From a virus: a stretch of 64,000 nt of DNA. Shown in pieces: positions 1-64,000 of the stretch; position 1 is the first letter of the stretch, and the number at the start of each line of letters is the position of its first letter. A program made the position numbers and the translations under genes. The stretch is from IMG/VR virus record IMGVR_UViG_3300030521_000002, positions 1 through 64,000 of that record, one strand, 5' to 3'. The notes under the pieces were generated by a model. The model had not been told where the DNA came from, searched no databases, and was given only the letters and a program-made list of their open reading frames with translations.

Positions 1-52
1 GATGTCACGGGTCGCTAACGGTATAGCTAGCTAATAAGTGTTACCTTATGGT

Positions 53-292
53 TTACTCATCAGCTGAGAGCATACGAACGTGCTTGTAGTAGGCTTTTCT
101 GCTACGCATTACCCCTAAAATCTCTTGCTTTAGTGGTCGCAGCACCTTATTCAAATTGAGGATGTGGAGCTTTACAACACTGACTGAACTAGGCCCACAA
201 CAGACGTGCAGTTCCTCTTTTGCATGTAACTTACCGTCGGCCAATATCTCCAGCATCTTCGCTTGAGTTGGGGTTACGTCCATTGTTATCAC
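53..292 (-). CDS. small winged-helix DNA-binding protein (OmpR C-terminal-like)
   Basis: TPTQAKMLEIL...KEEL...VVKLHILNLNKVL pattern resembles a Trans_reg_C wHTH. Confidence 0.45.
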   Translation of the reverse strand: MITMDVTPTQAKMLEILADGKLHAKEELHVCCGPSSVSVVKLHILNLNKVLRPLKQEILGVMRSRKAYYKHVRMLSADE

Positions 293-301
293 ACTAAGCT
301 C

Positions 302-484
302 CTAGTTCACAATGCAACTAATCTTGCCTGTTATTAAAGCTACCATCATAAAAACTACTATTGCTGTAATCAAGCATCCTGGGAGCATAGGAGAATCGCC
401 TATAGGACCGCCCCAAGCCTCTAAGATTCCAACTAAAAGTAAGCATCCAGCTAAGATAGAGCCAACAATAATTAGGGGTGTCAT
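302..484 (-). CDS. small membrane protein
   Basis: two hydrophobic segments; start overlaps the upstream stop. Confidence 0.5.
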   Translation of the reverse strand: MTPLIIVGSILAGCLLLVGILEAWGGPIGDSPMLPGCLITAIVVFMMVALITGKISCIVN

Positions 485-1986
485 ACCAAACTCCTAGGAC
501 GGACTTTACTGATCTTCACACCACTGCCCCAAGCTTCCTTACTCTTACCAATCGACTGCTTAATTGCTTGTTGGATTCTAGCTCGGGTCTTCTTTTGTTG
601 GGGGTTAGATTCACCCACACCACTTGGCGTCCACGTGCATTTGCAGTGGACATGGCGTGGCAGTAATCCCCTAGCTTCGTCAATTGATAGGACAACTCCC
701 GAAAGGGAAATACACTTAGGACAGACCCTAGCTCGTTTCATTTCCGCTTCTGTGGCATTAGGCCCGGCGGCAGTCATCCACTCGACTGACACACCTACTG
801 CTTCAATTCCAAGCTGCTCAAAGGAGTCTAATTGTCCTTCACTATGCGCAGCAACAATTTCTGTTTGAGCGATGGCCAAGGCTCTGGTAATCCCAATCTT
901 ATCCACCCGGTCTACCATGTTCTTAGCCACAACCCGAGGTGAATCACCTTGGATCATCCCATCTACCAAAGTCCTGGTAATCTGCTGGTTCATCGCATCC
1001 GTCACACCCTTGAGGTCAGTGTAAGACCTGCCTATAATTGCCTTGACTCGTTGGGTCTGAACGGGCCTGCCAAAGGCGCTTCGCAAGAATTCATACCTTG
1101 ACCCTTCATAGAAACCCATCTTCTGTTTCTGGAGCTTTTCCTTGTAGCGAGTATCATCGAAAGCCCGGCTCTTCCCCTTGGCATAAGCTTCATTGATGTA
1201 CTGTCCTAGCCAAGTATCCTCGGGATTCTCTTCGCTGGTAGTTAGTACTAAAGCACTGATTCTACCTCCTAGCCATCTCCTAAACTCGCTGATCTTCTGA
1301 GGTAAAGACAGGAATCTCCAACGATCGTTGACAACTAGACCCCCACCCAACTTACTAGTCCTAAGTTTGTCCGTGGAAGAGAAGATAACTCGGTCAAATT
1401 CTAGTTCTGTTCCCTCTAGGTCATTTAGATGGAGGTACTTATCCCCACAACCAGGCTTTACATAGGCAATCGTGATATGGGGAGAGTATCCTGGTTGAGT
1501 TTGCACATGTGGTAATTCAGCAAGGCTGGCATTTAACAAACCTAGTCCTGTGCTTTCTACCTCGATCTTAACCACATCATATTCAGGATTCTTGAACAGC
1601 GAGATTTTACCTAAGCTGGCCTTGACTTTGGGATGCATGGAGATAAGGGCCTCTGCTCGCTCTCGGTCTGCATCAAAAAGCCCATAGCGGACGGTGATGT
1701 GAGGTTCATGCTCGCGGCCACGATCTGCCAAGTCCTTAGCCTTAATTTGGCTGGCCATTCGTAACACCGCTTCGCGGGCCCAGCCTCTAAGGTTGACTTG
1801 CGTGGAAGCATACTTGTACTCCTCATTGAAGATAAACCTAGGCTTCTCATTCATGCCAAACGCATCTTGGGTGACTACCAGATGGAATATCTCTTTGCGT
1901 AATTGCAAGAACCTTCTGCGCAGATCAGCACTGAACTTGCGACGGAGAAAGGTAGTTCTGGTGGGGTCCAAACGGATGGGGTTCAT
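481..1986 (-). CDS. phage head morphogenesis protein (SPP1 gp7/MuF family) with inserted 2H phosphoesterase (Acb1/gp57B-like) domain
   Basis: N-terminal DPTRT; C-terminal RALAIAQTE...EWMTA...RVCPKC...PRHVHCKC MuF signature; two HxT motifs (H96-I-T, H170-I-T) in aa ~55-213; lies downstream of the portal. Confidence 0.85.
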   Translation of the reverse strand: MNPIRLDPTRTTFLRRKFSADLRRRFLQLRKEIFHLVVTQDAFGMNEKPRFIFNEEYKYASTQVNLRGWAREAVLRMASQIKAKDLADRGREHEPHITVRYGLFDADRERAEALISMHPKVKASLGKISLFKNPEYDVVKIEVESTGLGLLNASLAELPHVQTQPGYSPHITIAYVKPGCGDKYLHLNDLEGTELEFDRVIFSSTDKLRTSKLGGGLVVNDRWRFLSLPQKISEFRRWLGGRISALVLTTSEENPEDTWLGQYINEAYAKGKSRAFDDTRYKEKLQKQKMGFYEGSRYEFLRSAFGRPVQTQRVKAIIGRSYTDLKGVTDAMNQQITRTLVDGMIQGDSPRVVAKNMVDRVDKIGITRALAIAQTEIVAAHSEGQLDSFEQLGIEAVGVSVEWMTAAGPNATEAEMKRARVCPKCISLSGVVLSIDEARGLLPRHVHCKCTWTPSGVGESNPQQKKTRARIQQAIKQSIGKSKEAWGSGVKISKVRPRSLV

Positions 1987-2201
1987 ACTGAGTTATCGTT
2001 GATGGTCGAGACAAGATCAAGTGGGACAGGAATTGGCACCAACCTAATCTTTTGGGGTAGTGCCCACTTAGCAGAGGTTATCCAACGATTAGGCTCCCAA
2101 CCTTGCCGGATTGTCGCTGTCAATTGGGCTATCTCTTCCTCCGTGGGAAGATAAGCACAACGATCCTCTTGGTTATATCCGGTTGGCATCCTAGCCTTCA
2201 T
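1983..2201 (-). CDS. hypothetical protein
   Basis: ORF overlapping both neighbours. Confidence 0.5.
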   Translation of the reverse strand: MKARMPTGYNQEDRCAYLPTEEEIAQLTATIRQGWEPNRWITSAKWALPQKIRLVPIPVPLDLVSTINDNSV

Positions 2202-2979
2202 TTCCTCGATAGTGGATTACCCCCAACTTACCTTCGTGGTTTGTTCTCAACTGGGGAACCATTACACAGACAACCTTAAACTCATCACCCCACTGAACGA
2301 CTGTTGGAGCTAAGCCAACCACAATTCTAATTACGTCAGGGGTGAGTTGGATGAGCAAGCCCTCGTTATTCTCAAGGTACTCAGTCGAAATGTCAGCATC
2401 GGTTCTTTTGTACTTAGCAACCCAAGGAACGATCCACAAATAAGGTCCGTAGTAATGAAGCTCTTCCAATTGCTTGGGGGCGAGTAAGTTCAACTGGTGG
2501 GTTGTGATTCTCCCCGGATGGTTACAAAGCCCAGGAATCTGCATTTCCTCATTACCATAGAACAGCATTGCCTCAACAGCAGCCGCTACGCTCGCCGCAT
2601 GTTCAGCACAATCTTCGAGGTTGGTAAAGCTGCTATGGGAGATTGGTAAAGGTAGGGATTGCATTTTAAATGTGGGTACATTTGCTGGAACTTCCCCTAC
2701 CTTATCTTCAATAACAATCTCTGGCTCTAACACGATATTTGGTAGGCTTGCTACTTCCAGCGAAGTCTTTTCCATGATAGCCAAGGTAATCATCGCATGT
2801 TCTTTAAATTGCGTCTCAACAATGGCATCCATCCTTGCCCATTGCTCTTTTGTCAGTCTAGCTTTCCCCTCATAGGGCTGAGCAAGCCCACCATCATTAC
2901 TTACCCAAGACGTTCCATCGGGCATTAGGTAAGGTCGCAACTTCCAAGGTTCTTGTAATTGTTCAAGTGTTGCTGTCAT
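2191..2979 (-). CDS. shortened HK97-fold capsid/encapsulin (Linocin M18-like) protein paralogue
   Basis: motifs LRPY, LTKEQWARMD, LPLPISHSSF, IPGLCNHPGR, YYGPY, LIQLTPDVIRIVVG, VVQW, FKVVCVMVPQLR, GVIH resemble this capsid family but with internal deletions. Confidence 0.6.
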   Translation of the reverse strand: MTATLEQLQEPWKLRPYLMPDGTSWVSNDGGLAQPYEGKARLTKEQWARMDAIVETQFKEHAMITLAIMEKTSLEVASLPNIVLEPEIVIEDKVGEVPANVPTFKMQSLPLPISHSSFTNLEDCAEHAASVAAAVEAMLFYGNEEMQIPGLCNHPGRITTHQLNLLAPKQLEELHYYGPYLWIVPWVAKYKRTDADISTEYLENNEGLLIQLTPDVIRIVVGLAPTVVQWGDEFKVVCVMVPQLRTNHEGKLGVIHYRGNEG

Positions 2980-3176
2980 TCGCCTTCCTCCCCTTCATCA
3001 TCGCCTTCGTCATCATCCCAGTCATCGTTACTATCATCCTCGTCCTCATCGTCTTCTTCTATCTCAGACTCATCGTCGTCATCCCAATCGTCTTCATCTT
3101 CCATGTCCGAATCATCATCCTCAGATCGGATGGGGTTATACTGCTTCGGTGGTGCTGGACGTAATGACCTGCTCAT
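2976..3176 (-). CDS. small highly acidic protein
   Basis: D/E-rich ORF with an AGGAG RBS; start/stop overlap with the next gene. Confidence 0.55.
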   Translation of the reverse strand: MSRSLRPAPPKQYNPIRSEDDDSDMEDEDDWDDDDESEIEEDDEDEDDSNDDWDDDEGDDEGEEGE

Positions 3177-3184
3177 AAAGGCTC

Positions 3185-6100
3185 CTAATGAGAATGATTC
3201 AAACCAAAACGATGATTAGCTAAACCTCCGATTGCGCCGTGCTTCCTAGCCAGTGTTGCAGTATAGATAGGTCTGGGAATTACTTGTCTGTCATTGTTAA
3301 TCATGGCTTGGATCAGAGGTTCAGCTAAGTCTTGCACCCTAGGGTCTATTGTAGCATGATTGGTAACGATCGAGTCGTTTCTCGTATAAGCAGAAACAAC
3401 AGAGTCGATTGCATGTTCAACTGCCTTTCTGCCAATATGCTTAGCGGTCGCCTTACCTACATCACCCACCACGCCTAGAGCTTGGCGAGCCACTTTCATA
3501 ATGCGACCCCCCTTCTTGCCTTCCACATGACTACCATCGCTCGTGCCGTGAATCTCGGCCTTGTTATTCTTGGCCCAACGATCCAAGGATTCCTTGTTCT
3601 TAAACTTGAGGCGGAAGGGTTTCTTAGCATCCCCTTGCGTACCATGTGCTTCGATATGTTGGGGAGTAGAACCTTTGCCACCGGACCTAGAGCGAATGCT
3701 ACGAGCGGCGGAACCTAAAATCGTATGGGCTAATTTCTTATGTTGTGACTTTAGGTGTCTTTCTTCCTTACTTTGCCCCTTACCCGTATCGAGCGGCTCG
3801 GTGAGGATCGCTTTGGCATGGCCTTTGAGCTTTTGGGCAAACTCCCCGAGCTTTTGCCTACGGAGGTCTTTGTGGGCTTGCTTTTCGCTGGCCTTAGCTT
3901 TGGCAGCGTGTTCAGGGTAGCGTTGATAAAATCGAGAACCACCGTCAGACGATCCTGAACTGCCGCCACCCTTATTAGCAAACTTACCATGATCTCTTGG
4001 ATGCTTCGATTCTTCAAAGGCATTTCTACTAATAGGGAATCCGTTTTGGGGCGGGAGTTCTTCTTCATCTTGTTCGTCGCCATAAACTCCTTGGCCCTCT
4101 TCAGGATTACCTTGTCCAAAACCTCCCAATCCTCCAGCATCTTCTTCTTCACCTGGTTGTCCACTGCCATCGCCCGTTCCATCGTCATAGATTGGTTGGC
4201 CATTTTCATCGAATCCTTGCAGTTGAGGGTCTTCCGGCCCATGTCCAGGCACTAGCTCATCCATGCCCACATCCGGGTTTACTTCCATCATATGCGATTG
4301 GGCACCTTCGAGAATCGCGGTGGCCTCGTCTTCCGTGAAGTCTAGTTCCCTAGTGAGTAAGTCAGTGGGGCTCATCAACACATCAATGCCACCACTGACA
4401 TATTGAGCCATGACTCCCATTCTCGCCGTAGCCACTTGTGCCTTCTGGAGTGAGCCTAATGCTTCGATATCTTCCCATTGTACCTTGTAGCTCACAGGTT
4501 GGGGCAACACACCCATTGCAATCAAGCGGTCCACAAAGGGGACGATGATCCTAGGAGTCAGGTACATCTTCTGTCGTTCTCTAACCCGCTTCTTCCAGGT
4601 CTCACTATCTTGAGAAGAGGCTAGTTCAGCTTGCTCACTCCCCATGAAGATACGCTTGGGGACATTGATCGTAATACAGATAGCAGTAATCTGTACATCA
4701 ATCTGCAAAGAGGGGTCACTCACCTGCGGAGCTAGTTGATTAGCCGATAGCCCCTCCGTAGCAATATGCCGTTGCAAGCTATTACGATACCTCTCCATCG
4801 CCTTCTCAAGTGCATCATAGTCAATCGTGATATCACTACCCAATTCAGGGTGAGTTTCCCACGAGATACCCATGAAAGCAGCCATCCAGAACATCTCAGC
4901 ACTACCGCCATACAGCTTCTTGAGGTCGAGTAGGCGATTGAAGACCGGACGTTGAGCAGGCACCCCGATAATCTCACTGCTATTGACGTTATCACTGCTA
5001 TTGGTAAGGTGGATTACTCTGGACCAATGCACTTGCTCGGTCGTGTTCCTAACCCCAATCCCAGGATGACTGTCTTGAGGGTCTACAAATGTGACCTGGT
5101 ACATCAACGGTTGCCCATACCGTGGATTGTTGGGGTCACGTTCGTATTGCAGGATGTTGACTAAGGACTCGTCGAAGGCCCTGAGGTAGAGCAGCTTATA
5201 CTTAGTCTCGACATGCGTTGGTTGTCCAAATTCATCCAAGTTTTTATTTCCAGATTCTTCTGCTGATCTTTCCGGGTCAAGATAGTCGGACCCACCCTGA
5301 ATCTCTTCTCCGTCTGCGCCCTCAACCTCTGGGCCGACTGGTTCTTCTGTTTCGAGGTTGACATCTTCCAATGATCCTCCATAGTTAGGCTCGATTGGTA
5401 AATCTTGTTGATCCTGCTCATCCCCTACGTTTGGGTCATTTTGCCCTAGTCTTTCCCACTCTTCATCATCCATTCCAGGCGGCTTACCGTTAACAGGAAC
5501 ATCATCCTCCTCATTGTTAGCGTCGAAGTTATACGCCATCTGCTCTTTGCGGTCCTGGCGTTGCTTATCCAACATCTCAGGAGTAAGTTCCTTGTCTGGC
5601 GGAGAATTGAGCTTATCCAGCTTCTCAGCACCACCAGGAGTTAGTAAGGGATCATCACTTTGCGAAAGACTCGTCTCTGCCGGATAATCACCTTCACCAG
5701 AACCATACTCTGGCTTAAGCTTGGGGAAACCTTTCTCAAAGCCCTCCACAGCCTCTCGGAGGGGCTTACCATCGTCGATACCCATCAGTAAAATACCAAA
5801 GCTCCCAATCCTGGTAAGAATATCCGCTCGTCTGAGATACTCCCAAATCGGGTTGCCTTCCTCATCCTCATGCCAACTCTCACCCTTAAGGGACATTCCT
5901 ACTTGATCGAAGGCCAGCTCAAAGGGAGTCTCTACCTCTGCATCATCATCTTCCGTAATGCTGACATTAGATTGCCAACACTCCTTGGGCCAGATTTCCA
6001 CAACCCGCGTAGCAATCCCCTCGCGGTCATACATCTGCCGATAGTCTTGGGAAGAGATTTCAGTAGTTTCTGGATAACCACACTCTTGGTCAATATCTCG

Positions 6101-6232
6101 ACGGTTATCAGTACCAGCAGAGACTTGCCGTCTAGTGAGTGTGGCATTATTCACTAGATCAACCATCTTGCGCATTTGATTCAACACAATAGGATCACGA
6201 CCATCCGGGTAACTAACCATTCCTGTTGCCAT
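3185..6232 (-). CDS. portal protein (DUF1073-like) with acidic insertion and long C-terminal extension
   Basis: YDREGIATRVVE, RYGQPLMY, VHWSRVIH, NRLLDLKKLYGGSAEMFW, PKRIFMGSE...LASSQD motifs; follows TerL. Confidence 0.85.
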   Translation of the reverse strand: MATGMVSYPDGRDPIVLNQMRKMVDLVNNATLTRRQVSAGTDNRRDIDQECGYPETTEISSQDYRQMYDREGIATRVVEIWPKECWQSNVSITEDDDAEVETPFELAFDQVGMSLKGESWHEDEEGNPIWEYLRRADILTRIGSFGILLMGIDDGKPLREAVEGFEKGFPKLKPEYGSGEGDYPAETSLSQSDDPLLTPGGAEKLDKLNSPPDKELTPEMLDKQRQDRKEQMAYNFDANNEEDDVPVNGKPPGMDDEEWERLGQNDPNVGDEQDQQDLPIEPNYGGSLEDVNLETEEPVGPEVEGADGEEIQGGSDYLDPERSAEESGNKNLDEFGQPTHVETKYKLLYLRAFDESLVNILQYERDPNNPRYGQPLMYQVTFVDPQDSHPGIGVRNTTEQVHWSRVIHLTNSSDNVNSSEIIGVPAQRPVFNRLLDLKKLYGGSAEMFWMAAFMGISWETHPELGSDITIDYDALEKAMERYRNSLQRHIATEGLSANQLAPQVSDPSLQIDVQITAICITINVPKRIFMGSEQAELASSQDSETWKKRVRERQKMYLTPRIIVPFVDRLIAMGVLPQPVSYKVQWEDIEALGSLQKAQVATARMGVMAQYVSGGIDVLMSPTDLLTRELDFTEDEATAILEGAQSHMMEVNPDVGMDELVPGHGPEDPQLQGFDENGQPIYDDGTGDGSGQPGEEEDAGGLGGFGQGNPEEGQGVYGDEQDEEELPPQNGFPISRNAFEESKHPRDHGKFANKGGGSSGSSDGGSRFYQRYPEHAAKAKASEKQAHKDLRRQKLGEFAQKLKGHAKAILTEPLDTGKGQSKEERHLKSQHKKLAHTILGSAARSIRSRSGGKGSTPQHIEAHGTQGDAKKPFRLKFKNKESLDRWAKNNKAEIHGTSDGSHVEGKKGGRIMKVARQALGVVGDVGKATAKHIGRKAVEHAIDSVVSAYTRNDSIVTNHATIDPRVQDLAEPLIQAMINNDRQVIPRPIYTATLARKHGAIGGLANHRFGLNHSH

Positions 6233-6418
6233 AATTCACTCCTTAGAGCGATGAGTAGTTCCACCAGAGTATTGGAAATAAGATCATTTCGAGGATTATC
6301 AAGCTGAGCAATACGGATATAACCAGTCCATAGATAAACCCGCAACAGCATGAAGCTTCACCACACGCTTCACAGGCATCTACAACGCTCGGTGGAGTTG
6401 GTTTAGGTGGTTGGTTCA

Positions 6419-6778
6419 TTATATCAGCGATTCGGCAAGGCTGTTCTTGCTCTTGCGAACCGTACAGAGAACGCATGGTAAATTGACAAGGCCCCCACAA
6501 CCTTTACAACGCACTAACTTCAGGGGGTCGATATAAGCGGGACGTGTACTAACTATTGGCTCTTGTTGTGCTTGCCGCTTTTGCAGTGATTGGTGCGGGA
6601 GGATTTTGCGGTAGCTCTTGCGATCCTCGACAACTTTCGCATGGTAGGCAACGTATGTTCCATTTCTGACTTGAGCAACAACACCCGTCGCTAATCCCAT
6701 CAAATCAGCAACCAACCTATCGCTGTATCCCCTTATGATGTAGCTGTGGATGGCTTCGATCTGAGTTTCTCTAAGCAT
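6419..6778 (-). CDS. hypothetical protein (HTH-like N-terminus, C-terminal CxxC..CxxC)
   Basis: YSDRLVADLMGLATGVVAQVRNG; RCKGCGG...PCVLC. Confidence 0.5.
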   Translation of the reverse strand: MLRETQIEAIHSYIIRGYSDRLVADLMGLATGVVAQVRNGTYVAYHAKVVEDRKSYRKILPHQSLQKRQAQQEPIVSTRPAYIDPLKLVRCKGCGGLVNLPCVLCTVRKSKNSLAESLI

Positions 6779-7182
6779 TGCATAATATCCTGTTGCATGA
6801 GTTTTACTTCAGACCGCATGGGGACCAAATCCAGTGGCCCCGTTTCCTTGATCTGCTTACCACCCTCACCACGATAACTGATGGTTTGTTGCATCGGGGC
6901 GCTACGGTTAATCTGCTCTTGCTCCAACATGGCAATCCTTCTTTTGAGGATTGTATGCTCTTGCCGTAGTATCCGCAACCTTTTCAAATAGTAGCGGTAG
7001 ATAAGCCGCTCTTTAGCTAGCTCGTTCTCTGGTGGTGGGAATTCAGGACCGGCATAGCTATCCTTGGCGTAGGTCCAACCATCAGGGAACAATAGCTTCC
7101 CCTGGTGTTCTAAGGGAGTACCGCCATGCTCAGCACAGAACTGCTTGAAATAGGCTCGCCAGTCGAGTTGCAGGAGTTTCAA
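6733..7182 (-). CDS. hypothetical protein
   Basis: 149-aa ORF in a packed operon. Confidence 0.55.
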   Translation of the reverse strand: MKLLQLDWRAYFKQFCAEHGGTPLEHQGKLLFPDGWTYAKDSYAGPEFPPPENELAKERLIYRYYLKRLRILRQEHTILKRRIAMLEQEQINRSAPMQQTISYRGEGGKQIKETGPLDLVPMRSEVKLMQQDIMQCLEKLRSKPSTATS

Positions 7183-7529
7183 TGTTCAATCCCCGGAAGA
7201 ATGCTAAGAATTTCATCTTCTGTAAGACCTAGTGAACGCAAATGATCCCTGTCACAAACCAACATACCTTGCTGATTAAGAACAGACCTAGACCAAACTT
7301 GCCTTTGACTTAGCAAAACGTCGTTGTGATCGAACTTCTGCATAGTCACCATCACATAATGGTAGTCGGGCTTTGATTGATACCGAAACTGGGGTTTCAT
7401 CTCACAAACTACCTTATGCCCAAACCACTCAGACCCAGTTACCTCTCGCTTGGGCAACAACCCTGCCAACATCCCAGCGAATGGTAATCCCAATAATGAA
7501 CGGCGGTTAATCTTCGTTATCCCAGCCAT
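7179..7529 (-). CDS. hypothetical protein (twin-arginine-like N-terminus NRRSLLG)
   Basis: ORF in operon; RR motif followed by a short hydrophobic stretch. Confidence 0.45.
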   Translation of the reverse strand: MAGITKINRRSLLGLPFAGMLAGLLPKREVTGSEWFGHKVVCEMKPQFRYQSKPDYHYVMVTMQKFDHNDVLLSQRQVWSRSVLNQQGMLVCDRDHLRSLGLTEDEILSILPGIEH

Positions 7530-7864
7530 GTAATATCTTCCTAGCTATAGGTTTGTCAAAGAGCTTGCAGATTATGAACAGGGCCATGAGGACTGGCCAA
7601 AATACTGACACTACAAGACAGATTACCATTTCTTCTACTCGGTCCCAAAAGGACCACTTACCCCAGATATCACAGGAATCACCCACTTGTAATCCCCAGA
7701 AGAAGCATAAGCCGCAAAGGTAGATTATGTACATTCCATTTCCTCCCGAGCATCACTAGCCACAAACATAATATCCCCACACTTAGGACAAGTAGGATGT
7801 TCCAATCGAGGGTTGGTAATCCTCACGTAGGCGAAGCACTCAGAGCACCAGAAGGTTATGATTG

Positions 7865-9454
7865 TCATGCTGCGCCTAACACTTTCTTAATAGGCTTGTT
7901 GAAGAAACCATAGACTGCCAATACCAGACTATCCGCCTCATCCGGGGAACAGCCTAGTATTTCTTGGAGGGTAATCTCCTCACTGTCCTTATTCTTCTTG
8001 GTCTTAGGGGGCAAGTATAACCTACCCTCCGCATCATACAATAAAGGCATTAGAGAGAGTTGCCTTCTGAGTTCACTATACTCTGCTGGAATACCGAAAC
8101 CCCCTCGCTTCCATTGAGATTGCTCATCTAGCTCTTGCAAGGTTGGGTCAAGCAGGTTGAACCTCAATAGCCCATACATCTCTGCCCTACGATTCTTGTA
8201 GGTATACTTCTCCTCTCGTTCCTCCCTGCGCTCATTCCTAGTCGCCTTACGATTGGCTTGTTCAGGAATGTGGTTCGTAGCCGGTTCTCCAAAGCCCACC
8301 GTCCTTACATTATAGCCTCGCTTACGCAGTGCATCGGCGTGTTGCTTACCACCTCCCCCACGGTCAAAGATCACATTCTCTGGTAAGAGGTTAAACTCTC
8401 TAATCAGCCCGATGGTAATGTTAGGAATCACGGAAGTATCAGGGGTGCTCATTACCACCATCTTCATAATCCCTTTCTCATCCATGATGCACCAGGCTGT
8501 ATCGTCTCCACCCTCTCCCGTATCAATGCCCATCGTCTTAGCAATACGCTTGCGAGAGATACTCATGTACTCCCGTTCTACCTTGTCAGCAATCTCTTCG
8601 GCCCTATTCAACCATTCTGGAGGATACAAGAAGAATTCAGCACTTTCACAAAACTCAGCGTCAAGCCCTACCATCTGCTGGGGTTTGGTCCAGAGCTTTC
8701 TACGCTTGAGATACGTGGGCCAATCCACCACACCGGGTACGAGCGTTGCGCCAGTCGGCTTGATCCCCTTGTGTTGTTGAGTCAGGGCCAGCCTCACATT
8801 AGGGCTATCCTCGGCCTTAATTTTGATGATCTTACGATGGAAGCCTGGTCCATCATCCCGCTTAATATCCCCACCCTTCACGCCACGATAAAAGAAGTTC
8901 GTACAAGGCAGACAATTACCGATCACCAAAGTACGATGTGCCCATGTTTCACTAGCAGTCTTGTATTGATCCTTAATCGAACTGGCCTCATCGAAAACGG
9001 CCAGTGTTCTAGGCAGGAAGTCCCTACCGCGTTCCAAGTGATGGCCCTGCATCGTCTCGACCACATTCGTCACAATCCCATGAATGTAGCTCCTCGCCTC
9101 AAACCCACTATTCGTGAGTTGCTTACCCATCATGTCAGAGGGTGTGACATAGATCGGGAGATTATACCTGCTAGTCTGTAATAACCTCCGCATCTCACCC
9201 CACAGCACATCCTTGAGTTGAGTTTCACTAGAACTACTCGGCACAATTCGGCAGGGGCTACGTGATGAGAAGAACCACAGGCAACCTACTGCTGTGATAT
9301 AGTCCTTACCGAGTTGATTCCCAGCAGGTACGATCGTCTCGTCATTGTCCCTGAGTGAGAGTAGAATCTCAGCTTGCTTATCGTAGATCACACTATCAGG
9401 CCAGCAGAGCTTGATAAATCGCAGGGGGTCTAGCAATAGCTCGTGGAGGTTCAT
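7865..9454 (-). CDS. terL: terminase large subunit
   Basis: Walker A AGNQLGKD, Walker B VFDEAS, nuclease motifs MGIDTGEGGDDT and SPDEADSLVLA. Confidence 0.92.
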   Translation of the reverse strand: MNLHELLLDPLRFIKLCWPDSVIYDKQAEILLSLRDNDETIVPAGNQLGKDYITAVGCLWFFSSRSPCRIVPSSSSETQLKDVLWGEMRRLLQTSRYNLPIYVTPSDMMGKQLTNSGFEARSYIHGIVTNVVETMQGHHLERGRDFLPRTLAVFDEASSIKDQYKTASETWAHRTLVIGNCLPCTNFFYRGVKGGDIKRDDGPGFHRKIIKIKAEDSPNVRLALTQQHKGIKPTGATLVPGVVDWPTYLKRRKLWTKPQQMVGLDAEFCESAEFFLYPPEWLNRAEEIADKVEREYMSISRKRIAKTMGIDTGEGGDDTAWCIMDEKGIMKMVVMSTPDTSVIPNITIGLIREFNLLPENVIFDRGGGGKQHADALRKRGYNVRTVGFGEPATNHIPEQANRKATRNERREEREEKYTYKNRRAEMYGLLRFNLLDPTLQELDEQSQWKRGGFGIPAEYSELRRQLSLMPLLYDAEGRLYLPPKTKKNKDSEEITLQEILGCSPDEADSLVLAVYGFFNKPIKKVLGAA

Positions 9455-10914
9455 TAGCAGTAGACTTGGATACGACCATTCTGAACGGGATGATGAGCAA
9501 CCCTAAAGCTAAGAATCTTGCCTTCCTTGTCCAGCTTGATTTCTTCAACTACAGCAAGAGTACCAGTGTAGGGATGCAACCCCGGCCTATGCTCAAACCA
9601 CCTCCATTTGATATACAAACCAAGGGTTACAATCCCCACGGCCAGAGCACCGCTAATGATTGAGATGAGTATCTCTCGCATATTACTCCTTATTGGAACA
9701 CAACCTTAAGTGGAGCAGGCAACGTCTTCTCGTAGCGGAGAACTTCACCTGTTTCGCTATGTGTCACAAATCCACCACACTCAGTCCACTGTAACCCACG
9801 TATCCAGCCAGTCTCAGTATTTACCGCCACGATCTTCCACTCTGGGCCATATTCCACTTCATCGGAATCCCACATTCGAGCTGGCTTGCAAGTGCAGTCC
9901 ACTGGCATCATACCTTGCTTGCGCAACTCCTTTATGTCATCCGGGTTCCAGCAGTAGATCATACTGCCAACTCCTTGAGATTGGCTAAGGTTTCTTTGAT
10001 CCCCCTAATCTCACCAGCATCGTAGAACAACCTACAAGCCTGCTTCATACGTTCTAAGAACATTACAGACATATTCACACCGATGTTAGGGGATATCTGC
10101 TCCCAGGTTTCCTCAAAGGACATAGGCATGGGTTTCTTAGTTGGCAATCCTTCAGGATGTTCTCCAGGCATTGTCATTGGTTCATCTTCTAGCATCAATC
10201 ACCCCACATAGTTCGACCAGGCTTGCTACCACTGATGGGAGGTGGAGCTTCGCTGCCCTTGCCAATTTGCACCCGATACTCCACATAGATTGCATTCAGG
10301 GTCTTGTTGATTTGACCCAGCCTAATCCAACACACCACTGATAACACCAGTACCAACACCATTTCGACGATCATACCTTCCTCGCTTGTTAGGGTTACTT
10401 GCAACAATTATAACACAACTTACCTGCTTGCTTACACTTAATCCTGTCTGCAATGGGCATTCGTACCCGGCTAGCGGGCTTACCGAGGCTCCTACCGCAT
10501 ACAGTCCTAATATAATTTACGTCCTCGTCTTTGATGAGATGGTAGACAGTACCTCCCAACGCCATAAATTCACTAGCCATAGTTCACCTGTTAGGGAAAT
10601 GATAGACCATACTTCACGAATACATGCTTGAGACGGTAATTGATGCGGGCTTCATACCAACCAATCCACCAATCGCATCGGAGCTTATGCCCAATGGGAT
10701 AAGGACAATACTCATCGGGGCGCTGATGCCCTTCCCGAGTCTCTTCATTAGATTCTATCATGTAGAGATACCAACTATCCCGACCCTCTTGCTTGACTTC
10801 TTCCGAGGTTTTGAGTTTAGGGAATTTAGTCATGTTAGATATACCTGGATTATAAGTAGCGTTTGGTTTCCGTTTAGCCCACATTGCTCTTATCCTCAAT
10901 GAACTTGGCGTCAA
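9454..10914 (-). other. cluster of six small hypothetical ORFs between terS and terL
   Basis: tightly packed or overlapping ORFs 9454-9681, 9690-9962, 9959-10198, 10195-10407, 10395-10580, 10591-10914. Confidence 0.5.
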
Positions 10915-11506
10915 TCACATTACTCGGTTGTTGTTCCACCTTCTCTAGCAGATGAGTCAGGAGATTCAACATCTCTGGTGTAGCTCCAATATCATTTTGA
11001 CTCTTGGATAGCTCCACCAGCATCCCCAAGTGCTTGGCAATAAGGTGCAATGCCTCTAGTTTACTCCAAAATCTAGGCTTTACGGCGGTCACCGTCTCGG
11101 TAGTCTCGCCTTGCCCTCTTGTCGTGATTTGTACATCAAACCCGCTCAAGCACCTAGCTATCGAATCTGGCATCTGGTGAATTGAGAGCAGATTACCATG
11201 CTCATCGTACATCTCTTTGGGATTAGCTAGAGCGATCAGTTGCAGCTCTTGGAGAATCCTGACTTGATCTAATTTGAACTCGTTGCGCCTCTGATGAAAT
11301 GCCTTACCAAGCATGGCCTGAATCACAGGCTTCTTCATTAAGCTATTAGCAGCCTGTGGAGCATTCTTATAACCAGCAGCACGAGCAGCATTCGTTGCAT
11401 TAAACGATTTATCAGCCAAAATAGCATCAATAAACAACTGTTGTTGAGCTGTTAATCTGTTCTTATCAGCACCTCTTTTTCGTTCTGTTATCAGTTGTGT
11501 TGACAT
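10874..11506 (-). CDS. terS: terminase small subunit
   Basis: LTAQQQLFI...FNATNAARAAGY...SKLEALHLIAKHLGM, the Terminase_2 pattern. Confidence 0.85.
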   Translation of the reverse strand: MSTQLITERKRGADKNRLTAQQQLFIDAILADKSFNATNAARAAGYKNAPQAANSLMKKPVIQAMLGKAFHQRRNEFKLDQVRILQELQLIALANPKEMYDEHGNLLSIHQMPDSIARCLSGFDVQITTRGQGETTETVTAVKPRFWSKLEALHLIAKHLGMLVELSKSQNDIGATPEMLNLLTHLLEKVEQQPSNVIDAKFIEDKSNVG

Positions 11507-11680
11507 AACCAGGCTAACTCATCACAGACTATATACCACAAAATCAGATAAACCACGCTGCCAACCAATAGAACACCACCGTCGAAACACAAGCTACACA
11601 GAACACTACAAAACAGTTAAAGCAGAACCCCAATATCTCTGCCAACCTTTCCAACCCAGCCGATTCTTCGTCGTAGTAAC

Positions 11681-12145
11681 TCATGTTTGTGCTTGTCCCT
11701 GAAACACGACTCTCAACCTTGTCCACTCATTCAGCATCCACTGACAACTATTGTGGGGTCTAATTATAGTTCCCTTACCAGAGACATAATAATGCTCAAA
11801 TGGCAGAGTTGACTCTATCAGCAACTGCTTAACCTCTGTATTCTGTTCTACTTTGGCTCGCATAGCCACTTTGAACTTATACTCAAACTCCAACTTACTA
11901 TCATCAGGCCAATCATTGATACAAAGGATTCTACCCACCATCTTGGCCTTGTACCCATACATCTTTCTCAGTGCTTCCCGAGAGCCATCATTAGGAGCTA
12001 ACATCCAATACCAATATCCCTCCAGGGAAGCAAACTCACCAGCAGGAATATGGATCGGCGTATGAGCAAAGTTAGACAGGATACGTCCAACCTCTGTCTC
12101 CCCCTTGGAGTAAATGTTGATATGGCCCACGCCATCCTTACCCAT
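11681..12145 (-). CDS. NADAR-like protein (T4 gp30.3-like)
   Basis: HINIYSKG..GRILSNFAHTP...FASLEGYWYW...AKVEQN...LPFEHYY. Confidence 0.55.
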   Translation of the reverse strand: MGKDGVGHINIYSKGETEVGRILSNFAHTPIHIPAGEFASLEGYWYWMLAPNDGSREALRKMYGYKAKMVGRILCINDWPDDSKLEFEYKFKVAMRAKVEQNTEVKQLLIESTLPFEHYYVSGKGTIIRPHNSCQWMLNEWTRLRVVFQGQAQT

Positions 12146-12148
12146 AGA

Positions 12149-12883
12149 TCACCCACCTCCTACACGGCTCTCTCGCAGCGGGAAATCCTGGGCTAATTGT
12201 TCGCGCTTGGCCTTGATCTGCGCTTGCCAATGCTCAGGAAAGTCATTCTCATGCTTAACCACAGCTTTGACCAATCCGGTGTGGTTCATATGAGCCACCG
12301 ACCATAATCCAACAGCTAGTTTCTCACGTGTGGTATCACTGAACCTAGAAGCCACAGCCTCCAGCGTATCCCCTGCTACGTTCCTCAATTCCACCACAGT
12401 CAATTCAGCTGGCATGTTACTCTCCTGCTCAAGTGTGTGTAGCTCTTTGTGAAGCCGATTGTTTGTTTCACATATATCCAAGTAAATCTTCCTAAACCTC
12501 TGTAAATCAAATAGGAGTCGGTTTAACCCACCATGAGCGAAGTATTCAGGACCTGTTCGGTTAGTAATAACCTCATCCAACACGGTTGCTTTACAGTCCA
12601 CCATGAACTTTTCAATAATCCGAGATAGTAAAGAACCCGGCTTATTTGGCAAGTTGGCTACAAGCTCCTTTCCAGCAATATCCCCAACCTCCGTCCAATC
12701 CTGGCTTTCCACTTCCTTGGTAGGTAGACAGCTAGGACTCTCAGCCATTAGCTCTTGGAGAACAACCAGGATATCATATAGGATTCGATCTCTGGTAGCA
12801 CCATCCCCTCGACGAGGTTCTCCAAACAAACTGCGTTGCATTTGTTCCGTATGCAAGGGAATGTGATCTTTACTAGCACTCAT
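12149..12883 (-). CDS. hypothetical protein
   Basis: 244-aa ORF with a GGAG RBS. Confidence 0.6.
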   Translation of the reverse strand: MSASKDHIPLHTEQMQRSLFGEPRRGDGATRDRILYDILVVLQELMAESPSCLPTKEVESQDWTEVGDIAGKELVANLPNKPGSLLSRIIEKFMVDCKATVLDEVITNRTGPEYFAHGGLNRLLFDLQRFRKIYLDICETNNRLHKELHTLEQESNMPAELTVVELRNVAGDTLEAVASRFSDTTREKLAVGLWSVAHMNHTGLVKAVVKHENDFPEHWQAQIKAKREQLAQDFPLRESRVGGG

Positions 12884-12892
12884 CGTCGTCTC

Positions 12893-13231
12893 CTAGCGTT
12901 GGGGTTTGTCGATTGCATTGAGCAGCTTAGCTACCTCGATTGTATCATTCCTCAGAGCCTCTAGGTCACTAGGGAGATTAGGAACATCCCTGAGACTCCC
13001 GAGCACATGGTTGATATAAGCCCTGAGAGCCACCCGGCTAGCCTCATTGTGCAAACCGTCGTTAGGGGCTTGATCGAAGCGCAGGACGAAGTATTTAGCT
13101 GATAGGTCGGCTTCGCCGAAAACGTAGCTGGTTAGATACTTACCATCAACGCTGCTTACCAAGGCAACGGTACGAGGTTCTAACAGTGCTTGAACAGCCG
13201 GGTCTAGCGGTGTTCCAAGTTCAACGAACAT
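12893..13231 (-). CDS. hypothetical protein
   Basis: ORF with an AAGGA RBS. Confidence 0.55.
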   Translation of the reverse strand: MFVELGTPLDPAVQALLEPRTVALVSSVDGKYLTSYVFGEADLSAKYFVLRFDQAPNDGLHNEASRVALRAYINHVLGSLRDVPNLPSDLEALRNDTIEVAKLLNAIDKPQR

Positions 13232-13258
13232 CAGAGATATCCTTTGTATTACCTTAAT

Positions 13259-13516
13259 TCAAAGCCCTTTTTCAAAGCCCTTTGTAGCGAACCCTATTTG
13301 CAGGTAACTCCACGATTCTTGTATTTCAGCGATCGTTCCGTCCTTAATCCACTTATAAGCCAGAGCTTTGGTTTTGAAGAGGATGGGAAAGTAAAGCACG
13401 CAATCATAGTGGATTTCCCAAGAGCATAGTTGGCCATGTTCGGGATGGTAGACAGAGCAATTATCACTGACATGTAACTCATCTCGATGGTCATGGCAGT
13501 TCCATCTCTCAGACAT
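13259..13516 (-). CDS. hypothetical protein
   Basis: ORF with an AAGGTG RBS. Confidence 0.45.
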   Translation of the reverse strand: MSERWNCHDHRDELHVSDNCSVYHPEHGQLCSWEIHYDCVLYFPILFKTKALAYKWIKDGTIAEIQESWSYLQIGFATKGFEKGL

Positions 13517-13532
13517 ACTTCACCTTTGTATT

Positions 13533-13581
13533 AAAAGGGTGGAGCCACCGCAGTAGGCGCAATACACACGGTGCTCCACCC
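13533..13581 (-). terminator. GC-rich hairpin followed by a U-tract on the - strand
   Basis: gggtggagccaccg (13537-50) pairs with cggtgctccaccc (13569-81) with one bulge; aaaa at 13533-36; large loop. Confidence 0.4.
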
Positions 13582-13908
13582 CAACCCTAACGCTTGTATC
13601 CTAGCCGATTTCCCCGGTCGGTAAACGATGCACCGTAAGGACTTATAAAAACCCCCAAAAAATATGGTACATGGGGTAGTAATACTAAATGATTATATCT
13701 ACAATGACACCGGGATAGTATTATTACTACTCATTACTCTGTAATGATTGTATTAGGGAGTTAGCAGTAATGTCTAACAGTAGTAACAACAAATCTAAGA
13801 AGGGCCTTTGGGGACGTTCCCTCAATTTCACTAGCCCTAAGACACAAGCCGAGAAGGAACTCTACCTCGCTTACGACAAGGCTAAAAAGCCAAACGGTCT
13901 AAGTAGTC

Positions 13909-14130
13909 TCACACACGGTAAGGCATCTCCTCTCGCTCCAGAGGAATCCCCAATGCCTTGCCCAAAGCTTCCGCCGTGGAGCTAAGCATTTGGCCGTGCA
14001 TGAGACTACCAGTACAAGGACCATTACGCTCGATGATCCATACGTCGCACATAGCCGTCTCAGGATAGCTCCTAATCCTTAGCAAGACGTTGGCAGGCTT
14101 AGGTTGCCTCTTGAGGATCGGCTTAGGCAT
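13909..14130 (-). CDS. hypothetical protein starting MPKPIL
   Basis: ORF; ATG CCT AAG CCG ATC. Confidence 0.55.
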   Translation of the reverse strand: MPKPILKRQPKPANVLLRIRSYPETAMCDVWIIERNGPCTGSLMHGQMLSSTAEALGKALGIPLEREEMPYRV

Positions 14131-14393
14131 CACTTAGCCTCAGTAGGAACGGTGGGGAGAAATACAATAGGGAGTTGTTCGGCAACTGCCCTACCGACAG
14201 CTTCAATCAATAGGGTAACACTCTTCTTACACTTCCTCTGTTCCTTAAACCCCTCCCCCGAGCAAGCCAGGATTCTGCCATTGACCGCCCTTAGATGCCA
14301 TCTCCACTCTCCCTTAGCGTCTTGGAAGACTTCAAAGCGAGGTGTCTTGGGCTTGTTCGCCTTAGCCTTGATTACGGGTTTCTTCTTTGCCAT
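14130..14393 (-). CDS. DUF1508/YegP-family protein
   Basis: RFEVFQDAKGEWRWHLRAVNGRILACSGEGF. Confidence 0.85.
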   Translation of the reverse strand: MAKKKPVIKAKANKPKTPRFEVFQDAKGEWRWHLRAVNGRILACSGEGFKEQRKCKKSVTLLIEAVGRAVAEQLPIVFLPTVPTEAK

Positions 14394-14413
14394 TGTCTAG
14401 CTCCTTGTAAAAG

Positions 14414-14977
14414 TTACTCGATTACATCGAACTCATTCCCACAACCACATGTAGGAACTCCCGACTCTTCCAACCACTTACGAGAGATTCGTAAATTACA
14501 TCCACACTCACAAACTAGTTTAATTGAACTACTGACCAACTTGGTTCTAGCAGTTGGTAATAGCGCTTGGTGCGGATAAGGCCCAAGCTTTCCTAAGAAC
14601 TTATCTAAAAGTTCCTTGAGTTTATCGCCAGGGCCAGCATTAGTGGGCTTTCCAACGAGCCCTAATGACCTGCAAGCGCGAATGAACATTCCCTTATGGC
14701 CACATTGCGTACCAACCGCTACGTGGACTAGCTCATGGGCTACCGTTCCAGCAACTTCGATAGGGTTCTCCAATGTAGGGCTAATAAACAATTCGTAGAT
14801 ACCCGCCTTGCTAGACACATTGGAATGGCACTGTCCGATAACCCTAGCTTTGCGACTCAATGCCCGAATACATGGCCAACCGCAAGTAATCCTCCAAGGG
14901 TCGAGCTTAAACCCCTTGCGAGAATACATGCCTGTTAGTTCTTCGGCTACCTTAGTTAGCCAATCCTCGCGGTTCAT
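14414..14977 (-). CDS. SprT-like zinc metalloprotease domain protein
   Basis: HELVH...GHKGMF zincin motif, C-terminal CxC...CxC. Confidence 0.75.
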   Translation of the reverse strand: MNREDWLTKVAEELTGMYSRKGFKLDPWRITCGWPCIRALSRKARVIGQCHSNVSSKAGIYELFISPTLENPIEVAGTVAHELVHVAVGTQCGHKGMFIRACRSLGLVGKPTNAGPGDKLKELLDKFLGKLGPYPHQALLPTARTKLVSSSIKLVCECGCNLRISRKWLEESGVPTCGCGNEFDVIE

Positions 14978-16335
14978 TCCTCAATCTCCGCATAGAGCTT
15001 GCGTAACCGATTCGTGAGCTTCCAGCGTTGTTGCTTGTTCTTAGCACCATTGGGCAAGGGCAAGTCCTCACGTTCAATCACATGAATCTTACGCAAGAAC
15101 CTGACCAGCACTTGGGTACGTTCCATCGGGTAGTGGGTATAGGCTGCTAAAGTCCCGGTATCCAAGCCTAACGTCGAACGGTAGAGGCAACGGACCATCT
15201 CCATAGTTTGGCCACTCGCTGTATTGATAGCCACCTTCTTCACCCTCCGCATGACTTCCTCATCAATCGTCTTGCGGTTTAATACCACTGCTAAGCAACA
15301 TGCCAACCTTACGAATTGGTGGGTAAGTCTCGTGGGCATTTCTTTAGAGCTACGTTCCTCAAACTTCTGGCCGGGCCTAGCTCGTAAGAAAGCCGTGAAC
15401 TCGGCTAACGAAGCGCACGTACCCACAATGGCATCCTCATCAATGGTCAGCATTGAAAGTAAGTCCTCGATGTTGCTCTTGAGCCAATCCACGTAGCCAC
15501 CCGTGAGTTGGTAAGCCTCTGCTTTCTCAGGAGTCATTTGACTTTCGGGGTGAGCACTCGATTTCTTCATTACCGAGCGTATAGCCGTGTAGCCCACCCT
15601 TCGCAGAATCTCTGCTTGTTCATCGTGACTTGGGGGATCGAAGAAGACTTTTAGGAACCGATCACCCAATTGGCTTTGGTCCGAGGCTAGCAGAGCGAAC
15701 GTGCCCGCCATGATCCAAGGGGTGCGCAATCCCATATAGCGGGTATCTTCATCCTTATTTTTGTAGGTAGAACCTGAAACACCATCGAAGATACGCCGTT
15801 GCTGGCCCATGATCTCGGCGAAGTTAGCTCCCGAAATGAGCGTATCACCTTCCGGGGTAATTAGCGTCTTACGGTTAATCCTTGAGATGAGCGAGAAATC
15901 CTTACCTTCGCCCCCGCCTTTCCATCCACTATGAAATCCGGTGATGTGCTCCAGGGCATGGCAAGACTTGCTAATTAGCATTCCGTCACAGAACTGCGTT
16001 TTGCCACTTCCGGCATCAGCAATCACCATGAGAAAGAGCTGGTCCCCAACTTGCTCGGTCGAAGCAGCTACCGCTAGCATGATGCTCAACACGTCGTCCA
16101 TCTCGCTTCGCCACTTCATCGCCTTACGCCAAGCATTGATTAAATCCCGGTAACTATTGCAAGGAATGGGTTGAAGCCCGGCGGAACCGTTTTTAAGGGC
16201 CTCATCTTCGTCGCTAGTGAGTGCTAGCTCTAGGGGACGTAATTTCCCTAGTATGGACTCCAAGGCCCGCAATCGGCCTCCTAGGCCCCTAGGATTAGAC
16301 GTTGGTAAACTACCTATCTTAACGGGGGTCGGCAA
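14974..16335 (-). CDS. MCM-like AAA+ ATPase / replicative helicase
   Basis: Walker A ADAGSGKT, QLGDRFL, EMPTRLTHQFVRLA sensor-like motif, C-terminal wHTH; near the primase. Confidence 0.65.
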   Translation of the reverse strand: MPTPVKIGSLPTSNPRGLGGRLRALESILGKLRPLELALTSDEDEALKNGSAGLQPIPCNSYRDLINAWRKAMKWRSEMDDVLSIMLAVAASTEQVGDQLFLMVIADAGSGKTQFCDGMLISKSCHALEHITGFHSGWKGGGEGKDFSLISRINRKTLITPEGDTLISGANFAEIMGQQRRIFDGVSGSTYKNKDEDTRYMGLRTPWIMAGTFALLASDQSQLGDRFLKVFFDPPSHDEQAEILRRVGYTAIRSVMKKSSAHPESQMTPEKAEAYQLTGGYVDWLKSNIEDLLSMLTIDEDAIVGTCASLAEFTAFLRARPGQKFEERSSKEMPTRLTHQFVRLACCLAVVLNRKTIDEEVMRRVKKVAINTASGQTMEMVRCLYRSTLGLDTGTLAAYTHYPMERTQVLVRFLRKIHVIEREDLPLPNGAKNKQQRWKLTNRLRKLYAEIEE

Positions 16336-16541
16336 TTTAGCCTCCTATCGAGAACAGCGAAGGACCACAATCGCTAGTACTGTGTATCCGGTGGATTTGA
16401 CTAATTGACAGAGGATTTCTCTCGGAACTTGCTTGTGCTTTAAGAGGTGCTGACCAGCAATAATCGTATGGCAAATAGCACTGACTCCATGATAGCCCAA
16501 GCTAACTAAGCACGAAGTATGGTTGAGTTTAGAGAGTTTCG

Positions 16542-17204
16542 TCATTTGCATCCCCAATCATGGCCCCAGGCCGATTCAAACTTAATCTCGATGCCTTGCA
16601 AGTTTATCTTTCCATAAGTTTTTACCGCCTTCTCGAAATCGAACTCCGAATCGTTCAGTAACACGAGAATCTCTTTGGTGGTATCAAGTAAACCCTGAAA
16701 TCTAGCTAAGGTTTGCTCAATCTCTTGCAGCGGTTGCTCAACCACCTGCTTGAGGATGTTGGGGGCGTTCTTATTCTTCCGCTTGAATCGCTTAGCTACC
16801 CCGAGCAGAATCTTCTTTTTCTTTTCCGTAGCCTTGATCTTCTCTTTCAATCCCCGTTCTTGGCCTTTGGCTTGATCCACCATCATCGCAATCATGTTCT
16901 CTTGCTCGGGATTCATATTCTTTTCGAGCATGAAGGCGATTGCGCCGTGAACTAATTGGTGGAGCATCTCCCTAAATTGGGATTCCGAGTTATCCGGTCG
17001 AGCATCCGTGCTACCAGTCTCATCGTATCGCTTCCGCTTAATCGGATCGGCTAGAATTTCAAATGCCAAAAGAATCTCCTTGTATAGCTGCTCATCCCCA
17101 CCCTTATCAGGATGATGTTCCTTGGATTGCTTACGGAGAGCAGCCTTGAGTTGCTCTAGCGTAGCCTCCCGATCGACTTCGAGGATTGTGTAAAGGTCCA
17201 TCAT
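16542..17204 (-). CDS. J-domain (DnaJ N-terminal) protein
   Basis: DLYTILEV...KEHHPDKGGD...AFEILADPIKRKRYD with HPD motif; helical C-terminus. Confidence 0.9.
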   Translation of the reverse strand: MMDLYTILEVDREATLEQLKAALRKQSKEHHPDKGGDEQLYKEILLAFEILADPIKRKRYDETGSTDARPDNSESQFREMLHQLVHGAIAFMLEKNMNPEQENMIAMMVDQAKGQERGLKEKIKATEKKKKILLGVAKRFKRKNKNAPNILKQVVEQPLQEIEQTLARFQGLLDTTKEILVLLNDSEFDFEKAVKTYGKINLQGIEIKFESAWGHDWGCK

Positions 17205-17578
17205 TAGAATGGGATTAGATGGTTAACTACCAATCGCTTGCCTCTGAATGACAAGTCCAAATCTCGCTTACTATTCTGGATAAAGTCCCTGGCAATCGCC
17301 AAGCTCTTAGTATCCCACTTGGGATCAAGGGGAGCAGGCAACTCTACGATTCTAGCACCCTTGCCCCAACCAACGGCGTAGCTCATGTGAACATCCTTAC
17401 CAAGAGCAAGCAGTAGCTTGAAAGGCTTAAGAGCTTCGATAGTCTTTTGGGTATGTTCTTCATTCCTCAAAGCTACAGCTCTTAGCCCAGAATGCCCCAC
17501 GAGCCAATACAGACGGCGTAGGACAATGGGATCGTTTTGTTTAGTATCGGTATAGAGAGCGATAACGTCAGGCATCAC
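17204..17578 (-). CDS. hypothetical protein
   Basis: ORF coupled to both neighbours. Confidence 0.5.
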   Translation of the reverse strand: MMPDVIALYTDTKQNDPIVLRRLYWLVGHSGLRAVALRNEEHTQKTIEALKPFKLLLALGKDVHMSYAVGWGKGARIVELPAPLDPKWDTKSLAIARDFIQNSKRDLDLSFRGKRLVVNHLIPF

Positions 17579-18504
17579 ACAACACCACTTAAACAGTCAC
17601 GTAGGTCAAATCCCGACGGTAATTCCAGATTGTACGTTTCATCGCCCCAACAGAGTAAGTTAATCTCGCTCGGTGGGGACTCTGACTCTTGCAATAGCTT
17701 AGCAATCCGCTCCATGCCACTATAACTAGCCGATGGAATAACAGCACCCGTCTTGGGGTGTTTACGGGGATGGTCATTATGGGCCATGAGGTTGACGATC
17801 TTGCCTGAAAATAAGGAACACCAACTAGGGAAGAAGGTGTTGTTGGAGGGTACAGCAATTATATTCCCCTGACTCAATAGGCTAGCTTCGGGGTTAGCCG
17901 TGGAAACCAAGCCCGCATCCCCTTGTTTAGCGGCTCTCAACACTTCCCAATAGGCTATGGCGTCCCAGACCCCCTCTACTAAGTCAACGATAGGTTTCTT
18001 GTTATCCATCAATTGGGGGCCGAGTAACTTATGGCCTAGTGTTGGTGTGGGATGTAGCAGGAACCTATTTTTCTCTTCCACGAAATGGTAGCGGTACAAC
18101 TGCTGCAATTTGCCTTCCTCATTGTAGCCCGGCACTAACCAATCATCGGTGGAAATAGACTTAGCTAAACCCCACATCATTAGCCCATCGCCATTTAGTA
18201 ACCGTCGATCGAGGGCTAGCTCATCGTAGCAGTCCCCGGTTGTGGCATCGAAGCTCATCTCCCAGAGCTTACGGATAAAGACATAAATGTTACCACCTTG
18301 GATTACTTCCCCTGTTTCTTTACCCTCATTGCAAGAGAAGCACCTCCACTGCCCCGTTTCAATGTTGACAGAGAACTTACCATCCTTGCCGCAAAAAAGG
18401 CAGTCAGACACAGCCTCTTTATCGTTGCCTCTCCAATGTAAATCTAACCCATGAAAGCGATATGGCTTCAAATTATCTGGGGTGGCATTGGGTAACTTCG
18501 GCAT
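17575..18504 (-). CDS. DNA primase (Zn finger + TOPRIM)
   Basis: CLFC...WRCFSC zinc finger; VEGVWD and HND TOPRIM motifs; GFDLRD. Confidence 0.8.
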   Translation of the reverse strand: MPKLPNATPDNLKPYRFHGLDLHWRGNDKEAVSDCLFCGKDGKFSVNIETGQWRCFSCNEGKETGEVIQGGNIYVFIRKLWEMSFDATTGDCYDELALDRRLLNGDGLMMWGLAKSISTDDWLVPGYNEEGKLQQLYRYHFVEEKNRFLLHPTPTLGHKLLGPQLMDNKKPIVDLVEGVWDAIAYWEVLRAAKQGDAGLVSTANPEASLLSQGNIIAVPSNNTFFPSWCSLFSGKIVNLMAHNDHPRKHPKTGAVIPSASYSGMERIAKLLQESESPPSEINLLCWGDETYNLELPSGFDLRDCLSGVV

Positions 18505-18708
18505 TAGTTAAGACCTTCCTCATAGAATTCTGTTCCTGCAACAATTGGAACACCTTGAACAACTTTTTCCAAAGTGTCTCCACCATCTTCTAGTGACCAA
18601 CACAAAGCAACTAACATAGACCTTAAGCATAGCCGCTGATCTTTAGATAACCCTTTTGTTGTTGCGTAAGCTAAAGCAACTTTATCCAGAGCTTCCCTAA
18701 TTTGTTGC

Positions 18709-19035
18709 TCACTCTTCATTGGTTCCCCCTTGTACTGCACCAATCCGCTTAGTCCGGGGCCAGTTGTCTTCCTGGTTAGCCGAAATACGAGCTTCAGGGG
18801 TATACCAGCGTTGTTCACTACGAGTATAAGTATTCCTTGAGTGCTCATAAGGCACTTCTACTTCAAATGATTGCCAATTGGCTTTGACGCAAAATCCACG
18901 TTCTGCCGAGACTCGGTTGTCCAACCACTGCCCCTCATGTAGCAGTTGATATTGCTCTAGCTCAACATCCTTAGTTGGTGGTTTTAGATAAGTACAACCC
19001 TGGACTAAGAACACTGCTAACAACAAGCATCTCAT
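18709..19035 (-). CDS. putative lipoprotein / hypothetical protein
   Basis: hydrophobic N-terminus with lipobox-like VQGC. Confidence 0.35.
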   Translation of the reverse strand: MRCLLLAVFLVQGCTYLKPPTKDVELEQYQLLHEGQWLDNRVSAERGFCVKANWQSFEVEVPYEHSRNTYTRSEQRWYTPEARISANQEDNWPRTKRIGAVQGGTNEE

Positions 19036-19195
19036 CGTTTCTCCTTCACAATTTCGAGGATAGGAACTACAGAGTAAGTACCATCACTATTGGCACTGGT
19101 TTGTACATCAACGATCTTCACGAGCGAGCCCACTTTGTACTTGGTTTTCTTGCGGGCTTCCTCGTGAGATTTGGCTCTAACACAGTCGTATTCCA

Positions 19196-19393
19196 TTATA
19201 CCCCCTCCTTTTCTACGGGTTTTCCATCGGAACCAAACTCGGTGCCTTCTTCGTCTTTATAGTTCAATTCAAGCCGCTTTTTACAATATTGGTTGAGTGT
19301 CAGTTTCTCTTTCGTAGCCTTTAGTCTGACAGTCTCCCGCTCCTCCAATGTCATTCTAACGACGATTGCACCCTTATTCGTAACGGTTGCCAT
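19196..19393 (-). CDS. ribbon-helix-helix DNA-binding protein (putative repressor)
   Basis: IVVRMTLEERETVRLKA..EKLTLNQY; divergent from the + island promoter. Confidence 0.65.
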   Translation of the reverse strand: MATVTNKGAIVVRMTLEERETVRLKATKEKLTLNQYCKKRLELNYKDEEGTEFGSDGKPVEKEGV

Positions 19394-19597
19394 TGCTGCT
19401 CCTTGGGTTAATTAACGGTGTTTAAGGGGTCTACCCCTCCCCCCTTGGCAGTGATGGTTCCAGGGTACGGTTATGGAGGTGTAGTCTGGTGGCATAGGGA
19501 CTAGGGACGGTGGGCTAGAGTTGTAAAGCCCAGATGAATTACGTTACTGTTAGGGAAGATTATTTTGAACTATTTTGACGGATTGCTGATAATTGTC

Positions 19598-19626
19598 TTG
19601 TCAGCACGCCGATACCTTATTATACT
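19598..19626 (+). promoter_or_regulatory. sigma70-like promoter for the first + strand island
   Basis: TTGTCA-17 bp-TATACT; -35 overlapped by the inverted repeat TGCTGATAA/TTGTCAGCA. Confidence 0.7.
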
Positions 19627-19676
19627 TGTTATTAACCGCGAAGGGCGGTTAAACCCCTAACTACGGAGCCCCTAAA

Positions 19677-19886
19677 ATGACCGAACAAGAGCTTATGGCG
19701 GAAATTGAAATTGCAATCGACCGTGTTGGACTATCCGTTGTCTTGCAATCAATTGCCGAAATATGCAGCGAAAAGGCTGACCATGTGATGGAAACGTATG
19801 CCGATAAAGGTATAGCGAGCAATTGGCGGAACGTGGCAACGATAATTAGCAAAGCATCGGAGACGGTCAAGCGATACGTAAGCTAG
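19677..19886 (+). CDS. hypothetical early protein
   Basis: GGAG RBS; first ORF after the promoter. Confidence 0.6.
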   Translation: MTEQELMAEIEIAIDRVGLSVVLQSIAEICSEKADHVMETYADKGIASNWRNVATIISKASETVKRYVS

Positions 19887-19930
19887 TTTTCAGCAGTATA
19901 CAAACAAACCCTAACTACGGAGAATCGACC

Positions 19931-20389
19931 ATGACAACGACAAGCGTATTAATCCGGAAGCAAGAAAAGAAGTTTACCGCTGAGTATGTGAATGAGCGTA
20001 AGGAGAATTCCCGTTTAGTTGCAACCGTGCGCTACGACGATAGTTGTGGGAATGGCCACAACTCGTTTGCGATAACTGGTGAATTGCGGAAAGGATCGCA
20101 CGTTTCCGGTGGGTGTATCCATGACGAAATCGCCGAACGCCTACCAGAGCTTGCGCCCTTCATCAAATGGCATCTTTGCTCATCGGATGGCCCAATGCAC
20201 TATGTTGCGAACACGGCCTATCATGTTGAGCAAGGCAAGCTTGATTACGCTCGTTCATCCGCAATTTGGCCGGAAGCTACCGACGAAGAATTGACTGCCC
20301 CCGGCTTGGAAGATCGGCTATTAGCTCGCTTGCCTAAGCTCATGGAAGATTTCCGCCAAGCAGTCGAATCTTTCGGATTTACTTATTAA
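19931..20389 (+). CDS. hypothetical phage protein
   Basis: GGAG RBS; RYDDSCGNGHNSFAITG, GGCIHDEI, KWHL motifs. Confidence 0.7.
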   Translation: MTTTSVLIRKQEKKFTAEYVNERKENSRLVATVRYDDSCGNGHNSFAITGELRKGSHVSGGCIHDEIAERLPELAPFIKWHLCSSDGPMHYVANTAYHVEQGKLDYARSSAIWPEATDEELTAPGLEDRLLARLPKLMEDFRQAVESFGFTY

Positions 20390-20438
20390 CCCCCTTGCAC
20401 CGAGACAATTACAAACCTTAATTTGAAGGAAATCTACC

Positions 20439-20834
20439 ATGATCTTAAATTCCCCAATTGAAATCTCCCCGCGTTTGCTCCCATGCGTGAGGATCGGCAA
20501 TGCCATAATCTCGATTACCTATTCCGACAAGTCTGACAGGGAGGGGCGGACGGTCTACGAGTATTTCATCGATACCCCCGAATGGGAACACACCAACGAC
20601 AATGATCTAAAATCCGGTTGTCAAGGTGGTTCGTTGCAATCCGGCTTGGAAAGCTTGCTAAGCTTCCTTGCCGCTTGTGGTGAATCTTACGGTTATCGGC
20701 AACGAACAGGACATGAGGGGGAGAATGAGTCTCTGTTCCCGCCAAATGTTGCCGAATGGGCTTACCAGAATTCCGACGAATTAGGTATGTTGTCGATCCA
20801 ACTAGAGGAGGAGTCTGACTTAATCCAAGAGTAG
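20439..20834 (+). CDS. hypothetical protein
   Basis: AAGGA RBS. Confidence 0.65.
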   Translation: MILNSPIEISPRLLPCVRIGNAIISITYSDKSDREGRTVYEYFIDTPEWEHTNDNDLKSGCQGGSLQSGLESLLSFLAACGESYGYRQRTGHEGENESLFPPNVAEWAYQNSDELGMLSIQLEEESDLIQE

Positions 20835-20865
20835 ATCACACAACACACGTTAAGAGGGTATTAAC

Positions 20866-21114
20866 ATGCGATACGTAATTATTGCAAAGAGACGGTCGGG
20901 AGACGCAATTCGGCCATGTGAGTATGTAAGTAAATCTGGCTTAATCTCCTACAATGCGAACAATGCCTATCCGTTTAAGACGCTGAAACATGCGCAAACA
21001 GATATGGAATACTTCGCCGATCTCTATCGGGAGTATTCGTTTCATCTCGAACAGATAATGGCTGGCAAGCTTGCGAATGCTATCCTCCGTGGAAAGCTGG
21101 TTGAAAGGGAATGA
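20866..21114 (+). CDS. hypothetical protein
   Basis: GAGG RBS. Confidence 0.55.
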   Translation: MRYVIIAKRRSGDAIRPCEYVSKSGLISYNANNAYPFKTLKHAQTDMEYFADLYREYSFHLEQIMAGKLANAILRGKLVERE

Positions 21115-21374
21115 TCCATACGTTTACCGTTCAATAGCCCAAACCTACCCTAACCTCTAGCGAGCTAAATCATGTTAATTAACCTTTCATTCCCGATTCG
21201 TAGCGAACGTGTGAGACAATTTCAACCGCCCTGGAGGACCGTCTTTATCTACCGTTGCGAGAATGGGCATGAGGTACGTGTTGGCGCAAATTCATATCGC
21301 GGCAAAACGGCAGTACTGGGGGTGGGTGCAATTGTTTGCCCATAATGCGAATTGAAAGATAAGCATAACTCTGC

Positions 21375-21402
21375 TTGACGTTTCCCTTTTCCCTGCTACA
21401 AT
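21375..21402 (+). promoter_or_regulatory. sigma70-like promoter
   Basis: TTGACG-16 bp-TACAAT with extended -10 TG. Confidence 0.6.
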
Positions 21403-21456
21403 CCAATCAGTGTTCAGTGTTTTTTGTTTCTTTCCCTAACGTGAGGAGCTAGTATC

Positions 21457-21894
21457 ATGGTCAAAGCAATCGTTTCCAAGAAGTCTGCCAAGAAGCCTAA
21501 GGGGGGTGCGACTATCAAAACCGTTTCCGATGAAAAGCCTGTTGCCAAGGAAACCGCCCCTAAGAGGGCATCAGGGAGCTTGTCAGAAGGATCGACACGT
21601 TCCCGGTTGTTCCGTTGCTTGCATAAATTCCCTGGACTGAGCGCGAAGGAAATCAAGGAGCGTACCGGGATGTTGCCCAATAGCGGCCACTTGGCAGTAT
21701 TGCTCGGTGAGGAATGCGAAAACGGTCGGTTGCGATATGAAGAGCATCCAGAAACCGGCAGCAACCGTAGCGTGTTCCTCTACTTTCTGACGGCCAAGGG
21801 GAATTCCGATCTTGGCAAGGATCAGCTCGAATCCCGTAAAGCGGGGGGGCGGATCGGTAAGAAATGGTCGAAGGCTCGCCGAGAAGCTACCTAA
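21457..21894 (+). CDS. basic winged-helix DNA-binding protein
   Basis: Lys-rich N-terminus; PGLSAKEIKERTG...YFLTAKG. Confidence 0.6.
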   Translation: MVKAIVSKKSAKKPKGGATIKTVSDEKPVAKETAPKRASGSLSEGSTRSRLFRCLHKFPGLSAKEIKERTGMLPNSGHLAVLLGEECENGRLRYEEHPETGSNRSVFLYFLTAKGNSDLGKDQLESRKAGGRIGKKWSKARREAT

Positions 21895-21919
21895 GCTTTC
21901 ACGATAAGCAGCAACTATC

Positions 21920-22666
21920 CTACAAAGCCTTCCCTAGACTAATTAGGGAAGGCTTTTTTATTTGTCCGTTCCGTTTGGAGTAAGCCCATTCGACTGAAGC
22001 TACCGCCGATCGATAACAGGCTTTGTCAATTTCGCACCCGATAAACTTTCGTCCGGTTTCAACACAAGCTACCCCAGTTGAGCAACCGCCCATGCACGGG
22101 TCGAAAATTAAAGCATCCGGGGGGGTGGTGTTCTCGATGAGATACCTTAGCAGGGCGGTAGGCTTGTGGTTCGGATGAACCTGACTAGGTTGGTACACCC
22201 TTGCATAACTTAGGATATCTCCCTTTCGCTTAGCTAATGGCCTTCCGCTCGCTTTTGCTAAGTACACAATAAATTCGTATTGCGAACCGTAGGAATTGTA
22301 GAGATCTCCACACCCCCAATTTTGCTTATCCCACACCAGAAGATTCTTCACACTGCCATAGACTTTTTTAGCGAGGGGGAGGACTTCTTCGATATTCGTA
22401 GGGGAACAAAAACAGTAGATTGAACCTAGCCCTGACAACTTGGATCGAATCGACGTAAGTATGTCCCCCATAAGCACTAAGCTTTCGTCATTGGCTATTA
22501 CTTCCGGGGTTTCAGAGGCAACTCGATGGTTCGTTTGGTAACTGATACCGTAGGGAGGGTCGGTAATGACTAGATCGACCGAGTGCCGTTCCAATTGGGG
22601 AATGTACTTTCGGCAATCCCCAAAAACGAGGGTACAATCCCCAATTTTCTTAATAATAGGGGGCAT
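21920..22666 (-). CDS. DNA N6-adenine/N4-cytosine methyltransferase (beta class)
   Basis: TDPPY, HPNHKP, DPCMGGCSTG, GCEID. Confidence 0.92.
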   Translation of the reverse strand: MPPIIKKIGDCTLVFGDCRKYIPQLERHSVDLVITDPPYGISYQTNHRVASETPEVIANDESLVLMGDILTSIRSKLSGLGSIYCFCSPTNIEEVLPLAKKVYGSVKNLLVWDKQNWGCGDLYNSYGSQYEFIVYLAKASGRPLAKRKGDILSYARVYQPSQVHPNHKPTALLRYLIENTTPPDALIFDPCMGGCSTGVACVETGRKFIGCEIDKACYRSAVASVEWAYSKRNGQIKKPSLISLGKAL

Positions 22667-23862
22667 TAGCTTTCCTCTTCTTGGGAACTCTTGTGTCTAC
22701 GGTCCCCTCGGTCGATTCCGCCTAATACCGGGAATTCTTCAAGATGCTTAAACTCCCCGTCGAACCGATACCGCAGGGAGACTCCCTTTTCGGTCAGTTC
22801 CTTCTTTGCAACGAATTGCGCCCAAGCCTTGATAATCAGGGCCACCTTCTCGGGGTTGCTACTCGCCTCATTCCGCATCTCCACGAGCTTGGTATGGAGC
22901 AAAAGCAAGTCTTTATGGTTACTAGCTAGCTTCTCCCAAAAGTCACAAGCTTGGTCCCATTGTTCCCAATCAATTACCGATTCGTTGGGGGGTGTCAGTT
23001 CCTTATATTCGTCCTGATTGGAGGTAGCGGCCCCCATGAGGTAAAGCAACCCACAAGCGATACCGGAAGGCATGAGCGTGGTTATCTTCCGGTGCTTACC
23101 CCCATCTTCCTCATAAACGAACTTAGCGGCCTCTAAGATGCGTTCGTGACGCTCGATGAAGTCCAAAGACTCACTATGGGTCCGAAGCCCGCTATAGGGA
23201 TTTAGGAACGCTCCCGTGCGTTGCCAAAGGAACTTCACGGCATACTCAAGAATCTTGCTTACCCGTTCCCGTTGGGCATTATTAAGCCCACCCTCGCGGA
23301 AGTACCCACCACGGTAAATCACATCCGCTAACGATCGAGGTTCCCCGGTGTCGATCGTATTGACTACCTCATCTTGCTCATCGCACCCGAAAGCGATCAA
23401 ACAGGCTAAAGTTGGCTCTGTCTTCCAAAATTTCTTCCACTTCGCTTGGTGTTGTTCCCATTCTTGGACGGCCAAGATCAGGCCGATTAAACGGTGCTGA
23501 CAACTAATGAGCAACCCGGTCTTGCCTACGATCATGGATTCGAGGTTCAACCGCCACTTACCACATAAGACTTCCTGGCGAATAAGGGAAGCGTTCGTGG
23601 GCTTGTAGGGACGGTTCCCCATATTATTTAGGCAACGAACCTTGGTTCCGTAACCGTCTAACAGGGTGAATTCTGCGCCAAACTTACAATCATCGGTTTC
23701 GGGTTCCCATCCTAGCAGTAGCTTAGCTTCATCTGCCGTTAGAAAGGGATCACGTTCACCGTTACAAAGCTTGATCGAAACTTCCGGGTAGATAATCTCC
23801 CTACCATTATTAGCTTTTGGTTTTCTTGTCTGAATAGGTTTCTTTTTTAGTAGTGGGGGCAT
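22666..23862 (-). CDS. ParB/DGQHR-like domain protein, paralogue A
   Basis: NRP...SCQHRL...TIDTGEPRSLAD; full-length similarity to 36675..37970. Confidence 0.55.
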   Translation of the reverse strand: MPPLLKKKPIQTRKPKANNGREIIYPEVSIKLCNGERDPFLTADEAKLLLGWEPETDDCKFGAEFTLLDGYGTKVRCLNNMGNRPYKPTNASLIRQEVLCGKWRLNLESMIVGKTGLLISCQHRLIGLILAVQEWEQHQAKWKKFWKTEPTLACLIAFGCDEQDEVVNTIDTGEPRSLADVIYRGGYFREGGLNNAQRERVSKILEYAVKFLWQRTGAFLNPYSGLRTHSESLDFIERHERILEAAKFVYEEDGGKHRKITTLMPSGIACGLLYLMGAATSNQDEYKELTPPNESVIDWEQWDQACDFWEKLASNHKDLLLLHTKLVEMRNEASSNPEKVALIIKAWAQFVAKKELTEKGVSLRYRFDGEFKHLEEFPVLGGIDRGDRRHKSSQEEES

Positions 23863-23883
23863 GTACTGACTAGCTCCTTTGAG

Positions 23884-26550
23884 TTAAAGAACTTCTCCTT
23901 CTGACCAATTCTTGGGGTGCCATGTCGCACCGCACGTCAACGGAATTCCAATGCAACCACCAACCGATTCCATGATCTCACGAATCTTCTGGATGATAGG
24001 GAAATTACCTTTGTTGGACTTGGCTGGCATCTCGATTACCAGCTCATCATGTATCTGAGCAATTATATGATATCCATCCAATGTCTGCAAGTAACGATGC
24101 ACCTTATCCATCGCTCGCATGATTACCCAGCACGCTGAAGATTGGATATGGTAGTTCAAAGCCTGTGTAGGAGAAACTCGCCCCCAAGCACCTCGATTAA
24201 GTTGGATAGGATAGCCGCGATCAGGGTCTACTTCCTTATCTGGCATTGTTTCAACATGGCCATTCTTATTCGCTAGGTTAATGTACTTTTGATTAAGTTT
24301 GGTGTGCTCCTTCAAACGGTCTTTAACTAATCTCCATGCGCCTTTTTTATGGGCTGCTCGATCGCAAGTTTCTTCCCCACCTGAATAAGAATAGGCGAAG
24401 CCAAAATTCTTGACATGCCCATAGGTGCTTTTATAGGTTTCTCTGAAAGCACCTTTTTGTTCTGCTAGTGGAAAGAATAACTCTGGGTAAATAATACTCG
24501 CGTTCATCAAGTGGTAACTACCAAAAAATGGTGGCTCATCTGGCTTCTCAAAAATTTCAATCATTACCTGCTCACCACTTTCATAGGCCGGCAGGCGAAG
24601 CTCTAAATTATCGTAATCAATGGATACCCACTCTTTATCTGGCGTGGGTCCAAAACAATAACGAAGATTGAAGTTTTCTTTCTTGCTAATGTTCTGCTCG
24701 TTCGGATTCGAGGAAGACCAGCGAAGGGTTGCCGTGCCAACGCAATTCAAGTTAGGATGAAGCTTATACCAACCTACACTACGTGTTTCCAAGTCTTCCT
24801 GTGTATAATTTGACCGATCGTTGACTGACTGGCCAATCCAAATTTTAGAGCCAGTTTCTCTTGGCTTAGTAACCCCGCTGCATAAATTTGACGAATCTCC
24901 CGAACCTGATCTTCTGTTAGTTTCGCCTTGGCTACTGCTTCTCCCCTGGCTGCCAACATTGGGTTGATTACCAGCGGGTGCTCTGCTCCCCGTCTTATTT
25001 TCTCCGGGTGTGTTCTCGATCCGCTCCGATCCCCTCTGGCCAATCTTTCGGGTTTGAATCGGCTCCAGTGCATCTCCCCTCTCGGCAACCTTTCCGGGTA
25101 AAGTCTCGATCCGTTTCTGTCCCCCGTCGCTTGTCTGTTCTTGGCTACCATATCTGCCGAGTTGTCTTTGTTTGTTCCCAATACTAAGTGATCCGGGTTT
25201 ACACAACTTGGGTTGTCGCAGGTGTGCATTACTATTAGGCCCTCGGGAATGGTCCCCTTGAATAGCAGGTAACTCACACGATGGGCCTTGTTTTGACCCA
25301 CCACGTGAAATTGTCCGTACCCGTTCTTGAATTTCCCCGCTATCCAAATCCAGCATGTTTCCGTCTTCTGAACCTTGGCCAGAAACTTGACTAAAACTTT
25401 CTTCATTGTCTGTGGGGTCATTGGCATGACGAACCTCGATATATTTCCAAAACCGTTTGTAACCATCCATATAAGCGCAGGCTGTATCCATCTGCCTTTT
25501 GCTTCTAAGCGAGTTTATGAAAGCAAGCGGCTTACTTCTTGGCTTGAGGGATGTTTGATAATGTTCAATCGTATCTTTATTGAGAGATGGGGCACCATTC
25601 TCAGTCCTGTTGACCACTTCCAATTTTAATACGTCGAATATGAAGGTTGTCAGGGATTTGTTATTTCCAGATTTAGGCAGCTTAAGATCATAATTATAGC
25701 CCTTGGCTAAGTTTATACAAACTCTTTCAGCTATCCCGCTTCTTTCACGGTAATCCTCGAACAACTCATCTACCCTAGACCCACTGACAGTAATTCCACG
25801 TTCTTCCATCGCATAGGCTACCGGTAATACTTTCAACCGCTCTTGGTAAATCTTCCACAATCCACGCCGTTCTAGTTCTTCTTTTTGCACCTTGAACAAA
25901 GCCAATGTCACAGCACTGTCGGCATTGGCATAGATATTACACACGTCATGCCAAGGATGGTCAGCCTCATACCCATCCTCGATTGCGATGCACCGGGCTA
26001 AATAGGAATCGAATTTCCAAACCTTCTCCTTAGCGCTCGGCATCTCGGGCAAACCCTTCTTAGCGATTCGCCAGCCCTTCTTCTCGGCAATCGCCCTAGC
26101 GGCCTTGGTAGCCTTTTCTAAGGCATCCTCATACGGTTGGATATTGATCCCCAGCCATTCCAAGGCTAGGTCAGTTAAGTTATGGGGAGCATTGGAAGCT
26201 AAAAGATGGGCAGCTAAGAGTGTGTCGAGTACCTTCTCCCAAGGCCAAGCAAAATCCAGCTCATTATCAGCATACAAATGGATGAGCATCCCAGCGTCAA
26301 ATTTCGCGTTGTGCAAAATCAGATGATCCGCCCCGTAGATCAAGTCCCTGATTTCCAATAGCTCTGACTTGGGGGCGATAACTGAGCGATCGTGAGGATT
26401 GAGTTGCCATTCCCAAAAGGTATTTAACCCTGCTTCATTGCAAGTCGTTACCAGAAATGGCCGAGCACCGAAGTAAAGATCAAGGCCGCTCGATTCAGTG
26501 TCTACTGACAGAAGTTTTGGGGTAAGCTTCTTGCTTATTGGTTTCGGCAT
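23884..26550 (-). CDS. polA: family A DNA polymerase with a ~215-aa in-frame insertion
   Basis: exonuclease motifs DTE, HNAKFD, YANAD; GTATLRWSSSNPNEQN; motif A IDYDNLELR; motif B KNFGFAYSY; motif C QIHDEL. Confidence 0.92.
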   Translation of the reverse strand: MPKPISKKLTPKLLSVDTESSGLDLYFGARPFLVTTCNEAGLNTFWEWQLNPHDRSVIAPKSELLEIRDLIYGADHLILHNAKFDAGMLIHLYADNELDFAWPWEKVLDTLLAAHLLASNAPHNLTDLALEWLGINIQPYEDALEKATKAARAIAEKKGWRIAKKGLPEMPSAKEKVWKFDSYLARCIAIEDGYEADHPWHDVCNIYANADSAVTLALFKVQKEELERRGLWKIYQERLKVLPVAYAMEERGITVSGSRVDELFEDYRERSGIAERVCINLAKGYNYDLKLPKSGNNKSLTTFIFDVLKLEVVNRTENGAPSLNKDTIEHYQTSLKPRSKPLAFINSLRSKRQMDTACAYMDGYKRFWKYIEVRHANDPTDNEESFSQVSGQGSEDGNMLDLDSGEIQERVRTISRGGSKQGPSCELPAIQGDHSRGPNSNAHLRQPKLCKPGSLSIGNKQRQLGRYGSQEQTSDGGQKRIETLPGKVAERGDALEPIQTRKIGQRGSERIENTPGENKTGSRAPAGNQPNVGSQGRSSSQGETNRRSGSGDSSNLCSGVTKPRETGSKIWIGQSVNDRSNYTQEDLETRSVGWYKLHPNLNCVGTATLRWSSSNPNEQNISKKENFNLRYCFGPTPDKEWVSIDYDNLELRLPAYESGEQVMIEIFEKPDEPPFFGSYHLMNASIIYPELFFPLAEQKGAFRETYKSTYGHVKNFGFAYSYSGGEETCDRAAHKKGAWRLVKDRLKEHTKLNQKYINLANKNGHVETMPDKEVDPDRGYPIQLNRGAWGRVSPTQALNYHIQSSACWVIMRAMDKVHRYLQTLDGYHIIAQIHDELVIEMPAKSNKGNFPIIQKIREIMESVGGCIGIPLTCGATWHPKNWSEGEVL
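24774..25427 (-). mobile_element. HNH homing endonuclease nested in an alternative frame of polA
   Basis: CWIW..GYG..AHRVSY..VMHTCDNPSCVNPDHL..GTNKDN; C-terminal AKLTEDQVREIR HTH; own RBS GAGG at 25434-37 before the ATG at 25427. Confidence 0.88.
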
Positions 26551-26669
26551 TTACCACTTCCACGACAGGGAATACACGTTCTACCACGACTCGATTTGCC
26601 AGTTCCCGAACATGCCACGCAGTCTCCCGAGCGGCGCAATGGCTTGAGCTTCTTGATAGGCTTAGGCAT
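26535..26669 (-). CDS. 44-aa zinc-finger microprotein (not in ORF track)
   Basis: translated by hand: MPKPIKKLKPLRRSGDCVACSGTGKSSRGRTCIPCRGSGKCRNQ*; two CxxCxGxG repeats; overlaps the upstream stop and the polA start. Confidence 0.7.
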   Translation of the reverse strand: MPKPIKKLKPLRRSGDCVACSGTGKSSRGRTCIPCRGSGKCRNQ

Positions 26670-26910
26670 GTCTATTGACGTGGGTAAACCTAACTTGATT
26701 GCCACAGCGACAACAGCTTGGTTGTGATAGCAAGCCCTTAATAACGCCTGTCACTGACGTTGGATCAAAGTTTTTAAGTCTAAGGTCCATAGAAAAGTGG
26801 ATTATTCTCCATCCTCTCCAACCACAACCAACACAGACGCAACCGCACTTGCGAATTAGGTTCGCAAAGATTTTAGCTTCCTTGTCCTTGCGAAGATCAA
26901 CTCTGACCAT
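26662..26910 (-). CDS. small Cys-rich hypothetical protein
   Basis: CVGCGW...CCRCG; AAGGTG RBS. Confidence 0.5.
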   Translation of the reverse strand: MVRVDLRKDKEAKIFANLIRKCGCVCVGCGWRGWRIIHFSMDLRLKNFDPTSVTGVIKGLLSQPSCCRCGNQVRFTHVNRHA

Positions 26911-27278
26911 AAATACACCTTAAATAAAAGACCAGGGTTGACCTATACACCCTGGAAGGTTACGGGGTCTGTTTGCTAACACCGTGTTAATGTTTGGACT
27001 TAGTTAGCTTCCCCAGCACGACTGGTAAGCCGTGTTCTTGTGCGTAAAGGACGAGGCTTGACGGACAGTCTTCCGCGTAGGATCGGGTAGACTGCCCTTG
27101 GCCTAAGCATAACCCGCCACGTACCTAGCTAATCGCGTGATTAGGGGTTGCCTGCCAATCGTCCTACCGAGAGTAGGCAACCAGAGGACACTGACTCGAT
27201 ACCAAATTACCTCCAAGCAATTACACTTGAAAAGGTAATCCCAATGCAACGAAATTAAGTAAACGATTGGAAACATAA

Positions 27279-27507
27279 AAGTTGTGGTGGGACTCGAACC
27301 CACATCTCCATAACTTTCACCCACGATAAGTCTCGCCAACTTCAAGCTTTCGCCCCTGAAAAGACCGTAGGGATGTAATCGCCTTCCATTTAATGGCTCC
27401 AGGTATTACCCAACCGAGTTTGTCTTCTTCGGGAATTTGCCATTAAAGTAGCACCACGAAACTTATCGTGTTTGCAGTCGGGTGTTTTACCATTGAACTA
27501 CACAACT
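27279..27507 (-). ncRNA. tRNA-like RNA with a ~170-nt structured insertion in the anticodon arm
   Basis: acceptor AGTTGTG/CACAACT; D arm TAGTTCAATGGTAAAAC; T arm GTGGG-TTCGAGT-CCCAC; 14-bp and 9-bp internal stems. Confidence 0.6.
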
Positions 27508-27678
27508 TCCAATTCAAAAATGTTGGCTCTTACCCGACCAACTTAGGGGCTTTTGTCTTTCCAAAGTTAGTCCCTCTGTTACCAGTGAGACACAATCACT
27601 AGGAATCGAACCCAGTTCCCGTCTTACCGAAACTCAGCCACCGAGCTGGAGTCGAACCAGCTTTTGCGCCTCAATGCC

Positions 27679-28815
27679 TTATTTCTCATCGCCTTCCAAT
27701 AATCCGAATTTAACTCCCTTATAGATCGTCTTACCATCCTCCAAATTCTTGAGGACGACAGTCTCATTCCCCTCATCGACAGCAGTCACTTCACACTCGA
27801 CTGCCTTCTTAACCCGTTTCTTGTCCTTGCCAAGCGGCTTGAAACGGAAGATATCTTTGACCTTGGGAGTTTCATCTTCCACGGATTCTTCTTCACTGGT
27901 TTCTTCCGTGGACTCCTCCGAGGAAGATTCTTCACTCGATTCTTCTTCCCCGGCTGACTCAGCGCTTGTCACACCATCGAGCAAGGCATTGGCCACGTCT
28001 ATCCACTTATCATAGGACTCAGCATCGAGCCCAGCGGTTTCACACTTCTCGGATAAGTCAGCAATCGCCTTCTTGTCGCCCTTATCCGCTTTGGTCGCCA
28101 AGCCCTTGAGTTCGTCCTCATCCCAAGCTGGTGCTGCTGATTCCGCCGGTTCTTCCGCCGCTTGGGAATTGTCTTGAACACCATCGTCGCTATCGTCGGT
28201 TTCGATCTCGCAACGACCCCGCCAATCATGGTTAACACGGGATTCCTTACCGAGATACGGGTGCTTTTTATTGGCTTCTCCTTCGGTCTTATAGCTCCCC
28301 AACGTGCGGCTACCTTGCTTGACCACGAACTTGCCATTGCTCTTGTCCATGACTTGGCTATCAAACGCCCAAGTACGGAAGCGAATGCCCGGTTGTTCTT
28401 CTTGTAGTTCGGCAGCAATCCCCTCCAACTCATCAAACTCAATGGCATCTTCACTGCCACGGAGTTTCTTAAGCTCATTGAGCATGGTTGCATAGTGATC
28501 GGCAAACGGAGTCGTTTTACCACCAGCCGTCGTTGTATCACAAAGCGGAATCGGCCCAATGCTGGTACGCAACCCGGCGTATTCCTTGGGGGTAATCACG
28601 ATGGCAGACGCCATGAAATACTGTTCACCTTGATTGGGGCCGCTTTTGTATTCGTCGAACTTGCATAATGCTACGCGAGCTTCACCACCCTCGATACCGG
28701 CTGGCAAATCCCCACCAGCACTCAGCTTGATTGGGTCGTCTTTATGCTCTTCATGCGCTTTGCGCCCTTTCTCTCCCAACTTGGCAGCTAGGCTGCTTTT
28801 CTGCGTCTTGGCCAT
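27679..28815 (-). CDS. putative ssDNA-binding / recombination-associated acidic protein
   Basis: lies after the AAA_24 and exonuclease genes; beta-rich N-terminus, acidic linker. Confidence 0.45.
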   Translation of the reverse strand: MAKTQKSSLAAKLGEKGRKAHEEHKDDPIKLSAGGDLPAGIEGGEARVALCKFDEYKSGPNQGEQYFMASAIVITPKEYAGLRTSIGPIPLCDTTTAGGKTTPFADHYATMLNELKKLRGSEDAIEFDELEGIAAELQEEQPGIRFRTWAFDSQVMDKSNGKFVVKQGSRTLGSYKTEGEANKKHPYLGKESRVNHDWRGRCEIETDDSDDGVQDNSQAAEEPAESAAPAWDEDELKGLATKADKGDKKAIADLSEKCETAGLDAESYDKWIDVANALLDGVTSAESAGEEESSEESSSEESTEETSEEESVEDETPKVKDIFRFKPLGKDKKRVKKAVECEVTAVDEGNETVVLKNLEDGKTIYKGVKFGLLEGDEK

Positions 28816-28846
28816 AACTAAATTCTCCTAAGTGATAAATACAGAA

Positions 28847-29212
28847 CTACGACTCTTGTTGTGTCAGTTGCCCAATCCCTGCTCGAAAGGCAGCAAACAT
28901 CTCGTGGCGAATATACCCCTCTGGATCATTCTTGATAATGGAGGTATGGTTTGAATTGACCAACCATTTATCAAATAAAGCCCGCATTTGCTTCGCTTGC
29001 TCCCCCTCTTCTGTTCGCTTGGTTGTTCTCGGATTAGTCGATTTGCTGCCACGGCGGATAATCGCTTTGTACACTTCCTCACGATGAATGGGGACATCAG
29101 TAGGAGCTATGCAGCCCAATCTGACCTTATCTCCTCTGATATCCACAACCATGACGATAATATCCTCACCAATCATAATCGACTCATCACGTTGTCTTGA
29201 AAGCACCAGCAT
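28847..29212 (-). CDS. csrA: carbon storage regulator CsrA with C-terminal extension
   Basis: MLVLSRQRDESIMIG...VDIRGDKVRLG..AP..VPIHREEVY. Confidence 0.92.
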   Translation of the reverse strand: MLVLSRQRDESIMIGEDIIVMVVDIRGDKVRLGCIAPTDVPIHREEVYKAIIRRGSKSTNPRTTKRTEEGEQAKQMRALFDKWLVNSNHTSIIKNDPEGYIRHEMFAAFRAGIGQLTQQES

Positions 29213-29221
29213 CTTGTCCTC

Positions 29222-30142
29222 CTAGCCTTTGGGTTTTCCATTTGGAATTGGTTTTCCGTCGATCAGCATTTTGATTAGCTCGAATGTTGGTGATTCAATG
29301 TATTCCGGTATTACTGATGGTGTACTCGTACGGAATCCGGCAGCATAGTTGGGCGAATATAATGTTCTGAGCCTTCTTACTATTTTACCCGTTTCTCGGC
29401 TCGTCGTGAGAGTCCTCGTCTTACCGGCCTTACCGGGAATTGGCACTTCCTTGGTTTCCGTAAGCACTTCCTTTGCCAAGTATAACCGACAGATGTAATC
29501 ACAAGCGTCATGCAACCAACCTACCGTTTGGCCCCCTAAGTCCGAAGCGATGTAGGACTCCAATTGAAACCCCCGCAACATCTCGGGCTTTTCCTTATCC
29601 GGTGGGTTATGATCCCGTTCCTTAGCCGTAATGACTGTATGGCAATCCATATTGAGGAACGGGCGCAAAGCTTCTTTGGTTTGTTCCGAGCGTTGGCGGT
29701 ATTGATCGCGGCTGACCATCCCCCAATTCAATTGCTCAGGTACTTCCGGTAAGTCAAGAATGTCTTGGAGGATAATGTCCTGGTAGCTCGTAGCAGAATC
29801 GAGTACTACAGTTTTGAAAGTAATCCCATTCCATTCCATTTCCCCGTCTTTAAGCTCCTGGGCTAGTCGAAGGGCTTTTTCCATCGTCTTAATGCGCATT
29901 AAGGTAATGCCAGGAACTTTGGCAACAGTCTTAGCTCCCCCGGTCTTGTTGGGCTCAAAAGATACCAACAACAAAGGCTTCGGGAACTGACATGCTAGCC
30001 AAGTTTTACCCGTCCTGTTCTGCCCATAAATAACCAGCTTGATAAACTCATCTTCCAGTTCCTCAATCGGAATGGCTTCATCGAGAACGCTGCCAGTGTT
30101 GGGTTTCTTGGCATGGGCAGTCTGCTTGATAACTTTAGGCAT
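29222..30142 (-). CDS. AAA_24 / Sak4-like ATPase
   Basis: IYGQNRTGKT, TVVLDSAT, ITAKE; likely start MPKVIK at 30142. Confidence 0.8.
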   Translation of the reverse strand: MPKVIKQTAHAKKPNTGSVLDEAIPIEELEDEFIKLVIYGQNRTGKTWLACQFPKPLLLVSFEPNKTGGAKTVAKVPGITLMRIKTMEKALRLAQELKDGEMEWNGITFKTVVLDSATSYQDIILQDILDLPEVPEQLNWGMVSRDQYRQRSEQTKEALRPFLNMDCHTVITAKERDHNPPDKEKPEMLRGFQLESYIASDLGGQTVGWLHDACDYICRLYLAKEVLTETKEVPIPGKAGKTRTLTTSRETGKIVRRLRTLYSPNYAAGFRTSTPSVIPEYIESPTFELIKMLIDGKPIPNGKPKG

Positions 30143-31277
30143 CTTGTAGCTCTGGGAAAAGATTGGTGACTCGTTGAAGGCCAAGTGTACTACCGGTTTC
30201 TAAATGCTCGTCTAATTCTGTTGCACCGCCATCTAGTAAGGCAGAATAGCAACCAAAGGGCATGATGAAATGTTGGTGATTGTTTTCCATCCAAGGGTCT
30301 TGGAAGTTCTGTGAGGCTAGGTACTCATACCAATCACAGAGTTGTTCCAAGATCGGATTTAAGCACCTCTGCTTGAATTTAGCAACATCCCCAGCCGTGA
30401 GGTTTATTTTCCACCTCATAAAAAACCAGTTATCTCGCTTCTCTTTGATGGAGGCTTTGCATTCTTCTCTGATAATCCCATCCAAGCGACCATAGAATTC
30501 TTCGTCTGTCTCCTCTGGCTTCTTAGCAGTGGCTTGGTGCTTACGGATAGTAAACTTACCACCGCTCAAGGGGCGACGAACAGCATTGAATCTAACCCCA
30601 CAAATCGGAACACCATCGCTCTCCTTACTCAATGGCCCGTTCTCTCTAGTATACTCTTCCAACGCCACGGTATAGATGAGCGTTTGCAATTCAAAGTGTA
30701 GCTGACGTTGTATCTGCTGCTTATCAATATCGCCTTTTGACTTATTTTCCTGTAAAAATATCCCAACATTCTTACCCTTGCCAATCAGGTCTACGCTGTC
30801 CCACTTACCTCTCAAATAGACAGTCCGCCCCGACGGTAATTTATAAGGAACTTTGAAGACCTTCTCTTGGAAGATTGGTGTTCGATCCTTAACATCCGGG
30901 TGCTTAGACCAAAAGTCCATGTAATGTGGGAACTGGGTACGACAGATGTTGTACCAATGGTTAATTTGATCTGCTGCTAATTTGTACTGATCGAACAACC
31001 CTTGGCAGTAAATCTTTAATCTACCTTGCCACTTGTTACTTGCCCTAGCCCCAACGGCAACTTCCTCAGCATGGCTCTCTTCACAAATATGCCACATTTG
31101 CCCGTAAAAAATTCTGTGGTTCCAGCCATCGGCTTGCTTAAGGCCCTCAATAGTCTGTATTCTGAATCTTTCCCTGCAAACTAAAAATTTTGAGAGCAAG
31201 CTGAACGTAATGCCATCAACTTCTGGGCCTTGCCACACTGGTCTTTTAGCCGCATTTCTTATGACTGGTTTCGGCAT
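30135..31277 (-). CDS. PD-(D/E)xK exonuclease
   Basis: LRGKWDSVD...QENKS...QTLIY. Confidence 0.75.
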   Translation of the reverse strand: MPKPVIRNAAKRPVWQGPEVDGITFSLLSKFLVCRERFRIQTIEGLKQADGWNHRIFYGQMWHICEESHAEEVAVGARASNKWQGRLKIYCQGLFDQYKLAADQINHWYNICRTQFPHYMDFWSKHPDVKDRTPIFQEKVFKVPYKLPSGRTVYLRGKWDSVDLIGKGKNVGIFLQENKSKGDIDKQQIQRQLHFELQTLIYTVALEEYTRENGPLSKESDGVPICGVRFNAVRRPLSGGKFTIRKHQATAKKPEETDEEFYGRLDGIIREECKASIKEKRDNWFFMRWKINLTAGDVAKFKQRCLNPILEQLCDWYEYLASQNFQDPWMENNHQHFIMPFGCYSALLDGGATELDEHLETGSTLGLQRVTNLFPELQDA

Positions 31278-31992
31278 TTTGTCTCCTCCTTTTCCATGAT
31301 TCTTTCCTTGCTTCCGCTATCTTCGCTTTACATCCAGGTGTATTTAGTGCCTTTTTGATGGCTGCCTTATGGGAGTCAGACAATCTTTTGTCTTCTCTTG
31401 CATCCCATTGCGCCTTGACTATCAGGGATATTTTCTTTTTAGTTTCTTCGCTACGCTTTCTGCCCTTATTTTTCATCGAGATACTTTTACACACAGCCAA
31501 AGACCGTTTCTTACCGACGGAAGCTTTTGGACCCATCCTCAACGCTTCTAATTGCTTTTCGGTTAGATTGCCTTTTCTCTGTTTAGACCAAAGCAATTTG
31601 GTTTCTTCTGTGGGCCTATACCAAGCTCTCCCTTTCTTCGATTTAGCAATATGTTCCTCAGATAGTTTTACTCCTAAACAACTACCAGCGGTTGGGCATT
31701 TATTATAGCCAGTATCTTGTTCAGCGGCTCTTAGTTTATCCATCCAAACCTGTTCTCTTGGAACACACATTTTCTTTTGGCAAGTTTCCAAAACAATAAA
31801 TTCAAAGGCTTCTTCACCATACTTTAACCAAGCCCTCTGCAAGTGTTTATTGTGATGTAAATCCCTCCTTAACAGACATTTGTGTATGTACCACCTCTTT
31901 TTGATAGAAACAGCAGCACTTCCTACATAGACTTTGAGCGAGATTTTATGCCGTATTGCATACACTCCTGTCTTGTAAATAGGTTTGGGCAT
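31246..31992 (-). mobile_element. free-standing GIY-YIG endonuclease with NUMOD3-like repeats
   Basis: GVYAI...VYVGSA...HLQRAWLKYGEEAFEF...GYN; KRSEETKKKIS. Confidence 0.9.
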
Positions 31993-32293
31993 GTGCTTGT
32001 TCTTTATGCTTGGAGGGATTTCAGTAACATCGGTAGATTCTCAGCGTCTTCTAATACTTTCTGATCCATAATATCTGTTACAAGCCACAACCAACGATCC
32101 CTATTAAAAGTTACCCTAACCTTGCGCTTGTACTTCGCTTCGGCTGTGGTTTGTGCTTCTTCCACCAGCTTTTCATATTGCCAACGTCTGCTAGCCATTC
32201 CTAAACCTCACTTATTGAGTTTGTGGCTGATAACAAACAATAGCCCAATAACCATTCCCAGTGCTAAGATCACTATACTTCCCTGTTCATACG

Positions 32294-32998
32294 TCATAGT
32301 TCACCAAAGGCTTCGGCTAGGGTTATGATACAACGCTTTATGGCGAGAGATTGCTGGATTTGTTCGCTGCGAAGTATGGCTGCCGGGTGCAGAATTGTGA
32401 TGATCTTAGGATAGAGCTGCGAAACTTTAGCAACAGGATTGCCGCGTTGTACAGCTTTAGATTTAGGGCTTGCTTCCTTGCTAAGTCCAGTTCTTGCAGT
32501 TTGAGATTCTGGGCTTGGGTGATGAGACGCATATTTGGGTTCCTGAAGAATCTTGGGGAGCCATTTGTAGGCTAGCTCTCCGACACACACAATCAACTTA
32601 GGTTTCGTCAAAGCTACCAATTCTACCACACGAGGAGCGCAAGCTTCTATCGAGGCTTTGGGAGGTTGTGCAGCCTTTTCTCCTTGCTGCATTGGCAGAC
32701 ATGCAATCAAATTGCTATATGCAAAGGTTGGTTCCCCCTCATTAGCAGCAACTGCTCGTTCGATAATCTTGTGCAGCAAGCGTCCGGCAGGCCCCACAAA
32801 AGGCTGTCCAATAACATCCTCACTTTGTCCAGGTGCTTCGCCCAACATAAGTACAGAAGCCGGGATAACACCCTTGAGCAGCACCACGTGATTACGCCCC
32901 TTACACAAATCACACCGCTGACAATCTCGCCATTTTATTTTGTGCATGTCCCAAGGTGAGAACAATTTAGCAAGCTTATTGGAAATTGGTTTAGGCAT
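32294..32998 (-). CDS. uracil-DNA glycosylase (family 4, Fe-S)
   Basis: CQRCDLC, GEAPGQSE, GQPFVGPAG, HPAAILR; start MPKPIS after AGGAG. Confidence 0.9.
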   Translation of the reverse strand: MPKPISNKLAKLFSPWDMHKIKWRDCQRCDLCKGRNHVVLLKGVIPASVLMLGEAPGQSEDVIGQPFVGPAGRLLHKIIERAVAANEGEPTFAYSNLIACLPMQQGEKAAQPPKASIEACAPRVVELVALTKPKLIVCVGELAYKWLPKILQEPKYASHHPSPESQTARTGLSKEASPKSKAVQRGNPVAKVSQLYPKIITILHPAAILRSEQIQQSLAIKRCIITLAEAFGEL

Positions 32999-33436
32999 TA
33001 CGACTCCTGACAAGTTGCTACAAGTTCCGAGACCACTCGATGCGCATGGGACAAGATGATTATCTCATCAGCAAAGGCCCCCAAATCGTGCTTCATCATG
33101 CCGCCTCGGATTGTTCTTAGAACTTTCAAACACGTTTCCACTGCTTCATCCGGGGTATCTTCAAAGGCAAATTCATCAGTCTTTTCTAGGTCAATCATCT
33201 TGGGTTCCCTTATTGCTTAGTTGTTCGCCACAGGATTAAAGCACATCGCTTGAACATCCCATCGGCTAGAGAGTCGATTAACATTTCCGCCTGCTTATCC
33301 TCTAGCAAAGCTCGCATCAACGTACGATGTTTTTCAGTGGTAGATTCCAACCAATCTGTAGCAAGTTTAACCAGAGCATAAACTCGGTCAAATGCTGCTA
33401 AATCTTGGTCAAACTTCGATAGGTCAGGTAAGTCCA

Positions 33437-33958
33437 TTATCCTAATTTCCCTTCATGTAAACGCTGGCAATAAAGGGCAATCAACATTGCATCACAGACC
33501 GCTCGTTGTTTACCGAGAGTCTCTTTCCAGATTTCCTCTCGGGGGAATAACTGTTGGGCTTTTGCTCGCAGTCGGTCCTTCCACTTGTTAGTAGCCTCAC
33601 CTGCCTTGCGATTACTGATCCCCATTGCTTGTTGCCATTTGTAGGCTTGAACTGTCTCGAAGGGGATTTGAGCGGCAGTTAAAGCTGTTCTTAGGGCCAT
33701 ATAACTACCGTAGAGTTTAGACATAGGAGATTTTCCAATTCCTTTAATAGCTGGATGAATCCACTCAATAACTGCTGTAACATTAGAGTCTTTCAATCCA
33801 CTTATAAGAAACCAAATCCCAAGCTCTGTCTCAGGCATTGAGGCCCGTAAATCAAACATTCCACTGGGATAAATTGCTGCAATACCCCCATTGGCGCCTG
33901 GATCAATGCCTAGATACAAGCGGTCTTTAGTGATTGGTTTTGGCAAAACGGTATCCAT
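33437..33958 (-). CDS. RuvC-like Holliday junction resolvase
   Basis: LGIDPGANGGIA, VIE, WQQAM, DAMLIA; a TTG start at 33946 would give (M)PKPIT. Confidence 0.8.
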   Translation of the reverse strand: MDTVLPKPITKDRLYLGIDPGANGGIAAIYPSGMFDLRASMPETELGIWFLISGLKDSNVTAVIEWIHPAIKGIGKSPMSKLYGSYMALRTALTAAQIPFETVQAYKWQQAMGISNRKAGEATNKWKDRLRAKAQQLFPREEIWKETLGKQRAVCDAMLIALYCQRLHEGKLG

Positions 33959-33972
33959 CCCTTTCTAGCAGG

Positions 33973-35603
33973 TTAATTCCTACCCATTCTTCCCCCATTA
34001 GGAACCACAATTCTCTTTCTGTCATCTAGCAGTAGAACCCTAGCCGCTGCTTTACAACCTACTTCACCCATTGAGGACTCGTTGATTTGCCGGCGGATAG
34101 GTCTGCCACAACATGAACAGGCTTGTATGTTGGAATTCATGTCAATTATTGTTTGGTTGTTCAAACTTTAATCTTCGCCAATCGTCGGCTATTTCTTCCA
34201 AAAGTTTTATCGTGTTTTCTCCATTAGCTTGATTTTTGGACAATCCTATAGCCATAACTTCGTGATGAAAAGCATCAAGAGCATCGTTAAAGGTTGCTGC
34301 AAAGTAAATCATAAGCGTAAAATCAAGCAGTTGCTCATGGGAAAGTTCTGCTATCTTACTCCGAAAATGCTCGCTACATGTCATTGTCAGTTCCTTTTCC
34401 CCAAATTAGTAATTCCTACATGATCCCCAACAATACCTACTGAGACTCTAACACTAGCCCGCTTGGCAGCTTGTCTGACCTGTATGGCAAAGGAATGGGG
34501 CTCACAAAAGAAGTGTATATCCCTGCGAAATTCTTGGGTGTCTCCCTTCTTCCCTAACCAAGATTCCCAGGGATACTTGGCCCGTCTCCCGCGCTTAACC
34601 GGCATTAGGGATACTCCTCAGTAAAAACAATGCCTAATGCTATCAGTAACATTCTTACGTCTTTTCTGGTTGCTGGATTTGGGGCGACATAGTCGAGTAG
34701 TCCTTCAATTCCATTTGTTGGAGGTCTTGGTGCCATTAAGTGCGGCTTATCATCGACTAACCGAATACAGAGCATATGCAATGACCCACCATCCGCACGA
34801 CGGAGTCCAGCCAACCATTTAACAGTAACGATCTTCATTTCTTCCGGAATTTCCACATCTTGCTTTTTCTTAGGCATTAGGAACCTCAACTTGGGTAATC
34901 GGACCCTCAACATCCTCAGCATAGTATTCTGACAACCCGAGACACATTGTTCCGAGTAGGTTCTGATACCAAATGTACTTGCCTTCGATCGCTTGAGGCC
35001 AAGTTGGGCCAATGATAGTGTGCTTGTAACATTTGCCGATTTCAATCTCTGTGGGTTTCATTTAATCCACCTTAATTGGAATTACACATTCAACCAGTAT
35101 CCACTCATAACTGGGAACTGAGTTACCAAGCCAGTTAGTTGGAGCAAACCAGTGGTTGCCTTTGTAGTTATACCCCACGGCTGCTAGGCTACTACCACCA
35201 TCTTTCCAGTGGATTCGGTACAACCCTAAAGGTAGTTCATTTGCTTGCGCTTGTGTCATTATTCAAATCCTGCTTTGGTTAAAGCTGCTCTGGATTTGGT
35301 AATCCAATCAAGATACAGATCGTCTAAGTCATCTGCTTGAGCAATCCCCATACCTTCTGCTATGGTGACTTCACCTCTAGCAGCCTTGCCATAAATACTT
35401 GCATCATATTTAACCGCCGCTTGGCAAGCAGCAATAAGTTCTGGGATAGCGAGGCATATTTTGAGAATTGCGCGGAGATTTGGCAGTAAGAAATGAAACG
35501 GTGGAATGATTGCCAATCCAGTTGCATCTCTGATACATGTCGTACTTCCATCACTCAAAACATCCTCCCGCCAAGGGAAGTGTAAATCGACTTTCGGTTG
35601 CAT
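33973..35603 (-). other. cluster of small hypothetical ORFs
   Basis: 33973-34164, 34142-34384, 34387-34605, 34605-34877 (MPKKKQ), 34870-35061, 35062-35259, 35259-35603, mostly start/stop coupled. Confidence 0.5.
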
Positions 35604-36015
35604 AGAATTTCCTCCATTTCCTTATAGCGTCAATATACCCGGTAAACGGCGGGAGCGGTTCACTTCCTGCGGAATAAGGCTAAACCGGACGATCCCGAAA
35701 ACATAGGGTCATCAGTAGTAACCTCTGGTGCGTTGACCCTGCCGGCGCAAGGGGGTCTCGAAAAACCCCGAGGAAAATAGGCTCGATACCGCCCTCAAAT
35801 AATTATTCCCTTAGCCACTAGCTATTCCACTAGACTTATATTATATTAGACTACGGGAGAGTGTTGTTATAGTAGTAGTTATCTACTACTTTACAGAGGG
35901 AAGTGTCAGACATACCCTTTCTAAATCTTCTTAAACCGGGCTTTACTCTTTCCGGTATTTCCTTATAGTGGTAATTCAATTAGGAATTAACCCTATCCTT
36001 AAGGAGAACCCTGCC

Positions 36016-36291
36016 ATGCGAACCCGCGATGAGATTGACTCAGATGTAGAAGATACGGAGGGACAAATTGAAGAACTACGGGAACAGATAGGAGAGAAGG
36101 ATTCGGAGCTTCAATCACTAGGCCGGGAAATCTCCATTAAGGAGGATGAGCTTGACGAAGATAAAGATGAGCTATCAGACATGGAAGAAGAGTTGAGCGA
36201 ACTAAACAAAGAATTGCAAGATTTGGAAAACGCCTTATCGGAACTTAACACTGAACAATCAATGGAGGAAGATGAAGACGCGGAAGTTTGA
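36016..36291 (+). CDS. acidic coiled-coil protein
   Basis: heptad E/L pattern; AAGGAG RBS before MRTRDE. Confidence 0.65.
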   Translation: MRTRDEIDSDVEDTEGQIEELREQIGEKDSELQSLGREISIKEDELDEDKDELSDMEEELSELNKELQDLENALSELNTEQSMEEDEDAEV

Positions 36292-36674
36292 AACCCCTAA
36301 CTAGGAGCTAGTCATGTTCAACAGCCCTTTAACTCGCACGGAGGCGCAAGATGGTAAGAATTATTTCTGCTAGGGACTTGGGAGCAAGTCACTTCGATCT
36401 AGGGTGCGATTGCACCGCCGATGGGGTCGTTTATGAAAGCGACCTATCTATTTCGGCTAAGCCCCCCAAGCGTAGACTCTTGGAGGCTGAATTTGACATT
36501 CCGGTAACTACTGCCCAGCCGTTCTTGGGTGGTCAACCTTTAGTGACAAAGGAGAATTTGTGGTAAGGACTGCTTGGAAGCGAAACCTCAAGGAGTTCCA
36601 ACTCTTAACCAAGTTGGATCGACCGGAATACTTTGGATACCGTCAACTTCAATTGCATAAGGAGCTAACCCAGA

Positions 36675-37970
36675 ATGCCGAAACTATTAACGAAACCGAC
36701 AACACCCAAGAAGGACAAGCAGCAGAAACCGTTGACCCCTACGTCCAAGAGTACGTCGCCCGAGAAGAGCGAAGAAAGAAACGGTTCAGCGGAGGCAAAG
36801 CCGGTCAAGAAATTAGCGAGTTCCAAGGAACCGAGAAAGATTCTGTACCCCGCAATTGAACTTAAGATTTGTACCCCGAGTAGTCCACTCACGGTAGCCG
36901 ATGCTAAAAAACTACTCGAATGGCGGGAAGAGACGGAGCATGTCAAATTCGACGGAAAGGAATATGGCAGTGCTTTCCATACGAGGGGCAACGAAGAGAC
37001 ACGTAGGCGGGTTTGGTGTGCCAACAACCAGACGAATCGACCGATCGTGTGGCCAATGGTGGAAATGCTTTGGCAAGAGATTCTCCGGGGGAATTACCAA
37101 CTCAACGGAGAAACCATCATCATTGGCAAGACAGGGTTTGTCCTTAGCGGGCAGAACCGTTTGATTGCCTTAGTTCTAGCTGCCGAGATGTGGGCGGCTA
37201 AACCGGGACAATACAAAGAGGTTTGGAAGACCGAACCCACGATTACCGGGCTCGTGGTTGTGGGTATCGACGAAACCGATAAGGTGGTTAACACCATTGA
37301 TACGGGCAAACCTCGCGATATGGCAGACGTTTTCTACCGTAGCGAGTTCTTCGCCAAGTTCCACCCCAAGCAGCGCAAACCCCTGGCTAAGTTGGCCAAG
37401 TTTGCCCTGAAGATGCTTTGGCATCGTACGGGGGCCGATAAAGCGAATGCTTTTGCACCCCGGCAAACCCATGCTGAGAGCATCGACTTCGTGAAACGTC
37501 ACCCCAAGCTCTTGGAAGCGGTTAAGCACATCTATGAAGAAAATGGGACCGATGGCAAGATCAATCAGTTTCTTTCTCCGGGGTATGCCGCCGCTCTGAT
37601 GTACCTCCAAGCCGCTTGCCTTACCGAACGGGAGCGAGAAACCAAGGATGGCTATGGTGAGGTCGATACCCCTTCCGAGAAACTCCTCGATATGACCATG
37701 TGGGATAAATCCAGTGAATTCTGGGTAATGCTCGCCGGTCGTTCCAAGGAATTCGAGGCTGTGACCCAAGCCGTCGCCCAAGTTCGGGACTATGACCACG
37801 GCCTAGGTGGCTCGATCGACGAACGTACCACGATCCTCATCAATACGTGGAACGTCTGGACAAGCAACAAGAAGGTGACGTTGGCAGGGATTATGCCCAA
37901 GTACCATGACGGTGACGATGGCAAAACCCTGGTAGAAGTTCCTCACCTCGGTGGAATCGACGTGCGTTAG
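36675..37970 (+). CDS. ParB/DGQHR-like domain protein, paralogue B
   Basis: NRP...NGETIII..SGQNRL...TIDTGKPRDMAD. Confidence 0.6.
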   Translation: MPKLLTKPTTPKKDKQQKPLTPTSKSTSPEKSEERNGSAEAKPVKKLASSKEPRKILYPAIELKICTPSSPLTVADAKKLLEWREETEHVKFDGKEYGSAFHTRGNEETRRRVWCANNQTNRPIVWPMVEMLWQEILRGNYQLNGETIIIGKTGFVLSGQNRLIALVLAAEMWAAKPGQYKEVWKTEPTITGLVVVGIDETDKVVNTIDTGKPRDMADVFYRSEFFAKFHPKQRKPLAKLAKFALKMLWHRTGADKANAFAPRQTHAESIDFVKRHPKLLEAVKHIYEENGTDGKINQFLSPGYAAALMYLQAACLTERERETKDGYGEVDTPSEKLLDMTMWDKSSEFWVMLAGRSKEFEAVTQAVAQVRDYDHGLGGSIDERTTILINTWNVWTSNKKVTLAGIMPKYHDGDDGKTLVEVPHLGGIDVR

Positions 37971-38002
37971 GTGTTGTTTCAGTTCTTTCTTTTAAGGAGT
38001 TT

Positions 38003-38635
38003 GTGATGCAAGTGAAAAATACCCCAATTAAGTCGCTTGTTAAGGCTGGTTACAACCCGCCAAAGCGGAGTAAAGCTGGTGGGAGCCTTACGCAGTTGGA
38101 GAAATCCATTGAAAAGATCGGCTTGGTTTATCCAATAGCCGTTACCAAAGAAATGGAAGTTATTGATGGGCATCGAAGAATAGCTGCCTGTCAAAAGCTA
38201 GGTTGGGATACTATCCCCGTGATCGTCGTAAGCGTTGAATCCCGCGAACTGGCTTATGCCGAAGTAAACGCCAATAATCTCAAGTTGTCTGGTAACGATA
38301 ACCTAACCGTGTATCTACAAAACCCCGACGCGGTTACTAAGAAAGCAGATCGGCGGTTTGAATCCGTCGAAGAGATAATTGGCAAAGTCTTACTCAAGCA
38401 GATTTGCAGTCGTGGGTTTTCTTTATCCACCGTGGGTATCGCAAGGCGAGCTTGCATCTACGTTGGTAAAGGAACGGACGATAAGTCGTTCCTAAAGCGA
38501 ACTATCGCTTGGCTGATTCGCTACCGCAACCAACACTTGATTCGTGGATACATGGTTTTTCAATCACCGCCGCAAGTTCTTTATCGGGCGATTATGAAGA
38601 ACAAGGACATTCGGGTTAAGTACACAACCCAGTGA
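38003..38635 (+). CDS. ParB/Srx N-terminal domain protein
   Basis: YNP...LEKSIEKIGLVYPI...VIDGHRRIAA. Confidence 0.85.
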   Translation: MMQVKNTPIKSLVKAGYNPPKRSKAGGSLTQLEKSIEKIGLVYPIAVTKEMEVIDGHRRIAACQKLGWDTIPVIVVSVESRELAYAEVNANNLKLSGNDNLTVYLQNPDAVTKKADRRFESVEEIIGKVLLKQICSRGFSLSTVGIARRACIYVGKGTDDKSFLKRTIAWLIRYRNQHLIRGYMVFQSPPQVLYRAIMKNKDIRVKYTTQ

Positions 38636-38646
38636 TCGAAGTAACT

Positions 38647-38687
38647 AATACCCCGCAGGTTCTTTCGAGAGCTTGCGGGGTATTTTT
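38647..38687 (+). terminator. intrinsic terminator
   Basis: aataccccgcagg...cttgcggggtatt stem followed by a T-run, just after the ParB gene. Confidence 0.8.
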
Positions 38688-38986
38688 ATGTACCCACCCG
38701 AACGTAGGGTAGCTTATAAGGGCCGGATTGGGTATAATTGTTTACTGTGAGGCGCAAGCCGGAAGATCAATTACCCTAATGAGCAGGAAGTCAGTATGGC
38801 AAATAAAGCACTTCTACTTGAACAACAATTCCAAAGAGCGATGGAGGGTCAACGAGTACGTTACCCACGAGACGGCGCTATTGGTACACTCAGAAGAAAC
38901 TCTGAGGGCCATTTTGTCGTGATTTGGGATGACGGTGTCGAAGAAACCCCATGGACCAGACGATGGGCTAAGCATTTGGTGCTCGA

Positions 38987-39178
38987 ATGAAACCCACCGA
39001 GCTAGCCACCTACCTTGCCCTCAGTCACCAACAAGTCAGAGCCTTGTTGCGCAAGGGCAAGATCAAGTCTACCAAGAAGCAGACATTCACCCGCGAAGGA
39101 CGGGAGTTTGGATTTGAGTACGAGATTACCCCCGACGAAGCCCAACGTATCCAACAGGAGAGAACCAATGCCAAGTAA
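38987..39178 (+). CDS. HTH (excisionase-like) DNA-binding protein
   Basis: MKPTELATYLALSHQQVRALLRKGKI. Confidence 0.65.
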   Translation: MKPTELATYLALSHQQVRALLRKGKIKSTKKQTFTREGREFGFEYEITPDEAQRIQQERTNAK

Positions 39179-40310
39179 GAAGACCAAAGCGATTCCCCCG
39201 TCCAAGTTGGCCGACAAACTAGCCAAGCACAAGTCAGAGTTGGATGATGCCCCCCACCTGATCGTCCAAGCGCTCGCAGGAACCGGAAAAAGTACCACAA
39301 TTATCGAGGGCATCAAACTACTGTTTGATATGCCCCCCTCGATCATACCGAGCCCACAACAGCAAGAAATTTGGGATTCGATCCTCTTGAGCAAGGGGAA
39401 AGCTAAGTCTGTGTGCTTTTGCGCCTTCAACAAGAGCATTGCAACAGAACTTCAGCAACGTGTTCCTCCCGGTTGTATCGCCCAGACCATGCACTCGATG
39501 GGATTCAAGGCGGTTCAAGCGGCCTTTGGTAAGGTCCAAGTCAATCAGTACCGAGTACAAGACATTATCAGCGAACTACTCGGCAAGGATATTCGGGATT
39601 TGCGCAAAGACAAGTTCACGATGATTAAAGCTGTGGAAGAATTGGTAGGGTTGTGCAAGCAGACTTTGACAGGCTTTGAGCGACCTAAAACCGGAATCGA
39701 GCGATTGGATTATGCCAATTACAACTGTCAAATCGTATGGCCGGAAACTCTTGCTAACTTGGCAGATTACTACGACGTGGATTGCAACGGTTCTAGTGCT
39801 GAAATCTTCGACCTAGTTCCCCAGGTCTTGGAACGCTGCAAGGACGTTGCCAAGGATCGTTGTATCGACTTTGCTGATATGGTGTGGCTCCCGGTTGTTC
39901 TTAATCTTTCGGTGCAACAATACGACTTACTACTGGTGGATGAGGTTCAGGATTTAGCTAAAGTACAACAACAACTCGCTCTCAAGGCCGGTAAACGCTT
40001 GATACTTGTAGGCGACAGTCGGCAAGCTATTTATGGTTGGGTTGGCGCTGACTCTGGCAGTATGGAGCGAATGTACGATATTTTGTTAGACTACTGTCGT
40101 GCTTGTGATGGGGCTGGAACTATTCTTGGGGCAGTTTGTGAGCAATGTGCCGGTAAAGGAAGTGAAGGGAGGGGTTGTCGAGTTCTACCCTTGACTGTCA
40201 CTCGCCGTTGTGGGAGAGCCATTGTTGAGGAAGCTAAGAAGATTGTTCCGAATTTTGAATGGCATCCGAATAACGGGGAAGGAAAAGTCAGCTATGCACG
40301 GATGAACTAA
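39168..40310 (+). CDS. UvrD/Rep-like SF1 helicase, N-terminal part
   Basis: ALAGTGKST, AFNKSIA, TMHSMG, LVDEVQD, VGDSRQAIY, TRRC; AGGAG RBS before the ATG at 39168. Confidence 0.88.
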   Translation: MPSKKTKAIPPSKLADKLAKHKSELDDAPHLIVQALAGTGKSTTIIEGIKLLFDMPPSIIPSPQQQEIWDSILLSKGKAKSVCFCAFNKSIATELQQRVPPGCIAQTMHSMGFKAVQAAFGKVQVNQYRVQDIISELLGKDIRDLRKDKFTMIKAVEELVGLCKQTLTGFERPKTGIERLDYANYNCQIVWPETLANLADYYDVDCNGSSAEIFDLVPQVLERCKDVAKDRCIDFADMVWLPVVLNLSVQQYDLLLVDEVQDLAKVQQQLALKAGKRLILVGDSRQAIYGWVGADSGSMERMYDILLDYCRACDGAGTILGAVCEQCAGKGSEGRGCRVLPLTVTRRCGRAIVEEAKKIVPNFEWHPNNGEGKVSYARMN

Positions 40311-40318
40311 CAAGATAC

Positions 40319-40413
40319 AATTAGATGTAAGGCTAGACCGGCCAGTCGAAGAGTCAGCACCACACTGACCTGCCTTATATCTAATTTTGTGGGGTTACTG
40401 GTGGAGTAACTTC
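40319..40413 (+). promoter_or_regulatory. structured leader of the GIY-YIG gene (3-way junction plus RBS-sequestering hairpin)
   Basis: 15-bp stem 40319-33/40372-86 enclosing two small hairpins; gttact/agtaac hairpin covering GGAG at 40403-06. Confidence 0.6.
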
Positions 40414-40414
40414 T

Positions 40415-41372
40415 ATGCCTTCTCCCAAGGGTTGGAAATCTGGCGTTTATTGTATTCTTAATACGATTAACGGAAAAAGATACATTGGCAGTGCTGCTAG
40501 GTGTTTCAAAGGGCGATTAGCGGATCATAAGCTTAGGCTTAAAAGTAAAACACATGCTAATCGGTACCTACAAAACGCTTGGAATAAGTACGGCGAGAAG
40601 GCATTTCAATTTATGGTTATTACCGGATGTTGTCCCAGCCTTTGCATAGAGATTGAGCAGCAATACATAGACTTGTACAACTCATCCAACTCTAAGTTTG
40701 GCTACAACATCTGCCCAAGAGCCGGCAGTAGATTGGGCACCAAATTATCACCAGAGGTTTGTGCCAAATTTTCCATAATCTCCAAGGAGAAAATGAACCG
40801 CCCAGAAGTCAGAGCTAAATTATCCGCTGGGACAATAAGGGGCGATGAAGAACCCAGAACTTAGAGCTATTCTCTCAACAAAGGCCAAGAAAAGATTCCA
40901 AGACCCGGAAGCTAGAAGGAAGGCATCTAGAAAAGCAAAAGAAGTTCAGAACAAACCCGAAGTAAGGGCTAAACGGCTAGCAACTTTGAGTTTACCTGAA
41001 TACCAAGAAAAAGTTTCTAGGCTCCAAAAAGATTCTTGGAAAAACAAGTCAACGAGAGATAAAAGAATAGCGGGAATGAAGAAAGCTGTTTTAGCACCAG
41101 GATTCAAAACGAAACTTTCTATTGCATTGAAACAAGGCTGGAGAAAATGTCTTATTAGACAAGGGATTATTTTGAAGAGCCGAATCGGAGAAAGGGAGTT
41201 TACTGTTAGTGAGGTGGTAGAAGTCATGCAATACCAAAGTAGGTTTGGAGCCAGAACTCTTATTTGGAAGTTGGTCAGTTTGGGATTAGCAACATGCTTA
41301 GTGCAGCCCGTAACCAAGCATGTTGTTGGAATTTTCGGGTGGAATGAGGAAAACGAACTATGGAAAATTTAG
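40415..41372 (+). mobile_element. GIY-YIG endonuclease, frameshifted (ORFs 40415..40864 + 40845..41372)
   Basis: GVYCI..RYIGSA..YLQNAWNKYG; PEVRAK-type repeats continue across the break; removing one G from the run at 40839-42 fuses the ORFs. Confidence 0.8.
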
Positions 41373-41929
41373 GCTGCTACAGAGAGTTAGTTAAGGATGG
41401 GGATTTAGTGCTGTGCAGAATTAACGCACCGCTAGTTTCCGAGTGTTTCAAACTATTGAAATCTGGTAGGAAAGCTTCGATCCAGGGTCGTGACATTGGC
41501 CAGGGGCTTATCAAGACCATCGAGAAGATGAAAGCTAGTTCCATCGTTGACATGGTTGCCAAGCTCGATGATTGGCTACGTGCTGAGACGCTCAAGGAAC
41601 AGGCCAAGCGTAACCCCCGAGAACAGAAGACCATCAACCTAGGTGACAGGCATGATTGTCTTTGTACGTTTTGTGAGGATGCTCAGAGCGTACAAGATGT
41701 GGTTGACAAGATTACCCGGATATTCTCTGACACCACGAGCGGCGGGATTCTCCTAAGTTCCATACATCGCGCAAAAGGGAAAGAGGCATCTCGTGTTTTC
41801 CTCTTGCAACCCAAGGGGGCAGAAGTAAATCACCCCATGACAAAGACTGCTCAAGGCAAGGCCGAGAACCAAAATCTAATGTATGTGGCAATTACCAGAA
41901 GTATCCAAGAACTTATTTTTGTGAGCTAA
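41360..41929 (+). CDS. UvrD/Rep-like SF1 helicase, C-terminal part
   Basis: VLCRINAPL, SSIHRAKGKE, NLMYVAITRS; own GAGGA RBS. Confidence 0.88.
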   Translation: MENLGCYRELVKDGDLVLCRINAPLVSECFKLLKSGRKASIQGRDIGQGLIKTIEKMKASSIVDMVAKLDDWLRAETLKEQAKRNPREQKTINLGDRHDCLCTFCEDAQSVQDVVDKITRIFSDTTSGGILLSSIHRAKGKEASRVFLLQPKGAEVNHPMTKTAQGKAENQNLMYVAITRSIQELIFVS

Positions 41930-41932
41930 ACA

Positions 41933-42241
41933 ATGCCCAAGCCAATCTCCAAGAAGAAACCAACTCCACCCCCGATCAGCAAGCCCCAGGAACCTAGCCC
42001 TTACTCCAACTTGCTCCTAGCCTATGGTGATAAACCACCATTTACTCCACGCAAGGGCAAGGGCGATGTGGTTGTGGACATTAAACGTAAGTTGCAGGAG
42101 TATGTCTTCATCCTCGATAACGGAGATACCTTCACTGCTCCTACGTTGGTCAAGATTCCGGGGGATCGGATCGAAGCCAATGGGCGAGCTTATGCTGATG
42201 GCCGTGGTCAGAAGTTACGTGACAAACTTAACATGGAGTAA
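41933..42241 (+). CDS. hypothetical protein starting MPKPISKK
   Basis: ORF directly after the helicase. Confidence 0.6.
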   Translation: MPKPISKKKPTPPPISKPQEPSPYSNLLLAYGDKPPFTPRKGKGDVVVDIKRKLQEYVFILDNGDTFTAPTLVKIPGDRIEANGRAYADGRGQKLRDKLNME

Positions 42242-42573
42242 ACGATGATGATGCAAACGATCGCTAATTGGGATACGGAGTTTTCCAAACGTATCGTTGC
42301 CAGATGCCGTTCGGGAGATGCCGAAGCAGACCATTCACGTGCCGATGGGATTTTGGTTGATTTTCTCAATCTGATTGGGATGGAGAAAACAGCCAAGGCA
42401 TTTGAAGAAACCGAGAGGCAATACGATTAGCGTTAATCTAGGTAGTTTGGGAAGCACCCCATACAACCGCCTAGGATCGCCGTGGCCGCGTTGTAAGCCC
42501 TAACGTCTAGAATCACGTACCGATAATCCAAACGCATTACCGTGCAAGTGGGTGCCCTTAAATCGAGGATTCT

Positions 42574-42789
42574 ATGCCCAAGCCCATCCTATTCCGTCAC
42601 GAAGGCCCGCTAATCGTCTTTAGGGATATTTGGGCAGGGCGAATTGCCTACCGAGACCCTCCCGTGCATGGGGAGCAACTTGTAGAGATAGAGAGCTACG
42701 CCGAAGCCAGAACCCACGCTGCTCAGCTAGGCTACAAAGGAATCAGTGTTGTGTTTGAAACCCTAACCCAAGGAGTGAGCGATGTATAA
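42574..42789 (+). CDS. hypothetical protein starting MPKPILF
   Basis: GAGGA RBS. Confidence 0.6.
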   Translation: MPKPILFRHEGPLIVFRDIWAGRIAYRDPPVHGEQLVEIESYAEARTHAAQLGYKGISVVFETLTQGVSDV

Positions 42790-43144
42790 GAGCTTTTTAG
42801 TAACCCTGCAGATGCCAGACGGAGTTGATGTTGAGCAAATGTCGGAGTATATCCAAGAGGCGGTTGGGATTTATGCCAATGTCTATTGCCCGGAATTTAA
42901 GCTCAAGCTTGACGCTAGGAGTATCGCTTGCCGAGAGTACATTGACAGTGATTACATCAACTTCAATGCGATTGCTCGGGAAGCAATGAATGGTCTCTTA
43001 GCTGCTTGGACTTACCAAATATCTGATGTTGAACCTAAATGGGTAGCAGCGAGAGCCTACGAATGTGCCGTTGCTATGGAAAAAGAACGTAAGCGACTAT
43101 TAGAAGCCACCACCCCGGCAGACGCTACCGGAGCTAGCGAATAG
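42782..43144 (+). CDS. hypothetical protein
   Basis: AAGGAG RBS; followed by the hairpin agccaccacccc/ggggtggtggct. Confidence 0.55.
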   Translation: MYKSFLVTLQMPDGVDVEQMSEYIQEAVGIYANVYCPEFKLKLDARSIACREYIDSDYINFNAIAREAMNGLLAAWTYQISDVEPKWVAARAYECAVAMEKERKRLLEATTPADATGASE

Positions 43145-43355
43145 CGTTGAATGGCTCGGGGTGGTGGCTATTTCAAAGGCTTGAGGATCGGTTATAATTG
43201 CGGGAGTCTAAGGCCACGTGCCCGATAAGGGCAGTCACCTAAATTTGGTGTTCCATTAACCCCAGGAGTTTTTATGAGAGTCAGTTTGGTTAGTGTGTAA
43301 ATAAGACGGATAGGGTGAAAGCCATTAGAAGAATAAGCCCAGCTAGTTGTAATGA

Positions 43356-44108
43356 TTAGCTGGGCTTTGTTGTTTCTATATGCTCTTGATAGGCATTCTT
43401 AATCTTCCTCCGCTCTTTGTTCCAACCCTTGTAATCGTGAAAGGCTTGCATCTGTACTTGCCTTTCCTCTGCCCCCTCGATTAGTTCTCCATCGAGTCTA
43501 GGACTTATGCGCCCGTGCCAATCGCGGTCGCGTGGACCTAGGTGCAGCACATCGAACAAGGGCCTAATCTTGTCTTGCTCTTTCCACTTCGATTGGAATA
43601 GCCCATCAGCCCCACCCGCATGATTGAACATCGGGCTATACCAAAGCTTGTTGGTTAGTACGGGATCATCGGCATGGAACAGTTGGAAGTAACCTTGGAA
43701 AGCTTTATCGTGACTGGGAACGGCTAACTCCCAATCGAAACCATGATGCCAGCGAGTAGGGTCACTGAGGATTCTACGCCGTGGGGAGTATAGTTTGCCA
43801 ATCTCCAACTTGGGTAAGTTCATTGGGTTAGGGAAGAGGATATCGGCATCCCAGATCAGTATCCAACCTGATTGACCTAGCTCAGTCAGACCTTCTTGCA
43901 AGGCACACCCCTTATTAAACGCCGCTCCGCTGCGATAAAAAGCATCAGTTACATAACAACGAGCATGGGGGATAGTCTTGACCAACTCTTGCGTTCTCAA
44001 ATCTTGGGGGCTAGTAACGACAAGGCATTCCTCCAAGTGACAGATGTTTCTATGGAGGGTTACAGCAAGAAGATCATCAAATTGAACGCTGACTACAATG
44101 CCTCGCAC
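43356..44108 (-). CDS. GT-A fold glycosyltransferase
   Basis: FNKG, WILIWDADILF (DxD), GYFQLF; GTG start after GGAG. Confidence 0.75.
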   Translation of the reverse strand: MRGIVVSVQFDDLLAVTLHRNICHLEECLVVTSPQDLRTQELVKTIPHARCYVTDAFYRSGAAFNKGCALQEGLTELGQSGWILIWDADILFPNPMNLPKLEIGKLYSPRRRILSDPTRWHHGFDWELAVPSHDKAFQGYFQLFHADDPVLTNKLWYSPMFNHAGGADGLFQSKWKEQDKIRPLFDVLHLGPRDRDWHGRISPRLDGELIEGAEERQVQMQAFHDYKGWNKERRKIKNAYQEHIETTKPS

Positions 44109-45136
44109 AAATACTCCCGTTTGAGGTTGGGCAATAACACTTGCCAAGGGTAGAGAGCAAGGCCCCTGATAGATCGGCCATACATCTGCGTGTGGGGGAG
44201 TTCTACGTCTTCCCAGCGTTCCTCGAAGATGGCATTCAAGGATTCCCAACGCTTGATTGCGCCTTGGTTCTTCGTTACCTGATCGTCCCATTTATTTCTC
44301 TGGGTAGAACACAGGGCTTCTAAACGACGCTGAGCCGCTTCCCTGGATCGTATCGGGGCGTGGAACAAGGTAATATCGAAGTGAGGCTCGAAGATGGAAT
44401 GTTTAGTCAGTCTCTCCTGGAGAATAGGGGAGCCGGTTTGTTTGAGCGGGGAATCATTAGGAACAGTTACTGTATGATTACCGCGATTGTGGGCAATATC
44501 CCTTTGTCCATTCAAGAGCCTAATCAATGGATGCTTCCAGTGGCCGCAATTAGTTCCCTCAATCATGCCCCCACGTCGCCATACCCCATGCGTCATACAT
44601 AAAGCAGGATGACCGGCAGTGTAGTGTTGATCCTTGGTAGGGTATAAATCCACCGAGTCACAACCCACCATCCTAATCTCGGGTGGTAATCCCCTGATGG
44701 TTTCGATGATCGTTCTTCCATCCTTACCAGTAGGGAATTCATCACTATCCAATACCATCCACCAAAGATCAGATTCTTGCCTCAGTGTAGTTTCAGATAA
44801 GATCAGCTCGTTCTGGAGGTGGATACGCAAATCCTCATCGTACACCTCTGTCTTATATTCCTTGGCTAAGATCGCCCCCGCCTTTTGGGCAAGTTCAATC
44901 GTGTTATCAGGACTGGTATTATCCAAGAGGAAGACTCTGGAAGCACCTTGGGCAAAACAGTTCTTGATATTAGCTTCGATAATGTCAGCGTCGTACCAAG
45001 ACGAGACAATCGCGTAGAGCTTAGGGGGGCTGGCTTCCTGATCTTGCTCTACCTGTTTGGGATTGGGGAGGATGCTGCGCCAATTGGGAGGAGCCCCACC
45101 ATTGAGTTCTTTATGCCTGGTAAGTCCCTCACTCAT
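44093..45136 (-). CDS. GT2-like glycosyltransferase
   Basis: LLDNTSPDNT, WWMVLDSDEF, RGNH. Confidence 0.8.
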   Translation of the reverse strand: MSEGLTRHKELNGGAPPNWRSILPNPKQVEQDQEASPPKLYAIVSSWYDADIIEANIKNCFAQGASRVFLLDNTSPDNTIELAQKAGAILAKEYKTEVYDEDLRIHLQNELILSETTLRQESDLWWMVLDSDEFPTGKDGRTIIETIRGLPPEIRMVGCDSVDLYPTKDQHYTAGHPALCMTHGVWRRGGMIEGTNCGHWKHPLIRLLNGQRDIAHNRGNHTVTVPNDSPLKQTGSPILQERLTKHSIFEPHFDITLFHAPIRSREAAQRRLEALCSTQRNKWDDQVTKNQGAIKRWESLNAIFEERWEDVELPHTQMYGRSIRGLALYPWQVLLPNLKREYLCEAL

Positions 45137-45624
45137 TGCTTGACTCCCTTGACAACCGTCTCTCGGTAAGCATTCCGCAAGAAAGGTGCCCACAACTCAA
45201 AGTCCACTGAGTTACGGCAGAATTCCAGACAAGCAGGGTTGGGAACTTCCTCAATTCTTTCAATCACAAGACCATCTTTGGCAGTCCAACCCTGATCACG
45301 AACAGACCGCCAAAAGTGTGGGGTCATCACGTGGATATGGCCGTGGATCATCGAGTCATCATGGGAAGGGTGTGGCATCCGTAACTCAAACTTCCCAGTG
45401 GGCATTAATAGCCTACCAATCTCTTGCAAGACCTGTCGCCACTCTTCCACGCCAAGATGCTCTAAGACGTGGCTGCATAGCACATAATCAGCACAACCTG
45501 ATTCTAGTTCCACAATTCTGGTACGGATATCTGAGAGGATATCTGGCTCATTAGCTGGCCACATATCCACACCGAGGAAACCCTCGCGCTTATTGGTTCC
45601 ACAACCTAAATCAATTTGTAGCAT
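45133..45624 (-). CDS. class I SAM-dependent methyltransferase
   Basis: IDLGCG, SHVLEHL, RLLMPTG. Confidence 0.88.
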   Translation of the reverse strand: MLQIDLGCGTNKREGFLGVDMWPANEPDILSDIRTRIVELESGCADYVLCSHVLEHLGVEEWRQVLQEIGRLLMPTGKFELRMPHPSHDDSMIHGHIHVMTPHFWRSVRDQGWTAKDGLVIERIEEVPNPACLEFCRNSVDFELWAPFLRNAYRETVVKGVKQ

Positions 45625-46605
45625 TCAACCCCCCGGAGTGTGACAGCGAAGGCAGATAAAACCATCTTCACATTTCTTTCTGCCAGATACTTTTTCTACG
45701 AGATCGCGATAAACGGGGCCATGAAAATACTCCAGCAGTGATGTGTCTTTAATGTTTGGAAGAATCACCTCTTTATGATAATCCATGCAACACAGCCTAA
45801 TTGCTCCATCCCAACCAAAGTGTAACCACTCGTCAATTCTAGGGCAGTGGAAAGGGTGTTCTGGGTCGATCTTTCTAACCACACCCATGTTGAGCTGATT
45901 AGCGCCCCGCTCGCTTCTGTGTAGAGTCCCCGCCCTATCGTGAAAGTGGAAGGCATCAATACTGACGTTATCCATATTAAGCTGGTGGTCTACGGTTAGC
46001 TTCTTCCAGTATTCCAGGTATTGCTCTCGACTGAAATACACGTGTTTCTTGTCAAAACTAGTTCCAGCACCCCTAATTTTGATGATGAACTTACTATTAG
46101 AAGCCTTTATCAGATAAATCAGGTTCTCCAAAGACTTTTCGTAGTCCAACTCCATAATGTGCTCAAACGTCTGTTTATCAATGCCATGATGACTTACCCA
46201 TAGGTCATGTCTTTTACCCGAGAAGCACTCGAATAGCTTAGTAACAACCGATTCGGTTAAAGCCGTACCATTGGTACTAACCTCGACGCACGTCTTTGGA
46301 AAGTACCTGTAAATATCATTGATCTTCTGAAAGATGGTTTTATCGATGAGAGGCTCTTGCATTAAATATGGAATCATTTTCCCATTGTTAATGGTGCCGC
46401 TAAATGGGACTAAATTCCTGAGTATCAATTGCCAAGTTTCATCGGTCATCTTACCGGGATTGGCATGGTGGTCAGACTCAATCCAGGGGCAAAATAGACA
46501 CGAGGCATTACAGCGACTATGCGTCTGTATCTGCACATACTTAATCTCTGGCAACCAACCATAACGAGGTAGTACCAGAAGTTTCTTATTCGCTTGCTTT
46601 AGCAC
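45625..46605 (-). CDS. radical SAM protein with SPASM/twitch domain
   Basis: CNASCLFC, QEPL, STNG; C-terminal CP...LCCMD...CLRC. Confidence 0.9.
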   Translation of the reverse strand: MLKQANKKLLVLPRYGWLPEIKYVQIQTHSRCNASCLFCPWIESDHHANPGKMTDETWQLILRNLVPFSGTINNGKMIPYLMQEPLIDKTIFQKINDIYRYFPKTCVEVSTNGTALTESVVTKLFECFSGKRHDLWVSHHGIDKQTFEHIMELDYEKSLENLIYLIKASNSKFIIKIRGAGTSFDKKHVYFSREQYLEYWKKLTVDHQLNMDNVSIDAFHFHDRAGTLHRSERGANQLNMGVVRKIDPEHPFHCPRIDEWLHFGWDGAIRLCCMDYHKEVILPNIKDTSLLEYFHGPVYRDLVEKVSGRKKCEDGFICLRCHTPGG

Positions 46606-48275
46606 GCTACACCATTCCTTACGAGTTCAGTAAATTGTTCAGCATGTTTATTCCAGCTTCTCGACTCGGCCCATTCCCTAGCTGCTTGACTCTCTTGGAG
46701 GATTGGTTTGCCTAACAGTCCCTTGCAAATATCCACCAAAGCTTGAGGATCAGGTAAGTACCAATCCACTGGCCGCTTTACCTTGCGTTGTTCAATCTTG
46801 GCGGGAAGCTTGGCTATCGAGGGGATTTCATTCCAAGGTTGCCCATCCGTGGTAATCACTGGCATCCCACAAGACATAGCTTCCATTGGTTCCAAGCCTA
46901 GGCCATCGACGGAGTGAGGACAGATAAGAACATCCCCCTCATTGTACAAATCGCTGTTCTCGGCAATCTTGTTTTCTGCTTGTTGCGTGTGTGAGACTAA
47001 GGGAAACTCTGGCCAAATCTTGAGGGCGTCTTGGATAACTTGCATTCCCTTGCGCCCATTGAAGCCACCATGCCCAGCTAAGAACAGAAACTTGTTGCAT
47101 GTAGCCCTAGGTTTGAATTGGAAGCGTTCTACATCGACGGGCCAAGGAAAGTACACGCACGGAACGACATGGGCAAATTGGTCGTAGCAGTGTTTGGTAG
47201 GGCAGATAAAAAGATCAACCTCTGTGGGCCATCCCTTGGCCCCAGCTGGCATCCATTCCATCATCGGCACACAAACGACCCGTTTGTTCTGCGACTTAGC
47301 CAAGGGGATTAGGTGGTTGTAGTAAGGGGTTTCACAAAATAATACTGTGTCCATCCCTTGGAGAAACTTCGTCAGCTTAGTCATTGCGCCTTCTGGGCAA
47401 ACCCAAGTATCCACCAAAGGCAGGGGATTCTTCATCGGTTCGTGATTGTGAGGCTTGACTAGCCACTTATCAATTTCGGCATAAGTCGCGATTTGGCGGT
47501 TGAGTTCCCCGAGCCCGGTGTTGCAATGATATCCTACAAGCCCTATACGCTTCGTAGGACGCGAGCTAGGAGATTTCGGGATATTAGCCGCCCTAGGTTC
47601 CAAGAGCGTTAGGGCGTCGAATTCGGCCCCTAAATAGGTGCTAGCAATTGGAAAGGGAGCGTGGCCCATCGAGCTATTCCCGTTCCCCGTATGTTGGATC
47701 AAGCTCGGATTATGCACGTACTCAAACCAACCCGCGTCTTTCATGGCTGTTACTATCCCGCCATCGATTGAACAATGCCCTCGTTTGGCATCCAAGGGGC
47801 GGTTGACCATGTGGGGCTGGGCTAACAAGGTTCTCAGGGCTTCATTGGAGAATACTAAACCTACTGCTCCCTTACCATCTTGGTTGGATAAGTACCAACC
47901 TTTTTTGGGCTTCTCATTCTCTGGAAAGCAAAGAAGATTTAAGTAGCCCTTGGCAGGATACTCACACTTCTCAAGATACTCTTTGAGGTTAGTACAAGCT
48001 TCAAGGTCATCTTGAAATATCACAAATCTGTCAGCCTTGGGATTCCTGAGGTAGAGTTCCCAAGCGGCCATAACCCAATTGCCAAAGGTTCTTAGCCGGG
48101 CAAACCTAAAAGTCTTGGTATATGGGTGGAGGTATTCTGGAACGACGTCTTTGATTTCTCCGTCTATAAACAAGTGAGGATTCTCAAACCCTGCCTTGGC
48201 CAAGGATTCCAGGGTCTTGGGGAGTAAATCCCCGAACCGAGAAGGAACAGTGGTCACAGCCGTTGCCCAGATCAT
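46599..48275 (-). CDS. two-domain glycosyltransferase (GT-A-like N-terminus + GT4/GT-B C-terminus)
   Basis: FQDDL and HNPSLIQH in the N-half; TGLG, RKG, DGLGLEPMEAMSCGMPVIT in the C-half. Confidence 0.8.
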   Translation of the reverse strand: MIWATAVTTVPSRFGDLLPKTLESLAKAGFENPHLFIDGEIKDVVPEYLHPYTKTFRFARLRTFGNWVMAAWELYLRNPKADRFVIFQDDLEACTNLKEYLEKCEYPAKGYLNLLCFPENEKPKKGWYLSNQDGKGAVGLVFSNEALRTLLAQPHMVNRPLDAKRGHCSIDGGIVTAMKDAGWFEYVHNPSLIQHTGNGNSSMGHAPFPIASTYLGAEFDALTLLEPRAANIPKSPSSRPTKRIGLVGYHCNTGLGELNRQIATYAEIDKWLVKPHNHEPMKNPLPLVDTWVCPEGAMTKLTKFLQGMDTVLFCETPYYNHLIPLAKSQNKRVVCVPMMEWMPAGAKGWPTEVDLFICPTKHCYDQFAHVVPCVYFPWPVDVERFQFKPRATCNKFLFLAGHGGFNGRKGMQVIQDALKIWPEFPLVSHTQQAENKIAENSDLYNEGDVLICPHSVDGLGLEPMEAMSCGMPVITTDGQPWNEIPSIAKLPAKIEQRKVKRPVDWYLPDPQALVDICKGLLGKPILQESQAAREWAESRSWNKHAEQFTELVRNGVAC

Positions 48276-48670
48276 ACTTCTGCTTTCCACTTGCCAATAG
48301 GACATTCTTCTGTAGCCATTGCTATTTTTTCCCTTAGATGGCAGCCACAAATCCCACAAGTTGGAGTAACCGAGTCTCTAAAATGTTCACACCCTTTGCA
48401 TATTAAAAGTAGGATTTTCTCTACGAGTTCAGGACTGCGATTTGGCATTCCGGCTAACATCCACTTAGCATTTGCTTTTGAGTATCTAATTCCTTTAACT
48501 AGAATGTTTGGTTTGTCAGTCTCTTCAAAGTTTGGACTTGTAAAGCAAGTATGTGTGAGGCATGACTCGGATACTTTGAGGGAATAAGAAATCCTGCATA
48601 CAGGGCATTCAAAACGATAATTTCCAGTTGGAAGCAAAGTTCCGACTAACTTTTGCGTTGTCTTTATCAT
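48272..48670 (-). CDS. Cys-rich hypothetical protein
   Basis: CKGCEHF..CGICGC..ECPIGKW. Confidence 0.6.
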   Translation of the reverse strand: MIKTTQKLVGTLLPTGNYRFECPVCRISYSLKVSESCLTHTCFTSPNFEETDKPNILVKGIRYSKANAKWMLAGMPNRSPELVEKILLLICKGCEHFRDSVTPTCGICGCHLREKIAMATEECPIGKWKAEV

Positions 48671-49347
48671 ATAAACCCAGCAAATCTAAAGGTTGCTGGC
48701 CCGGATACACCATTGCACTGTCTGTGAGGATCGCTTGATCCTTGTTCTTCTTTCCAAGGAATAAGAGTTCCTGGCAAGGTTGTACAATCTAGTGGAGTTG
48801 TAATATCCCCTTCCCAAACACCAACCCATTGAAATCCGGTATCTCTTTCGTCTACCTCAACAATCCCAGAGAATGTACTACCTCCCAAGCTAAATTGGAC
48901 AAATAGATCACAAGTTTTCCCGCAAATTTCGACTTCATCAATCAGCGACCAAGCACAAGCGGGAGTAAGGGGATCATAGTTGAAATCTGGTAGCTCGTAA
49001 GAACGGTTGAGGACGGAACACTCACAGAGTCGATCGGCAATTCCAGAAACTGTTACAATTGCTTTATTGGGGACTGACCCGGTGGAACAAATATCGCAAG
49101 TAGCTAACGTAAAACAATCACTACAGTCTTCTAGCACTTCCGAAATAGAAACTTCTTCAGCTACCTCACAATTCTCTGGGCTAAGTTCCCTAGCTCCAAC
49201 CCCGTAACAAATGCCGGCGATTCTCACAACTGCGCCAACATGAGCAGACATATCTGAAATTGTCCATAGAATACTTCCATCGCTACAACTAGTTAGTGGG
49301 TAGCAACAGCATTGATCGCATGGCGGACCTAGGTTAAAAGTTCCCAT
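48667..49347 (-). CDS. Cys-rich tail-region protein
   Basis: many Cys; follows the tail genes. Confidence 0.55.
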   Translation of the reverse strand: MGTFNLGPPCDQCCCYPLTSCSDGSILWTISDMSAHVGAVVRIAGICYGVGARELSPENCEVAEEVSISEVLEDCSDCFTLATCDICSTGSVPNKAIVTVSGIADRLCECSVLNRSYELPDFNYDPLTPACAWSLIDEVEICGKTCDLFVQFSLGGSTFSGIVEVDERDTGFQWVGVWEGDITTPLDCTTLPGTLIPWKEEQGSSDPHRQCNGVSGPATFRFAGFI

Positions 49348-49349
49348 GT

Positions 49350-50759
49350 CTAGCTCACACCTACAGTTAAGCCAGTCCAAGCTGTACCAGTTGTTCCACT
49401 AACCTCGTCACAACCACCGCCCGTAACAGTTTTAACAAAGGTATCTGTAGTTGGGCTCCAAGCGAAAGTTTTGGTAATGGTGCGACCGGCTTTGTAGCAG
49501 AGGATACGCCCCTTGTACACGTCGATCTTTTTAGTTTTAAGCGAGATGGTAAATCCGGCACTGCTACCTGTACCACTAATAGGGCCACTGGGGTCAAGAA
49601 TTTCTATTTCTTGAGTAGCTCCATGCTCTGCTACATTAAAAACAAGATATTGTCTGGTAGCACTATCGAAAAAGGCTACTGCCTTTAATCCGTCAGGGGC
49701 ATCACAAGTTGTGGAGTGATAAGCATCTTCCAAAAGCCCCAATGGGTCTTGAATATCAGGTTCTTCCGGTTCGGTAATATCTAGCTCGGAACCACCATAA
49801 TCAAGCACTTCATCTAGATAGCCCCCAGTTCCAGTAGCCCCATTCATCGTGGAAATCACAATCCATTGAGCAGGACCAGTGCCTTGTAATGCAATGTACA
49901 CATCAGATTTATTGTCATATAGGCAGTAGAGTTTATCGCCAGCTTTGGAGTTGATAAAGAAGTTGGATTGGTCAAACACCACTAGCACAACATGTGTACC
50001 TAATGGTTCTCCTGGGATTTGGGTATCTTGTTGGGAACCAACGGCATCGAGTAAATGGCCCTCTGCATAATGAGCAGTAAATCCCTCATCCAACTCAACT
50101 AAGATTAAGCCTGCTGAGGATTCGCACTCAATAACTCGATAAACATTCAAAGTGGTATCGAGGATTGCAATTCCGTAAGCGCCCATTAGTGCATGTCGGA
50201 AAAGCCCATCTTGGTCATAGACAATAACTTGGGTACCAGTTCCAGCATCAATATCCGTGGGTAGGGTACCCCAATAGTTATTAACTTGCGCTTCGGCAAA
50301 GTAACCACTCGCCCCGCCTGTGCCTACCGTTAGGTGCATGTTCTCCAATAAGCGAAATACGATCCCAGAACTTCCACCGCTACCTACCGTTGCATACCAA
50401 TCCCCAAACTTGTCTCGAATGATTGGTCGATAACCCTGACTAATTGCCGTCGTGGAGGTGTTGTACACTACAATCGAAAAGTCTGGAACTGGTAACTCAC
50501 CTGACCCAGCCATCCCTAAATCAGAGAGTTGGTAGACATTGCAGATCACCTTGCCTGGAATCAACGTGCCTGTGAAAACAGTAGCAGCAGGTAGACCAGC
50601 TTCTGGAATCGCTGCTACATAACAATCGCTGGATTCCCCATGTTGGAGAGGATCAATGTTAGGCAACGGCTGATTCTGGGGACGAGCACGATACTCCGCC
50701 AGAATCTTCTGGAGTAAGCGACCGTCTTCAGGGGTCAGGGCAACTACTGTCTTAGACAT
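49350..50759 (-). CDS. putative tail/baseplate-associated protein
   Basis: beta-rich, GTG-rich; downstream of the tape measure gene. Confidence 0.5.
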   Translation of the reverse strand: MSKTVVALTPEDGRLLQKILAEYRARPQNQPLPNIDPLQHGESSDCYVAAIPEAGLPAATVFTGTLIPGKVICNVYQLSDLGMAGSGELPVPDFSIVVYNTSTTAISQGYRPIIRDKFGDWYATVGSGGSSGIVFRLLENMHLTVGTGGASGYFAEAQVNNYWGTLPTDIDAGTGTQVIVYDQDGLFRHALMGAYGIAILDTTLNVYRVIECESSAGLILVELDEGFTAHYAEGHLLDAVGSQQDTQIPGEPLGTHVVLVVFDQSNFFINSKAGDKLYCLYDNKSDVYIALQGTGPAQWIVISTMNGATGTGGYLDEVLDYGGSELDITEPEEPDIQDPLGLLEDAYHSTTCDAPDGLKAVAFFDSATRQYLVFNVAEHGATQEIEILDPSGPISGTGSSAGFTISLKTKKIDVYKGRILCYKAGRTITKTFAWSPTTDTFVKTVTGGGCDEVSGTTGTAWTGLTVGVS

Positions 50760-50763
50760 GGAA

Positions 50764-51276
50764 CTACTTGGGGAAAACGTAGAGGTGGCACTTGGCCGAT
50801 TCGTGTTGGCAACGAATTTGGAGTTGGGCAGGGTTGCTCACTCGGATGAGCTGAGGCCAACCTGGAAACACTAGGATTTTGAGGGGGAAGCGACTGTTAT
50901 CTCCCGTCGGTACTTCGCAACTAATTTCCACTACCCGCTTCTCACAATCAGCTCTCTCCGTATCGGTCGGTTGAACTTGGCGACCCTTGCCCTCATTATT
51001 CGTAAGGATGAGATAGCCGATTTGGTCGGGAGCGAACCACCCAAAATCGAGGGGTTGCCATTCTTCTTTGGCCACCAACCTCCGCTCGTAGGGTTGTTCC
51101 AACGGTTGTGGATAAGCATGAGCAATAGCATGGATCGTAGTGGGTTGTTCCCCTAAATGCTCATAGTTGAAACTAAAGCTGCAAGTGATCCTGTCTTTGT
51201 TGGTAAGAGCAGGTTGTAGAGGAAAAAGTTTTTCTTCCGGTAGAGGGGGAGGCGGTCCCTGTAATTCCTCATTCAT
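50764..51276 (-). CDS. putative virion protein
   Basis: position in the tail operon. Confidence 0.45.
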   Translation of the reverse strand: MNEELQGPPPPLPEEKLFPLQPALTNKDRITCSFSFNYEHLGEQPTTIHAIAHAYPQPLEQPYERRLVAKEEWQPLDFGWFAPDQIGYLILTNNEGKGRQVQPTDTERADCEKRVVEISCEVPTGDNSRFPLKILVFPGWPQLIRVSNPAQLQIRCQHESAKCHLYVFPK

Positions 51277-51298
51277 AGCTAGCTCCTATGAGTGAAAG

Positions 51299-51715
51299 TT
51301 AGGCTTCAAATGCTTCTACGACGACTTTGGCTGGAGCAGTATCAGCCTTAATGCGGACAGTGTTACCACCGCCAGTAGTTCCAGTACCTGTCATAAACTC
51401 TTGGGTGAGATACCGCGAGAACCTAATCGGAAAGAATTCTCCTGGTAGTAACTCCATAAGCGGAAAGAAATCCACTCCATCCCAAATCCCTACTGTGACA
51501 AAGTTAGTGGAGTCAATGTTCTTAATGATCCCCAACCCAGGTTGGGTAAGCTCACTGAAGTTGACATCGGTGCCTTCCAAGGTAGCTGCAAAAGCACCAG
51601 GGCAGGGACCATTGATACCAGTTACGGTAGCTTGGAAGTTGGATGGATTACTGACGTAGTTAATGTTTCCTATACGCACACGCAATTGGGTTTGGACAGT
51701 TGCTTCGCGGGCCAT
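51299..51715 (-). CDS. putative virion protein
   Basis: beta-sandwich-like pattern IKNIDSTNFVTVG...LLPGE. Confidence 0.5.
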   Translation of the reverse strand: MAREATVQTQLRVRIGNINYVSNPSNFQATVTGINGPCPGAFAATLEGTDVNFSELTQPGLGIIKNIDSTNFVTVGIWDGVDFFPLMELLPGEFFPIRFSRYLTQEFMTGTGTTGGGNTVRIKADTAPAKVVVEAFEA

Positions 51716-51722
51716 GATCCAC

Positions 51723-52673
51723 CTAAAGGGAACTGGGAATGTCAAGATCGTAGAGGTTAGCTTCGGGATATTTCTTAACCGTTGGCAGGAACGTAGGGGA
51801 CTCTGGCGTAAGGGAGGGATTGCCTAAACCATCCAAGGCAGTTTGTACGGGAAACCTTGCTCCCTTTTCGTCCTTGAACACCTCGAAATTGTTGGGGTTG
51901 GTGGCATCGGTAGCAATCGGATACCAGACATGTGGGTCTTGGCCCAGGAGTGCCTTGCCCCAATCTCCGCGTAAGACATTGAATCCACGGTCAGGAATAT
52001 CAGCATCATCGAACGTGTTGTAACGGATATCAAAGTCAAACCGGCGGGTGTAGTAGTACGTGCAAATGCCGTACAGTTTACGTTCATACACCACATTGCT
52101 GAGTTTTACACACCTTGCACCTAGTCCCCACAAGCCAGAGTCGTTCACATGGTCGATCATCCCGCTGAACACATCCAAGCCAAGGTTCAAGACATTCTGC
52201 CCGATGATGACTGTGGGGCGGTTAGCATCCTTCTCAACAAGAATAGTTTCATGGCTGCTACTCTTAATCCGCTTGTTGTTGTAATCTACTCCGACTAGGG
52301 CTGTGTACTTGACGAAGCTACCACTGATGCTTTGCGGTTCGGAGAGCGGGTCTTCAATTTGAGTGTCTTGGCAACGACGGAAGGGGAGTGTGGTGAATTC
52401 CTGATCCACCCACCATTTCTTGCAAGGATCACCATCGTTGATCTTAGATGAGACGTTCATCTTAGGCGAACAGAAGGCCCACAGGTCTACATCGTTGGCA
52501 ATCCCTGACCAAGCAGAGCCAACCAAGGGGAGCCCAGCTGCGTTAAATACGGCGAATGGTCCATCTAACTTATTGGTGGTTCCTACCTGCCAACGAACCT
52601 TGTAGGTGCGATGCCCGATACCATCCGTTGACATGCCCCAAGAAACAGGGCCACCCTCAACTGCTGCTGACAT
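51723..52673 (-). CDS. putative distal tail / hub protein
   Basis: immediately follows the tape measure gene. Confidence 0.5.
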   Translation of the reverse strand: MSAAVEGGPVSWGMSTDGIGHRTYKVRWQVGTTNKLDGPFAVFNAAGLPLVGSAWSGIANDVDLWAFCSPKMNVSSKINDGDPCKKWWVDQEFTTLPFRRCQDTQIEDPLSEPQSISGSFVKYTALVGVDYNNKRIKSSSHETILVEKDANRPTVIIGQNVLNLGLDVFSGMIDHVNDSGLWGLGARCVKLSNVVYERKLYGICTYYYTRRFDFDIRYNTFDDADIPDRGFNVLRGDWGKALLGQDPHVWYPIATDATNPNNFEVFKDEKGARFPVQTALDGLGNPSLTPESPTFLPTVKKYPEANLYDLDIPSSL

Positions 52674-55294
52674 TAGTTAGTGCTCCCCAAGGTTTCGAGA
52701 ACAACGCCATCTTTGCTGGCTTGTTGCCGAGTAGATTCAGCAATTTGGGCTAAGAAGGCTTTCATCTCAGTTAGCAACTCTTTGTTGTTAGAAGCTTCTA
52801 TATTAGGGGGATTATTCGGGCTACGAGGCGGGCCTGGGGTCTTTGCTTCTACGTCTGTTTTTCTGTCAAAGTCAAAGATAGTTTTATCAAACCTTTTGTT
52901 GGCCTTATCCCGGGCTAACATTTCCTTAATCGAAGGAATTTGCCCCTTTCTTTGCATCGTATGGATAGCTACTTTAAGCTTGTCTTCATTTCTATTCTGT
53001 GCAAACCTAGCTCGCTTATCTTGGGTAGTGTTCTTGCGAGCCATTCCAGATAGCGAAGGCTTGATCGGATTTTTACCGACGATGTTTTGTTGTTGTTGAA
53101 CCACTTGCCCTAGCCAACGGTAATACGCTTCACTACCAGCGTGGAGTGCGATAGGGTCAAATTCAACTTGGATACTAACCTTTGTTTGACTGTCCTTAAG
53201 TTCCTTGTCGAGAACTTTCTTGGCTCGGTCATACGTTTGTTGAAACTCTGCTCCGTTCTCTTTTAGCAACTCATTAAGTTCCTTCAGCTTCTTGTTGTAC
53301 TTTTCTTGCGGAGTAGCCATCTCATCAGTCAGTTGTCTGCCTCTACGTAAAGCGTCTTCATGTTCCTTAAGAGCCCTGTTGCTGTCTTTTAACGCCTTGA
53401 CTGTAGCTTTGTCTACTGGACCAGCATCATCCATACCATGGGCATGGTCATCATTAGCCTCTCCTAGCCTATCGAGGGCTTTATCACGTTCTGGCCCGGC
53501 CGGTAATTTCATAGCAGCCGCCCTAGCTTCAGCAACCCTATTAAGAGCACCAGCCTCTTCTTGAAGTTGCTTGATATAAGCCCCAATGTTGGCTTCTTTT
53601 TGCTCCTCCTCTGCTTTATCTTCTTCGGCGGCTCTTCGATTCTCCTCTTGGTTGTTAATTAACTGCTGTTGAGCCATTCTTCTAGCTTGGAGATTCTTAA
53701 TCTGCTCAGCAGTTAATCCTTCCAAAGCCAGCTTCTCACGTTCGAGAATTATCGTCATGGCTTGCTCACTAGTCAAGCCTTGTTGAATCAGCTTCTCCCG
53801 CTCTTGGATTTGGTGAATCGAGCTTTGGATAGCAGTTGTTTCTTCTTCATACCTCTCAGCTGCTTCACGGAGTTGGGTAGCTCTAGCTACAGCATCGGCA
53901 CCAGCTTGCTTTTCAGCAGCAGAGTATTCTTGAAGGTTCTTGATCTGTTTCTCAATCGCCATCTCGGAATCAACTGTGCTTGGTCGATCACCACCTTGAA
54001 TACGCCTAGCTCGTTCTAGCTCGTCATTGGTTCTCCCTTGCATCGAGAGTTCCAATTGCAGCTGCTCCATCTTCTTGTTGTGGGCACGATCGTAGGAGCG
54101 TTGGGCAGCTTCAAAAACTTGAAGTTCCGATTTTTCAACATCCTCCAAATCCTGTCTAGCGGCTTTTTCGCGGAGAATTTTAGCCGCTTCATCAATACTA
54201 GTCTGCTTTTGGAGAGTTTGTTGAGCCTCTTCTTCCCTAATCTTTCGCTGTGTTCCTAACTCTTCATCGAGTAGTTGGATGTTCTTGCGGGCTTGTTCTG
54301 CTCGTTGCAACTCGGCTTGCATCCGTTCTCTTGCAATAGCCGCCTCATCTTTAGCTCCTGATGATCTAACATCACTCTTCCGATCAATAAGTGGATTGAA
54401 TGGCTGGCGTTGCTTGTCCAACTCTTGAAAAAAGGTTGGACCACCAAAGATGCTATTAAACGTCTCGCGGCTTAGTAAATCTTTTTCTGGGCGGGTAGCA
54501 ACACTAGAATTTTTAGGAGCAGTTCCAGGAATACGCCAAGCTCGCTTGTTCTCCCTGTCAGCTTGGTTCTTCCTGACCTGAAATTCGTCTTCAGTCTCAG
54601 TTGAATTTCGATGCTTATCACCCATGAAAGCATCCCACTCACCGCGAATCTCCCTGATGTTGCGCTTAACTTGTTCATAGCGAGCACTCCAACCACTCAT
54701 CTGTGACATTTCTTGGGAGTTGGCGTCTATCTTCCGCTTCTGGTTGTAAATCTCTTGTTCTTCTGCTACATCTCCCAGTACCTTGATTTGCTCCCGATAC
54801 TTTTGGGTGAGGGTTTCGGTGTCTTTAGCCAGGGCAATCGTTTTGGCAGAACTTCGATCAAACTCCGTGATGAGCTTCCCCATCATTGAGGTGGTAGTAT
54901 CTACGATCAGCCCTAACCCCTTGTAGGTCACATAGGCAGCCCCAATACCCAACCCAATTTGGCCAAGTGCTGACCCCATCTTGAGCAAGCCACCAGCAGC
55001 AGTAAATGCTCCTGCTCCAATACCGATCGTTCTAGCAGTTAAGTCAATTGCCTTGGGAATTACGCCACTGATAGCAATCCGATAAGCTCCGTAGCTTCCT
55101 ACGGCTACTCTCGTGGCTGTCTCGACGGCATCCCCGGTACTCTTCCATGAGTTACGCATCGACTCCGTGGATTTATCAACCTGCCGCTCAGCTTCCTCCG
55201 TCTGCCTACGAGAGTCTTGCAGCATCTGGCGATAATTGGAATTATCACCCTGCAAACGCACGATCAACTTCTGCAGTTCCAACTCATTTGACAT
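52673..55294 (-). CDS. tail tape measure protein
   Basis: LIVRLQGDNS N-terminus, Gly/Ala hydrophobic segment, long coiled coil, TPQEKYNKKL motif; follows the chaperones. Confidence 0.75.
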   Translation of the reverse strand: MSNELELQKLIVRLQGDNSNYRQMLQDSRRQTEEAERQVDKSTESMRNSWKSTGDAVETATRVAVGSYGAYRIAISGVIPKAIDLTARTIGIGAGAFTAAGGLLKMGSALGQIGLGIGAAYVTYKGLGLIVDTTTSMMGKLITEFDRSSAKTIALAKDTETLTQKYREQIKVLGDVAEEQEIYNQKRKIDANSQEMSQMSGWSARYEQVKRNIREIRGEWDAFMGDKHRNSTETEDEFQVRKNQADRENKRAWRIPGTAPKNSSVATRPEKDLLSRETFNSIFGGPTFFQELDKQRQPFNPLIDRKSDVRSSGAKDEAAIARERMQAELQRAEQARKNIQLLDEELGTQRKIREEEAQQTLQKQTSIDEAAKILREKAARQDLEDVEKSELQVFEAAQRSYDRAHNKKMEQLQLELSMQGRTNDELERARRIQGGDRPSTVDSEMAIEKQIKNLQEYSAAEKQAGADAVARATQLREAAERYEEETTAIQSSIHQIQEREKLIQQGLTSEQAMTIILEREKLALEGLTAEQIKNLQARRMAQQQLINNQEENRRAAEEDKAEEEQKEANIGAYIKQLQEEAGALNRVAEARAAAMKLPAGPERDKALDRLGEANDDHAHGMDDAGPVDKATVKALKDSNRALKEHEDALRRGRQLTDEMATPQEKYNKKLKELNELLKENGAEFQQTYDRAKKVLDKELKDSQTKVSIQVEFDPIALHAGSEAYYRWLGQVVQQQQNIVGKNPIKPSLSGMARKNTTQDKRARFAQNRNEDKLKVAIHTMQRKGQIPSIKEMLARDKANKRFDKTIFDFDRKTDVEAKTPGPPRSPNNPPNIEASNNKELLTEMKAFLAQIAESTRQQASKDGVVLETLGSTN

Positions 55295-55532
55295 TTGGTT
55301 TACCTAAGCGTTGTTGCCAACTGGCCTTGGAGATTGCAGTCAGGTTCTTAATATGCTCTGCACTAGGAGGCTTGGGAGCAGTTTCTTTGGGATACCAGTG
55401 TTCTAACCAATGTTGCCAACCGACATACTGACGATGGGTTATTGGCCCCGGCCAGCCAAACACTTCATGTAAGTGCTTGTTCAGCTTGGTGGCAAGGTAG
55501 TAGTAGTCGTAGTATCCCCTGGCACGTTTTTT
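55284..55532 (-). CDS. tail assembly chaperone extension (gpT-like) reached by a -1 frameshift
   Basis: A AAA AAC slippery heptamer at 55526-32; -1 frame open (KRARGYYDYYYLATKLNKHLHEVFGW...) to a TGA overlapping the TMP start. Confidence 0.75.
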   Translation of the reverse strand, partial: KKRARGYYDYYYLATKLNKHLHEVFGWPGPITHRQYVGWQHWLEHWYPKETAPKPPSAEHIKNLTAISKASWQQRLGKPNVK

Positions 55533-56008
55533 ATTAAGTCCTCATCGCTCAACATGTCATTGAGTTCTTTGAACCGAGGATCAGTCAGAGTTCGCAGGTA
55601 AGTCCGGAATTCCACTAACCCAATCGGACACTCTTCTCGTAGCAGGGCTTCTTCTAACGCTGACTTACCATCCCTAAGTAGTGGTTCGTTTTTCTCGTTC
55701 ATGTCCGAGTTATCGAGAACCCACTGGTAGAGTTGATTGACTAACCGAGCTGGCCAATTACAAATTACCCCCAAAGGAACTGCAGCGTTGGTTTCCGTGA
55801 TTCGTAGGCAACGCGAGACTAGCTGAGGTTCCACCCCGGCTAAATTTCTCATCCCAGCATACTTACCATCCACATAAGTTGAAGCAGCCATGTTACCATT
55901 TCGCCACTCCACTGCTGCTGATTCCCCAGCCTCGTCCAAGGTGTATTGCACACTCTTGTACTTGACCGGCATGGACCTTGGTTGCAGGTCTTTATCGAAG
56001 TCGAACAT
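55481..56008 (-). CDS. tail assembly chaperone (gpG-like)
   Basis: between the tail tube and TMP genes; ends near the slippery site. Confidence 0.7.
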   Translation of the reverse strand: MFDFDKDLQPRSMPVKYKSVQYTLDEAGESAAVEWRNGNMAASTYVDGKYAGMRNLAGVEPQLVSRCLRITETNAAVPLGVICNWPARLVNQLYQWVLDNSDMNEKNEPLLRDGKSALEEALLREECPIGLVEFRTYLRTLTDPRFKELNDMLSDEDLIKNVPGDTTTTTTLPPS

Positions 56009-56105
56009 AGAACTAGCTCCTAAAGGAATAAATAGCCCCTAAGCCGCCCATGTAGGCAAGCGAACCTGCACGTAACGGCTATCGGGGGAAGAGAATAGAC
56101 GGAGA

Positions 56106-56579
56106 TTAAGTTCCAGGGGCGTAAGTTCCAGCTGGACCTGTTTCCACACCGGAAGTTGGGTCTTGGTTCGTCGGGGACATAGTAATCGTGGCTTCCGGTT
56201 GCGTACCTTCCACGAGCGGAGCCCGTTGGAATTGACGCAGAGCCAAGTACCAGTTCTCTGTCGAACCGTCCGGGTAATGGATCGTCCAAGAGTGTGGGAC
56301 GTTCAACAACGCCAAAATTTGCGTTAGTACCGCTGGATCATAGGCTACCACCACTTGCATATCCGTAGCAGTCACCAAAGCGCGAGGCTCAAAAGTTCTC
56401 CAGGTTGTATTGAACATGGTTGTCTGGGGAATCATTTCCCCGCCATCCAACCCTGGGGGCTGCACCGTCTTTTCCCAAAAGGACACATCCGGGTCCATGG
56501 CCGAAGCAATCTTGGTCGAGTAGCCATCCTTGAGTTTGATACCACCTGGGGTCGAACGAGCTGTCGTCGAAAGAGGCAT
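56106..56579 (-). CDS. major tail tube protein
   Basis: TVQPPGLDGGEMI..TT, YDPA, WTIHYPDGS; position. Confidence 0.7.
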   Translation of the reverse strand: MPLSTTARSTPGGIKLKDGYSTKIASAMDPDVSFWEKTVQPPGLDGGEMIPQTTMFNTTWRTFEPRALVTATDMQVVVAYDPAVLTQILALLNVPHSWTIHYPDGSTENWYLALRQFQRAPLVEGTQPEATITMSPTNQDPTSGVETGPAGTYAPGT

Positions 56580-56597
56580 AAAAATCTCCTAAAAAGG

Positions 56598-57074
56598 TTA
56601 TGTGCCGGTTCCAGTTTCACCATCTACTAACAAAGTAATTGTCGCTACTGCATTTGCTGAGAACAGTCTTCTCCGACTCGTGGGAGCTTCTGCGCCCATC
56701 GAAATCACATCGCTGGTTCTCGTAATGGCTTGGACAAGATAAGAAGTCGTTCCAATTACTACTGTATCCCTGAGTACAAACTCGTCAAAGCAACGGAGGA
56801 CGTTCTTGGCTTTGAGATACCCATCCCCGTTATCATCCGAGCGAACTTTGACTTGTAATCCAAAAGGGCCTTGAACCTCCCCATCGGTGTGTGTTCTACC
56901 TTGAATCGGGCCTTGCGTATCGTAAATTGCCAAGGCACTATCAGGCTTGTCTGCTAAGAACCCCACATAACATGGCCACGGGCCTACGCCATCGTCCGGG
57001 TCAGTGCAAAGATCATAGTCCACCAACAATTGGCGAATGATCTTGGACGGGGGGTGGCGTAGGAAGTGGCTCAT
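56598..57074 (-). CDS. tail terminator / minor capsid-like protein
   Basis: PDSALAIYDT, LQVKVRS, RRLFSAN. Confidence 0.65.
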   Translation of the reverse strand: MSHFLRHPPSKIIRQLLVDYDLCTDPDDGVGPWPCYVGFLADKPDSALAIYDTQGPIQGRTHTDGEVQGPFGLQVKVRSDDNGDGYLKAKNVLRCFDEFVLRDTVVIGTTSYLVQAITRTSDVISMGAEAPTSRRRLFSANAVATITLLVDGETGTGT

Positions 57075-57499
57075 TTACGTTTCTTGTGCAAGGCTTTAAT
57101 TTGTTGGGAGATTCCGTAGGCTTTTTCGGCTGCCGCTGTAGCGTTCCCCTCCGTCGCTACGAAGCCGCTAGCACGGAGGGCGGAAGTATCTACCGGAACG
57201 ATCGATTGGGCTTCTCGGAGCAAGCGGAGGCCCGCTACGAGCAATCCTTGGAGGATGCTCCCCGTTTGCTTGGTAACGGAGCTAGCTATCTTCCCTAAAT
57301 CGGCTTGTAAGTACCTCGCGGGAGCTTCTAGGAACTTGGCTTGCTTACCGGGGGCGTGTTTAGCATCAAGGTTCTCATGGACGAAAATTCCATAATTTTG
57401 TGTAAATCCCACGACTACTGAGGCATTAGCTTCGATTAGGGCCTTTTGCTCTAGTGCCGAGAGTTGGGTAATCAGTCCTCTGCTGCCTTCTAGGTTCAT
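57071..57499 (-). CDS. HK97 gp10-like neck protein
   Basis: YGIFVHE, QAKFLEAP, VPVDTSALRAS. Confidence 0.7.
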   Translation of the reverse strand: MNLEGSRGLITQLSALEQKALIEANASVVVGFTQNYGIFVHENLDAKHAPGKQAKFLEAPARYLQADLGKIASSVTKQTGSILQGLLVAGLRLLREAQSIVPVDTSALRASGFVATEGNATAAAEKAYGISQQIKALHKKRK

Positions 57500-57825
57500 G
57501 CTGCCCTCGCTTGTTCTACATTAAACTGATTTTCCACGGCAGCTTGGCCAGTCCCCGTGCTCCACCAGCGATAGTAATAGATACCCACTAAGCTCCCATC
57601 AATGTTAAAATGGTACTCCCCGGTAGCGTCCTTCACAACCTCTACATCATCCCCGTAAGTTTTCGTGGTTTCTGTACCTTCTGGGTCTTCGTAAGTGATA
57701 TGTACTATGTCTGGGTCTATTTTGGCGTCATTATTTTTAGGGTTGGTAAACACGCCAGTAACTGTGACAAGTGATCCCATCGGATAGGAATTAAATGAGC
57801 TAGCAGTACAACTCATGGTCAACAC
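57496..57825 (-). CDS. putative virion Ig/BppU-like protein
   Basis: DATGEYHFNI...GIYYYRW. Confidence 0.45.
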   Translation of the reverse strand: MLTMSCTASSFNSYPMGSLVTVTGVFTNPKNNDAKIDPDIVHITYEDPEGTETTKTYGDDVEVVKDATGEYHFNIDGSLVGIYYYRWWSTGTGQAAVENQFNVEQARAA

Positions 57826-58015
57826 GCTTCGTCGCTAGGGGTTAATTGGGTTACAACTCGATCTTCTGTAGAGCAGGCATAGGCTAGACGATTGGAGGTT
57901 GAAGCTATCGTTACTAAACTGTCACTAGCATTAAGACAAGATCTTGTTGGTAGCGTCGTAGTCGCACCCAACACGAATGGGTAGTTCAACCAATCAGTAA
58001 TCGAAACTAAGGAAA

Positions 58016-58561
58016 TCAACTAGCGGCTCCTACATCATCCACGCCAGTCACCGAGGTATAAGTTTGTGTGGTATTAACCGTGGTTCCATCGGCTCGATAA
58101 GTTTTGATCGTCGTGGCATCTTTCTTATGCCGATAGAAGAAGGCTCCCCAAACTTGCATCAGCTTTCCGAGAACGGTAGTTGCTACTCCGTCAGGAACAT
58201 CTCCTGACAAGTTATCTAATCCATTGGAGCTTAGCACTCCATCACTAATCTCTGCTCCCGCTACGAGTCGCTTGGAACGTAGGGTCAACCGGACAATCCC
58301 ACTAGCTCCGTTGTCGTGGATATAACTCGTAACTCCATCAGCTACATCCCCATGATTGCCAGTATTAACGCCTAGATACTTTCCTGCATAGATTCCGGTT
58401 CCGGCAGTTAAGGTAATCTTAGTATCAGCTTCGTCTGGAGCAACCTGCCAACCAGGACCGCCCGTATTGGTAGTGTCGTTCCAAAGGTAGCCATCCGAAG
58501 GGCGTTCCCTGGTTTCGTACAAGTCCTTGCCAGAAGGGGCGGTAATAATCGTGGTCAACAT
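58016..58561 (-). CDS. putative virion protein
   Basis: ORF in the structural operon. Confidence 0.45.
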   Translation of the reverse strand: MLTTIITAPSGKDLYETRERPSDGYLWNDTTNTGGPGWQVAPDEADTKITLTAGTGIYAGKYLGVNTGNHGDVADGVTSYIHDNGASGIVRLTLRSKRLVAGAEISDGVLSSNGLDNLSGDVPDGVATTVLGKLMQVWGAFFYRHKKDATTIKTYRADGTTVNTTQTYTSVTGVDDVGAAS

Positions 58562-58562
58562 A

Positions 58563-61500
58563 TTAGAGGCTCGTTACGCTTTCCCAAACAGTTCCAGTAA
58601 ATACGCAAAGCTTATGAAGAGTACTGTCGTAAACCACTAAACCTTCTGGTGGGGTACTGATAGCATTTTTTTGCGTGGTTGTTACTCGTGGTGGTAAAAA
58701 TCCCTTGGTAGTCGAATCTAATTGCAGAAGCGCGACGGCGTTTGGGCCAGTGGTTCCAATCCCAACATTCCCCGTAGACGCCTGCACAGTCATTCGGTCA
58801 GTTGAATTAGGCGCAAATGTTATGTTCTCTGTACTAGCGTTGGTAAGAAATGCCAAGCCGTTAGGAGACCCAATCGAGAAAAAGTAAGCTCTCCCATTCC
58901 ACTGAGTACCAATGCCACTATTGGAAGCACAGGCAAAGGTAACCCGGCGTGAGTCACTAAACCCAAAATCCATCCCAGCTTGCTCACCACTGCCAGTTGG
59001 ATTGTTGGCATTTCTAACATTGACCTGTAGACCGCCACCTGTACCGTCAACATGGAGGACATTGCTAGAGTAGTAAAAACTGGCTGACTCGCCCCAAGTG
59101 TTTGTTGAGGTAGCGTATGGGATGTAGGTAGCTGTCGCTGAATTCGGTAACTTGAGTGTGCTCCAGAGTGGGGCAGTCGTTACGCCACCGCTGCGAAGGT
59201 AAGAACCCACGGCAACATCAGCAAGCTTGGCAAGTGTATTAGCCGCACTGGCATAGATTAAATCACCAACGGCGTAGCTGGAAGGGGGTGTAGTAGCAGC
59301 CCATAAATCTAGATCAGCATCATATGCCTGAACATTCGTCCCAATAACTAGCCCCAAAGTAGTTCTTACCTGAGCAGGCGTGCGACTCGCCCAAGCGCTA
59401 GAAACGGAGACTATGAAGTTATCGGTAGTGGCTGTCAGGCCGGCAAGCGTTGTAAGATCACTGTCTAATGGCTGATAGGTAGAAGCAGCACTAGCTACTG
59501 AAAGGAAGTCAGCGTCCGTACAAGCAGTATTAAATTGAGCTAAGGTGCCTGTAATTCCTACAATGCCGGTTTGATCGCCGGTGTTGGTGCCGCTGATACT
59601 TGCCGTAGCTCCAACTGTCAGTGTAAATCCACCGGTGGCTAATGTTCCGTTACCGGTAATAACCCCAACAAGACTGAGAGCAGTTTTTTGCGCAGCTGCA
59701 TCGGAGTCAGCGAGGCGTGCTAAGCCAAAGGTGCTTGGAGTGGTGCCGAAGATTGGCGATTTAGTGATCGTGCCACTGGTTTTTGCGGGATCGTACTTTA
59801 CAACAGCACTGACATTCAACGAACCTCCACTCTGCACTAAGTCGTTTTTTCCGAGCGGTGTTGAAATCGCCCCAGACATGAGATTCAGTGTTCCGCCTGA
59901 TACCGAAACGGCATCGTTCGTTAGTGCGGACAAGCTGAGCGTCGTGAGAAAATGCGTTCCGCTAGAACAAGAAACAACTGGCATCGCTCCGCCCAAATCC
60001 TCGAAGTGATCAATGTCAAGATGCGTTGTTGGAGATCCGCCGCCAAGCAGCAAAAGGGGAGAGTCTTCAGTATTCCCTGTAATCTTCTGAATCGTCAGCC
60101 ATGCCTCCAGGTTGTTGCTCCCAAATTGGTTTCTGATCTGAACCACAGGGCCGCTTGACGCAATCGACTCGACCTTATCAGCCTTCAAATAGGCTTTAGT
60201 TGCGCCAGAAGTTCCGTAAATACTAATTCCCGTTCCCTCTGATCCGCCGACAATATATTTTGCTTCAATCCAAGCACGGCAGACACCGGTACCACCAACA
60301 CTAACCGCATCTCCATTTGCAGAGCTGACCTCGTCGGCGTTTACCCAGATAAAGCCACTTTCACTACTGGATGTTCCAACCGCATATAAACCAATTCCAC
60401 GGACGATAATCCGCTGGCATGAAATAAACATGGGGCCACGTTCCCAATAAACCCCCCAATCACCAGTTGATAAGTTCGTCAGTATCTCTTGACATTCGAA
60501 GATCGTATCACCTTCTTTTTGGAAGATGGCGCCTGAATTCGCGGAGTACATGCTGCGGCAATTGCACCTGATTACCGTGCTTGAATTCTCGATTCTGAAA
60601 ACTTGACCGCCGTGATTCAAAAGGCCAGATGCACTTCCCTCATTGCTTAGTTTTCCAAATCCGCCAATCTTGAACGAGATTGCGCTGCCGGCATCATCAA
60701 ATAATGCTGTGGTAAGGCTAGTGCCAGTTCGCTTAATCTCGGCATTTGATGACAGCCACCAGTCGATACCATTCTTCGCTAGGTTGGAGTCCACAACTTC
60801 AGCGATGGAATTCAGGTAAATTATGTCGCCGGATGCGGCAGCATTCTTAGCCGAAATTAACACTGTCCCCCTTGCTGTGTCTGTATCCGCAGCTGCGTCG
60901 TAGGCGGTAGAGGTGCCGTCTTTGTGAACGACCACACATGTAGCCGAGGGATAAGCGGCAAGGGTTGTGCGCGCTGCTGCTGCGTCGGCATCGTCAACTA
61001 GCGTGCGACCAAAAGCCGAAAAGTCCGCTAAAGCAGCAGTTCCACTTCCCGTGAAATAAGGGAGTTTATTTGCTGCTGAAGTTAGTCCGCCGAGTGCTGA
61101 GAGTTCAGCGTCTAACGGCTGGAATCCTGCCGCAACATAAGCACTGACCGCTTGGACGCTAGGGTAGAGCGTGTTGTTGAGCGTAACGAATGAGGTTGCC
61201 TTGTTGGCAACATTCTCTGGAACATAGCTGTAGGTAGCAGGAATAAGTGCCCAATTACCAGCCGTTTGTCCTGGTGTATCAGCGATAGCTCGAATTGAAC
61301 TGCCGATAGTAACGCCAACTCCTCCCAATGTTCCAGCAACGCTGATAAACCACAAATCACCTTTGAGGATTGCTCCACTTGTCCCGCTCCCACCGGATGC
61401 TGGAAATGTATTCACCGAAGCATCGTAGCTACCACGATCATCGAGCAATCCCACCACTAGACTATCGGCGTACGTATGAACAAAGGCAGTCGTGGCTAAC

Positions 61501-61886
61501 TTGGTGGAACTATCCGAGGATGTAAGAGTCGGGGCTGCTGGAGTTCCGGTAAACGTAGGAGAGGCTAGGTTGGCTTTGAGATCAAGGGCGGTTTGTTGGG
61601 CTGTACTGACAGGCTTTCCAACATCCGAAGTATTATCGGCGCTGCCTAATCCCACTTGTGTCTTAGTAACGCTGTGTGGATTCGAGGTGTTACCAGTATG
61701 GGTTGCAAGTGCCGTGGAAGCATTGGAGGCCACTAGGGCGTCAGCTGTAGCTTGGGCAGTACTGACGGGTTTGGAAGAATCCGCCACATTGTCTACATTT
61801 CCTAGACCTACGTCACCCTTGTTGAGAGTTACGTCATCGGTCTTGCCAGCAACACTTGTTACCGGAGGATAGTTACCAACACCCAT
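58563..61886 (-). CDS. tail fibre / receptor-binding protein
   Basis: repeats [15 protein letters not shown]; [14 protein letters not shown]; LATTAFV; central beta-helix-like segment; GNVGIGTT. Confidence 0.8.
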
Positions 61887-61967
61887 TACTTATTCCTTAT
61901 TAAAACCACTGGCCCCTTGATAGAAGCCAGTGGCCCCCAACGAGGCGGAACCCACCGAAGCTCCCGC

Positions 61968-62444
61968 CTATTTCTTACCTTCAAACGCGGTTGTTTTATT
62001 AACCTCAGCAACAAGACTCTCCAAATCAACAGGTTCTTCTTTGGCTACTGCTACCGCAATCAGCAAACATACACCTTGAAACAACCCATTTGGGATACAA
62101 ACTTGCTTAAGGATTTGATCCCCATATCGCCTCTCGATTTCCAAAGCGAGTTCTCGATCTGATAGTTGCCTACCGATCCTTTGGTAAAACCTGCGTAACT
62201 CATTCGATAATTCCTTCATCCATAATTTGGCATCGTTTGAAATTTCTACGGGCGAGTTCAGGGTTGCAATTCCCTTTTGGATCGCTTCGGAAACTGCCCT
62301 CCGCATCAGGAAGTCCCACATCGTCTCTACCCGCACCTCCATCCGACTAAACTTGGCTATAACAAAGGTGAGCATCCCACCAACGGAGATAAATGTTCCC
62401 AAGATCGTACAAACAATTGCAATTTGTTCTCCAGTCAACGTCAA
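61968..62444 (-). CDS. membrane-anchored protein (possible lysis module)
   Basis: N-terminal TM helix. Confidence 0.45.
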   Translation of the reverse strand: MTLTGEQIAIVCTILGTFISVGGMLTFVIAKFSRMEVRVETMWDFLMRRAVSEAIQKGIATLNSPVEISNDAKLWMKELSNELRRFYQRIGRQLSDRELALEIERRYGDQILKQVCIPNGLFQGVCLLIAVAVAKEEPVDLESLVAEVNKTTAFEGKK

Positions 62445-62884
62445 TTCTTTACCCGCCTTACAACTGCTAACACATGCACCCCTGTTTTAGGAATAACCAT
62501 TGGTGCTAATTTGATTTGGATTTGAAAGTTGGTCCCATTCCGATGGAGCCCTTCTAGGACTTGCCCGGTTCCCATCTCCCGAGTTCCAGGGGCATTAAAG
62601 AACCCTGTTCGATGGTCAATATGTTTTTCTCGAAGCTGATTAGGAATCAACATCTCAATCTCTTGTCCCAACACTTCCTGTCGATCGTAACCAAACATTA
62701 GTTCAGCTTGTACATTAAAGACAATTACTCTGCCATCTTCATTGATGACAATCTTAGCATCCGGCGAAGCTTCCACGATCTTGAGATAGATCGCCTCTAC
62801 CTGCCCTAAATCACAAATAGGTTCCCTATGAGTAATCTCTGGCTCAAGGGTCGTTTCCCCTGATTGATTGTCAGTTTCTGTCAT
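62441..62884 (-). CDS. stand-alone PAS domain protein (FixL-like)
   Basis: EASPDAKIVINEDGRVIVFNVQAELMFGY..EVLGQ..MLIP...REKH...MGTG..LEGLHRNGTNF. Confidence 0.88.
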   Translation of the reverse strand: MTETDNQSGETTLEPEITHREPICDLGQVEAIYLKIVEASPDAKIVINEDGRVIVFNVQAELMFGYDRQEVLGQEIEMLIPNQLREKHIDHRTGFFNAPGTREMGTGQVLEGLHRNGTNFQIQIKLAPMVIPKTGVHVLAVVRRVKN

Positions 62885-62908
62885 GCTTTACTCGTCTCTA
62901 TCTGTTGT

Positions 62909-63058
62909 CTATTTTCCTAACAACAAAAACACCCCAGCAGCAATCGCCAAGCAACCGACGATTACCCCAGCAAAGGCTACGGTAATGTTGGTTACGGCAA
63001 GGATACCTACCAGGATCAAGTACAAGCAAAGCAGAATCATTCCAATTGACTTAGCCAT
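62909..63058 (-). CDS. 49-aa two-TM membrane protein (not in ORF track; possible holin)
   Basis: translated by hand: MAKSIGMILLCLYLILVGILAVTNITVAFAGVIVGCLAIAAGVFLLLGK*. Confidence 0.6.
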   Translation of the reverse strand: MAKSIGMILLCLYLILVGILAVTNITVAFAGVIVGCLAIAAGVFLLLGK

Positions 63059-63073
63059 CTGACACCAGCTTTC

Positions 63074-64000
63074 TTAATCGTCGTTGGTGATAGTTCCATT
63101 ACCGATTGCATTCCCTAACTGCCCATTGACGGGGTTGGTGAGAACAAGGGTAAATGTTTCATTGGTTTCGTTCGTCGTGTCACCAATAGCCAAGACATTT
63201 ACCGTCTTGCTAGTTTGCCCAGCAGCAAAAGTTACGTCCCCACTGGTTGCTACATAATCTCCACCCGTAGCTGTTCCGTTAGCCGTGGCATAATGCACAA
63301 CCACTTGTTGTGTGGAAGGGGCCGAGAGGGTAATCGCAAAGGCTAGTTGACCGGCTGGGGTGGTTCCTGAGCTACCTCCACTTAGGGCAGGCAATGGAAC
63401 AGGACTTAGCAGATTCTTGGTTGAGCTGGAAATCTGCGTATTGTTATCAAGCGGCCACCAGGACCAATCGACGTCGTTGGTGTCCATGTAGCTCACGAGC
63501 GCGTTGAGCCATTGACCGGACTTGCCCGAGGTATTGAGCGTGCCGAATTCACCAACCCAAATCGGTGCGATGTTCTGCTTTTCCAAGTAGCCCCACATCT
63601 TGTCCCAATAGGCAGGCATGTTGTTGGGGAACGCCGACGAATTGAAGGGACCAATGGCAAACTCGTCCGGCCCGTAATCATGGGGACTATAAACAAGTCG
63701 ATTAGCGATGTTGAGCACAATTGGATTATTCCCAGCTTGGGTTAGGTCACCGCCCCACCAGCTATCTTGGACTGACCCTACCCCTTCTACAATGATCAGC
63801 CAATTTGGGGCTTGGGCTAGTACAGCATTACCGGCCTTTTGAGCAGCGGTCTTCCAACTCGACCAGGAGGCTTGGCCATGAGGTTCGTTATGCAAGTCAG
63901 CCCCGATTACGGCAGGTGAGTTTTTGTACCTTGCTGCTAACATTGACCAATCATTGACCCAACCCTGCTCGGTGTAAGAACCGTCGTACCACAACCCTGA
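63074..64000 (-). CDS. GH5 endoglucanase-like glycoside hydrolase + Calx-beta domain (5' end beyond window)
   Basis: DLHNEPH acid/base, YSPHDY, WVGEFG nucleophile; C-terminal YATANGTA..DY...GDTTNETNETF. Confidence 0.88.
   Translation of the reverse strand, partial: SGLWYDGSYTEQGWVNDWSMLAARYKNSPAVIGADLHNEPHGQASWSSWKTAAQKAGNAVLAQAPNWLIIVEGVGSVQDSWWGGDLTQAGNNPIVLNIANRLVYSPHDYGPDEFAIGPFNSSAFPNNMPAYWDKMWGYLEKQNIAPIWVGEFGTLNTSGKSGQWLNALVSYMDTNDVDWSWWPLDNNTQISSSTKNLLSPVPLPALSGGSSGTTPAGQLAFAITLSAPSTQQVVVHYATANGTATGGDYVATSGDVTFAAGQTSKTVNVLAIGDTTNETNETFTLVLTNPVNGQLGNAIGNGTITNDD

Follow-up and report, generated by a model that had tools for sequence, protein, structure and literature searches.

A 2H phosphoesterase-type domain inserted in the MuF head protein of an uncultured phage, probable capsid-loaded counter-defence cargo

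The stretch of DNA analyzed here (the window, 64,000 nucleotides) is the first part of a 75,293-bp record of an uncultured phage with a genome of ~75 kb, which CheckV rates as 100% complete. Close to the start of the window, on the minus strand, a head morphogenesis gene carries an internal two-histidine (2H) domain. The features relevant to the discussion are as follows, in window coordinates.

53..292, minus strand: 79-aa ORF (orf79) after the MuF gene, which it follows in 7 of the 9 related phages checked
481..1986, minus strand: MuF/SPP1 gp7-like head morphogenesis protein with internal 2H domain, 501 aa (ORF, Pfam, PHROG)
529..1326, minus strand: MuF core, aa 221-486 (Pfam Phage_Mu_F match, PHROG 758)
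1327..1353, minus strand: low-confidence linker, aa 212-220, where the chain returns to the MuF core (full-length model)
1339..1818, minus strand: inserted 2H phosphoesterase domain, aa 57-216, with aa 60-205 folded (Pfam, homologues, model)
1471..1479, minus strand: second catalytic HxT motif, H170-I171-T172, in Y-x-P-H-x-T-x-A-Y (read from the sequence, conserved in alignments)
1693..1701, minus strand: first catalytic HxT motif, H96-I97-T98 (read from the sequence, conserved in alignments)
1849..1986, minus strand: MuF N-terminal segment, aa 1-46, with a helix at aa 12-39 and the motif DPTRTxxLRRxF (shares homology with the N-termini of MuF proteins that lack the insert; packing against the core helices is predicted)
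3185..6232, minus strand: portal protein, 1015 aa, encoded upstream of the MuF gene in the head module that they share (Pfam, PHROG, gene order)
7865..9454, minus strand: large terminase subunit (PHROG, gene order)

The ATG of the MuF gene overlaps the TGA of an upstream 72-aa ORF (ATGA), and three small genes lie between portal and MuF. No tRNA genes were found in the 64-kb window. The order terL-portal-MuF-orf79-DUF2213-decoration-MCP (major capsid protein) is kept in most of nine related IMG/VR phages, of which one locus begins inside the portal gene, one stops before DUF2213 and two are without detectable orf79. In our record, the DUF2213, decoration and major capsid genes that follow orf79 in the relatives are located at the other end (64001-75293), and the gene order read across the ends of the record agrees with most of the nine. 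Where a related locus reaches the major capsid gene, the identity of its product to that of our phage is 47-56%.

MuF proteins are low-copy, portal-associated virion components, with SPP1 gp7 as the type example. Judged by its sequence, the 501-aa protein is a MuF-type minor head protein encoded in the head module. Phage_Mu_F (PF04233) matches aa 334-452 with 35.1 bits, above the cut-off of 29.6, PHROG 758 ("head morphogenesis") matches aa 216-486 at E 2.6e-34, and the majority of the 85 homologues are annotated or typed as MuF. The core additionally harbors a CxxC...CxC cluster (C422/C425/C448/C450) that is invariant in the orthologue alignment. With phmmer, the whole protein found no match among PDB sequences, and Foldseek, queried with the full-length model, gave 2H matches and no others at E ≤ 0.001, leaving the MuF core without a match to a solved structure.

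The first-pass annotation had proposed that a 2H domain, drawn there at 1327-1824 (aa 55-220), splits the MuF N-terminus from its core. The homologues bear this out. Insert-free MuF proteins of ~300 aa (e.g. P0035, P0033 and P0027) align to about aa 1-59 and aa 217-501, with the two pieces abutting, and thus match both flanks and nothing in between. In the full-length model (pLDDT 87.9), only the linkers on the two sides of the 2H domain, aa 51-57 and aa 212-220, fall below a pLDDT of 50. When aa 1-50 and aa 221-501 were folded as two chains, they reached a docking score of 0.81, with 0.00 for the best of three controls; 58 of 80 solved complexes and 2 of 110 mismatched pairs attain this mark, counts that are approximate here as a custom alignment was used. 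The docking runs displayed a contact agreement of at least 93% and a partner pLDDT of at least 77. As both chains are parts of one polypeptide, the predicted docking points at intramolecular packing of the N-terminal helix. Homologues and models together indicate that the 2H domain is a true insertion, held on flexible linkers in the loop that joins the first MuF helix to the remainder of the bundle.

The paired HxT motifs reported in the first pass are both read directly from the sequence, one within EPHITVRYG (aa 94-102, window 1707-1681) and the other within YSPHITIAY (aa 167-175). Pfam 2_5_RNA_ligase2 (PF13563, cut-off 27 bits) recognizes the whole protein at E 9e-9 (36 bits) and the 2H domain alone at E 1.2e-9 (38.8 bits), and the AlphaFold model of aa 57-216 has a pLDDT of 94.2. 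Both motifs are invariant in alignments of 18 stand-alone relatives and of eight MuF-2H orthologues. All the features that define the 2H superfamily are present: two H-x-T/S motifs, one in each pseudo-symmetric half, the 2H/LigT-like fold, and a score on a family model that exceeds the curated cut-off. The domain is complete, with motifs and fold intact, and is apparently active.

A search of 1.84 billion representatives yielded 4,706 homologues of the 2H domain at E ≤ 1e-3. Together with the Pfam scores and the confidence of the model, this number puts a chance resemblance far out of reach. Among the matches listed, the best relatives share 45-53% identity and reside inside proteins of 1,000-5,700 aa; in BFVD the best match (TMq 0.89, 32% identity) is part of a giant protein from an uncultured phage. 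BFVD also contains head-protein 2H fusions of two cultured phages, a "capsid morphogenesis protein" of Microbacterium phage OneinaGillian (1050 aa) and a "structural protein" of Gordonia phage GMA2 (883 aa). Related viral loci were found by an alignment-based search of viral contigs, where a single-protein search gave no match, and a search of genome contigs returned 2H-only matches in Pirellulales, Desulfocapsaceae and Bacteriovoracaceae MAGs. Listed representatives, 2H domains from the homologue set and viral loci combined to a collection of 175 2H domains, 94 of them in proteins of at least 1,000 aa, 20 solo and 11 in MuF proteins. These comparisons place the domain in a large clade found inside giant phage "polyvalent" proteins. 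Of the initial description as an Acb1-like domain within MuF, the intact 2H domain in MuF stood, while its nearest sequence relatives proved to be the 2H domains of giant polyvalent proteins, not stand-alone Acb1. In a FastTree phylogeny of the 175 domains the MuF-inserted ones are not monophyletic, forming a clade of six (support 0.93), one pair and three singletons that include our protein; as the branches are very long and the tree is without an outgroup, it allows no firm conclusion on repeated acquisition of 2H domains by MuF.

The choice between 2H subfamilies depends on the type of comparison. Searched against the PDB, the family profile finds the Acb1 enzymes 9q2g (E 7e-6) and 7t26 (E 7e-4) ahead of CPDase and YjcG. 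With hhalign, T4 Acb1 is matched with a probability of 78% (E 1.8e-5) and E. coli LigT/ThpR with 1.2%, so that relatedness to the latter by sequence profile is insignificant. The Pfam Acb1 family (PF23474) scores the whole protein at 14.3 bits and the isolated domain at 18.2, both below its gathering cut-off of 27. Seventeen of 18 stand-alone relatives match PF23474 at E ≤ 0.01 (best E 3.9e-9), and all that do so match PF13563 too (best E 2.5e-16). In contrast to the profiles, fold comparison finds LigT-like proteins, Usb1 and plant CPDase matching as well as or better than Acb1. The top Foldseek match is Usb1 (6d2z, with UA, E 1.5e-6, TMq 0.73), and the highest Z values, 16.3-15.3, belong to LigT-like or CPDase proteins, with gaps of 1-3 between the 2H subfamilies that mostly follow chain length.

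At the residue level, the T4 Acb1 counterpart of the second motif reads Y-T-P-H-I-T-L-S-Y. The aromatics that stack on the nucleobase are, in the FBB1 enzyme, Y12, W74, F107 and W147, and a C-terminal lid contributes as well (PMC9117128). In the hhalign alignment W74 pairs with F131, an invariant Phe, on the assumption that FBB1 numbering tracks T4 numbering; the residue aligned with F107 is non-aromatic in our protein, in an alignment that left out the N-terminal strand and the lid. The lid with W147 is without an obvious counterpart, as the C-terminus of the 2H domain runs into the linker. The score lies below the Pfam Acb1 cut-off and the fold resembles LigT, Usb1 and plant CPDase no less than Acb1 or even more, so that "Acb1-like" holds only loosely. 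The comparison with Acb1 and LigT called for in the first pass accordingly came out divided, with the profile favoring Acb1 and the fold ranking LigT-like proteins and Usb1 above it. What remains of the proposed identity is that Acb1 enzymes are the nearest solved relatives by sequence profile; PF23474, at 14-18 bits, does not back it.

A survey of MuF homologues with and without the insert, likewise suggested at the outset, did find both kinds. The site carries no insert in 54 of 80 homologues and more than 100 aa in 20. Its contents in relatives include ART-PolyVal, ADPrib_exo_Tox, InPase and an ART-2H-ART array; most slots are thus empty, and others carry ADP-ribosyltransferases, a pyrophosphatase or entire arrays of several domains. 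Phages that share the head-gene order differ in what the slot contains, as would be expected of arms-race cargo. We tentatively suggest that in this MuF clade the loop after the first helix may be dedicated to effectors delivered by the capsid, a plug-in slot in which otherwise collinear phages exchange single enzymes or entire polyvalent arrays. Its 2H module may be made in advance and injected, so as to destroy alarm signals, be they cyclic oligonucleotides or other nucleotides, ahead of any phage gene expression.

That MuF proteins are ejected into the cell is a general assumption. The reading that we favor is that of a MuF-borne 2H enzyme which is packaged, delivered and hydrolyzes nucleotide second messengers of defence; packaging, delivery and substrate are what we infer, and we assign the whole a probability of roughly 0.45. 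The MuF scaffold would bring the enzyme into the procapsid, giving few copies per virion, and the virion-borne protein would reach the host cytoplasm with the DNA or just after it. There, it would most probably hydrolyze the second messengers of abortive-infection or other defence systems before phage genes are expressed. Candidate substrates would be the cyclic di- and trinucleotides of CBASS, the cyclic oligoadenylates of type III CRISPR and 2'-5'-linked oligonucleotides. In such a role, the 2H-MuF protein would be a functional analogue of T4 Acb1. LigT-like phosphodiesterases have repeatedly been recruited by viruses for destroying immune nucleotides, and the LigT-like fold does not predict the substrate (PMC11410667).

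We regard it as rather unlikely, yet worth serious attention, that the packaged domain acts on RNA instead. It could be a Usb1-like enzyme, a 3'-5' exoribonuclease or RNase with RNAs of the host or of defence systems as targets, or else a 2',3'-cyclic phosphodiesterase that heals the RNA ends left by anticodon nucleases of the host or by other metal-independent RNases. The fold comparison, led by Usb1 in Foldseek and by LigT-like or CPDase proteins in Z, agrees with such an activity, and a Usb1-like RNase is what Iyer et al. 2017 (PMC5512222) propose first, arguing from PBECR RNase domains that are fused to MuF or portal. Those Z differences are, however, largely an effect of chain length, and the sequence profile prefers Acb1 over LigT/ThpR. 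Moreover, a repair pathway would need a partner for its completion, and neither an Rnl2-type RNA ligase (PF09414) nor RtcB (PF01139) has a match in the complete 75,293-bp record; the search with PF09511 (T4 Rnl1) was uninformative, as the control genomes themselves gave no match.

Participation in an NAD+/ADP-ribose conflict network appears improbable. The domain would then hydrolyze ADP-ribose 1'',2''-cyclic phosphate or signals of the cyclic-ADPR type, for example Thoeris signals, perhaps alongside ADP-ribosyltransferases co-packaged in related phages; the 501-aa protein itself has no ART domain, the plant CPDase match is weaker by sequence than the Acb1 match, and we know of no 2H enzyme that cleaves Thoeris signals. 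We give equally little credit to a domain that is not delivered at all and acts only in the producing cell or procapsid, e.g. late and near assembling heads as the first-pass annotation offered as its alternative, or that is a structural passenger. Such a reading can draw on the 54 of 80 homologues in which the MuF core alone suffices, and on packaging and ejection being deduced for our protein. The invariance of the catalytic motifs across distant orthologues argues against a passive passenger, the same slot in relatives holds classic injected-effector domains, namely ADP-ribosyltransferases like T4 Alt, and a freely expressed enzyme needs no covalent link to a head protein. Taken together, the 2H domain in the MuF loop is probably capsid-loaded counter-defence cargo.

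This idea has precedents. Iyer et al. 2017 (PMC5512222) and 2022 (PMC9503650) described 2H-MuF and 2H-portal fusions and predicted injected enzymes that degrade the nucleotide signals of SMODS/CBASS and CRISPR systems. With this polyvalent-protein 2H class, itself an in silico prediction, our protein shares the domain clade, the fusion to MuF, the lack of an RNA ligase partner and the setting among late head genes, as well as the proposed role of an injected enzyme degrading defence nucleotides or of an RNase. The text accessible to us speaks of "fusions" and C-terminal effectors only, whereas here the 2H domain is internal, between the N-terminal MuF helix and the core, in a general variable slot. 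Our literature search turned up neither virion proteomics nor enzymology of a 2H-MuF protein, nothing usable on virion proteomics of actinophage 2H-head fusions, and no paper that treats Acb1 together with MuF in the relevant sense.

Comparison with characterized systems reveals both likeness and difference. T4 Acb1 (gp57B) and the solved homologues of phages FBB1 and BCSR5 (Hobbs et al. 2022, PMC9117128; 7t26, 7t27 with 3'3'-cGAMP, 9q2g, 9q2y) are free-standing proteins of ~150 aa that are not known to be packaged; the present domain scores below the Pfam Acb1 cut-off, is without a free C-terminal lid, is tethered in a head protein and is a predicted enzyme. MuF polymorphic toxins, MuF-effector fusions (Jamet et al. 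2017, PMC5576092) and head-packaged effectors such as T4 Alt likewise combine a variable enzymatic module on a MuF scaffold with presumed travel in the capsid. Their cargo is C-terminal and, in prophages, paired with immunity genes, while in our protein an internal loop near the N-terminus holds the module, which is a hydrolase and not a toxin, and no immunity gene is evident. The LigT-like phosphodiesterases of eukaryotic viruses (Nomburg et al. 2024, PMC11410667), comprising the avian poxvirus cGAMP phosphodiesterase (9bkq/9ciw) and the 2'-5' phosphodiesterases coronavirus NS2 and rotavirus VP3, differ in hosts, are not virion-tethered and share 9-14% identity with the domain.

The 2H-MuF protein described here is therefore a real, well-preserved and ordinary member of a known predicted class, to which the internal-slot topology is a modest addition. 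The concept has been published before as a prediction, and the locus therefore contributes one more example and a detail of topology; the principle itself is not new. If packaged and injected, the enzyme would act before CBASS, type III CRISPR or Thoeris-like signaling can fire. This timing would differ from that of known signal-degrading enzymes like Acb1, which, as far as has been shown, are made only after infection starts. If the loop is indeed a plug-in slot and the 2H module is injected, it would represent a delivery mode never yet demonstrated for counter-defence of the Acb1 type. The internal MuF slot offers a simple genomic rule for candidate capsid-delivered effectors, namely whatever sits between the N-terminal MuF helix and the MuF core.

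The 501-aa MuF/SPP1 gp7-like head protein (P0001) is encoded by ORF 481..1986 on the minus strand, and the ATG of its gene overlaps the TGA of a 72-aa ORF upstream, as ATGA. Motifs and family matches are distributed along the protein as follows:

aa 94-102: EPHITVRYG motif, read from the sequence
aa 167-175: YSPHITIAY motif, read from the sequence
aa 80-177: 2_5_RNA_ligase2 (PF13563), E 9e-9, 36 bits, cut-off 27
aa 88-178: PHROG 755 'RNA ligase'
aa 216-486: PHROG 758 'head morphogenesis', profile positions 67-322 of 326, E 2.6e-34
aa 334-452: Phage_Mu_F (PF04233), 35.1 bits, cut-off 29.6
whole protein: LigT_PEase, 20.9 bits, below cut-off
whole protein: Acb1 (PF23474), 14.3 bits, below cut-off

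By these family matches, both HxT motifs named in the first-pass annotation, and the 2H domain it placed in a MuF protein, are real, far beyond chance. The MuF core also carries a CxxC...CxC cluster (C422/C425/C448/C450; window 637-723, minus strand), invariant in eight orthologues, which looks like a putative zinc-binding site.

A search with P0001 over 5.8 billion proteins yielded 85 homologues. In BLAST comparisons, MuF proteins of ~300 aa without an extra domain (e.g. P0035, P0033 and P0027) cover aa 1-59 and 217-500 of P0001, and the two aligned pieces adjoin each other in these insert-free proteins. Hence, the MuF N-terminus spans the first ~55 residues, after which the MuF protein is interrupted by the 2H domain (aa ~57-216); the proposed split of N-terminus from core is borne out by alignment on both sides.

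The full-length AlphaFold model (53 sequences; pLDDT 87.9, pTM 0.71) predicts with confidence a helix at the N-terminus (aa 12-39), then the 2H domain over aa 60-205 and, from aa 228 onward, the helices of the MuF core; pLDDT drops below 50 only in two connectors, aa 51-57 and 212-220. When aa 1-50 and aa 221-501 were folded as separate chains, the score was 0.81, against 0.00 for the best of three controls; the docking mark is attained by 58 of 80 solved complexes and 2 of 110 mismatched pairs, counts that are rough here, our own alignment having been used. The two-chain runs share at least 93% of contacts, with partner pLDDT of at least 77, and aa 6-46 run along core helices 231-274 and 336-381. 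As both chains come from one polypeptide, this docking speaks for intramolecular packing, and the models speak for a MuF fold that is complete apart from the 2H enzyme suspended from one of its surface loops.

With aa 57-216 as query, HMMER retrieved 4,706 representatives (E<=1e-3) in an exhaustive search. The closest of these, at 45-53% identity, are mostly domains within proteins of 1,000-5,700 aa, some being stand-alone proteins of 170-260 aa. Among 175 2H domains collected from these representatives, the homologue set and viral loci, 94 belong to proteins 1,000 aa long or more, 11 belong to MuF proteins and 20 are solo. On sequence grounds, the P0001 domain falls in the 2H clade that Iyer et al. 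2017 (PMC5512222) delineated for phage 'polyvalent proteins'. Tunturiibacter phage Tunturi_5 (PP885688.1; cultured, 309 kb) encodes a 2H relative (30.6% identity, 262950-263420) under a gene annotated as MutT/NUDIX hydrolase, which suggests a 2H-Nudix fusion.

A profile of 18 stand-alone relatives, searched against PDB sequences, retrieved Acb1 structures first (9q2g, E 7.2e-6; 9q2y, 2.7e-4; 7t26, 7.3e-4), followed by Arabidopsis CPDase (1.6e-3) and B. subtilis YjcG (4.5e-3). With hhalign, this profile matched T4 Acb1 at 78% probability (E 1.8e-5, 54 columns) and E. coli ThpR/LigT at 1.2%. The alignment pairs Y-T-P-H-I-T-L-S-Y of T4 Acb1 with Y-S-P-H-I-T-I-A-Y of P0001, and W74 with a family-invariant Phe (F131 in P0001). 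In FBB1 Acb1, bases stack on Y12, W74, F107 and W147, and residues 145-152 form a closing lid (Hobbs et al. 2022, PMC9117128). In contrast, the P0001 residue at the F107 position is non-aromatic, if T4 numbering tracks FBB1, and, with the chain running on into the linker, nothing evident corresponds to the lid.

Fold comparison with the domain model (pLDDT 94.2) does not single out Acb1. The top Foldseek match was Usb1 (6d2z, E 1.5e-6, TMq 0.73); plant CPDase reached TMq 0.75, and the Acb1 enzymes of BCSR5 and FBB1 came at ranks 22 and 34. In a viral structure library, the best match was to part of a giant protein from an uncultured phage (TMq 0.89, 32% identity), and phage PaBG Acb1 stood at rank 15. 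Pfam assigns PF13563 to all 18 stand-alone relatives and Acb1, at E<=0.01, to 17 of them, whereas the P0001 domain alone, at 18.2 bits, falls short of the Acb1 cut-off of 27. The label 'Acb1-like' thus applies only loosely, and by Pfam's curated threshold the domain lies outside the Acb1 family; within the 2H superfamily, it is a sister group of Acb1.

The head order terL-portal-MuF-orf79-DUF2213-(299-aa protein)-decoration-MCP is common to this phage and nine IMG/VR phages, within each locus's reach, with MCP identities of 47-56% where the relatives' loci include that gene. One locus (L016) begins within portal, another (L025) stops after orf79, and orf79 is not detectable in L012 and L051. 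MuF and orf79 lie at the left end of our record (window 1-480 side), and DUF2213 (419 aa), the 299-aa protein, a lambda-D-like decoration protein and a DUF6260/HK97 MCP at its right end (L002, 64001-75293). Since these genes are contiguous in relatives, the record is a complete genome in circularly permuted form: as judged from gene order, its two ends are contiguous and the head module wraps round them. Three small genes separate portal from MuF:

window 1983-2201, minus strand: 72-aa ORF
window 2191-2979, minus strand: 262-aa HK97/encapsulin-like protein (Linocin_M18 22.3 bits, below cut-off)
window 2976-3176, minus strand: 66-aa extremely acidic protein

In related phages with portal and MuF on the locus, MuF follows portal directly, with no counterparts of these genes between. 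Matches of the 262-aa protein fall solely at the relatives' true major capsid gene, and no separate copy was found in the nine relatives checked, so it looks like a shortened MCP paralogue. The portal (window 3185-6232, minus strand, 1015 aa) has its Pfam core limited to aa 344-605, with a long acidic N-terminal region and a ~370-aa C-terminal extension rich in Gly, Lys and Ser that gave no family match; these terminal regions could be further capsid-internal cargo. Amid late genes lies a 274-aa protein with a thioredoxin domain at aa 149-248 (L002:3127-3948, minus strand).

Among 80 homologues having both N-helix and core, the two are spaced by at most 40 aa (no insert) in 54, by 40-100 aa in 6 and by more than 100 aa in 20, a sample biased to 2H-bearing proteins because the query included that domain; about 30 of the 80 have C-terminal extensions exceeding 100 aa. 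Contents of this slot, besides 2H, include:

P0019, P0080: ART-PolyVal
P0021, L023: ADPrib_exo_Tox
L067: InPase (polyvalent-type inorganic pyrophosphatase)
L025/L026, 1347-aa array protein: N-helix 38-84, ART-PolyVal 287-412, 2H 428-505, ADPrib_exo_Tox 829-952, MuF core 1047-1346
L027: Peptidase_C39 and ART-PolyVal ahead of the core, another ART behind it

Among the nine collinear phages, the slot holds 2H in L004, other inserts in L005 and L034 and the array in L025, and is empty in L012, L016, L047 and L058. A conserved head module with a swappable inner segment is the pattern expected of arms-race cargo. A 1236-aa MuF protein (L028:5994-9701) has a 609-aa insert without family assignment in the slot and a PI3_PI4_kinase-like domain behind the core (aa 1097-1166, 33.8 bits). 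Inteins (PF14890) occur within the MuF core of P0005, P0036, P0054, P0070 and L067:6189-10163, near P0001 aa 378-382 or aa 447.

Although eight MuF-2H orthologues share only 37-46% identity, all of them keep both HxT motifs unchanged, indicating that catalysis is under selection. Viruses have repeatedly turned the 2H/LigT-like fold to the destruction of immune nucleotides, with lineage-dependent substrates (Nomburg et al. 2024, PMC11410667). We give a probability of roughly 45% to P0001 being a MuF-tethered phosphodiesterase: the scaffold would carry the enzyme in the capsid, the enzyme would enter the host together with phage DNA, and there it would hydrolyse defence second messengers. Packaging, delivery and substrate are all inferred, packaging from the established place of SPP1 gp7 and Mu F among the head components associated with the portal (summarised in PMC5512222). 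The first-pass annotation is confirmed in its observation, and its interpretation as a head-packaged anti-defence enzyme is supported in part.

Action on RNA, as a Usb1-like RNase or in processing cyclic-phosphate ends, is a less likely alternative. The whole record (CheckV: 100% complete) contains neither an Rnl2-type RNA ligase nor RtcB, which argues against classical RNA repair and agrees with the remark of Iyer et al. 2017 (PMC5512222) that polyvalent-clade 2H domains are never associated with RNA ligases. A substrate derived from ADP-ribose appears improbable, and we attach similarly little weight to a role limited to the producing cell or procapsid.

Iyer et al. 2017 (PMC5512222; Fig. 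5B) describe 2H domains within polyvalent proteins, as free-standing phage proteins and in fusions with MuF or portal, and propose a Usb1-like RNase or degradation of 2'-5' oligoadenylate or other counter-invader nucleotides. Iyer et al. 2022 (PMC9503650) again regard these fusions as probable virion cargo, injected against SMODS, cyclic-mononucleotide and CRISPR signalling. Our literature search found no paper testing a 2H-MuF protein and none connecting Acb1 with MuF. P0001 is a further example of this class, predicted in print in silico. In MuF-toxin papers, Jamet et al. 2017 (PMC5576092) and later, cargo is C-terminal only, whereas that of P0001 is internal, after the first MuF helix. Relative to the text of Iyer et al. 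2017, whose figures may already draw it, this topology is the sole addition: the loop that follows this helix serves widely as a variable slot and can hold whole polyvalent arrays.

Follow-up and report, generated by a model that had tools for sequence, protein, structure and literature searches.

What does a phage gain from placing the same five amino acids at the start of unrelated proteins? In the 75,293-bp genome of an uncultivated phage, referred to as G000 in comparisons, seven open reading frames (ORFs) begin with exactly MPKPI. The window analyzed here is a stretch of 64,000 nucleotides of this genome, and its first-pass annotation had proposed a phage-wide address tag. The tag indeed looks like a putative short address or docking label that has not been described before: the first-pass annotation knew of no such system, and no description of such a tag was found.

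MPKPI starts in the phage genome

The seven exact MPKPI starts were confirmed at positions 14130 (−), 26550 (−), 26669 (−), 31992 (−), 32998 (−), 41933 (+), and 42574 (+). The pattern ATGCCNAARCCNATH had 7 matches in the 75,293-bp genome, compared to 0.02 expected from shuffled sequence. All 7 copies were ORF starts, and the 11 kb beyond the window contained no extra ones. In real reading frames, PKPI occurred only at N termini, and PKP[IVL] was likewise N-terminal in real coding frames with one internal FPKPL as the sole exception. The near variants MPKPV at 31277 (−), MPKVI at 30142 (−), and PKPI behind a TTG at 33946 (−) were also present, as were looser MP starts at 18504 (−), 36675 (+), 22666 (−), 23862 (−), 16335 (−, TTG), 40415 (+), 34605 (−), 39168 (+), and 17575 (−).

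Genes with the exact tag:
13909 to 14130, minus strand: hypothetical protein of 73 amino acids, no family match, starts MPKPILKRQPKP
23884 to 26550, minus strand: family A DNA polymerase (polA) of 888 amino acids, starts MPKPISKKLTPK, with the tag ahead of the exonuclease motif LSVDTE
26535 to 26669, minus strand: Zn-ribbon microprotein of 44 amino acids with two CxxCxGxG motifs, starts MPKPIKKLKP
31246 to 31992, minus strand: GIY-YIG endonuclease, starts MPKPIYKTGVY
32294 to 32998, minus strand: protein of the uracil-DNA glycosylase (UDG) superfamily, starts MPKPISNKL
41933 to 42241, plus strand: hypothetical protein of 102 amino acids, starts MPKPISKKKPTPPP
42574 to 42789, plus strand: hypothetical protein of 71 amino acids, starts MPKPILFRH

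Genes with a near variant:
30135 to 31277, minus strand: PD-(D/E)XK exonuclease, starts MPKPVIRNAAKR
29222 to 30142, minus strand: AAA_24 (Sak4-like) ATPase, starts MPKVIKQ
33437 to 33958, minus strand: RuvC-like Holliday-junction resolvase, PKPITKD after the TTG at 33946, alternative ATG at 33958

Genes with a looser form:
17575 to 18504, minus strand: primase-like protein, MPKLP
21920 to 22666, minus strand: N6/N4 DNA methyltransferase (MTase), MPPIIKK
22666 to 23862, minus strand: phrog_5931 protein, MPPLLKKKP, paralogue of the next
36675 to 37970, plus strand: phrog_5931 protein, MPKLLTKP, paralogue of the preceding
14974 to 16335, minus strand: protein of 453 amino acids without known family, TTG start, MPTPVK
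40415 to 40864, plus strand: second GIY-YIG endonuclease, starts MPSPKGWKSGVY
39015 to 40310, plus strand: N-terminal half of a UvrD-type helicase, MPSKKTK at 39168 (ATG) or MPSVT at 39015 (TTG)

The ATG of the resolvase ORF is located four codons upstream of the TTG, so that a free N-terminal PKPI requires the TTG start. The counterpart of the Zn-ribbon microprotein in L008 begins MPKIPERKCKACGG.

Carriers were assigned to families with Pfam and PHROGs in a scan of 32 of about 115 ORFs, mostly of the replication module. This supported most of the first-pass assignments, namely, polA, GIY-YIG, UDG, PD-(D/E)XK exonuclease, AAA_24, Holliday-junction resolvase, DNA MTase, UvrD-type helicase, and primase-like, but neither “ParB-like” for the two phrog_5931 paralogues (a family of unknown function) nor “MCM-like” for the protein at 14974 to 16335 was confirmed. 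The tag is found mainly on proteins of replication, recombination, and repair and, as had been noted, no virion gene in the structural region starts with the exact MPKPI. It is not phage-wide, however, with carriers numbering about 10 to 18 among the approximately 50 genes of the module and not including, for instance, CsrA and the SSB-like protein. A few ORFs in the structural region begin with MP, as MPLST, MPMDM, or MPKLN.

Behind the tag, the residues differ between carriers (SKKL, LKRQ, KKLK, YKTG, etc.). These tails consist of polar and basic residues, and within 8 to 15 residues the enzyme core begins.

Constraint on the peptide

In codons 1 to 5 of the tag, only the non-wobble bases were conserved. 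Ten or 11 of the 15 bases were fixed, and the remaining ones varied as the genetic code permits, with any base after CC, A or G after AA, and A, C, or T after AT. Tag pairs of G000 had a codon identity of 31% compared to about 37% expected from codon usage, and at identical tag residues the codon identity was 34% within and 35% between genomes. DNA upstream and downstream of the tags showed no similarity between copies. Because only the non-wobble bases are conserved, the constraint acts on the peptide and not on DNA or RNA, in agreement with the first-pass annotation.

The number of fixed bases might nevertheless point to a signal in the nucleic acid, with either a translational repressor binding at the start codon or a boundary for recombination or cassettes lying over it, and phage translational repressors that bind to start regions exist, such as T4 RegA. 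Such a signal is hard to reconcile with variation that follows the genetic code exactly, the unrelated flanks, and the missing excess of codon identity. Nucleotide conservation independent of the codon position, as in a downstream box or a RegA-type operator, was not observed either. This explanation is already largely refuted, and its remaining probability is close to negligible.

Genome-specific versions in related phages

The relatives of G000 form a large uncultivated clade of phages with genomes of about 60 to 100 kb, and no cultured member of the clade was found. With gene starts taken from a simple SD-based caller, Pro was the second residue in 18.6% of the ORFs in the replication modules of the relatives compared to 3.8% in unrelated IMG/VR loci, and MPK starts accounted for 5.6% compared to 0.5%. 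In five complete genomes, 51 of 173 starts in the replication module but 23 of 271 outside were MP starts (odds ratio, 4.5; p = 2e-8). Since module and non-module genes have the same host, a host-wide N-terminal habit is an unlikely cause of this difference.

The consensus differs from genome to genome, with MPKPI in G000, MPRLIDD in G004, MPVSNR in G005, and MPx[IL]E, MP[KR]APTK, or MPxPVR in other relatives. In these versions, MP is the invariant part, the following residues vary, and the length and sequence of the tail past residue 6 vary freely. Position 3 is occupied by K or R in about 36% of the MP starts. Tails are basic in most genomes, and some genomes use acidic tags (MPRLIDD or MPxIE).

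Residues 3 to 6 of non-homologous MP proteins from the same genome had a similarity of 0.56 compared to 0.37 expected when N termini were shuffled inside each family (z = 9.6, in statistics that count related genomes as independent after crude de-duplication). The excess persisted without G000. It was absent in the same proteins at residues 13 to 16 or 31 to 34, and non-MP starts exhibited only a weak within-genome excess. At the tag, proteins that are otherwise unrelated thus show concerted evolution within a genome.

The tag is an optional addition ahead of conserved enzyme cores that is gained and lost. Orthologues of polA, UDG, RuvC, and the exonuclease have either an MP tag with a spacer or start at the conserved core, and some polA orthologues start directly at M(I/R)ISLDTETTG. 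In orthologues with 60 to 80% identity, the tag is retained despite synonymous changes (e.g., MPRLIDDE/MPRLIEDD). Usage in the relatives depends on the family, with 77% for AAA_24, where the N-terminal MPx[IV]xKQ is conserved, 80% for the MTase, 3% for family 7, and 0% for CsrA. The first-pass annotation had asked if orthologues in related phages carry the tag. MP starts are enriched there, but every genome has its own version and some orthologues have none.

A putative recognition peptide and its alternatives

The clade may share an N-terminal short linear motif that takes a different form in each genome, MPKPI being the form of G000, and this motif would be a putative recognition peptide read by a co-evolving partner. 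This is the explanation we tentatively prefer. Such a motif would span Met-Pro and about four more residues, in many cases with a flexible, charged spacer behind it, and would have been grafted onto proteins of replication, recombination, and repair ahead of their catalytic cores. MetAP cleaves the initiator Met before Pro, so that the Met is probably removed and the free N-terminal Pro-x-x-x would be read by one shared partner, which would co-evolve with the tag and treat its unrelated carriers as a single group, e.g., by bringing them to the replisome or the recombination machinery of the phage. The genome-specific versions and the concerted change in unrelated proteins, both seen in the sequences, fit such a tag with a putative co-evolving reader. 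A specific interface would have to be built from only five to six residues, which is short. Effects on translation or processing that are particular to the host may contribute.

The tag could also act without a dedicated reader as a cap for a flexible arm, which we regard as unlikely but worth keeping in mind. An N-terminal X-Pro protects peptides, and the Pro exposed after Met removal would resist aminopeptidases and thereby protect a short, disordered, mostly basic tail, with a second X-Pro bond being present in MPKPI; the tail in turn would add non-specific DNA affinity or bind electrostatically to the acidic linker of the SSB-like protein. The invariant MP with variable residues behind it, the freedom past residue 6, the basic tails on DNA-acting enzymes in most genomes, and the weak trend connecting acidic SSB linkers to basic N termini are in agreement with a cap. 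A cap leaves unexplained, however, why seven unrelated proteins have an identical pentapeptide and why residues 3 to 6 change in concert within a genome (z = 9.6), and the acidic tags of some genomes indicate that charge-based DNA binding is not general.

Two further alternatives place the effect into protein synthesis or protein fate. The first residues (fMet-Pro-Lys-...) may determine how efficiently or when early elongation proceeds in early and middle genes, or they may permit translation by an apparatus that the phage has altered. Codons 3 to 5 strongly affect protein yield, with Lys-Ile being favorable there, the motif is limited to the opening codons and a single expression class, the replication module, and the clade encodes a CsrA-like translational regulator. 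This co-translational role is nevertheless rather improbable: with free synonymous positions, the effect must act through the peptide alone, genome-specific consensuses of five residues are difficult to derive from a highly conserved ribosome, CsrA and family 7 are essentially without tag, orthologues often lack it altogether, and no phage factor that would act on the ribosome tunnel was recognized. Alternatively, the peptide may serve as a degron or for modification. Its reader would then be a protease adaptor or a modifying enzyme, such as an N-terminal methyl- or acyl-transferase, that times how long early proteins live or are active. Such a role would be a special case of a tag with a reader, with a different outcome, and the same evidence applies to it. 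M-P-[KR] would expose Lys or Arg, which are secondary destabilizing residues of the bacterial N-degron pathway, if Met-Pro were removed, and M-P-K resembles the eukaryotic X-P-K motif for alpha-N-methylation. This possibility is a poor one. Only about 36% of the MP starts show K or R in the third position, tag usage was not linked to any dedicated peptidase or protein methyltransferase of the module, and the sole methyltransferase found among the 32 of about 115 ORFs scanned belongs to a DNA MTase family.

Candidate readers

If the tag is a recognition peptide, two proteins found throughout the clade are candidates for its reader, the core of the Sak4-like AAA_24 ATPase and, as a reader or hub, the following protein:
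27679 to 28815, minus strand: SSB-like protein of 378 amino acids, untagged, clade-wide, adjoining the AAA_24 gene

From the N to the C terminus, the SSB-like protein has a beta-rich OB-like domain, a linker that is disordered and very acidic, and a Tudor/SH3-like barrel. The tag-poor relative G002 has this protein as well. The charge of the tags was weakly related to that of its C terminus in a comparison without phylogenetic correction, and the relation became weaker with linker and barrel taken separately (rho values of −0.32 and −0.19, respectively). A more acidic linker weakly tends to go with more basic N termini. The N terminus of the ATPase is itself the best-conserved form of the motif. 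None of the gene families of the module was positively associated with tag richness, and no sliding clamp was recognized among the 32 ORFs scanned.

A J-domain protein, which the first-pass annotation had listed for co-folding with the peptide, was ruled out as a general reader. No homologue was found in the four complete relatives, and only one weak match (28% identity, L086) was found among the segments of 80 relatives, which span 10 kb on either side of the exonuclease, from which the gene is about 14 kb away in G000.

As a more far-reaching and rather doubtful possibility, the clade may run a private addressing system, in which a free, lineage-retuned N-terminal Pro-x-x-x-x would mark the clients of one phage-encoded reader, possibly the Tudor/SH3-like barrel or the Sak4-like core, that would assemble a replication-recombination factory. 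Viral N-terminal sorting or docking signals would thereby gain a new class, with the tag listing the clients.

As a recognition peptide, the tag would define a functional group of proteins in a widespread uncultured clade, including several small proteins without known function, and would reveal how the parts of a phage replisome or recombination factory are brought together by a five-residue N-terminal label re-tuned per lineage. An N-terminal, Pro-initiated motif would join the few known hub-docking peptides, offering a handle for finding the hub and a rule for annotation and the choice of start codons in these genomes. If the tag were a stability cap or a translation device instead, it would still represent an unusually strict, lineage-specific selection of N-terminal sequence.

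Comparison with known systems

The T4 capsid-targeting sequence is also an N-terminal address peptide, of about 10 residues, on unrelated phage proteins, but these are head-packaged and lose the peptide through cleavage by the prohead protease, whereas the carriers here are replication and repair enzymes (polA, UDG, GIY-YIG, exonuclease, AAA_24, and resolvase) without a shared Glu-containing L/I-x-E site after the tag. A Sec, Tat, or lipoprotein signal peptide does not agree with the polar and basic tails, which contain no hydrophobic h-region of at least 7 residues. Encapsulation peptides of microcompartments and cargo peptides of encapsulins similarly use one short terminal tag to gather unrelated enzymes on a shell or hub, but they form amphipathic helices about 18 residues long or are defined motifs at the C terminus, and not 5 to 6 residues with one or two prolines, and no shell family was matched among the 32 ORFs scanned, mostly of the replication module.

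Closer in the manner of reading are the ClpS N-degron, the eukaryotic GID4 Pro/N-degron, and the IAP-binding AVPI, where a small pocket reads the free N terminus and the next 2 to 4 residues. In eukaryotes, N-terminal Pro is known to act as a recognition element, and no reader of it is known from bacteria or phages. Unlike for N-degrons, nothing about the tag indicates degradation. A fit to the bacterial Leu/N-degron (ClpS) would need Met-Pro removal, with K or R at position 3 in 36% of the MP starts, and X-P-K alpha-N-methylation of the NTMT type fits M-P-K only with Met retained, no protein methyltransferase being among the 32 ORFs scanned.

Hub-docking motifs, such as the beta-clamp motif QL[SD]LF, the PIP-box, and those of the clients of the acidic C-terminal tip of SSB, are likewise very short peptides common to unrelated DNA-metabolism proteins, and the kinds of clients are the same: polymerases, nucleases, glycosylases, methyltransferases, and recombination proteins. 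The tag shares with them the short terminal peptide on several unrelated clients of DNA metabolism. Its sequence is unrelated, however, since MPKPI, MPRLIDD, MPVSNR, and the other tags do not agree with QL[SD]LF or Qxx[LIM]xx[FY][FY], and it requires the extreme N terminus with Met-Pro, differs per genome, and is not tied to a clamp or hub. Docking by a terminal peptide was shown for the Sak4-SSB pair of phage HK620, where Sak4 binds the neighboring SSB via that SSB's C-terminal tail (PMC5928155), which gives a precedent, albeit with the peptide on the hub, while the tag is on the clients. If the core of the Sak4-like ATPase reads the tags, these would mimic the ATPase's own N terminus, in a proposed parallel to the BRC repeats, which mimic the RAD51 polymerization motif.

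The replication module and its relatives

The full IMG/VR virus record has 75,293 bp, is rated complete by CheckV, and contributes its first 64 kb to the window. A replication, recombination, and repair module is located between 13.9 and 43.2 kb, and the remainder of the record is structural.

Gene products of the module (13.9 to 43.2 kb) assigned by Pfam/PHROGs, followed by three further ORFs
16542-17204: J-domain protein
23884-26550 (-): family A DNA polymerase (PolA)
28847-29212 (-): CsrA-like protein
29222-30142 (-): AAA_24 (Sak4-like) ATPase
30135-31277 (-): PD-(D/E)XK exonuclease
39015-41929 (+): UvrD-type helicase split over two ORFs, 39015-40310 with the UvrD N-domain and 41360-41929 with UvrD_C
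GIY-YIG endonucleases: two, one of them at 40415-40864
Also in the module: UDG; RuvC-like resolvase; N6/N4 DNA methyltransferase (MTase); primase-like protein; ParB_N
Further, 24774-25466 (-): 230-aa ORF nested in polA in another frame
Further, 26535-26669 (-): tagged 44-aa microprotein composed of two DnaJ-type CxxCxGxG zinc-finger repeats
Further, 27679-28815 (-): untagged 378-aa SSB-like protein

The CsrA-like gene (Pfam CsrA, E = 4e-21) is positioned between the AAA_24 and SSB-like genes and conserved in 36 relatives; its product has 121 aa versus about 60 aa in the relatives, indicating a C-terminal extension, and is predicted to be a phage-encoded translational regulator inside the replication module. 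PolA has 888 aa versus about 680 aa in the relatives. The helicase pieces are separated by the GIY-YIG endonuclease gene at 40415-40864 and a 175-aa ORF, and the C-terminal end of the N-half (39015-40310, +) gave a weak match to the DnaJ_CXXCXGXG profile. A Shine-Dalgarno-like box of extended, genome-specific sequence precedes many genes (AGGAGCTA in this phage, TAGGAGCGAA in the complete relative G002); it exceeds the usual anti-Shine-Dalgarno complement in length and may contain a promoter or regulatory element.

No cultured relative was found with the exonuclease by tblastn (0 matches among 50,697 phage records), and the PolA search yielded only distant matches with less than 30% identity. 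No tRNA genes were found in the phage genome. A scan of genome contigs revealed two contigs inside MAGs labeled Dehalococcoidia and Saccharibacteria, one of them identical to the 73,771-bp contig of IMG/VR locus L037. The exonuclease had 1,737 database homologues, none above 50 to 55% identity and many of them located on 60- to 80-kb contigs; the closest are known from Logan/ENA contigs alone, for instance, P0002 (54% identity, 77.5-kb contig). As relatives, 80 IMG/VR loci at exonuclease orthologues, 2 loci at polA, and 4 complete genomes were sampled and only crudely de-duplicated before statistics. Their ORF starts come from a simple caller that weighed the length of the ORF, its Shine-Dalgarno score, and its start codon and was blind to the peptide.

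MPKPI in the phage genome

The degenerate DNA pattern encoding MPKPI occurred 7 times on both strands versus 0.02 expected, all 7 copies were at ORF starts, and the genome contained no others; 3 of the 7 starts were backed by a stop/start overlap or a Shine-Dalgarno site. In real coding frames, PKP[IVL] was N-terminal with the sole exception of one internal FPKPL. The first-pass annotation had described these seven exact starts, the near variants MPKPV, MPKVI, and TTG-PKPI, and looser Met-Pro (MP) starts, all of which were recovered. Its claim that the constraint acts on the peptide and not on a DNA or RNA repeat also held. The DNA upstream and downstream of the tagged genes is unrelated, conservation is limited to the non-wobble bases of codons 1 to 5, and pairs of tags shared 31% of their codons versus about 37% predicted from codon usage. 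Free wobble bases, unrelated flanks, and codon sharing no higher than predicted therefore place the constraint on the peptide, which leaves a nucleic-acid signal essentially excluded, and the codon and flank data likewise rule out recent DNA copying or gene conversion.

Among 2.9 million viral contigs, the longer pattern MPKPIxKK was rare, with 56 single matches, about 14 of them at plausible ORF starts; no second MPKP start was found near any match, and the pattern was never present on several genes of one locus.

Met-Pro starts in the relatives

Proline was the commonest second residue in the replication modules of the relatives (18.6% of 1,656 ORFs) versus 3.8% of 780 ORFs in unrelated viral loci treated with the same gene caller, and MPK starts accounted for 5.6% versus 0.5%. 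MP was followed by K or R in 36% and next by I, V, or L in 43%. In the five complete genomes, 51 of 173 ORFs within the replication module began with MP versus 23 of 271 outside (odds ratio, 4.5; p = 2e-8). All genes of a phage have the same host, so that a host-wide N-terminal preference does not account for this concentration in the module.

The orthologues of PolA, UDG, resolvase, and exonuclease either had an MP tag joined to a spacer, variable and in most cases basic, or started directly at the conserved core, for instance, with MIISLDTETTG or MTYFIGIDPG. Judged from these N-termini, the tag is an add-on before conserved cores. Orthologues in related phages carry such a tag only in part: MP starts are enriched, but the relatives use their own versions, and many orthologues are untagged.

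MP starts by protein family in the relatives
Family 13: 85%
MTase: 80%
AAA_24: 77%
phrog_5931: 45%
Resolvase: 43%
Exonuclease: 36%
UDG: 23%
PolA: 19%
Helicase: 4%
Family 7: 3%
CsrA: 0%

The best-conserved form was the AAA_24 N-terminus, MPx[IV]xKQ. AAA_24 orthologues have another N-terminal motif in common, S-V-[LW]-D-R-I-x-P-[VI], which comes after a basic linker that varies and immediately ahead of the Walker A strand.

Genome-specific versions change in concert

N-terminal consensus by genome (G, complete genome; L, IMG/VR locus)
G000 (phage under study): MPKPI
G002: almost no tag
G003: MP[KR][LV]xK
G004: MPRLIDD/E (acidic)
G005: MPVSNR, MPVANR, MPVSRR
L013: MPx[IL]E
L023: MP[KR]APTK
L027: MPK[VI]T
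L051: MPxPVR

Likeness within a genome was compared with N-termini shuffled across genomes inside each protein family. Non-homologous MP proteins of one genome shared residues 3 to 6 at 0.56 versus 0.37 after shuffling (z = 9.6), and at least 3 of these 4 residues were identical in 2.6% of the same-genome pairs versus 0.4%; the likeness persisted without the phage under study. The excess was weak at residues 7 to 10 (z = 1.7) and for non-MP starts (z = 2.2) and absent at residues 13 to 16 (z = 0.0) and 31 to 34 (z = 0.4), so that genome composition is not the cause. Codon identity at shared tag residues was 34% within and 35% between genomes, and orthologue pairs with 60 to 80% identity retained their tags via synonymous changes. 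Every tested family joined the concerted pattern except the SSB-like protein, the N-terminus of which is its own conserved helix.

On these data, a short N-terminal peptide appears to be under purifying selection and to change concertedly among the unrelated proteins of one genome, the pattern that would be expected for ligands of one co-evolving putative “reader,” a partner protein recognizing the tag. The invariant Met-Pro together with the specificity of MetAP suggests that an exposed N-terminal proline matters. The distant subclade L082 and L083 uses MA[KT] starts (MAKKIP, MATVTRQ, MAKVTNK) instead of MP. Alanine, like proline, permits Met excision, and the second residue may need only to allow Met removal.

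A Met-Pro cap protecting a flexible, charged arm would account for the basic tails and for MP being invariant but leaves the identical pentapeptides and the acidic versions unexplained, and is unlikely. An effect of the nascent chain on early elongation, which fits the tag position and the expression class, explains neither the genome-specific consensus nor the many untagged orthologues and is less probable again. A degron or modification site, which would be a variant of the reader model, is without specific support and the least likely of these three.

Candidates for the putative reader

No reader was found: phyletic profiling identified no module family positively linked to tag richness. 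The J-domain protein was rejected as a general reader: none of the four complete relatives had a homologue, and the segments of the relatives, which extend 10 kb to each side of the exonuclease and may fall short of the gene, contained one weak match (28% identity, L086).

The SSB-like protein, without a Pfam or PHROG match, is conserved throughout the clade and was present in all complete genomes checked, including the tag-poor G002. In its AF2 model (pLDDT 86), a helix at the N-terminus is followed by an OB-like domain rich in beta strands and by a disordered linker that is very acidic and rich in Ser and Glu (about residues 289 to 312); the C-terminal part is a Tudor/SH3-like barrel that matched the SMN Tudor domain with Z = 8.6 (rmsd 1.7 Å, 56 residues), best Z values of 7 to 8 being typical even without a clear match. 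Foldseek gave no clear PDB match for the N-domain, and an ESM Atlas search yielded only a weak DUF669 lead. In architecture and gene position, the SSB-like protein resembles those phage SSBs that recruit partners via acidic tails, including the Sak4-SSB pair (PMC5928155). It probably represents a new SSB-type protein, encoded next to the gene for the Sak4-like ATPase.

The C-terminal charge of the SSB-like protein correlated weakly with tag charge (rho = -0.45 for the last 65 residues; taken separately, -0.32 for the linker and -0.19 for the barrel; all uncorrected for phylogeny). When its residues 285 to 378 were co-folded with the 44-aa tagged Zn-ribbon protein, the score was 0.21 (mark, 0.32), which argues neither for binding nor against it. 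Residues 1 to 20 of the AAA_24 model, of intermediate confidence (pLDDT 70 to 77) and without secondary structure, are compatible with a docking peptide. In many relatives (L012 to L089), the N-terminal tail of the exonuclease contains a motif like (S/D)xLAxKLK/G, similar to the helix KSSLAAKLG that is conserved at the N-terminus of the SSB-like protein. The motif is not present in the exonuclease of this phage; where it occurs, it may be another shared element for docking.

Comparison with known systems

No published description of such an N-terminal tag was found in the literature. Three known kinds of peptide come nearest to it: short linear motifs by which replication proteins dock on a hub, the capsid-targeting sequence of T4, and encapsulation peptides. 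The tag does not display the defining sequence of the hub-docking motifs, and the defining sequence or context features of the capsid-targeting sequence and of the encapsulation peptides, when tested, were not found either, shell families being sought in 32 ORFs, mostly of the replication module. The tag is therefore placed outside these three families: in general kind, it would be a shared terminal recognition peptide, distinct from the hub-docking, capsid-targeting, and encapsulation types.

Follow-up and report, generated by a model that had tools for sequence, protein, structure and literature searches.

A complete HNH homing endonuclease gene lies out of frame inside the family A DNA polymerase gene (polA) of an uncultured environmental phage, and the polA frame stays open across it. 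We consider it probable that the gene is housed in neither an intron nor an intein and is tolerated because the polymerase is read through it. The window analysed here is a 64,000-nucleotide stretch of IMG/VR record IMGVR_UViG_3300030521_000002, and its features are listed in Table 1.

Table 1. Features of the polA locus and of the nested HNH gene (positions in the window).
Feature	Position	Strand	Description
polA, complete family A DNA polymerase ORF	23884..26550	minus	888 codons + stop; open through the insert
polA residues 1-368	25447..26550	minus	3'-5' exonuclease domain and N-terminal polymerase part; C-terminal end is the conserved Y..Y.RFW
Insert, polA-frame reading, residues 369-592	24775..25446	minus	stop-free, hydrophilic, low-complexity
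polA residues 593-888	23884..24774	minus	palm and fingers; begins GWYKLHPNLN..GT.TLRWSS.NPN.QNI
HNH Shine-Dalgarno GAGG	25434..25437	minus	6 nt upstream of ATG 25427
HNH_3 homing endonuclease gene	24774..25427	minus	217 aa + TAG; +1 frame relative to polA
HNH_3 catalytic core	25158..25289	minus	motif H.CDNP.CVNP.HL..GT..DN; residues 60-103 of the 230-aa form

An earlier note, made from the sequence alone, had described polA as open for 888 codons, and the ORF listing bore this out. Pfam detected a DNA_pol_A domain (E = 6.7e-29) and a 3'-5' exonuclease domain in the 888-aa product. Residues 593-888 contain motifs A (DY.N.ELR), B (K..F...Y) and C (HDE); the invariant alignment columns are D645, K714, Y722, H834, D835 and E836, and the catalytic motifs are all intact. 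The AF2 model (pTM 0.77) gave a pLDDT above 90 for both flanking domains and resembled phage G20c Pol I, Klenow and Pol theta (Foldseek E = 1e-20 to G20c Pol I and Klenow). Entries for a 'loop-deleted' Pol theta were among the structure matches. No second DNA polymerase was found across the 75,293-bp virus record, which CheckV rated 100% complete. As the only DNA polymerase gene found in this phage, polA is presumably essential.

Alignment with insert-free homologues, which the note had proposed, fixed the boundaries of the insert and placed it in a variable loop. The polA-frame insert, estimated earlier at about 215 low-complexity residues, measured 224 residues from RFW to GWY, whereas insert-free relatives have 5-10 residues there. 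The nested gene proved to be complete, with the GAGG ribosome-binding site (RBS), ATG and TAG that had been reported. Its codons begin one base after the polA codons; approximately 19 nt separate the RFW tryptophan codon from the ATG, and the stop codon (24776..24774) ends 2 nt short of the tryptophan codon of WYKLHP. Of the 672 nt that separate the flanking polA motifs, the HNH ORF takes up 654 (~97% of the insert), leaving 18 nt outside; thus, it nearly fills the insert, as the note had stated, and leaves no room for an intron. A longer, 230-aa form of the nested ORF starts at an upstream in-frame ATG (24774..25466, minus strand, ATG at 25466).

The nested ORF matched HNH_3 (PF13392) with an E value of 6.6e-14 and 51.7 bits, against a Pfam cut-off of 24.8 bits. 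It contains the H..N..H/N core of the His-Me finger nucleases together with the Cys ligands, and residues H68, C70, D71, N72, C75, N77, H80 and N89 occupy invariant columns. An HNH/His-Me finger forms the N-terminal part of the protein, and its C-terminal DNA-binding region ends in RKTWKHV. Homologues were found in 1,222 phage records, mostly annotated as HNH or homing endonuclease. No hairpin that would sequester the RBS was found before the HNH start, where local RNA folding was not above that of shuffled sequences (z = +0.7 and +1.8).

The note had counted about 45 places in the HNH gene where a T-ending codon would create a polA-frame stop, and none that did so. This was right in substance. 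We defined a risky codon as an HNH codon that has a T-ending synonym and is followed by a codon beginning with AA, AG or GA. None of the 48 risky codons ended in T, compared with 28 of 118 codons elsewhere (Fisher p = 2.4e-5). When the HNH codons were permuted synonymously within the gene, 8.2 polA-frame stops were expected and 0 of 20,000 permutations were stop-free; genome codon usage predicted 15.9 stops. The effect was strong and confined to one frame, as the third frame contained 18 stops against an expected 17.9. We also used 114 complete free-standing HNH homologues as an empirical null. In the corresponding frame their median was 6.7 stops per 100 codons, and only one homologue was open. 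Chance was excluded as the source of the open polA frame by these three independent nulls, and the codon pattern indicates that selection keeps the polA frame stop-free across the HNH gene.

The composition of the gene followed the same direction. T occupied 0.128 of third codon positions in the HNH gene versus 0.285 genome-wide. First codon positions were also T-poor, which makes the polA-frame reading hydrophilic. The hydrophobic fraction of the polA-frame peptide was 0.165, below the 5th percentile of the free-standing homologues (0.192; median 0.298). The frame-specific avoidance of stops, together with the bias against hydrophobic residues, suggests that the polA-frame reading is translated.

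One relative, L064, carries the same arrangement, with insertion site and frame offset unchanged, as read at the DNA level. Its polA ORF is open for 929 codons from the first listed start codon, and its HNH gene has a GGAG RBS with a 7-nt spacer; an RBS and an ATG-NCN-ATG-ACC start are shared with the window. The two loci were 55% identical in the HNH frame and 25% identical in the polA-frame reading, indicating that the HNH frame is the conserved one. The polA-frame insert peptide of L064 had a hydrophobic fraction of 0.147. Its stop-free frame had a probability of 0.11 by permutation and 0.002 against genome codon usage and, given that L064 is GC-rich, is weak evidence when taken alone.

Nine more polymerases, representatives of clusters at 50% identity, had in-frame inserts of 159-186 aa at the same site; they are called proteins, whose frames are open by definition. 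The polA of L064 (P0122) is not one of the nine. Degenerate back-translation alignment indicated that the +1 frame of all nine can encode this HNH protein, with scores of 165-248 versus shuffled means of 34-55 and a shuffled maximum of 68. The polymerase profile included the N-terminal domain of P0058, and carriers ranked first. In the inserts of P0026 and P0126, none of the tested nucleases matched in any frame. On the polA tree of 168 rows, the 11 carriers were scattered and implied 10 changes, and an AU test rejected a single carrier clade (delta lnL 363, p = 9e-82). Such scattering is expected for a mobile element.

The note had named polA-frame stops in the same insert of relatives as an observation that would speak against it. 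No such stop was seen, and the relatives keep the frame open. A frame-agnostic tblastn search of 146 IMG/VR polA locus entries detected no broken or frame-shifted insert. Among protein hits that lack the C-terminal flank there was only one N-terminal fragment, which appears insert-free; 27 candidates for shorter proteins from a broken frame yielded a single hit, the unrelated C-terminal piece P0121. Beyond L064, a second IMG/VR scan revealed no carriers. Scanning metagenomes with the HNH alignment returned 80 loci, all of them outside polA, and a genome-contig scan gave distant cellular Pol I genes only. Among deposited phages, no close relatives were found by DNA or protein. A search of sequencing runs listed no RNA run with this sequence; one matching DNA run, probably the source sample, contained the same contig only and no insert-free variant.

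The AF2 model predicted the polA-frame insert to be a disordered loop between confident polymerase domains: residues 385-581 had a pLDDT of ~31, all below 50, and lacked secondary structure, and the loop sits between the strands 368-371 and 594-597. Such a loop, predicted to be fully disordered and exposed, would be protease-sensitive. The polymerase could thus be clipped after read-through and function as two chains, in the manner of genes-in-pieces enzymes but from a single ORF, and the stop avoidance would fit this course equally well. Two-polypeptide polymerases do exist in the same polA family: L100 has its polymerase in two pieces split by a methyltransferase gene, and P0121 is a further example. 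However, both splits separate the exonuclease domain from the polymerase domain and lie away from the loop. No protease gene or cleavage motif was found linked to the insert, and the polA-frame sequence is not conserved (25% identity), so that no specific cleavage site is maintained. We therefore regard clipping as unlikely.

The insert might instead be removed from the mRNA, either through self-splicing, if the element responsible is much reduced or goes unrecognised, or through a factor that acts in trans. Phage family A polymerase genes can contain group I introns with HNH genes; I-PfoP3I, for example, is encoded in such an intron in the polymerase gene of cyanophage Pf-WMP3 (PMC3428280). 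Moreover, Rfam is restricted to described families. However, the Rfam check that the note had proposed gave no match, and no ribozyme core, in 24300-25900 at E values up to 10; the 18 nt outside the HNH ORF provide no space for one; and the insert had no more RNA structure than shuffled sequences (fold z = -0.13). Selection against polA-frame stops and hydrophobic residues would also not be expected if the insert were spliced out before translation. RNA-level removal is quite improbable, and the same holds for the related idea that the open frame serves another purpose, such as guarding the still unspliced transcript against polarity or early termination.

Inteins with out-of-frame homing endonucleases have been published, some of them in polymerase genes (bioRxiv 10.1101/2025.01.02.630785; bioRxiv 10.64898/2026.09.14.751524), so that a degenerate or mini intein might restore the polymerase by protein splicing. 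This is highly improbable here. Pfam detected no Hint or intein domain in the whole polA protein, and the insert peptide alone matched no family at E values up to 10. The insert neither starts with a conserved Cys, Ser or Thr nor ends in His-Asn, the residue that follows is G/W rather than C, S or T, and the junctions of the other carriers likewise lack intein residues; the note's statement that intein ends are absent therefore held. AF2 showed no beta-rich Hint fold, and the HNH ORF occupies the insert without separate space for splicing blocks.

It is also very hard to credit that the frame is open by compositional accident, the endonuclease gene being purine-rich and T-poor, or that polA is a dispensable relic: the HNH coding strand contains only 17.6% T, which reduces the number of stops, and the free-standing homologue L019 also has that frame open, but permutations retaining the T-poor codon set still expect the 8.2 stops and are never stop-free, the depletion of T-ending codons is confined to risky contexts and one frame, just one of 114 homologues is open, the frame is open in lineages whose polA is only 41-47% identical to that of the window, and the polymerase has intact catalytic motifs in a phage that encodes no other.

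These results are consistent with retention of the insert without RNA or protein splicing. Every computational test that the note had proposed came out as predicted, supporting its dual-coding reading, of which the non-splicing part is our inference. We propose that an I-HmuI-like HNH_3 gene with its own RBS entered a variable surface loop of polA, between RFW and WY.LHP. The HNH codons avoid every T-ending choice that would make a polA-frame TAA, TAG or TGA. Ribosomes on polA would pass through the insert and produce a polymerase of 888 aa that includes a disordered loop of ~215 residues, which the enzyme would tolerate at this position. On this reading, a polymerase carrying such a loop at the thumb-palm junction would be active. 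The nuclease would be synthesized separately by internal initiation at GAGG-N6-ATG. It may then cleave insert-free polA alleles of co-infecting relatives, after which repair would copy the cassette into the identical site and frame. Nuclease activity, target site and homing are inferred, homing from the same-site, scattered distribution, which cleavage and repair copying would explain. We lean towards the view that one clade of HNH homing endonucleases of the free-standing type evolved a stop-free, hydrophilic overlapping frame, through T-poor third and first codon positions, and that this let a bare gene colonise an essential single-copy polymerase.

To our knowledge, homing endonuclease genes are thought to persist in essential genes only by means of a self-splicing intron or intein, or by splitting the host gene into two functional parts. 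A further route, in which the host protein reads through a nuclease gene in another frame, was proposed for the ShiLan domain in 2025, without statistics (PMC11855218). The polA locus extends this arrangement from a methylase to the only DNA polymerase that a complete phage genome encodes, and the insert recurs at a single site in no fewer than 11 polymerase lineages dispersed on the tree. If our reading is true, read-through would be a third general strategy for the persistence of homing endonucleases, beside introns and inteins, and may be widespread in environmental phages; a family A replicase would also work while carrying, at the thumb-palm junction, a disordered insert of ~200 residues and arbitrary sequence. 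The locus marks a loop of family A polymerases that appears tolerant of very large insertions, and it is a warning for annotation that a gene may be hidden in a low-complexity insert of a phage enzyme. The idea can be tested directly by expressing the polymerase to determine how large and how active it is, and by assaying cleavage of alleles that lack the insert.

Several known systems share parts of this arrangement. I-HmuI in SPO1 and I-TslI in phage PhiI are HNH endonucleases of group I introns in family A polymerase genes. Like I-PfoP3I, they share the host gene type and nuclease superfamily with the polA insert, and they are mobile elements with a conserved polymerase-gene target. They differ in that their ORFs lie in a ribozyme that is spliced from the mRNA, whereas the polA insert has no detected ribozyme or room for one and its host frame is under selection to remain open. 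Genes in pieces are a second case: mobE splits nrdA in Aeromonas phage Aeh1, and gene 43 is split in T4-like phages. Here too, an endonuclease gene without intron or intein lies within an essential replication gene whose function is kept; however, the host is cut into two separately translated ORFs, whereas polA stays a single ORF. Context on free-standing homing endonuclease genes and genes in pieces is available (PMC2790892; PMC2988022). The inteins with out-of-frame endonucleases cited above, from actinophages and from cyanobacterial dnaX, respectively, likewise have a nuclease gene overprinted in a shifted frame and a host frame that is open across it. In these, Hint splicing blocks flank the host-frame reading and protein splicing removes it, whereas the polA insert lacks splicing blocks. 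Long natural insertion loops are also known in family A polymerases, namely the inserts of Pol theta and the thioredoxin-binding loop of T7 gp5, which show that the fold tolerates long flexible thumb/palm insertions. Those loops are functional and conserved at the protein level, whereas the polA loop would be an unconserved by-product of HNH codons.

By analogy of architecture, the nearest known counterpart is the ShiLan domain, together with the Pacc40 gp60 insertion, both of which are out-of-frame HNH endonucleases in mycobacteriophage DNA methylase genes (Arsenault, Gosselin & Gogarten 2025, Genes 16:178, PMC11855218); thus, the arrangement is not unprecedented. Both systems have a conserved insertion site and a stop-free host frame, as in the 888 codons of polA and the open frame of L064. 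The ShiLan HNH gene starts 18 bp into its insert and stops within the last 4 bases (PMC11855218), nearly filling it in another frame as the polA HNH gene does. Neither has an intron or intein signature, the in-frame product of each is predicted to be a looped-out region of low confidence, and the distribution among host-gene homologues is disjunct in both. The ShiLan host methylase has been argued to be dispensable, whereas polA is presumably essential. The ShiLan HNH gene is described in the third frame and starts at a GTG without a detectable RBS; the polA HNH gene is at +1 and has a canonical Shine-Dalgarno sequence and an ATG. The ShiLan nuclease has a central HNH between zinc fingers, whereas the nuclease nested in polA has its HNH_3 core at the N-terminus and a DNA-binding tail at the C-terminus. 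Finally, the carriers of the polA insert are uncultured environmental phages, and stop avoidance and hydrophilicity have been quantified for polA, with ShiLan likened to it by architecture.

Pfam searches indicated that polA, the family A DNA polymerase gene of the window, encodes a 3'-5' exonuclease domain and a DNA_pol_A domain. The ORF nested in it matched HNH_3 (PF13392) with an E value of 6.6e-14, over the curated cut-off, and also the His-Me finger zinc loop. Alignment with relatives, including insert-free homologues, set the boundaries of the insert: the distance from the RFW motif to the WY.LHP strand was 224 residues in the window versus 5-10 in most homologues, and the HNH ORF made up 654 of the 672 inserted nucleotides. 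The earlier note had described an HNH gene nested in an unbroken polA, and this observation was right in every detail.

Features of the polA locus in the window, and the polymerases with a hidden HNH gene, read or predicted, at the same site
Feature	Position	Strand	Evidence
polA ORF, 888 codons uninterrupted	23884..26550	minus	ORF listing
Nested ORF, one base out of frame with polA	24774..25466	minus	HNH_3 PF13392
HNH start: GAGG, 6-nt spacer, ATG	25427	minus	junctions read base by base
HNH TAG stop, 2 nt ahead of the W codon in the conserved WYKLHP strand	24776..24774	minus	junction reading
Ten insert carriers: P0122 (L064's own polA), P0058, P0123, P0124, P0125, P0129, P0130, P0131, P0132, P0134			+1-frame HNH score

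A polA-frame stop arises where a T-ending HNH codon is directly followed by one that begins with AA, AG or GA. None of the 48 risky preceding codons with a T-ending synonym ended in T, while in other contexts 28 of 118 did (Fisher p = 2.4e-5). Synonymous permutation within the gene produced 8.2 polA-frame stops on average, with 0 of 20,000 permutations stop-free; thus, the frame is open beyond chance. With codons drawn from the genome's own usage, 15.9 stops were expected versus none in the window, while the third frame was unconstrained (18 stops versus 17.9 expected). As an empirical control, we used 114 distinct complete free-standing HNH homologues from IMG/VR and metagenomes. Their corresponding frame contained a median of 6.7 stops per 100 codons and was stop-free in one homologue (at locus L019), in line with the selection for read-through that had been proposed earlier. 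For the polA-frame peptide, the hydrophobic fraction was 0.165 (window) or 0.147 (L064, an IMG/VR contig of 74 kb that is rich in GC), versus a free-standing median of 0.298 (5th percentile, 0.192). Third-position T in the window's HNH gene was 0.128, versus 0.285 genome-wide. Together, the stop avoidance, low hydrophobicity and third-position T depletion imply that selection acts on what the polA frame encodes, and hence that ribosomes would read this frame. Amino acid conservation followed the HNH frame: identity between the window and L064 was 55% in that frame and 25% in the polA-frame reading.

The open homologue lies at L019:3889-5121 (plus strand; HNH at 3986-4447), after a PD-(D/E)XK exonuclease gene, and its open frame continues into the recombinase-like ORF that follows (410 aa; without a Pfam match). 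Its third-position T (0.123) and hydrophobicity (0.195) were like those of the nested genes. L019 may provide the same arrangement with a second host gene, or its open frame may be chance, since translation could really begin at an ATG just past the HNH stop.

The arrangement, site and frame offset recurred in L064, where the polA ORF is open for 929 codons, counted from the first start codon listed. L064 keeps the RBS and the ATG-NCN-ATG-ACC start, and its HNH stop lies 5 nt ahead of the W codon. Several T4 homing endonuclease genes have their RBS sequestered in a hairpin. In contrast, local RNA folding against shuffled controls indicated that the HNH RBS is not hidden in a hairpin in the window or L064; RNA at the internal start was less structured than the controls in both (window:25405-25465, minus strand, z +0.7; L064:3165-3230, plus strand, z +1.8).

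A profile search against 1.84 billion cluster representatives, followed by mapping of both flank motifs, identified 14 polymerases in which the site holds an in-frame insert, 154-200 residues long. For inserts known as protein, we derived the amino acids encodable in shifted frames by each adjacent residue pair, and aligned these sets to HNH proteins. Ten of the 14 inserts gave scores of 165-663, confined to the +1 frame; the means for shuffled sequences were 34-55, and their maximum was 68. The DNA itself was read in the window and L064, and the hidden HNH of the other nine carriers was inferred from protein sequence. P0026 (residues 365-548) and P0126 (residues 413-566) have hydrophilic, low-complexity in-frame inserts in the same loop. 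In no frame did these inserts match an HNH or GIY-YIG protein among those tested, and they may hide a different overprinted gene. In P0155 (residues 394-562) and P0241 (residues 405-571), the in-frame insert of this loop is a real folded domain with the motif ISGGQNGVDQAAL. P0097 and P0002 carry a similar domain at a different position, and Pfam DUF4326 is listed for some relatives.

Since called proteins are open by definition, we searched for broken carriers independently of gene calls. In an unconstrained frame, broken carriers would be expected to be about a hundred times as numerous as open ones. The flanks were in one frame in all 146 IMG/VR locus entries with both flanks by tblastn (some contigs occur twice), and only L064 among them had the HNH insert. 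Among about 265 retrieved proteins, P0175 was the sole N-terminal fragment without a C-flank; it ends 5 residues past RFW and looks like the truncated product of an insert-free gene. Neither set contained a broken carrier, so the polA-frame stops in relatives that would have spoken against the earlier note were not seen in either.

An insert of this kind might persist because polA is dispensable. However, the 75,293-bp virus record, rated 100% complete by CheckV, has a single DNA_pol_A gene, with neither a family B nor a Pol III alpha polymerase, and the catalytic motifs are intact. The insert could also be spliced out as an intein, but a search at E up to 10 found no Hint/intein match in either the whole protein or the insert peptide, and the junctions of every carrier lack Cys/Ser and His-Asn plus Cys/Ser/Thr. 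In addition, the AlphaFold2 model (81-sequence alignment; pTM 0.77) had no secondary structure in the insert. Removal as an intron fared no better: region 24300-25900 matched no Rfam family even at E up to 10, the 731-nt RNA folded no better than shuffles (z = -0.13), and 18 nt of the insert lie outside the HNH ORF. Both the intron and the intein had been discounted from the sequence at the outset, and these searches bear that out. An assembly artefact is contradicted by the recurrence of the arrangement in other samples. The window's own sequence occurred in a single run, probably its source sample.

A dual-coding insert carried as a loop is consistent with the model, which matches phage G20c Pol I, Klenow fragment and Pol theta. 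The pLDDT was about 31 for residues 385-581 and >90 on both sides, and the insert leaves the polymerase at the hairpin of strands 368-371 and 594-597. Family A polymerases such as Pol theta and T7 gp5 tolerate long loops here.

On polA trees built after removal of the insert columns, the 11 carriers required 10 state changes (168 rows) or 9 (53-row maximum-likelihood tree). A single carrier clade cost 363 log-likelihood units on the latter (AU p 9e-82). Free-standing HNH homologues lie directly up- or downstream of an insert-free polA at L073:4106-4396, L076:1134-1736, L088:1591-2001 and L094:4019-4489, suggesting that polA may be a habitual target or neighbourhood of this nuclease family. Such scatter and adjacency would be expected of a homing element repeatedly entering, or lost from, one site. 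At L100:1980-4849, an inserted DNA methyltransferase gene (2678-3403) separates the exonuclease part of polA from the polymerase part, leaving two ORFs (232 and 480 aa); P0121 is a stand-alone polymerase piece akin to that of L100. Classical intein-like inserts of >300 residues, starting with Cys behind conserved motifs, occur elsewhere in P0060 and P0115 (after KNFGFA; after NEQNI), and polA therefore hosts several kinds of mobile element. Elsewhere in the window (39015-41929, plus strand), ORFs 40415-40864 and 40845-41372 lie between ORFs 39015-40310 and 41360-41929.

The window's polA locus belongs to a kind of element already described in 2025 under the name ShiLan domain, in a paper that also covers another such insertion, in Pacc40 gp60 (PMC11855218). 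In those mycobacteriophage DNA methylases, out-of-frame HNH genes fill an in-frame insertion without an intron or intein signature (PMC11855218). As in the window, the host-frame product is predicted to be looped out and the distribution is disjunct. Out-of-frame nucleases inside inteins have also been described (bioRxiv 10.1101/2025.01.02.630785, 10.64898/2026.09.14.751524). Nuclease activity, homing and activity of the loop-bearing polymerase are predicted for the window. The ShiLan authors found no RBS and considered that persistence may hinge on the methylase being dispensable (PMC11855218). In contrast, the window locus adds a presumably essential host gene and a canonical internal start, together with quantitative evidence, drawn from sequence comparison, that points to host-frame selection in many lineages.
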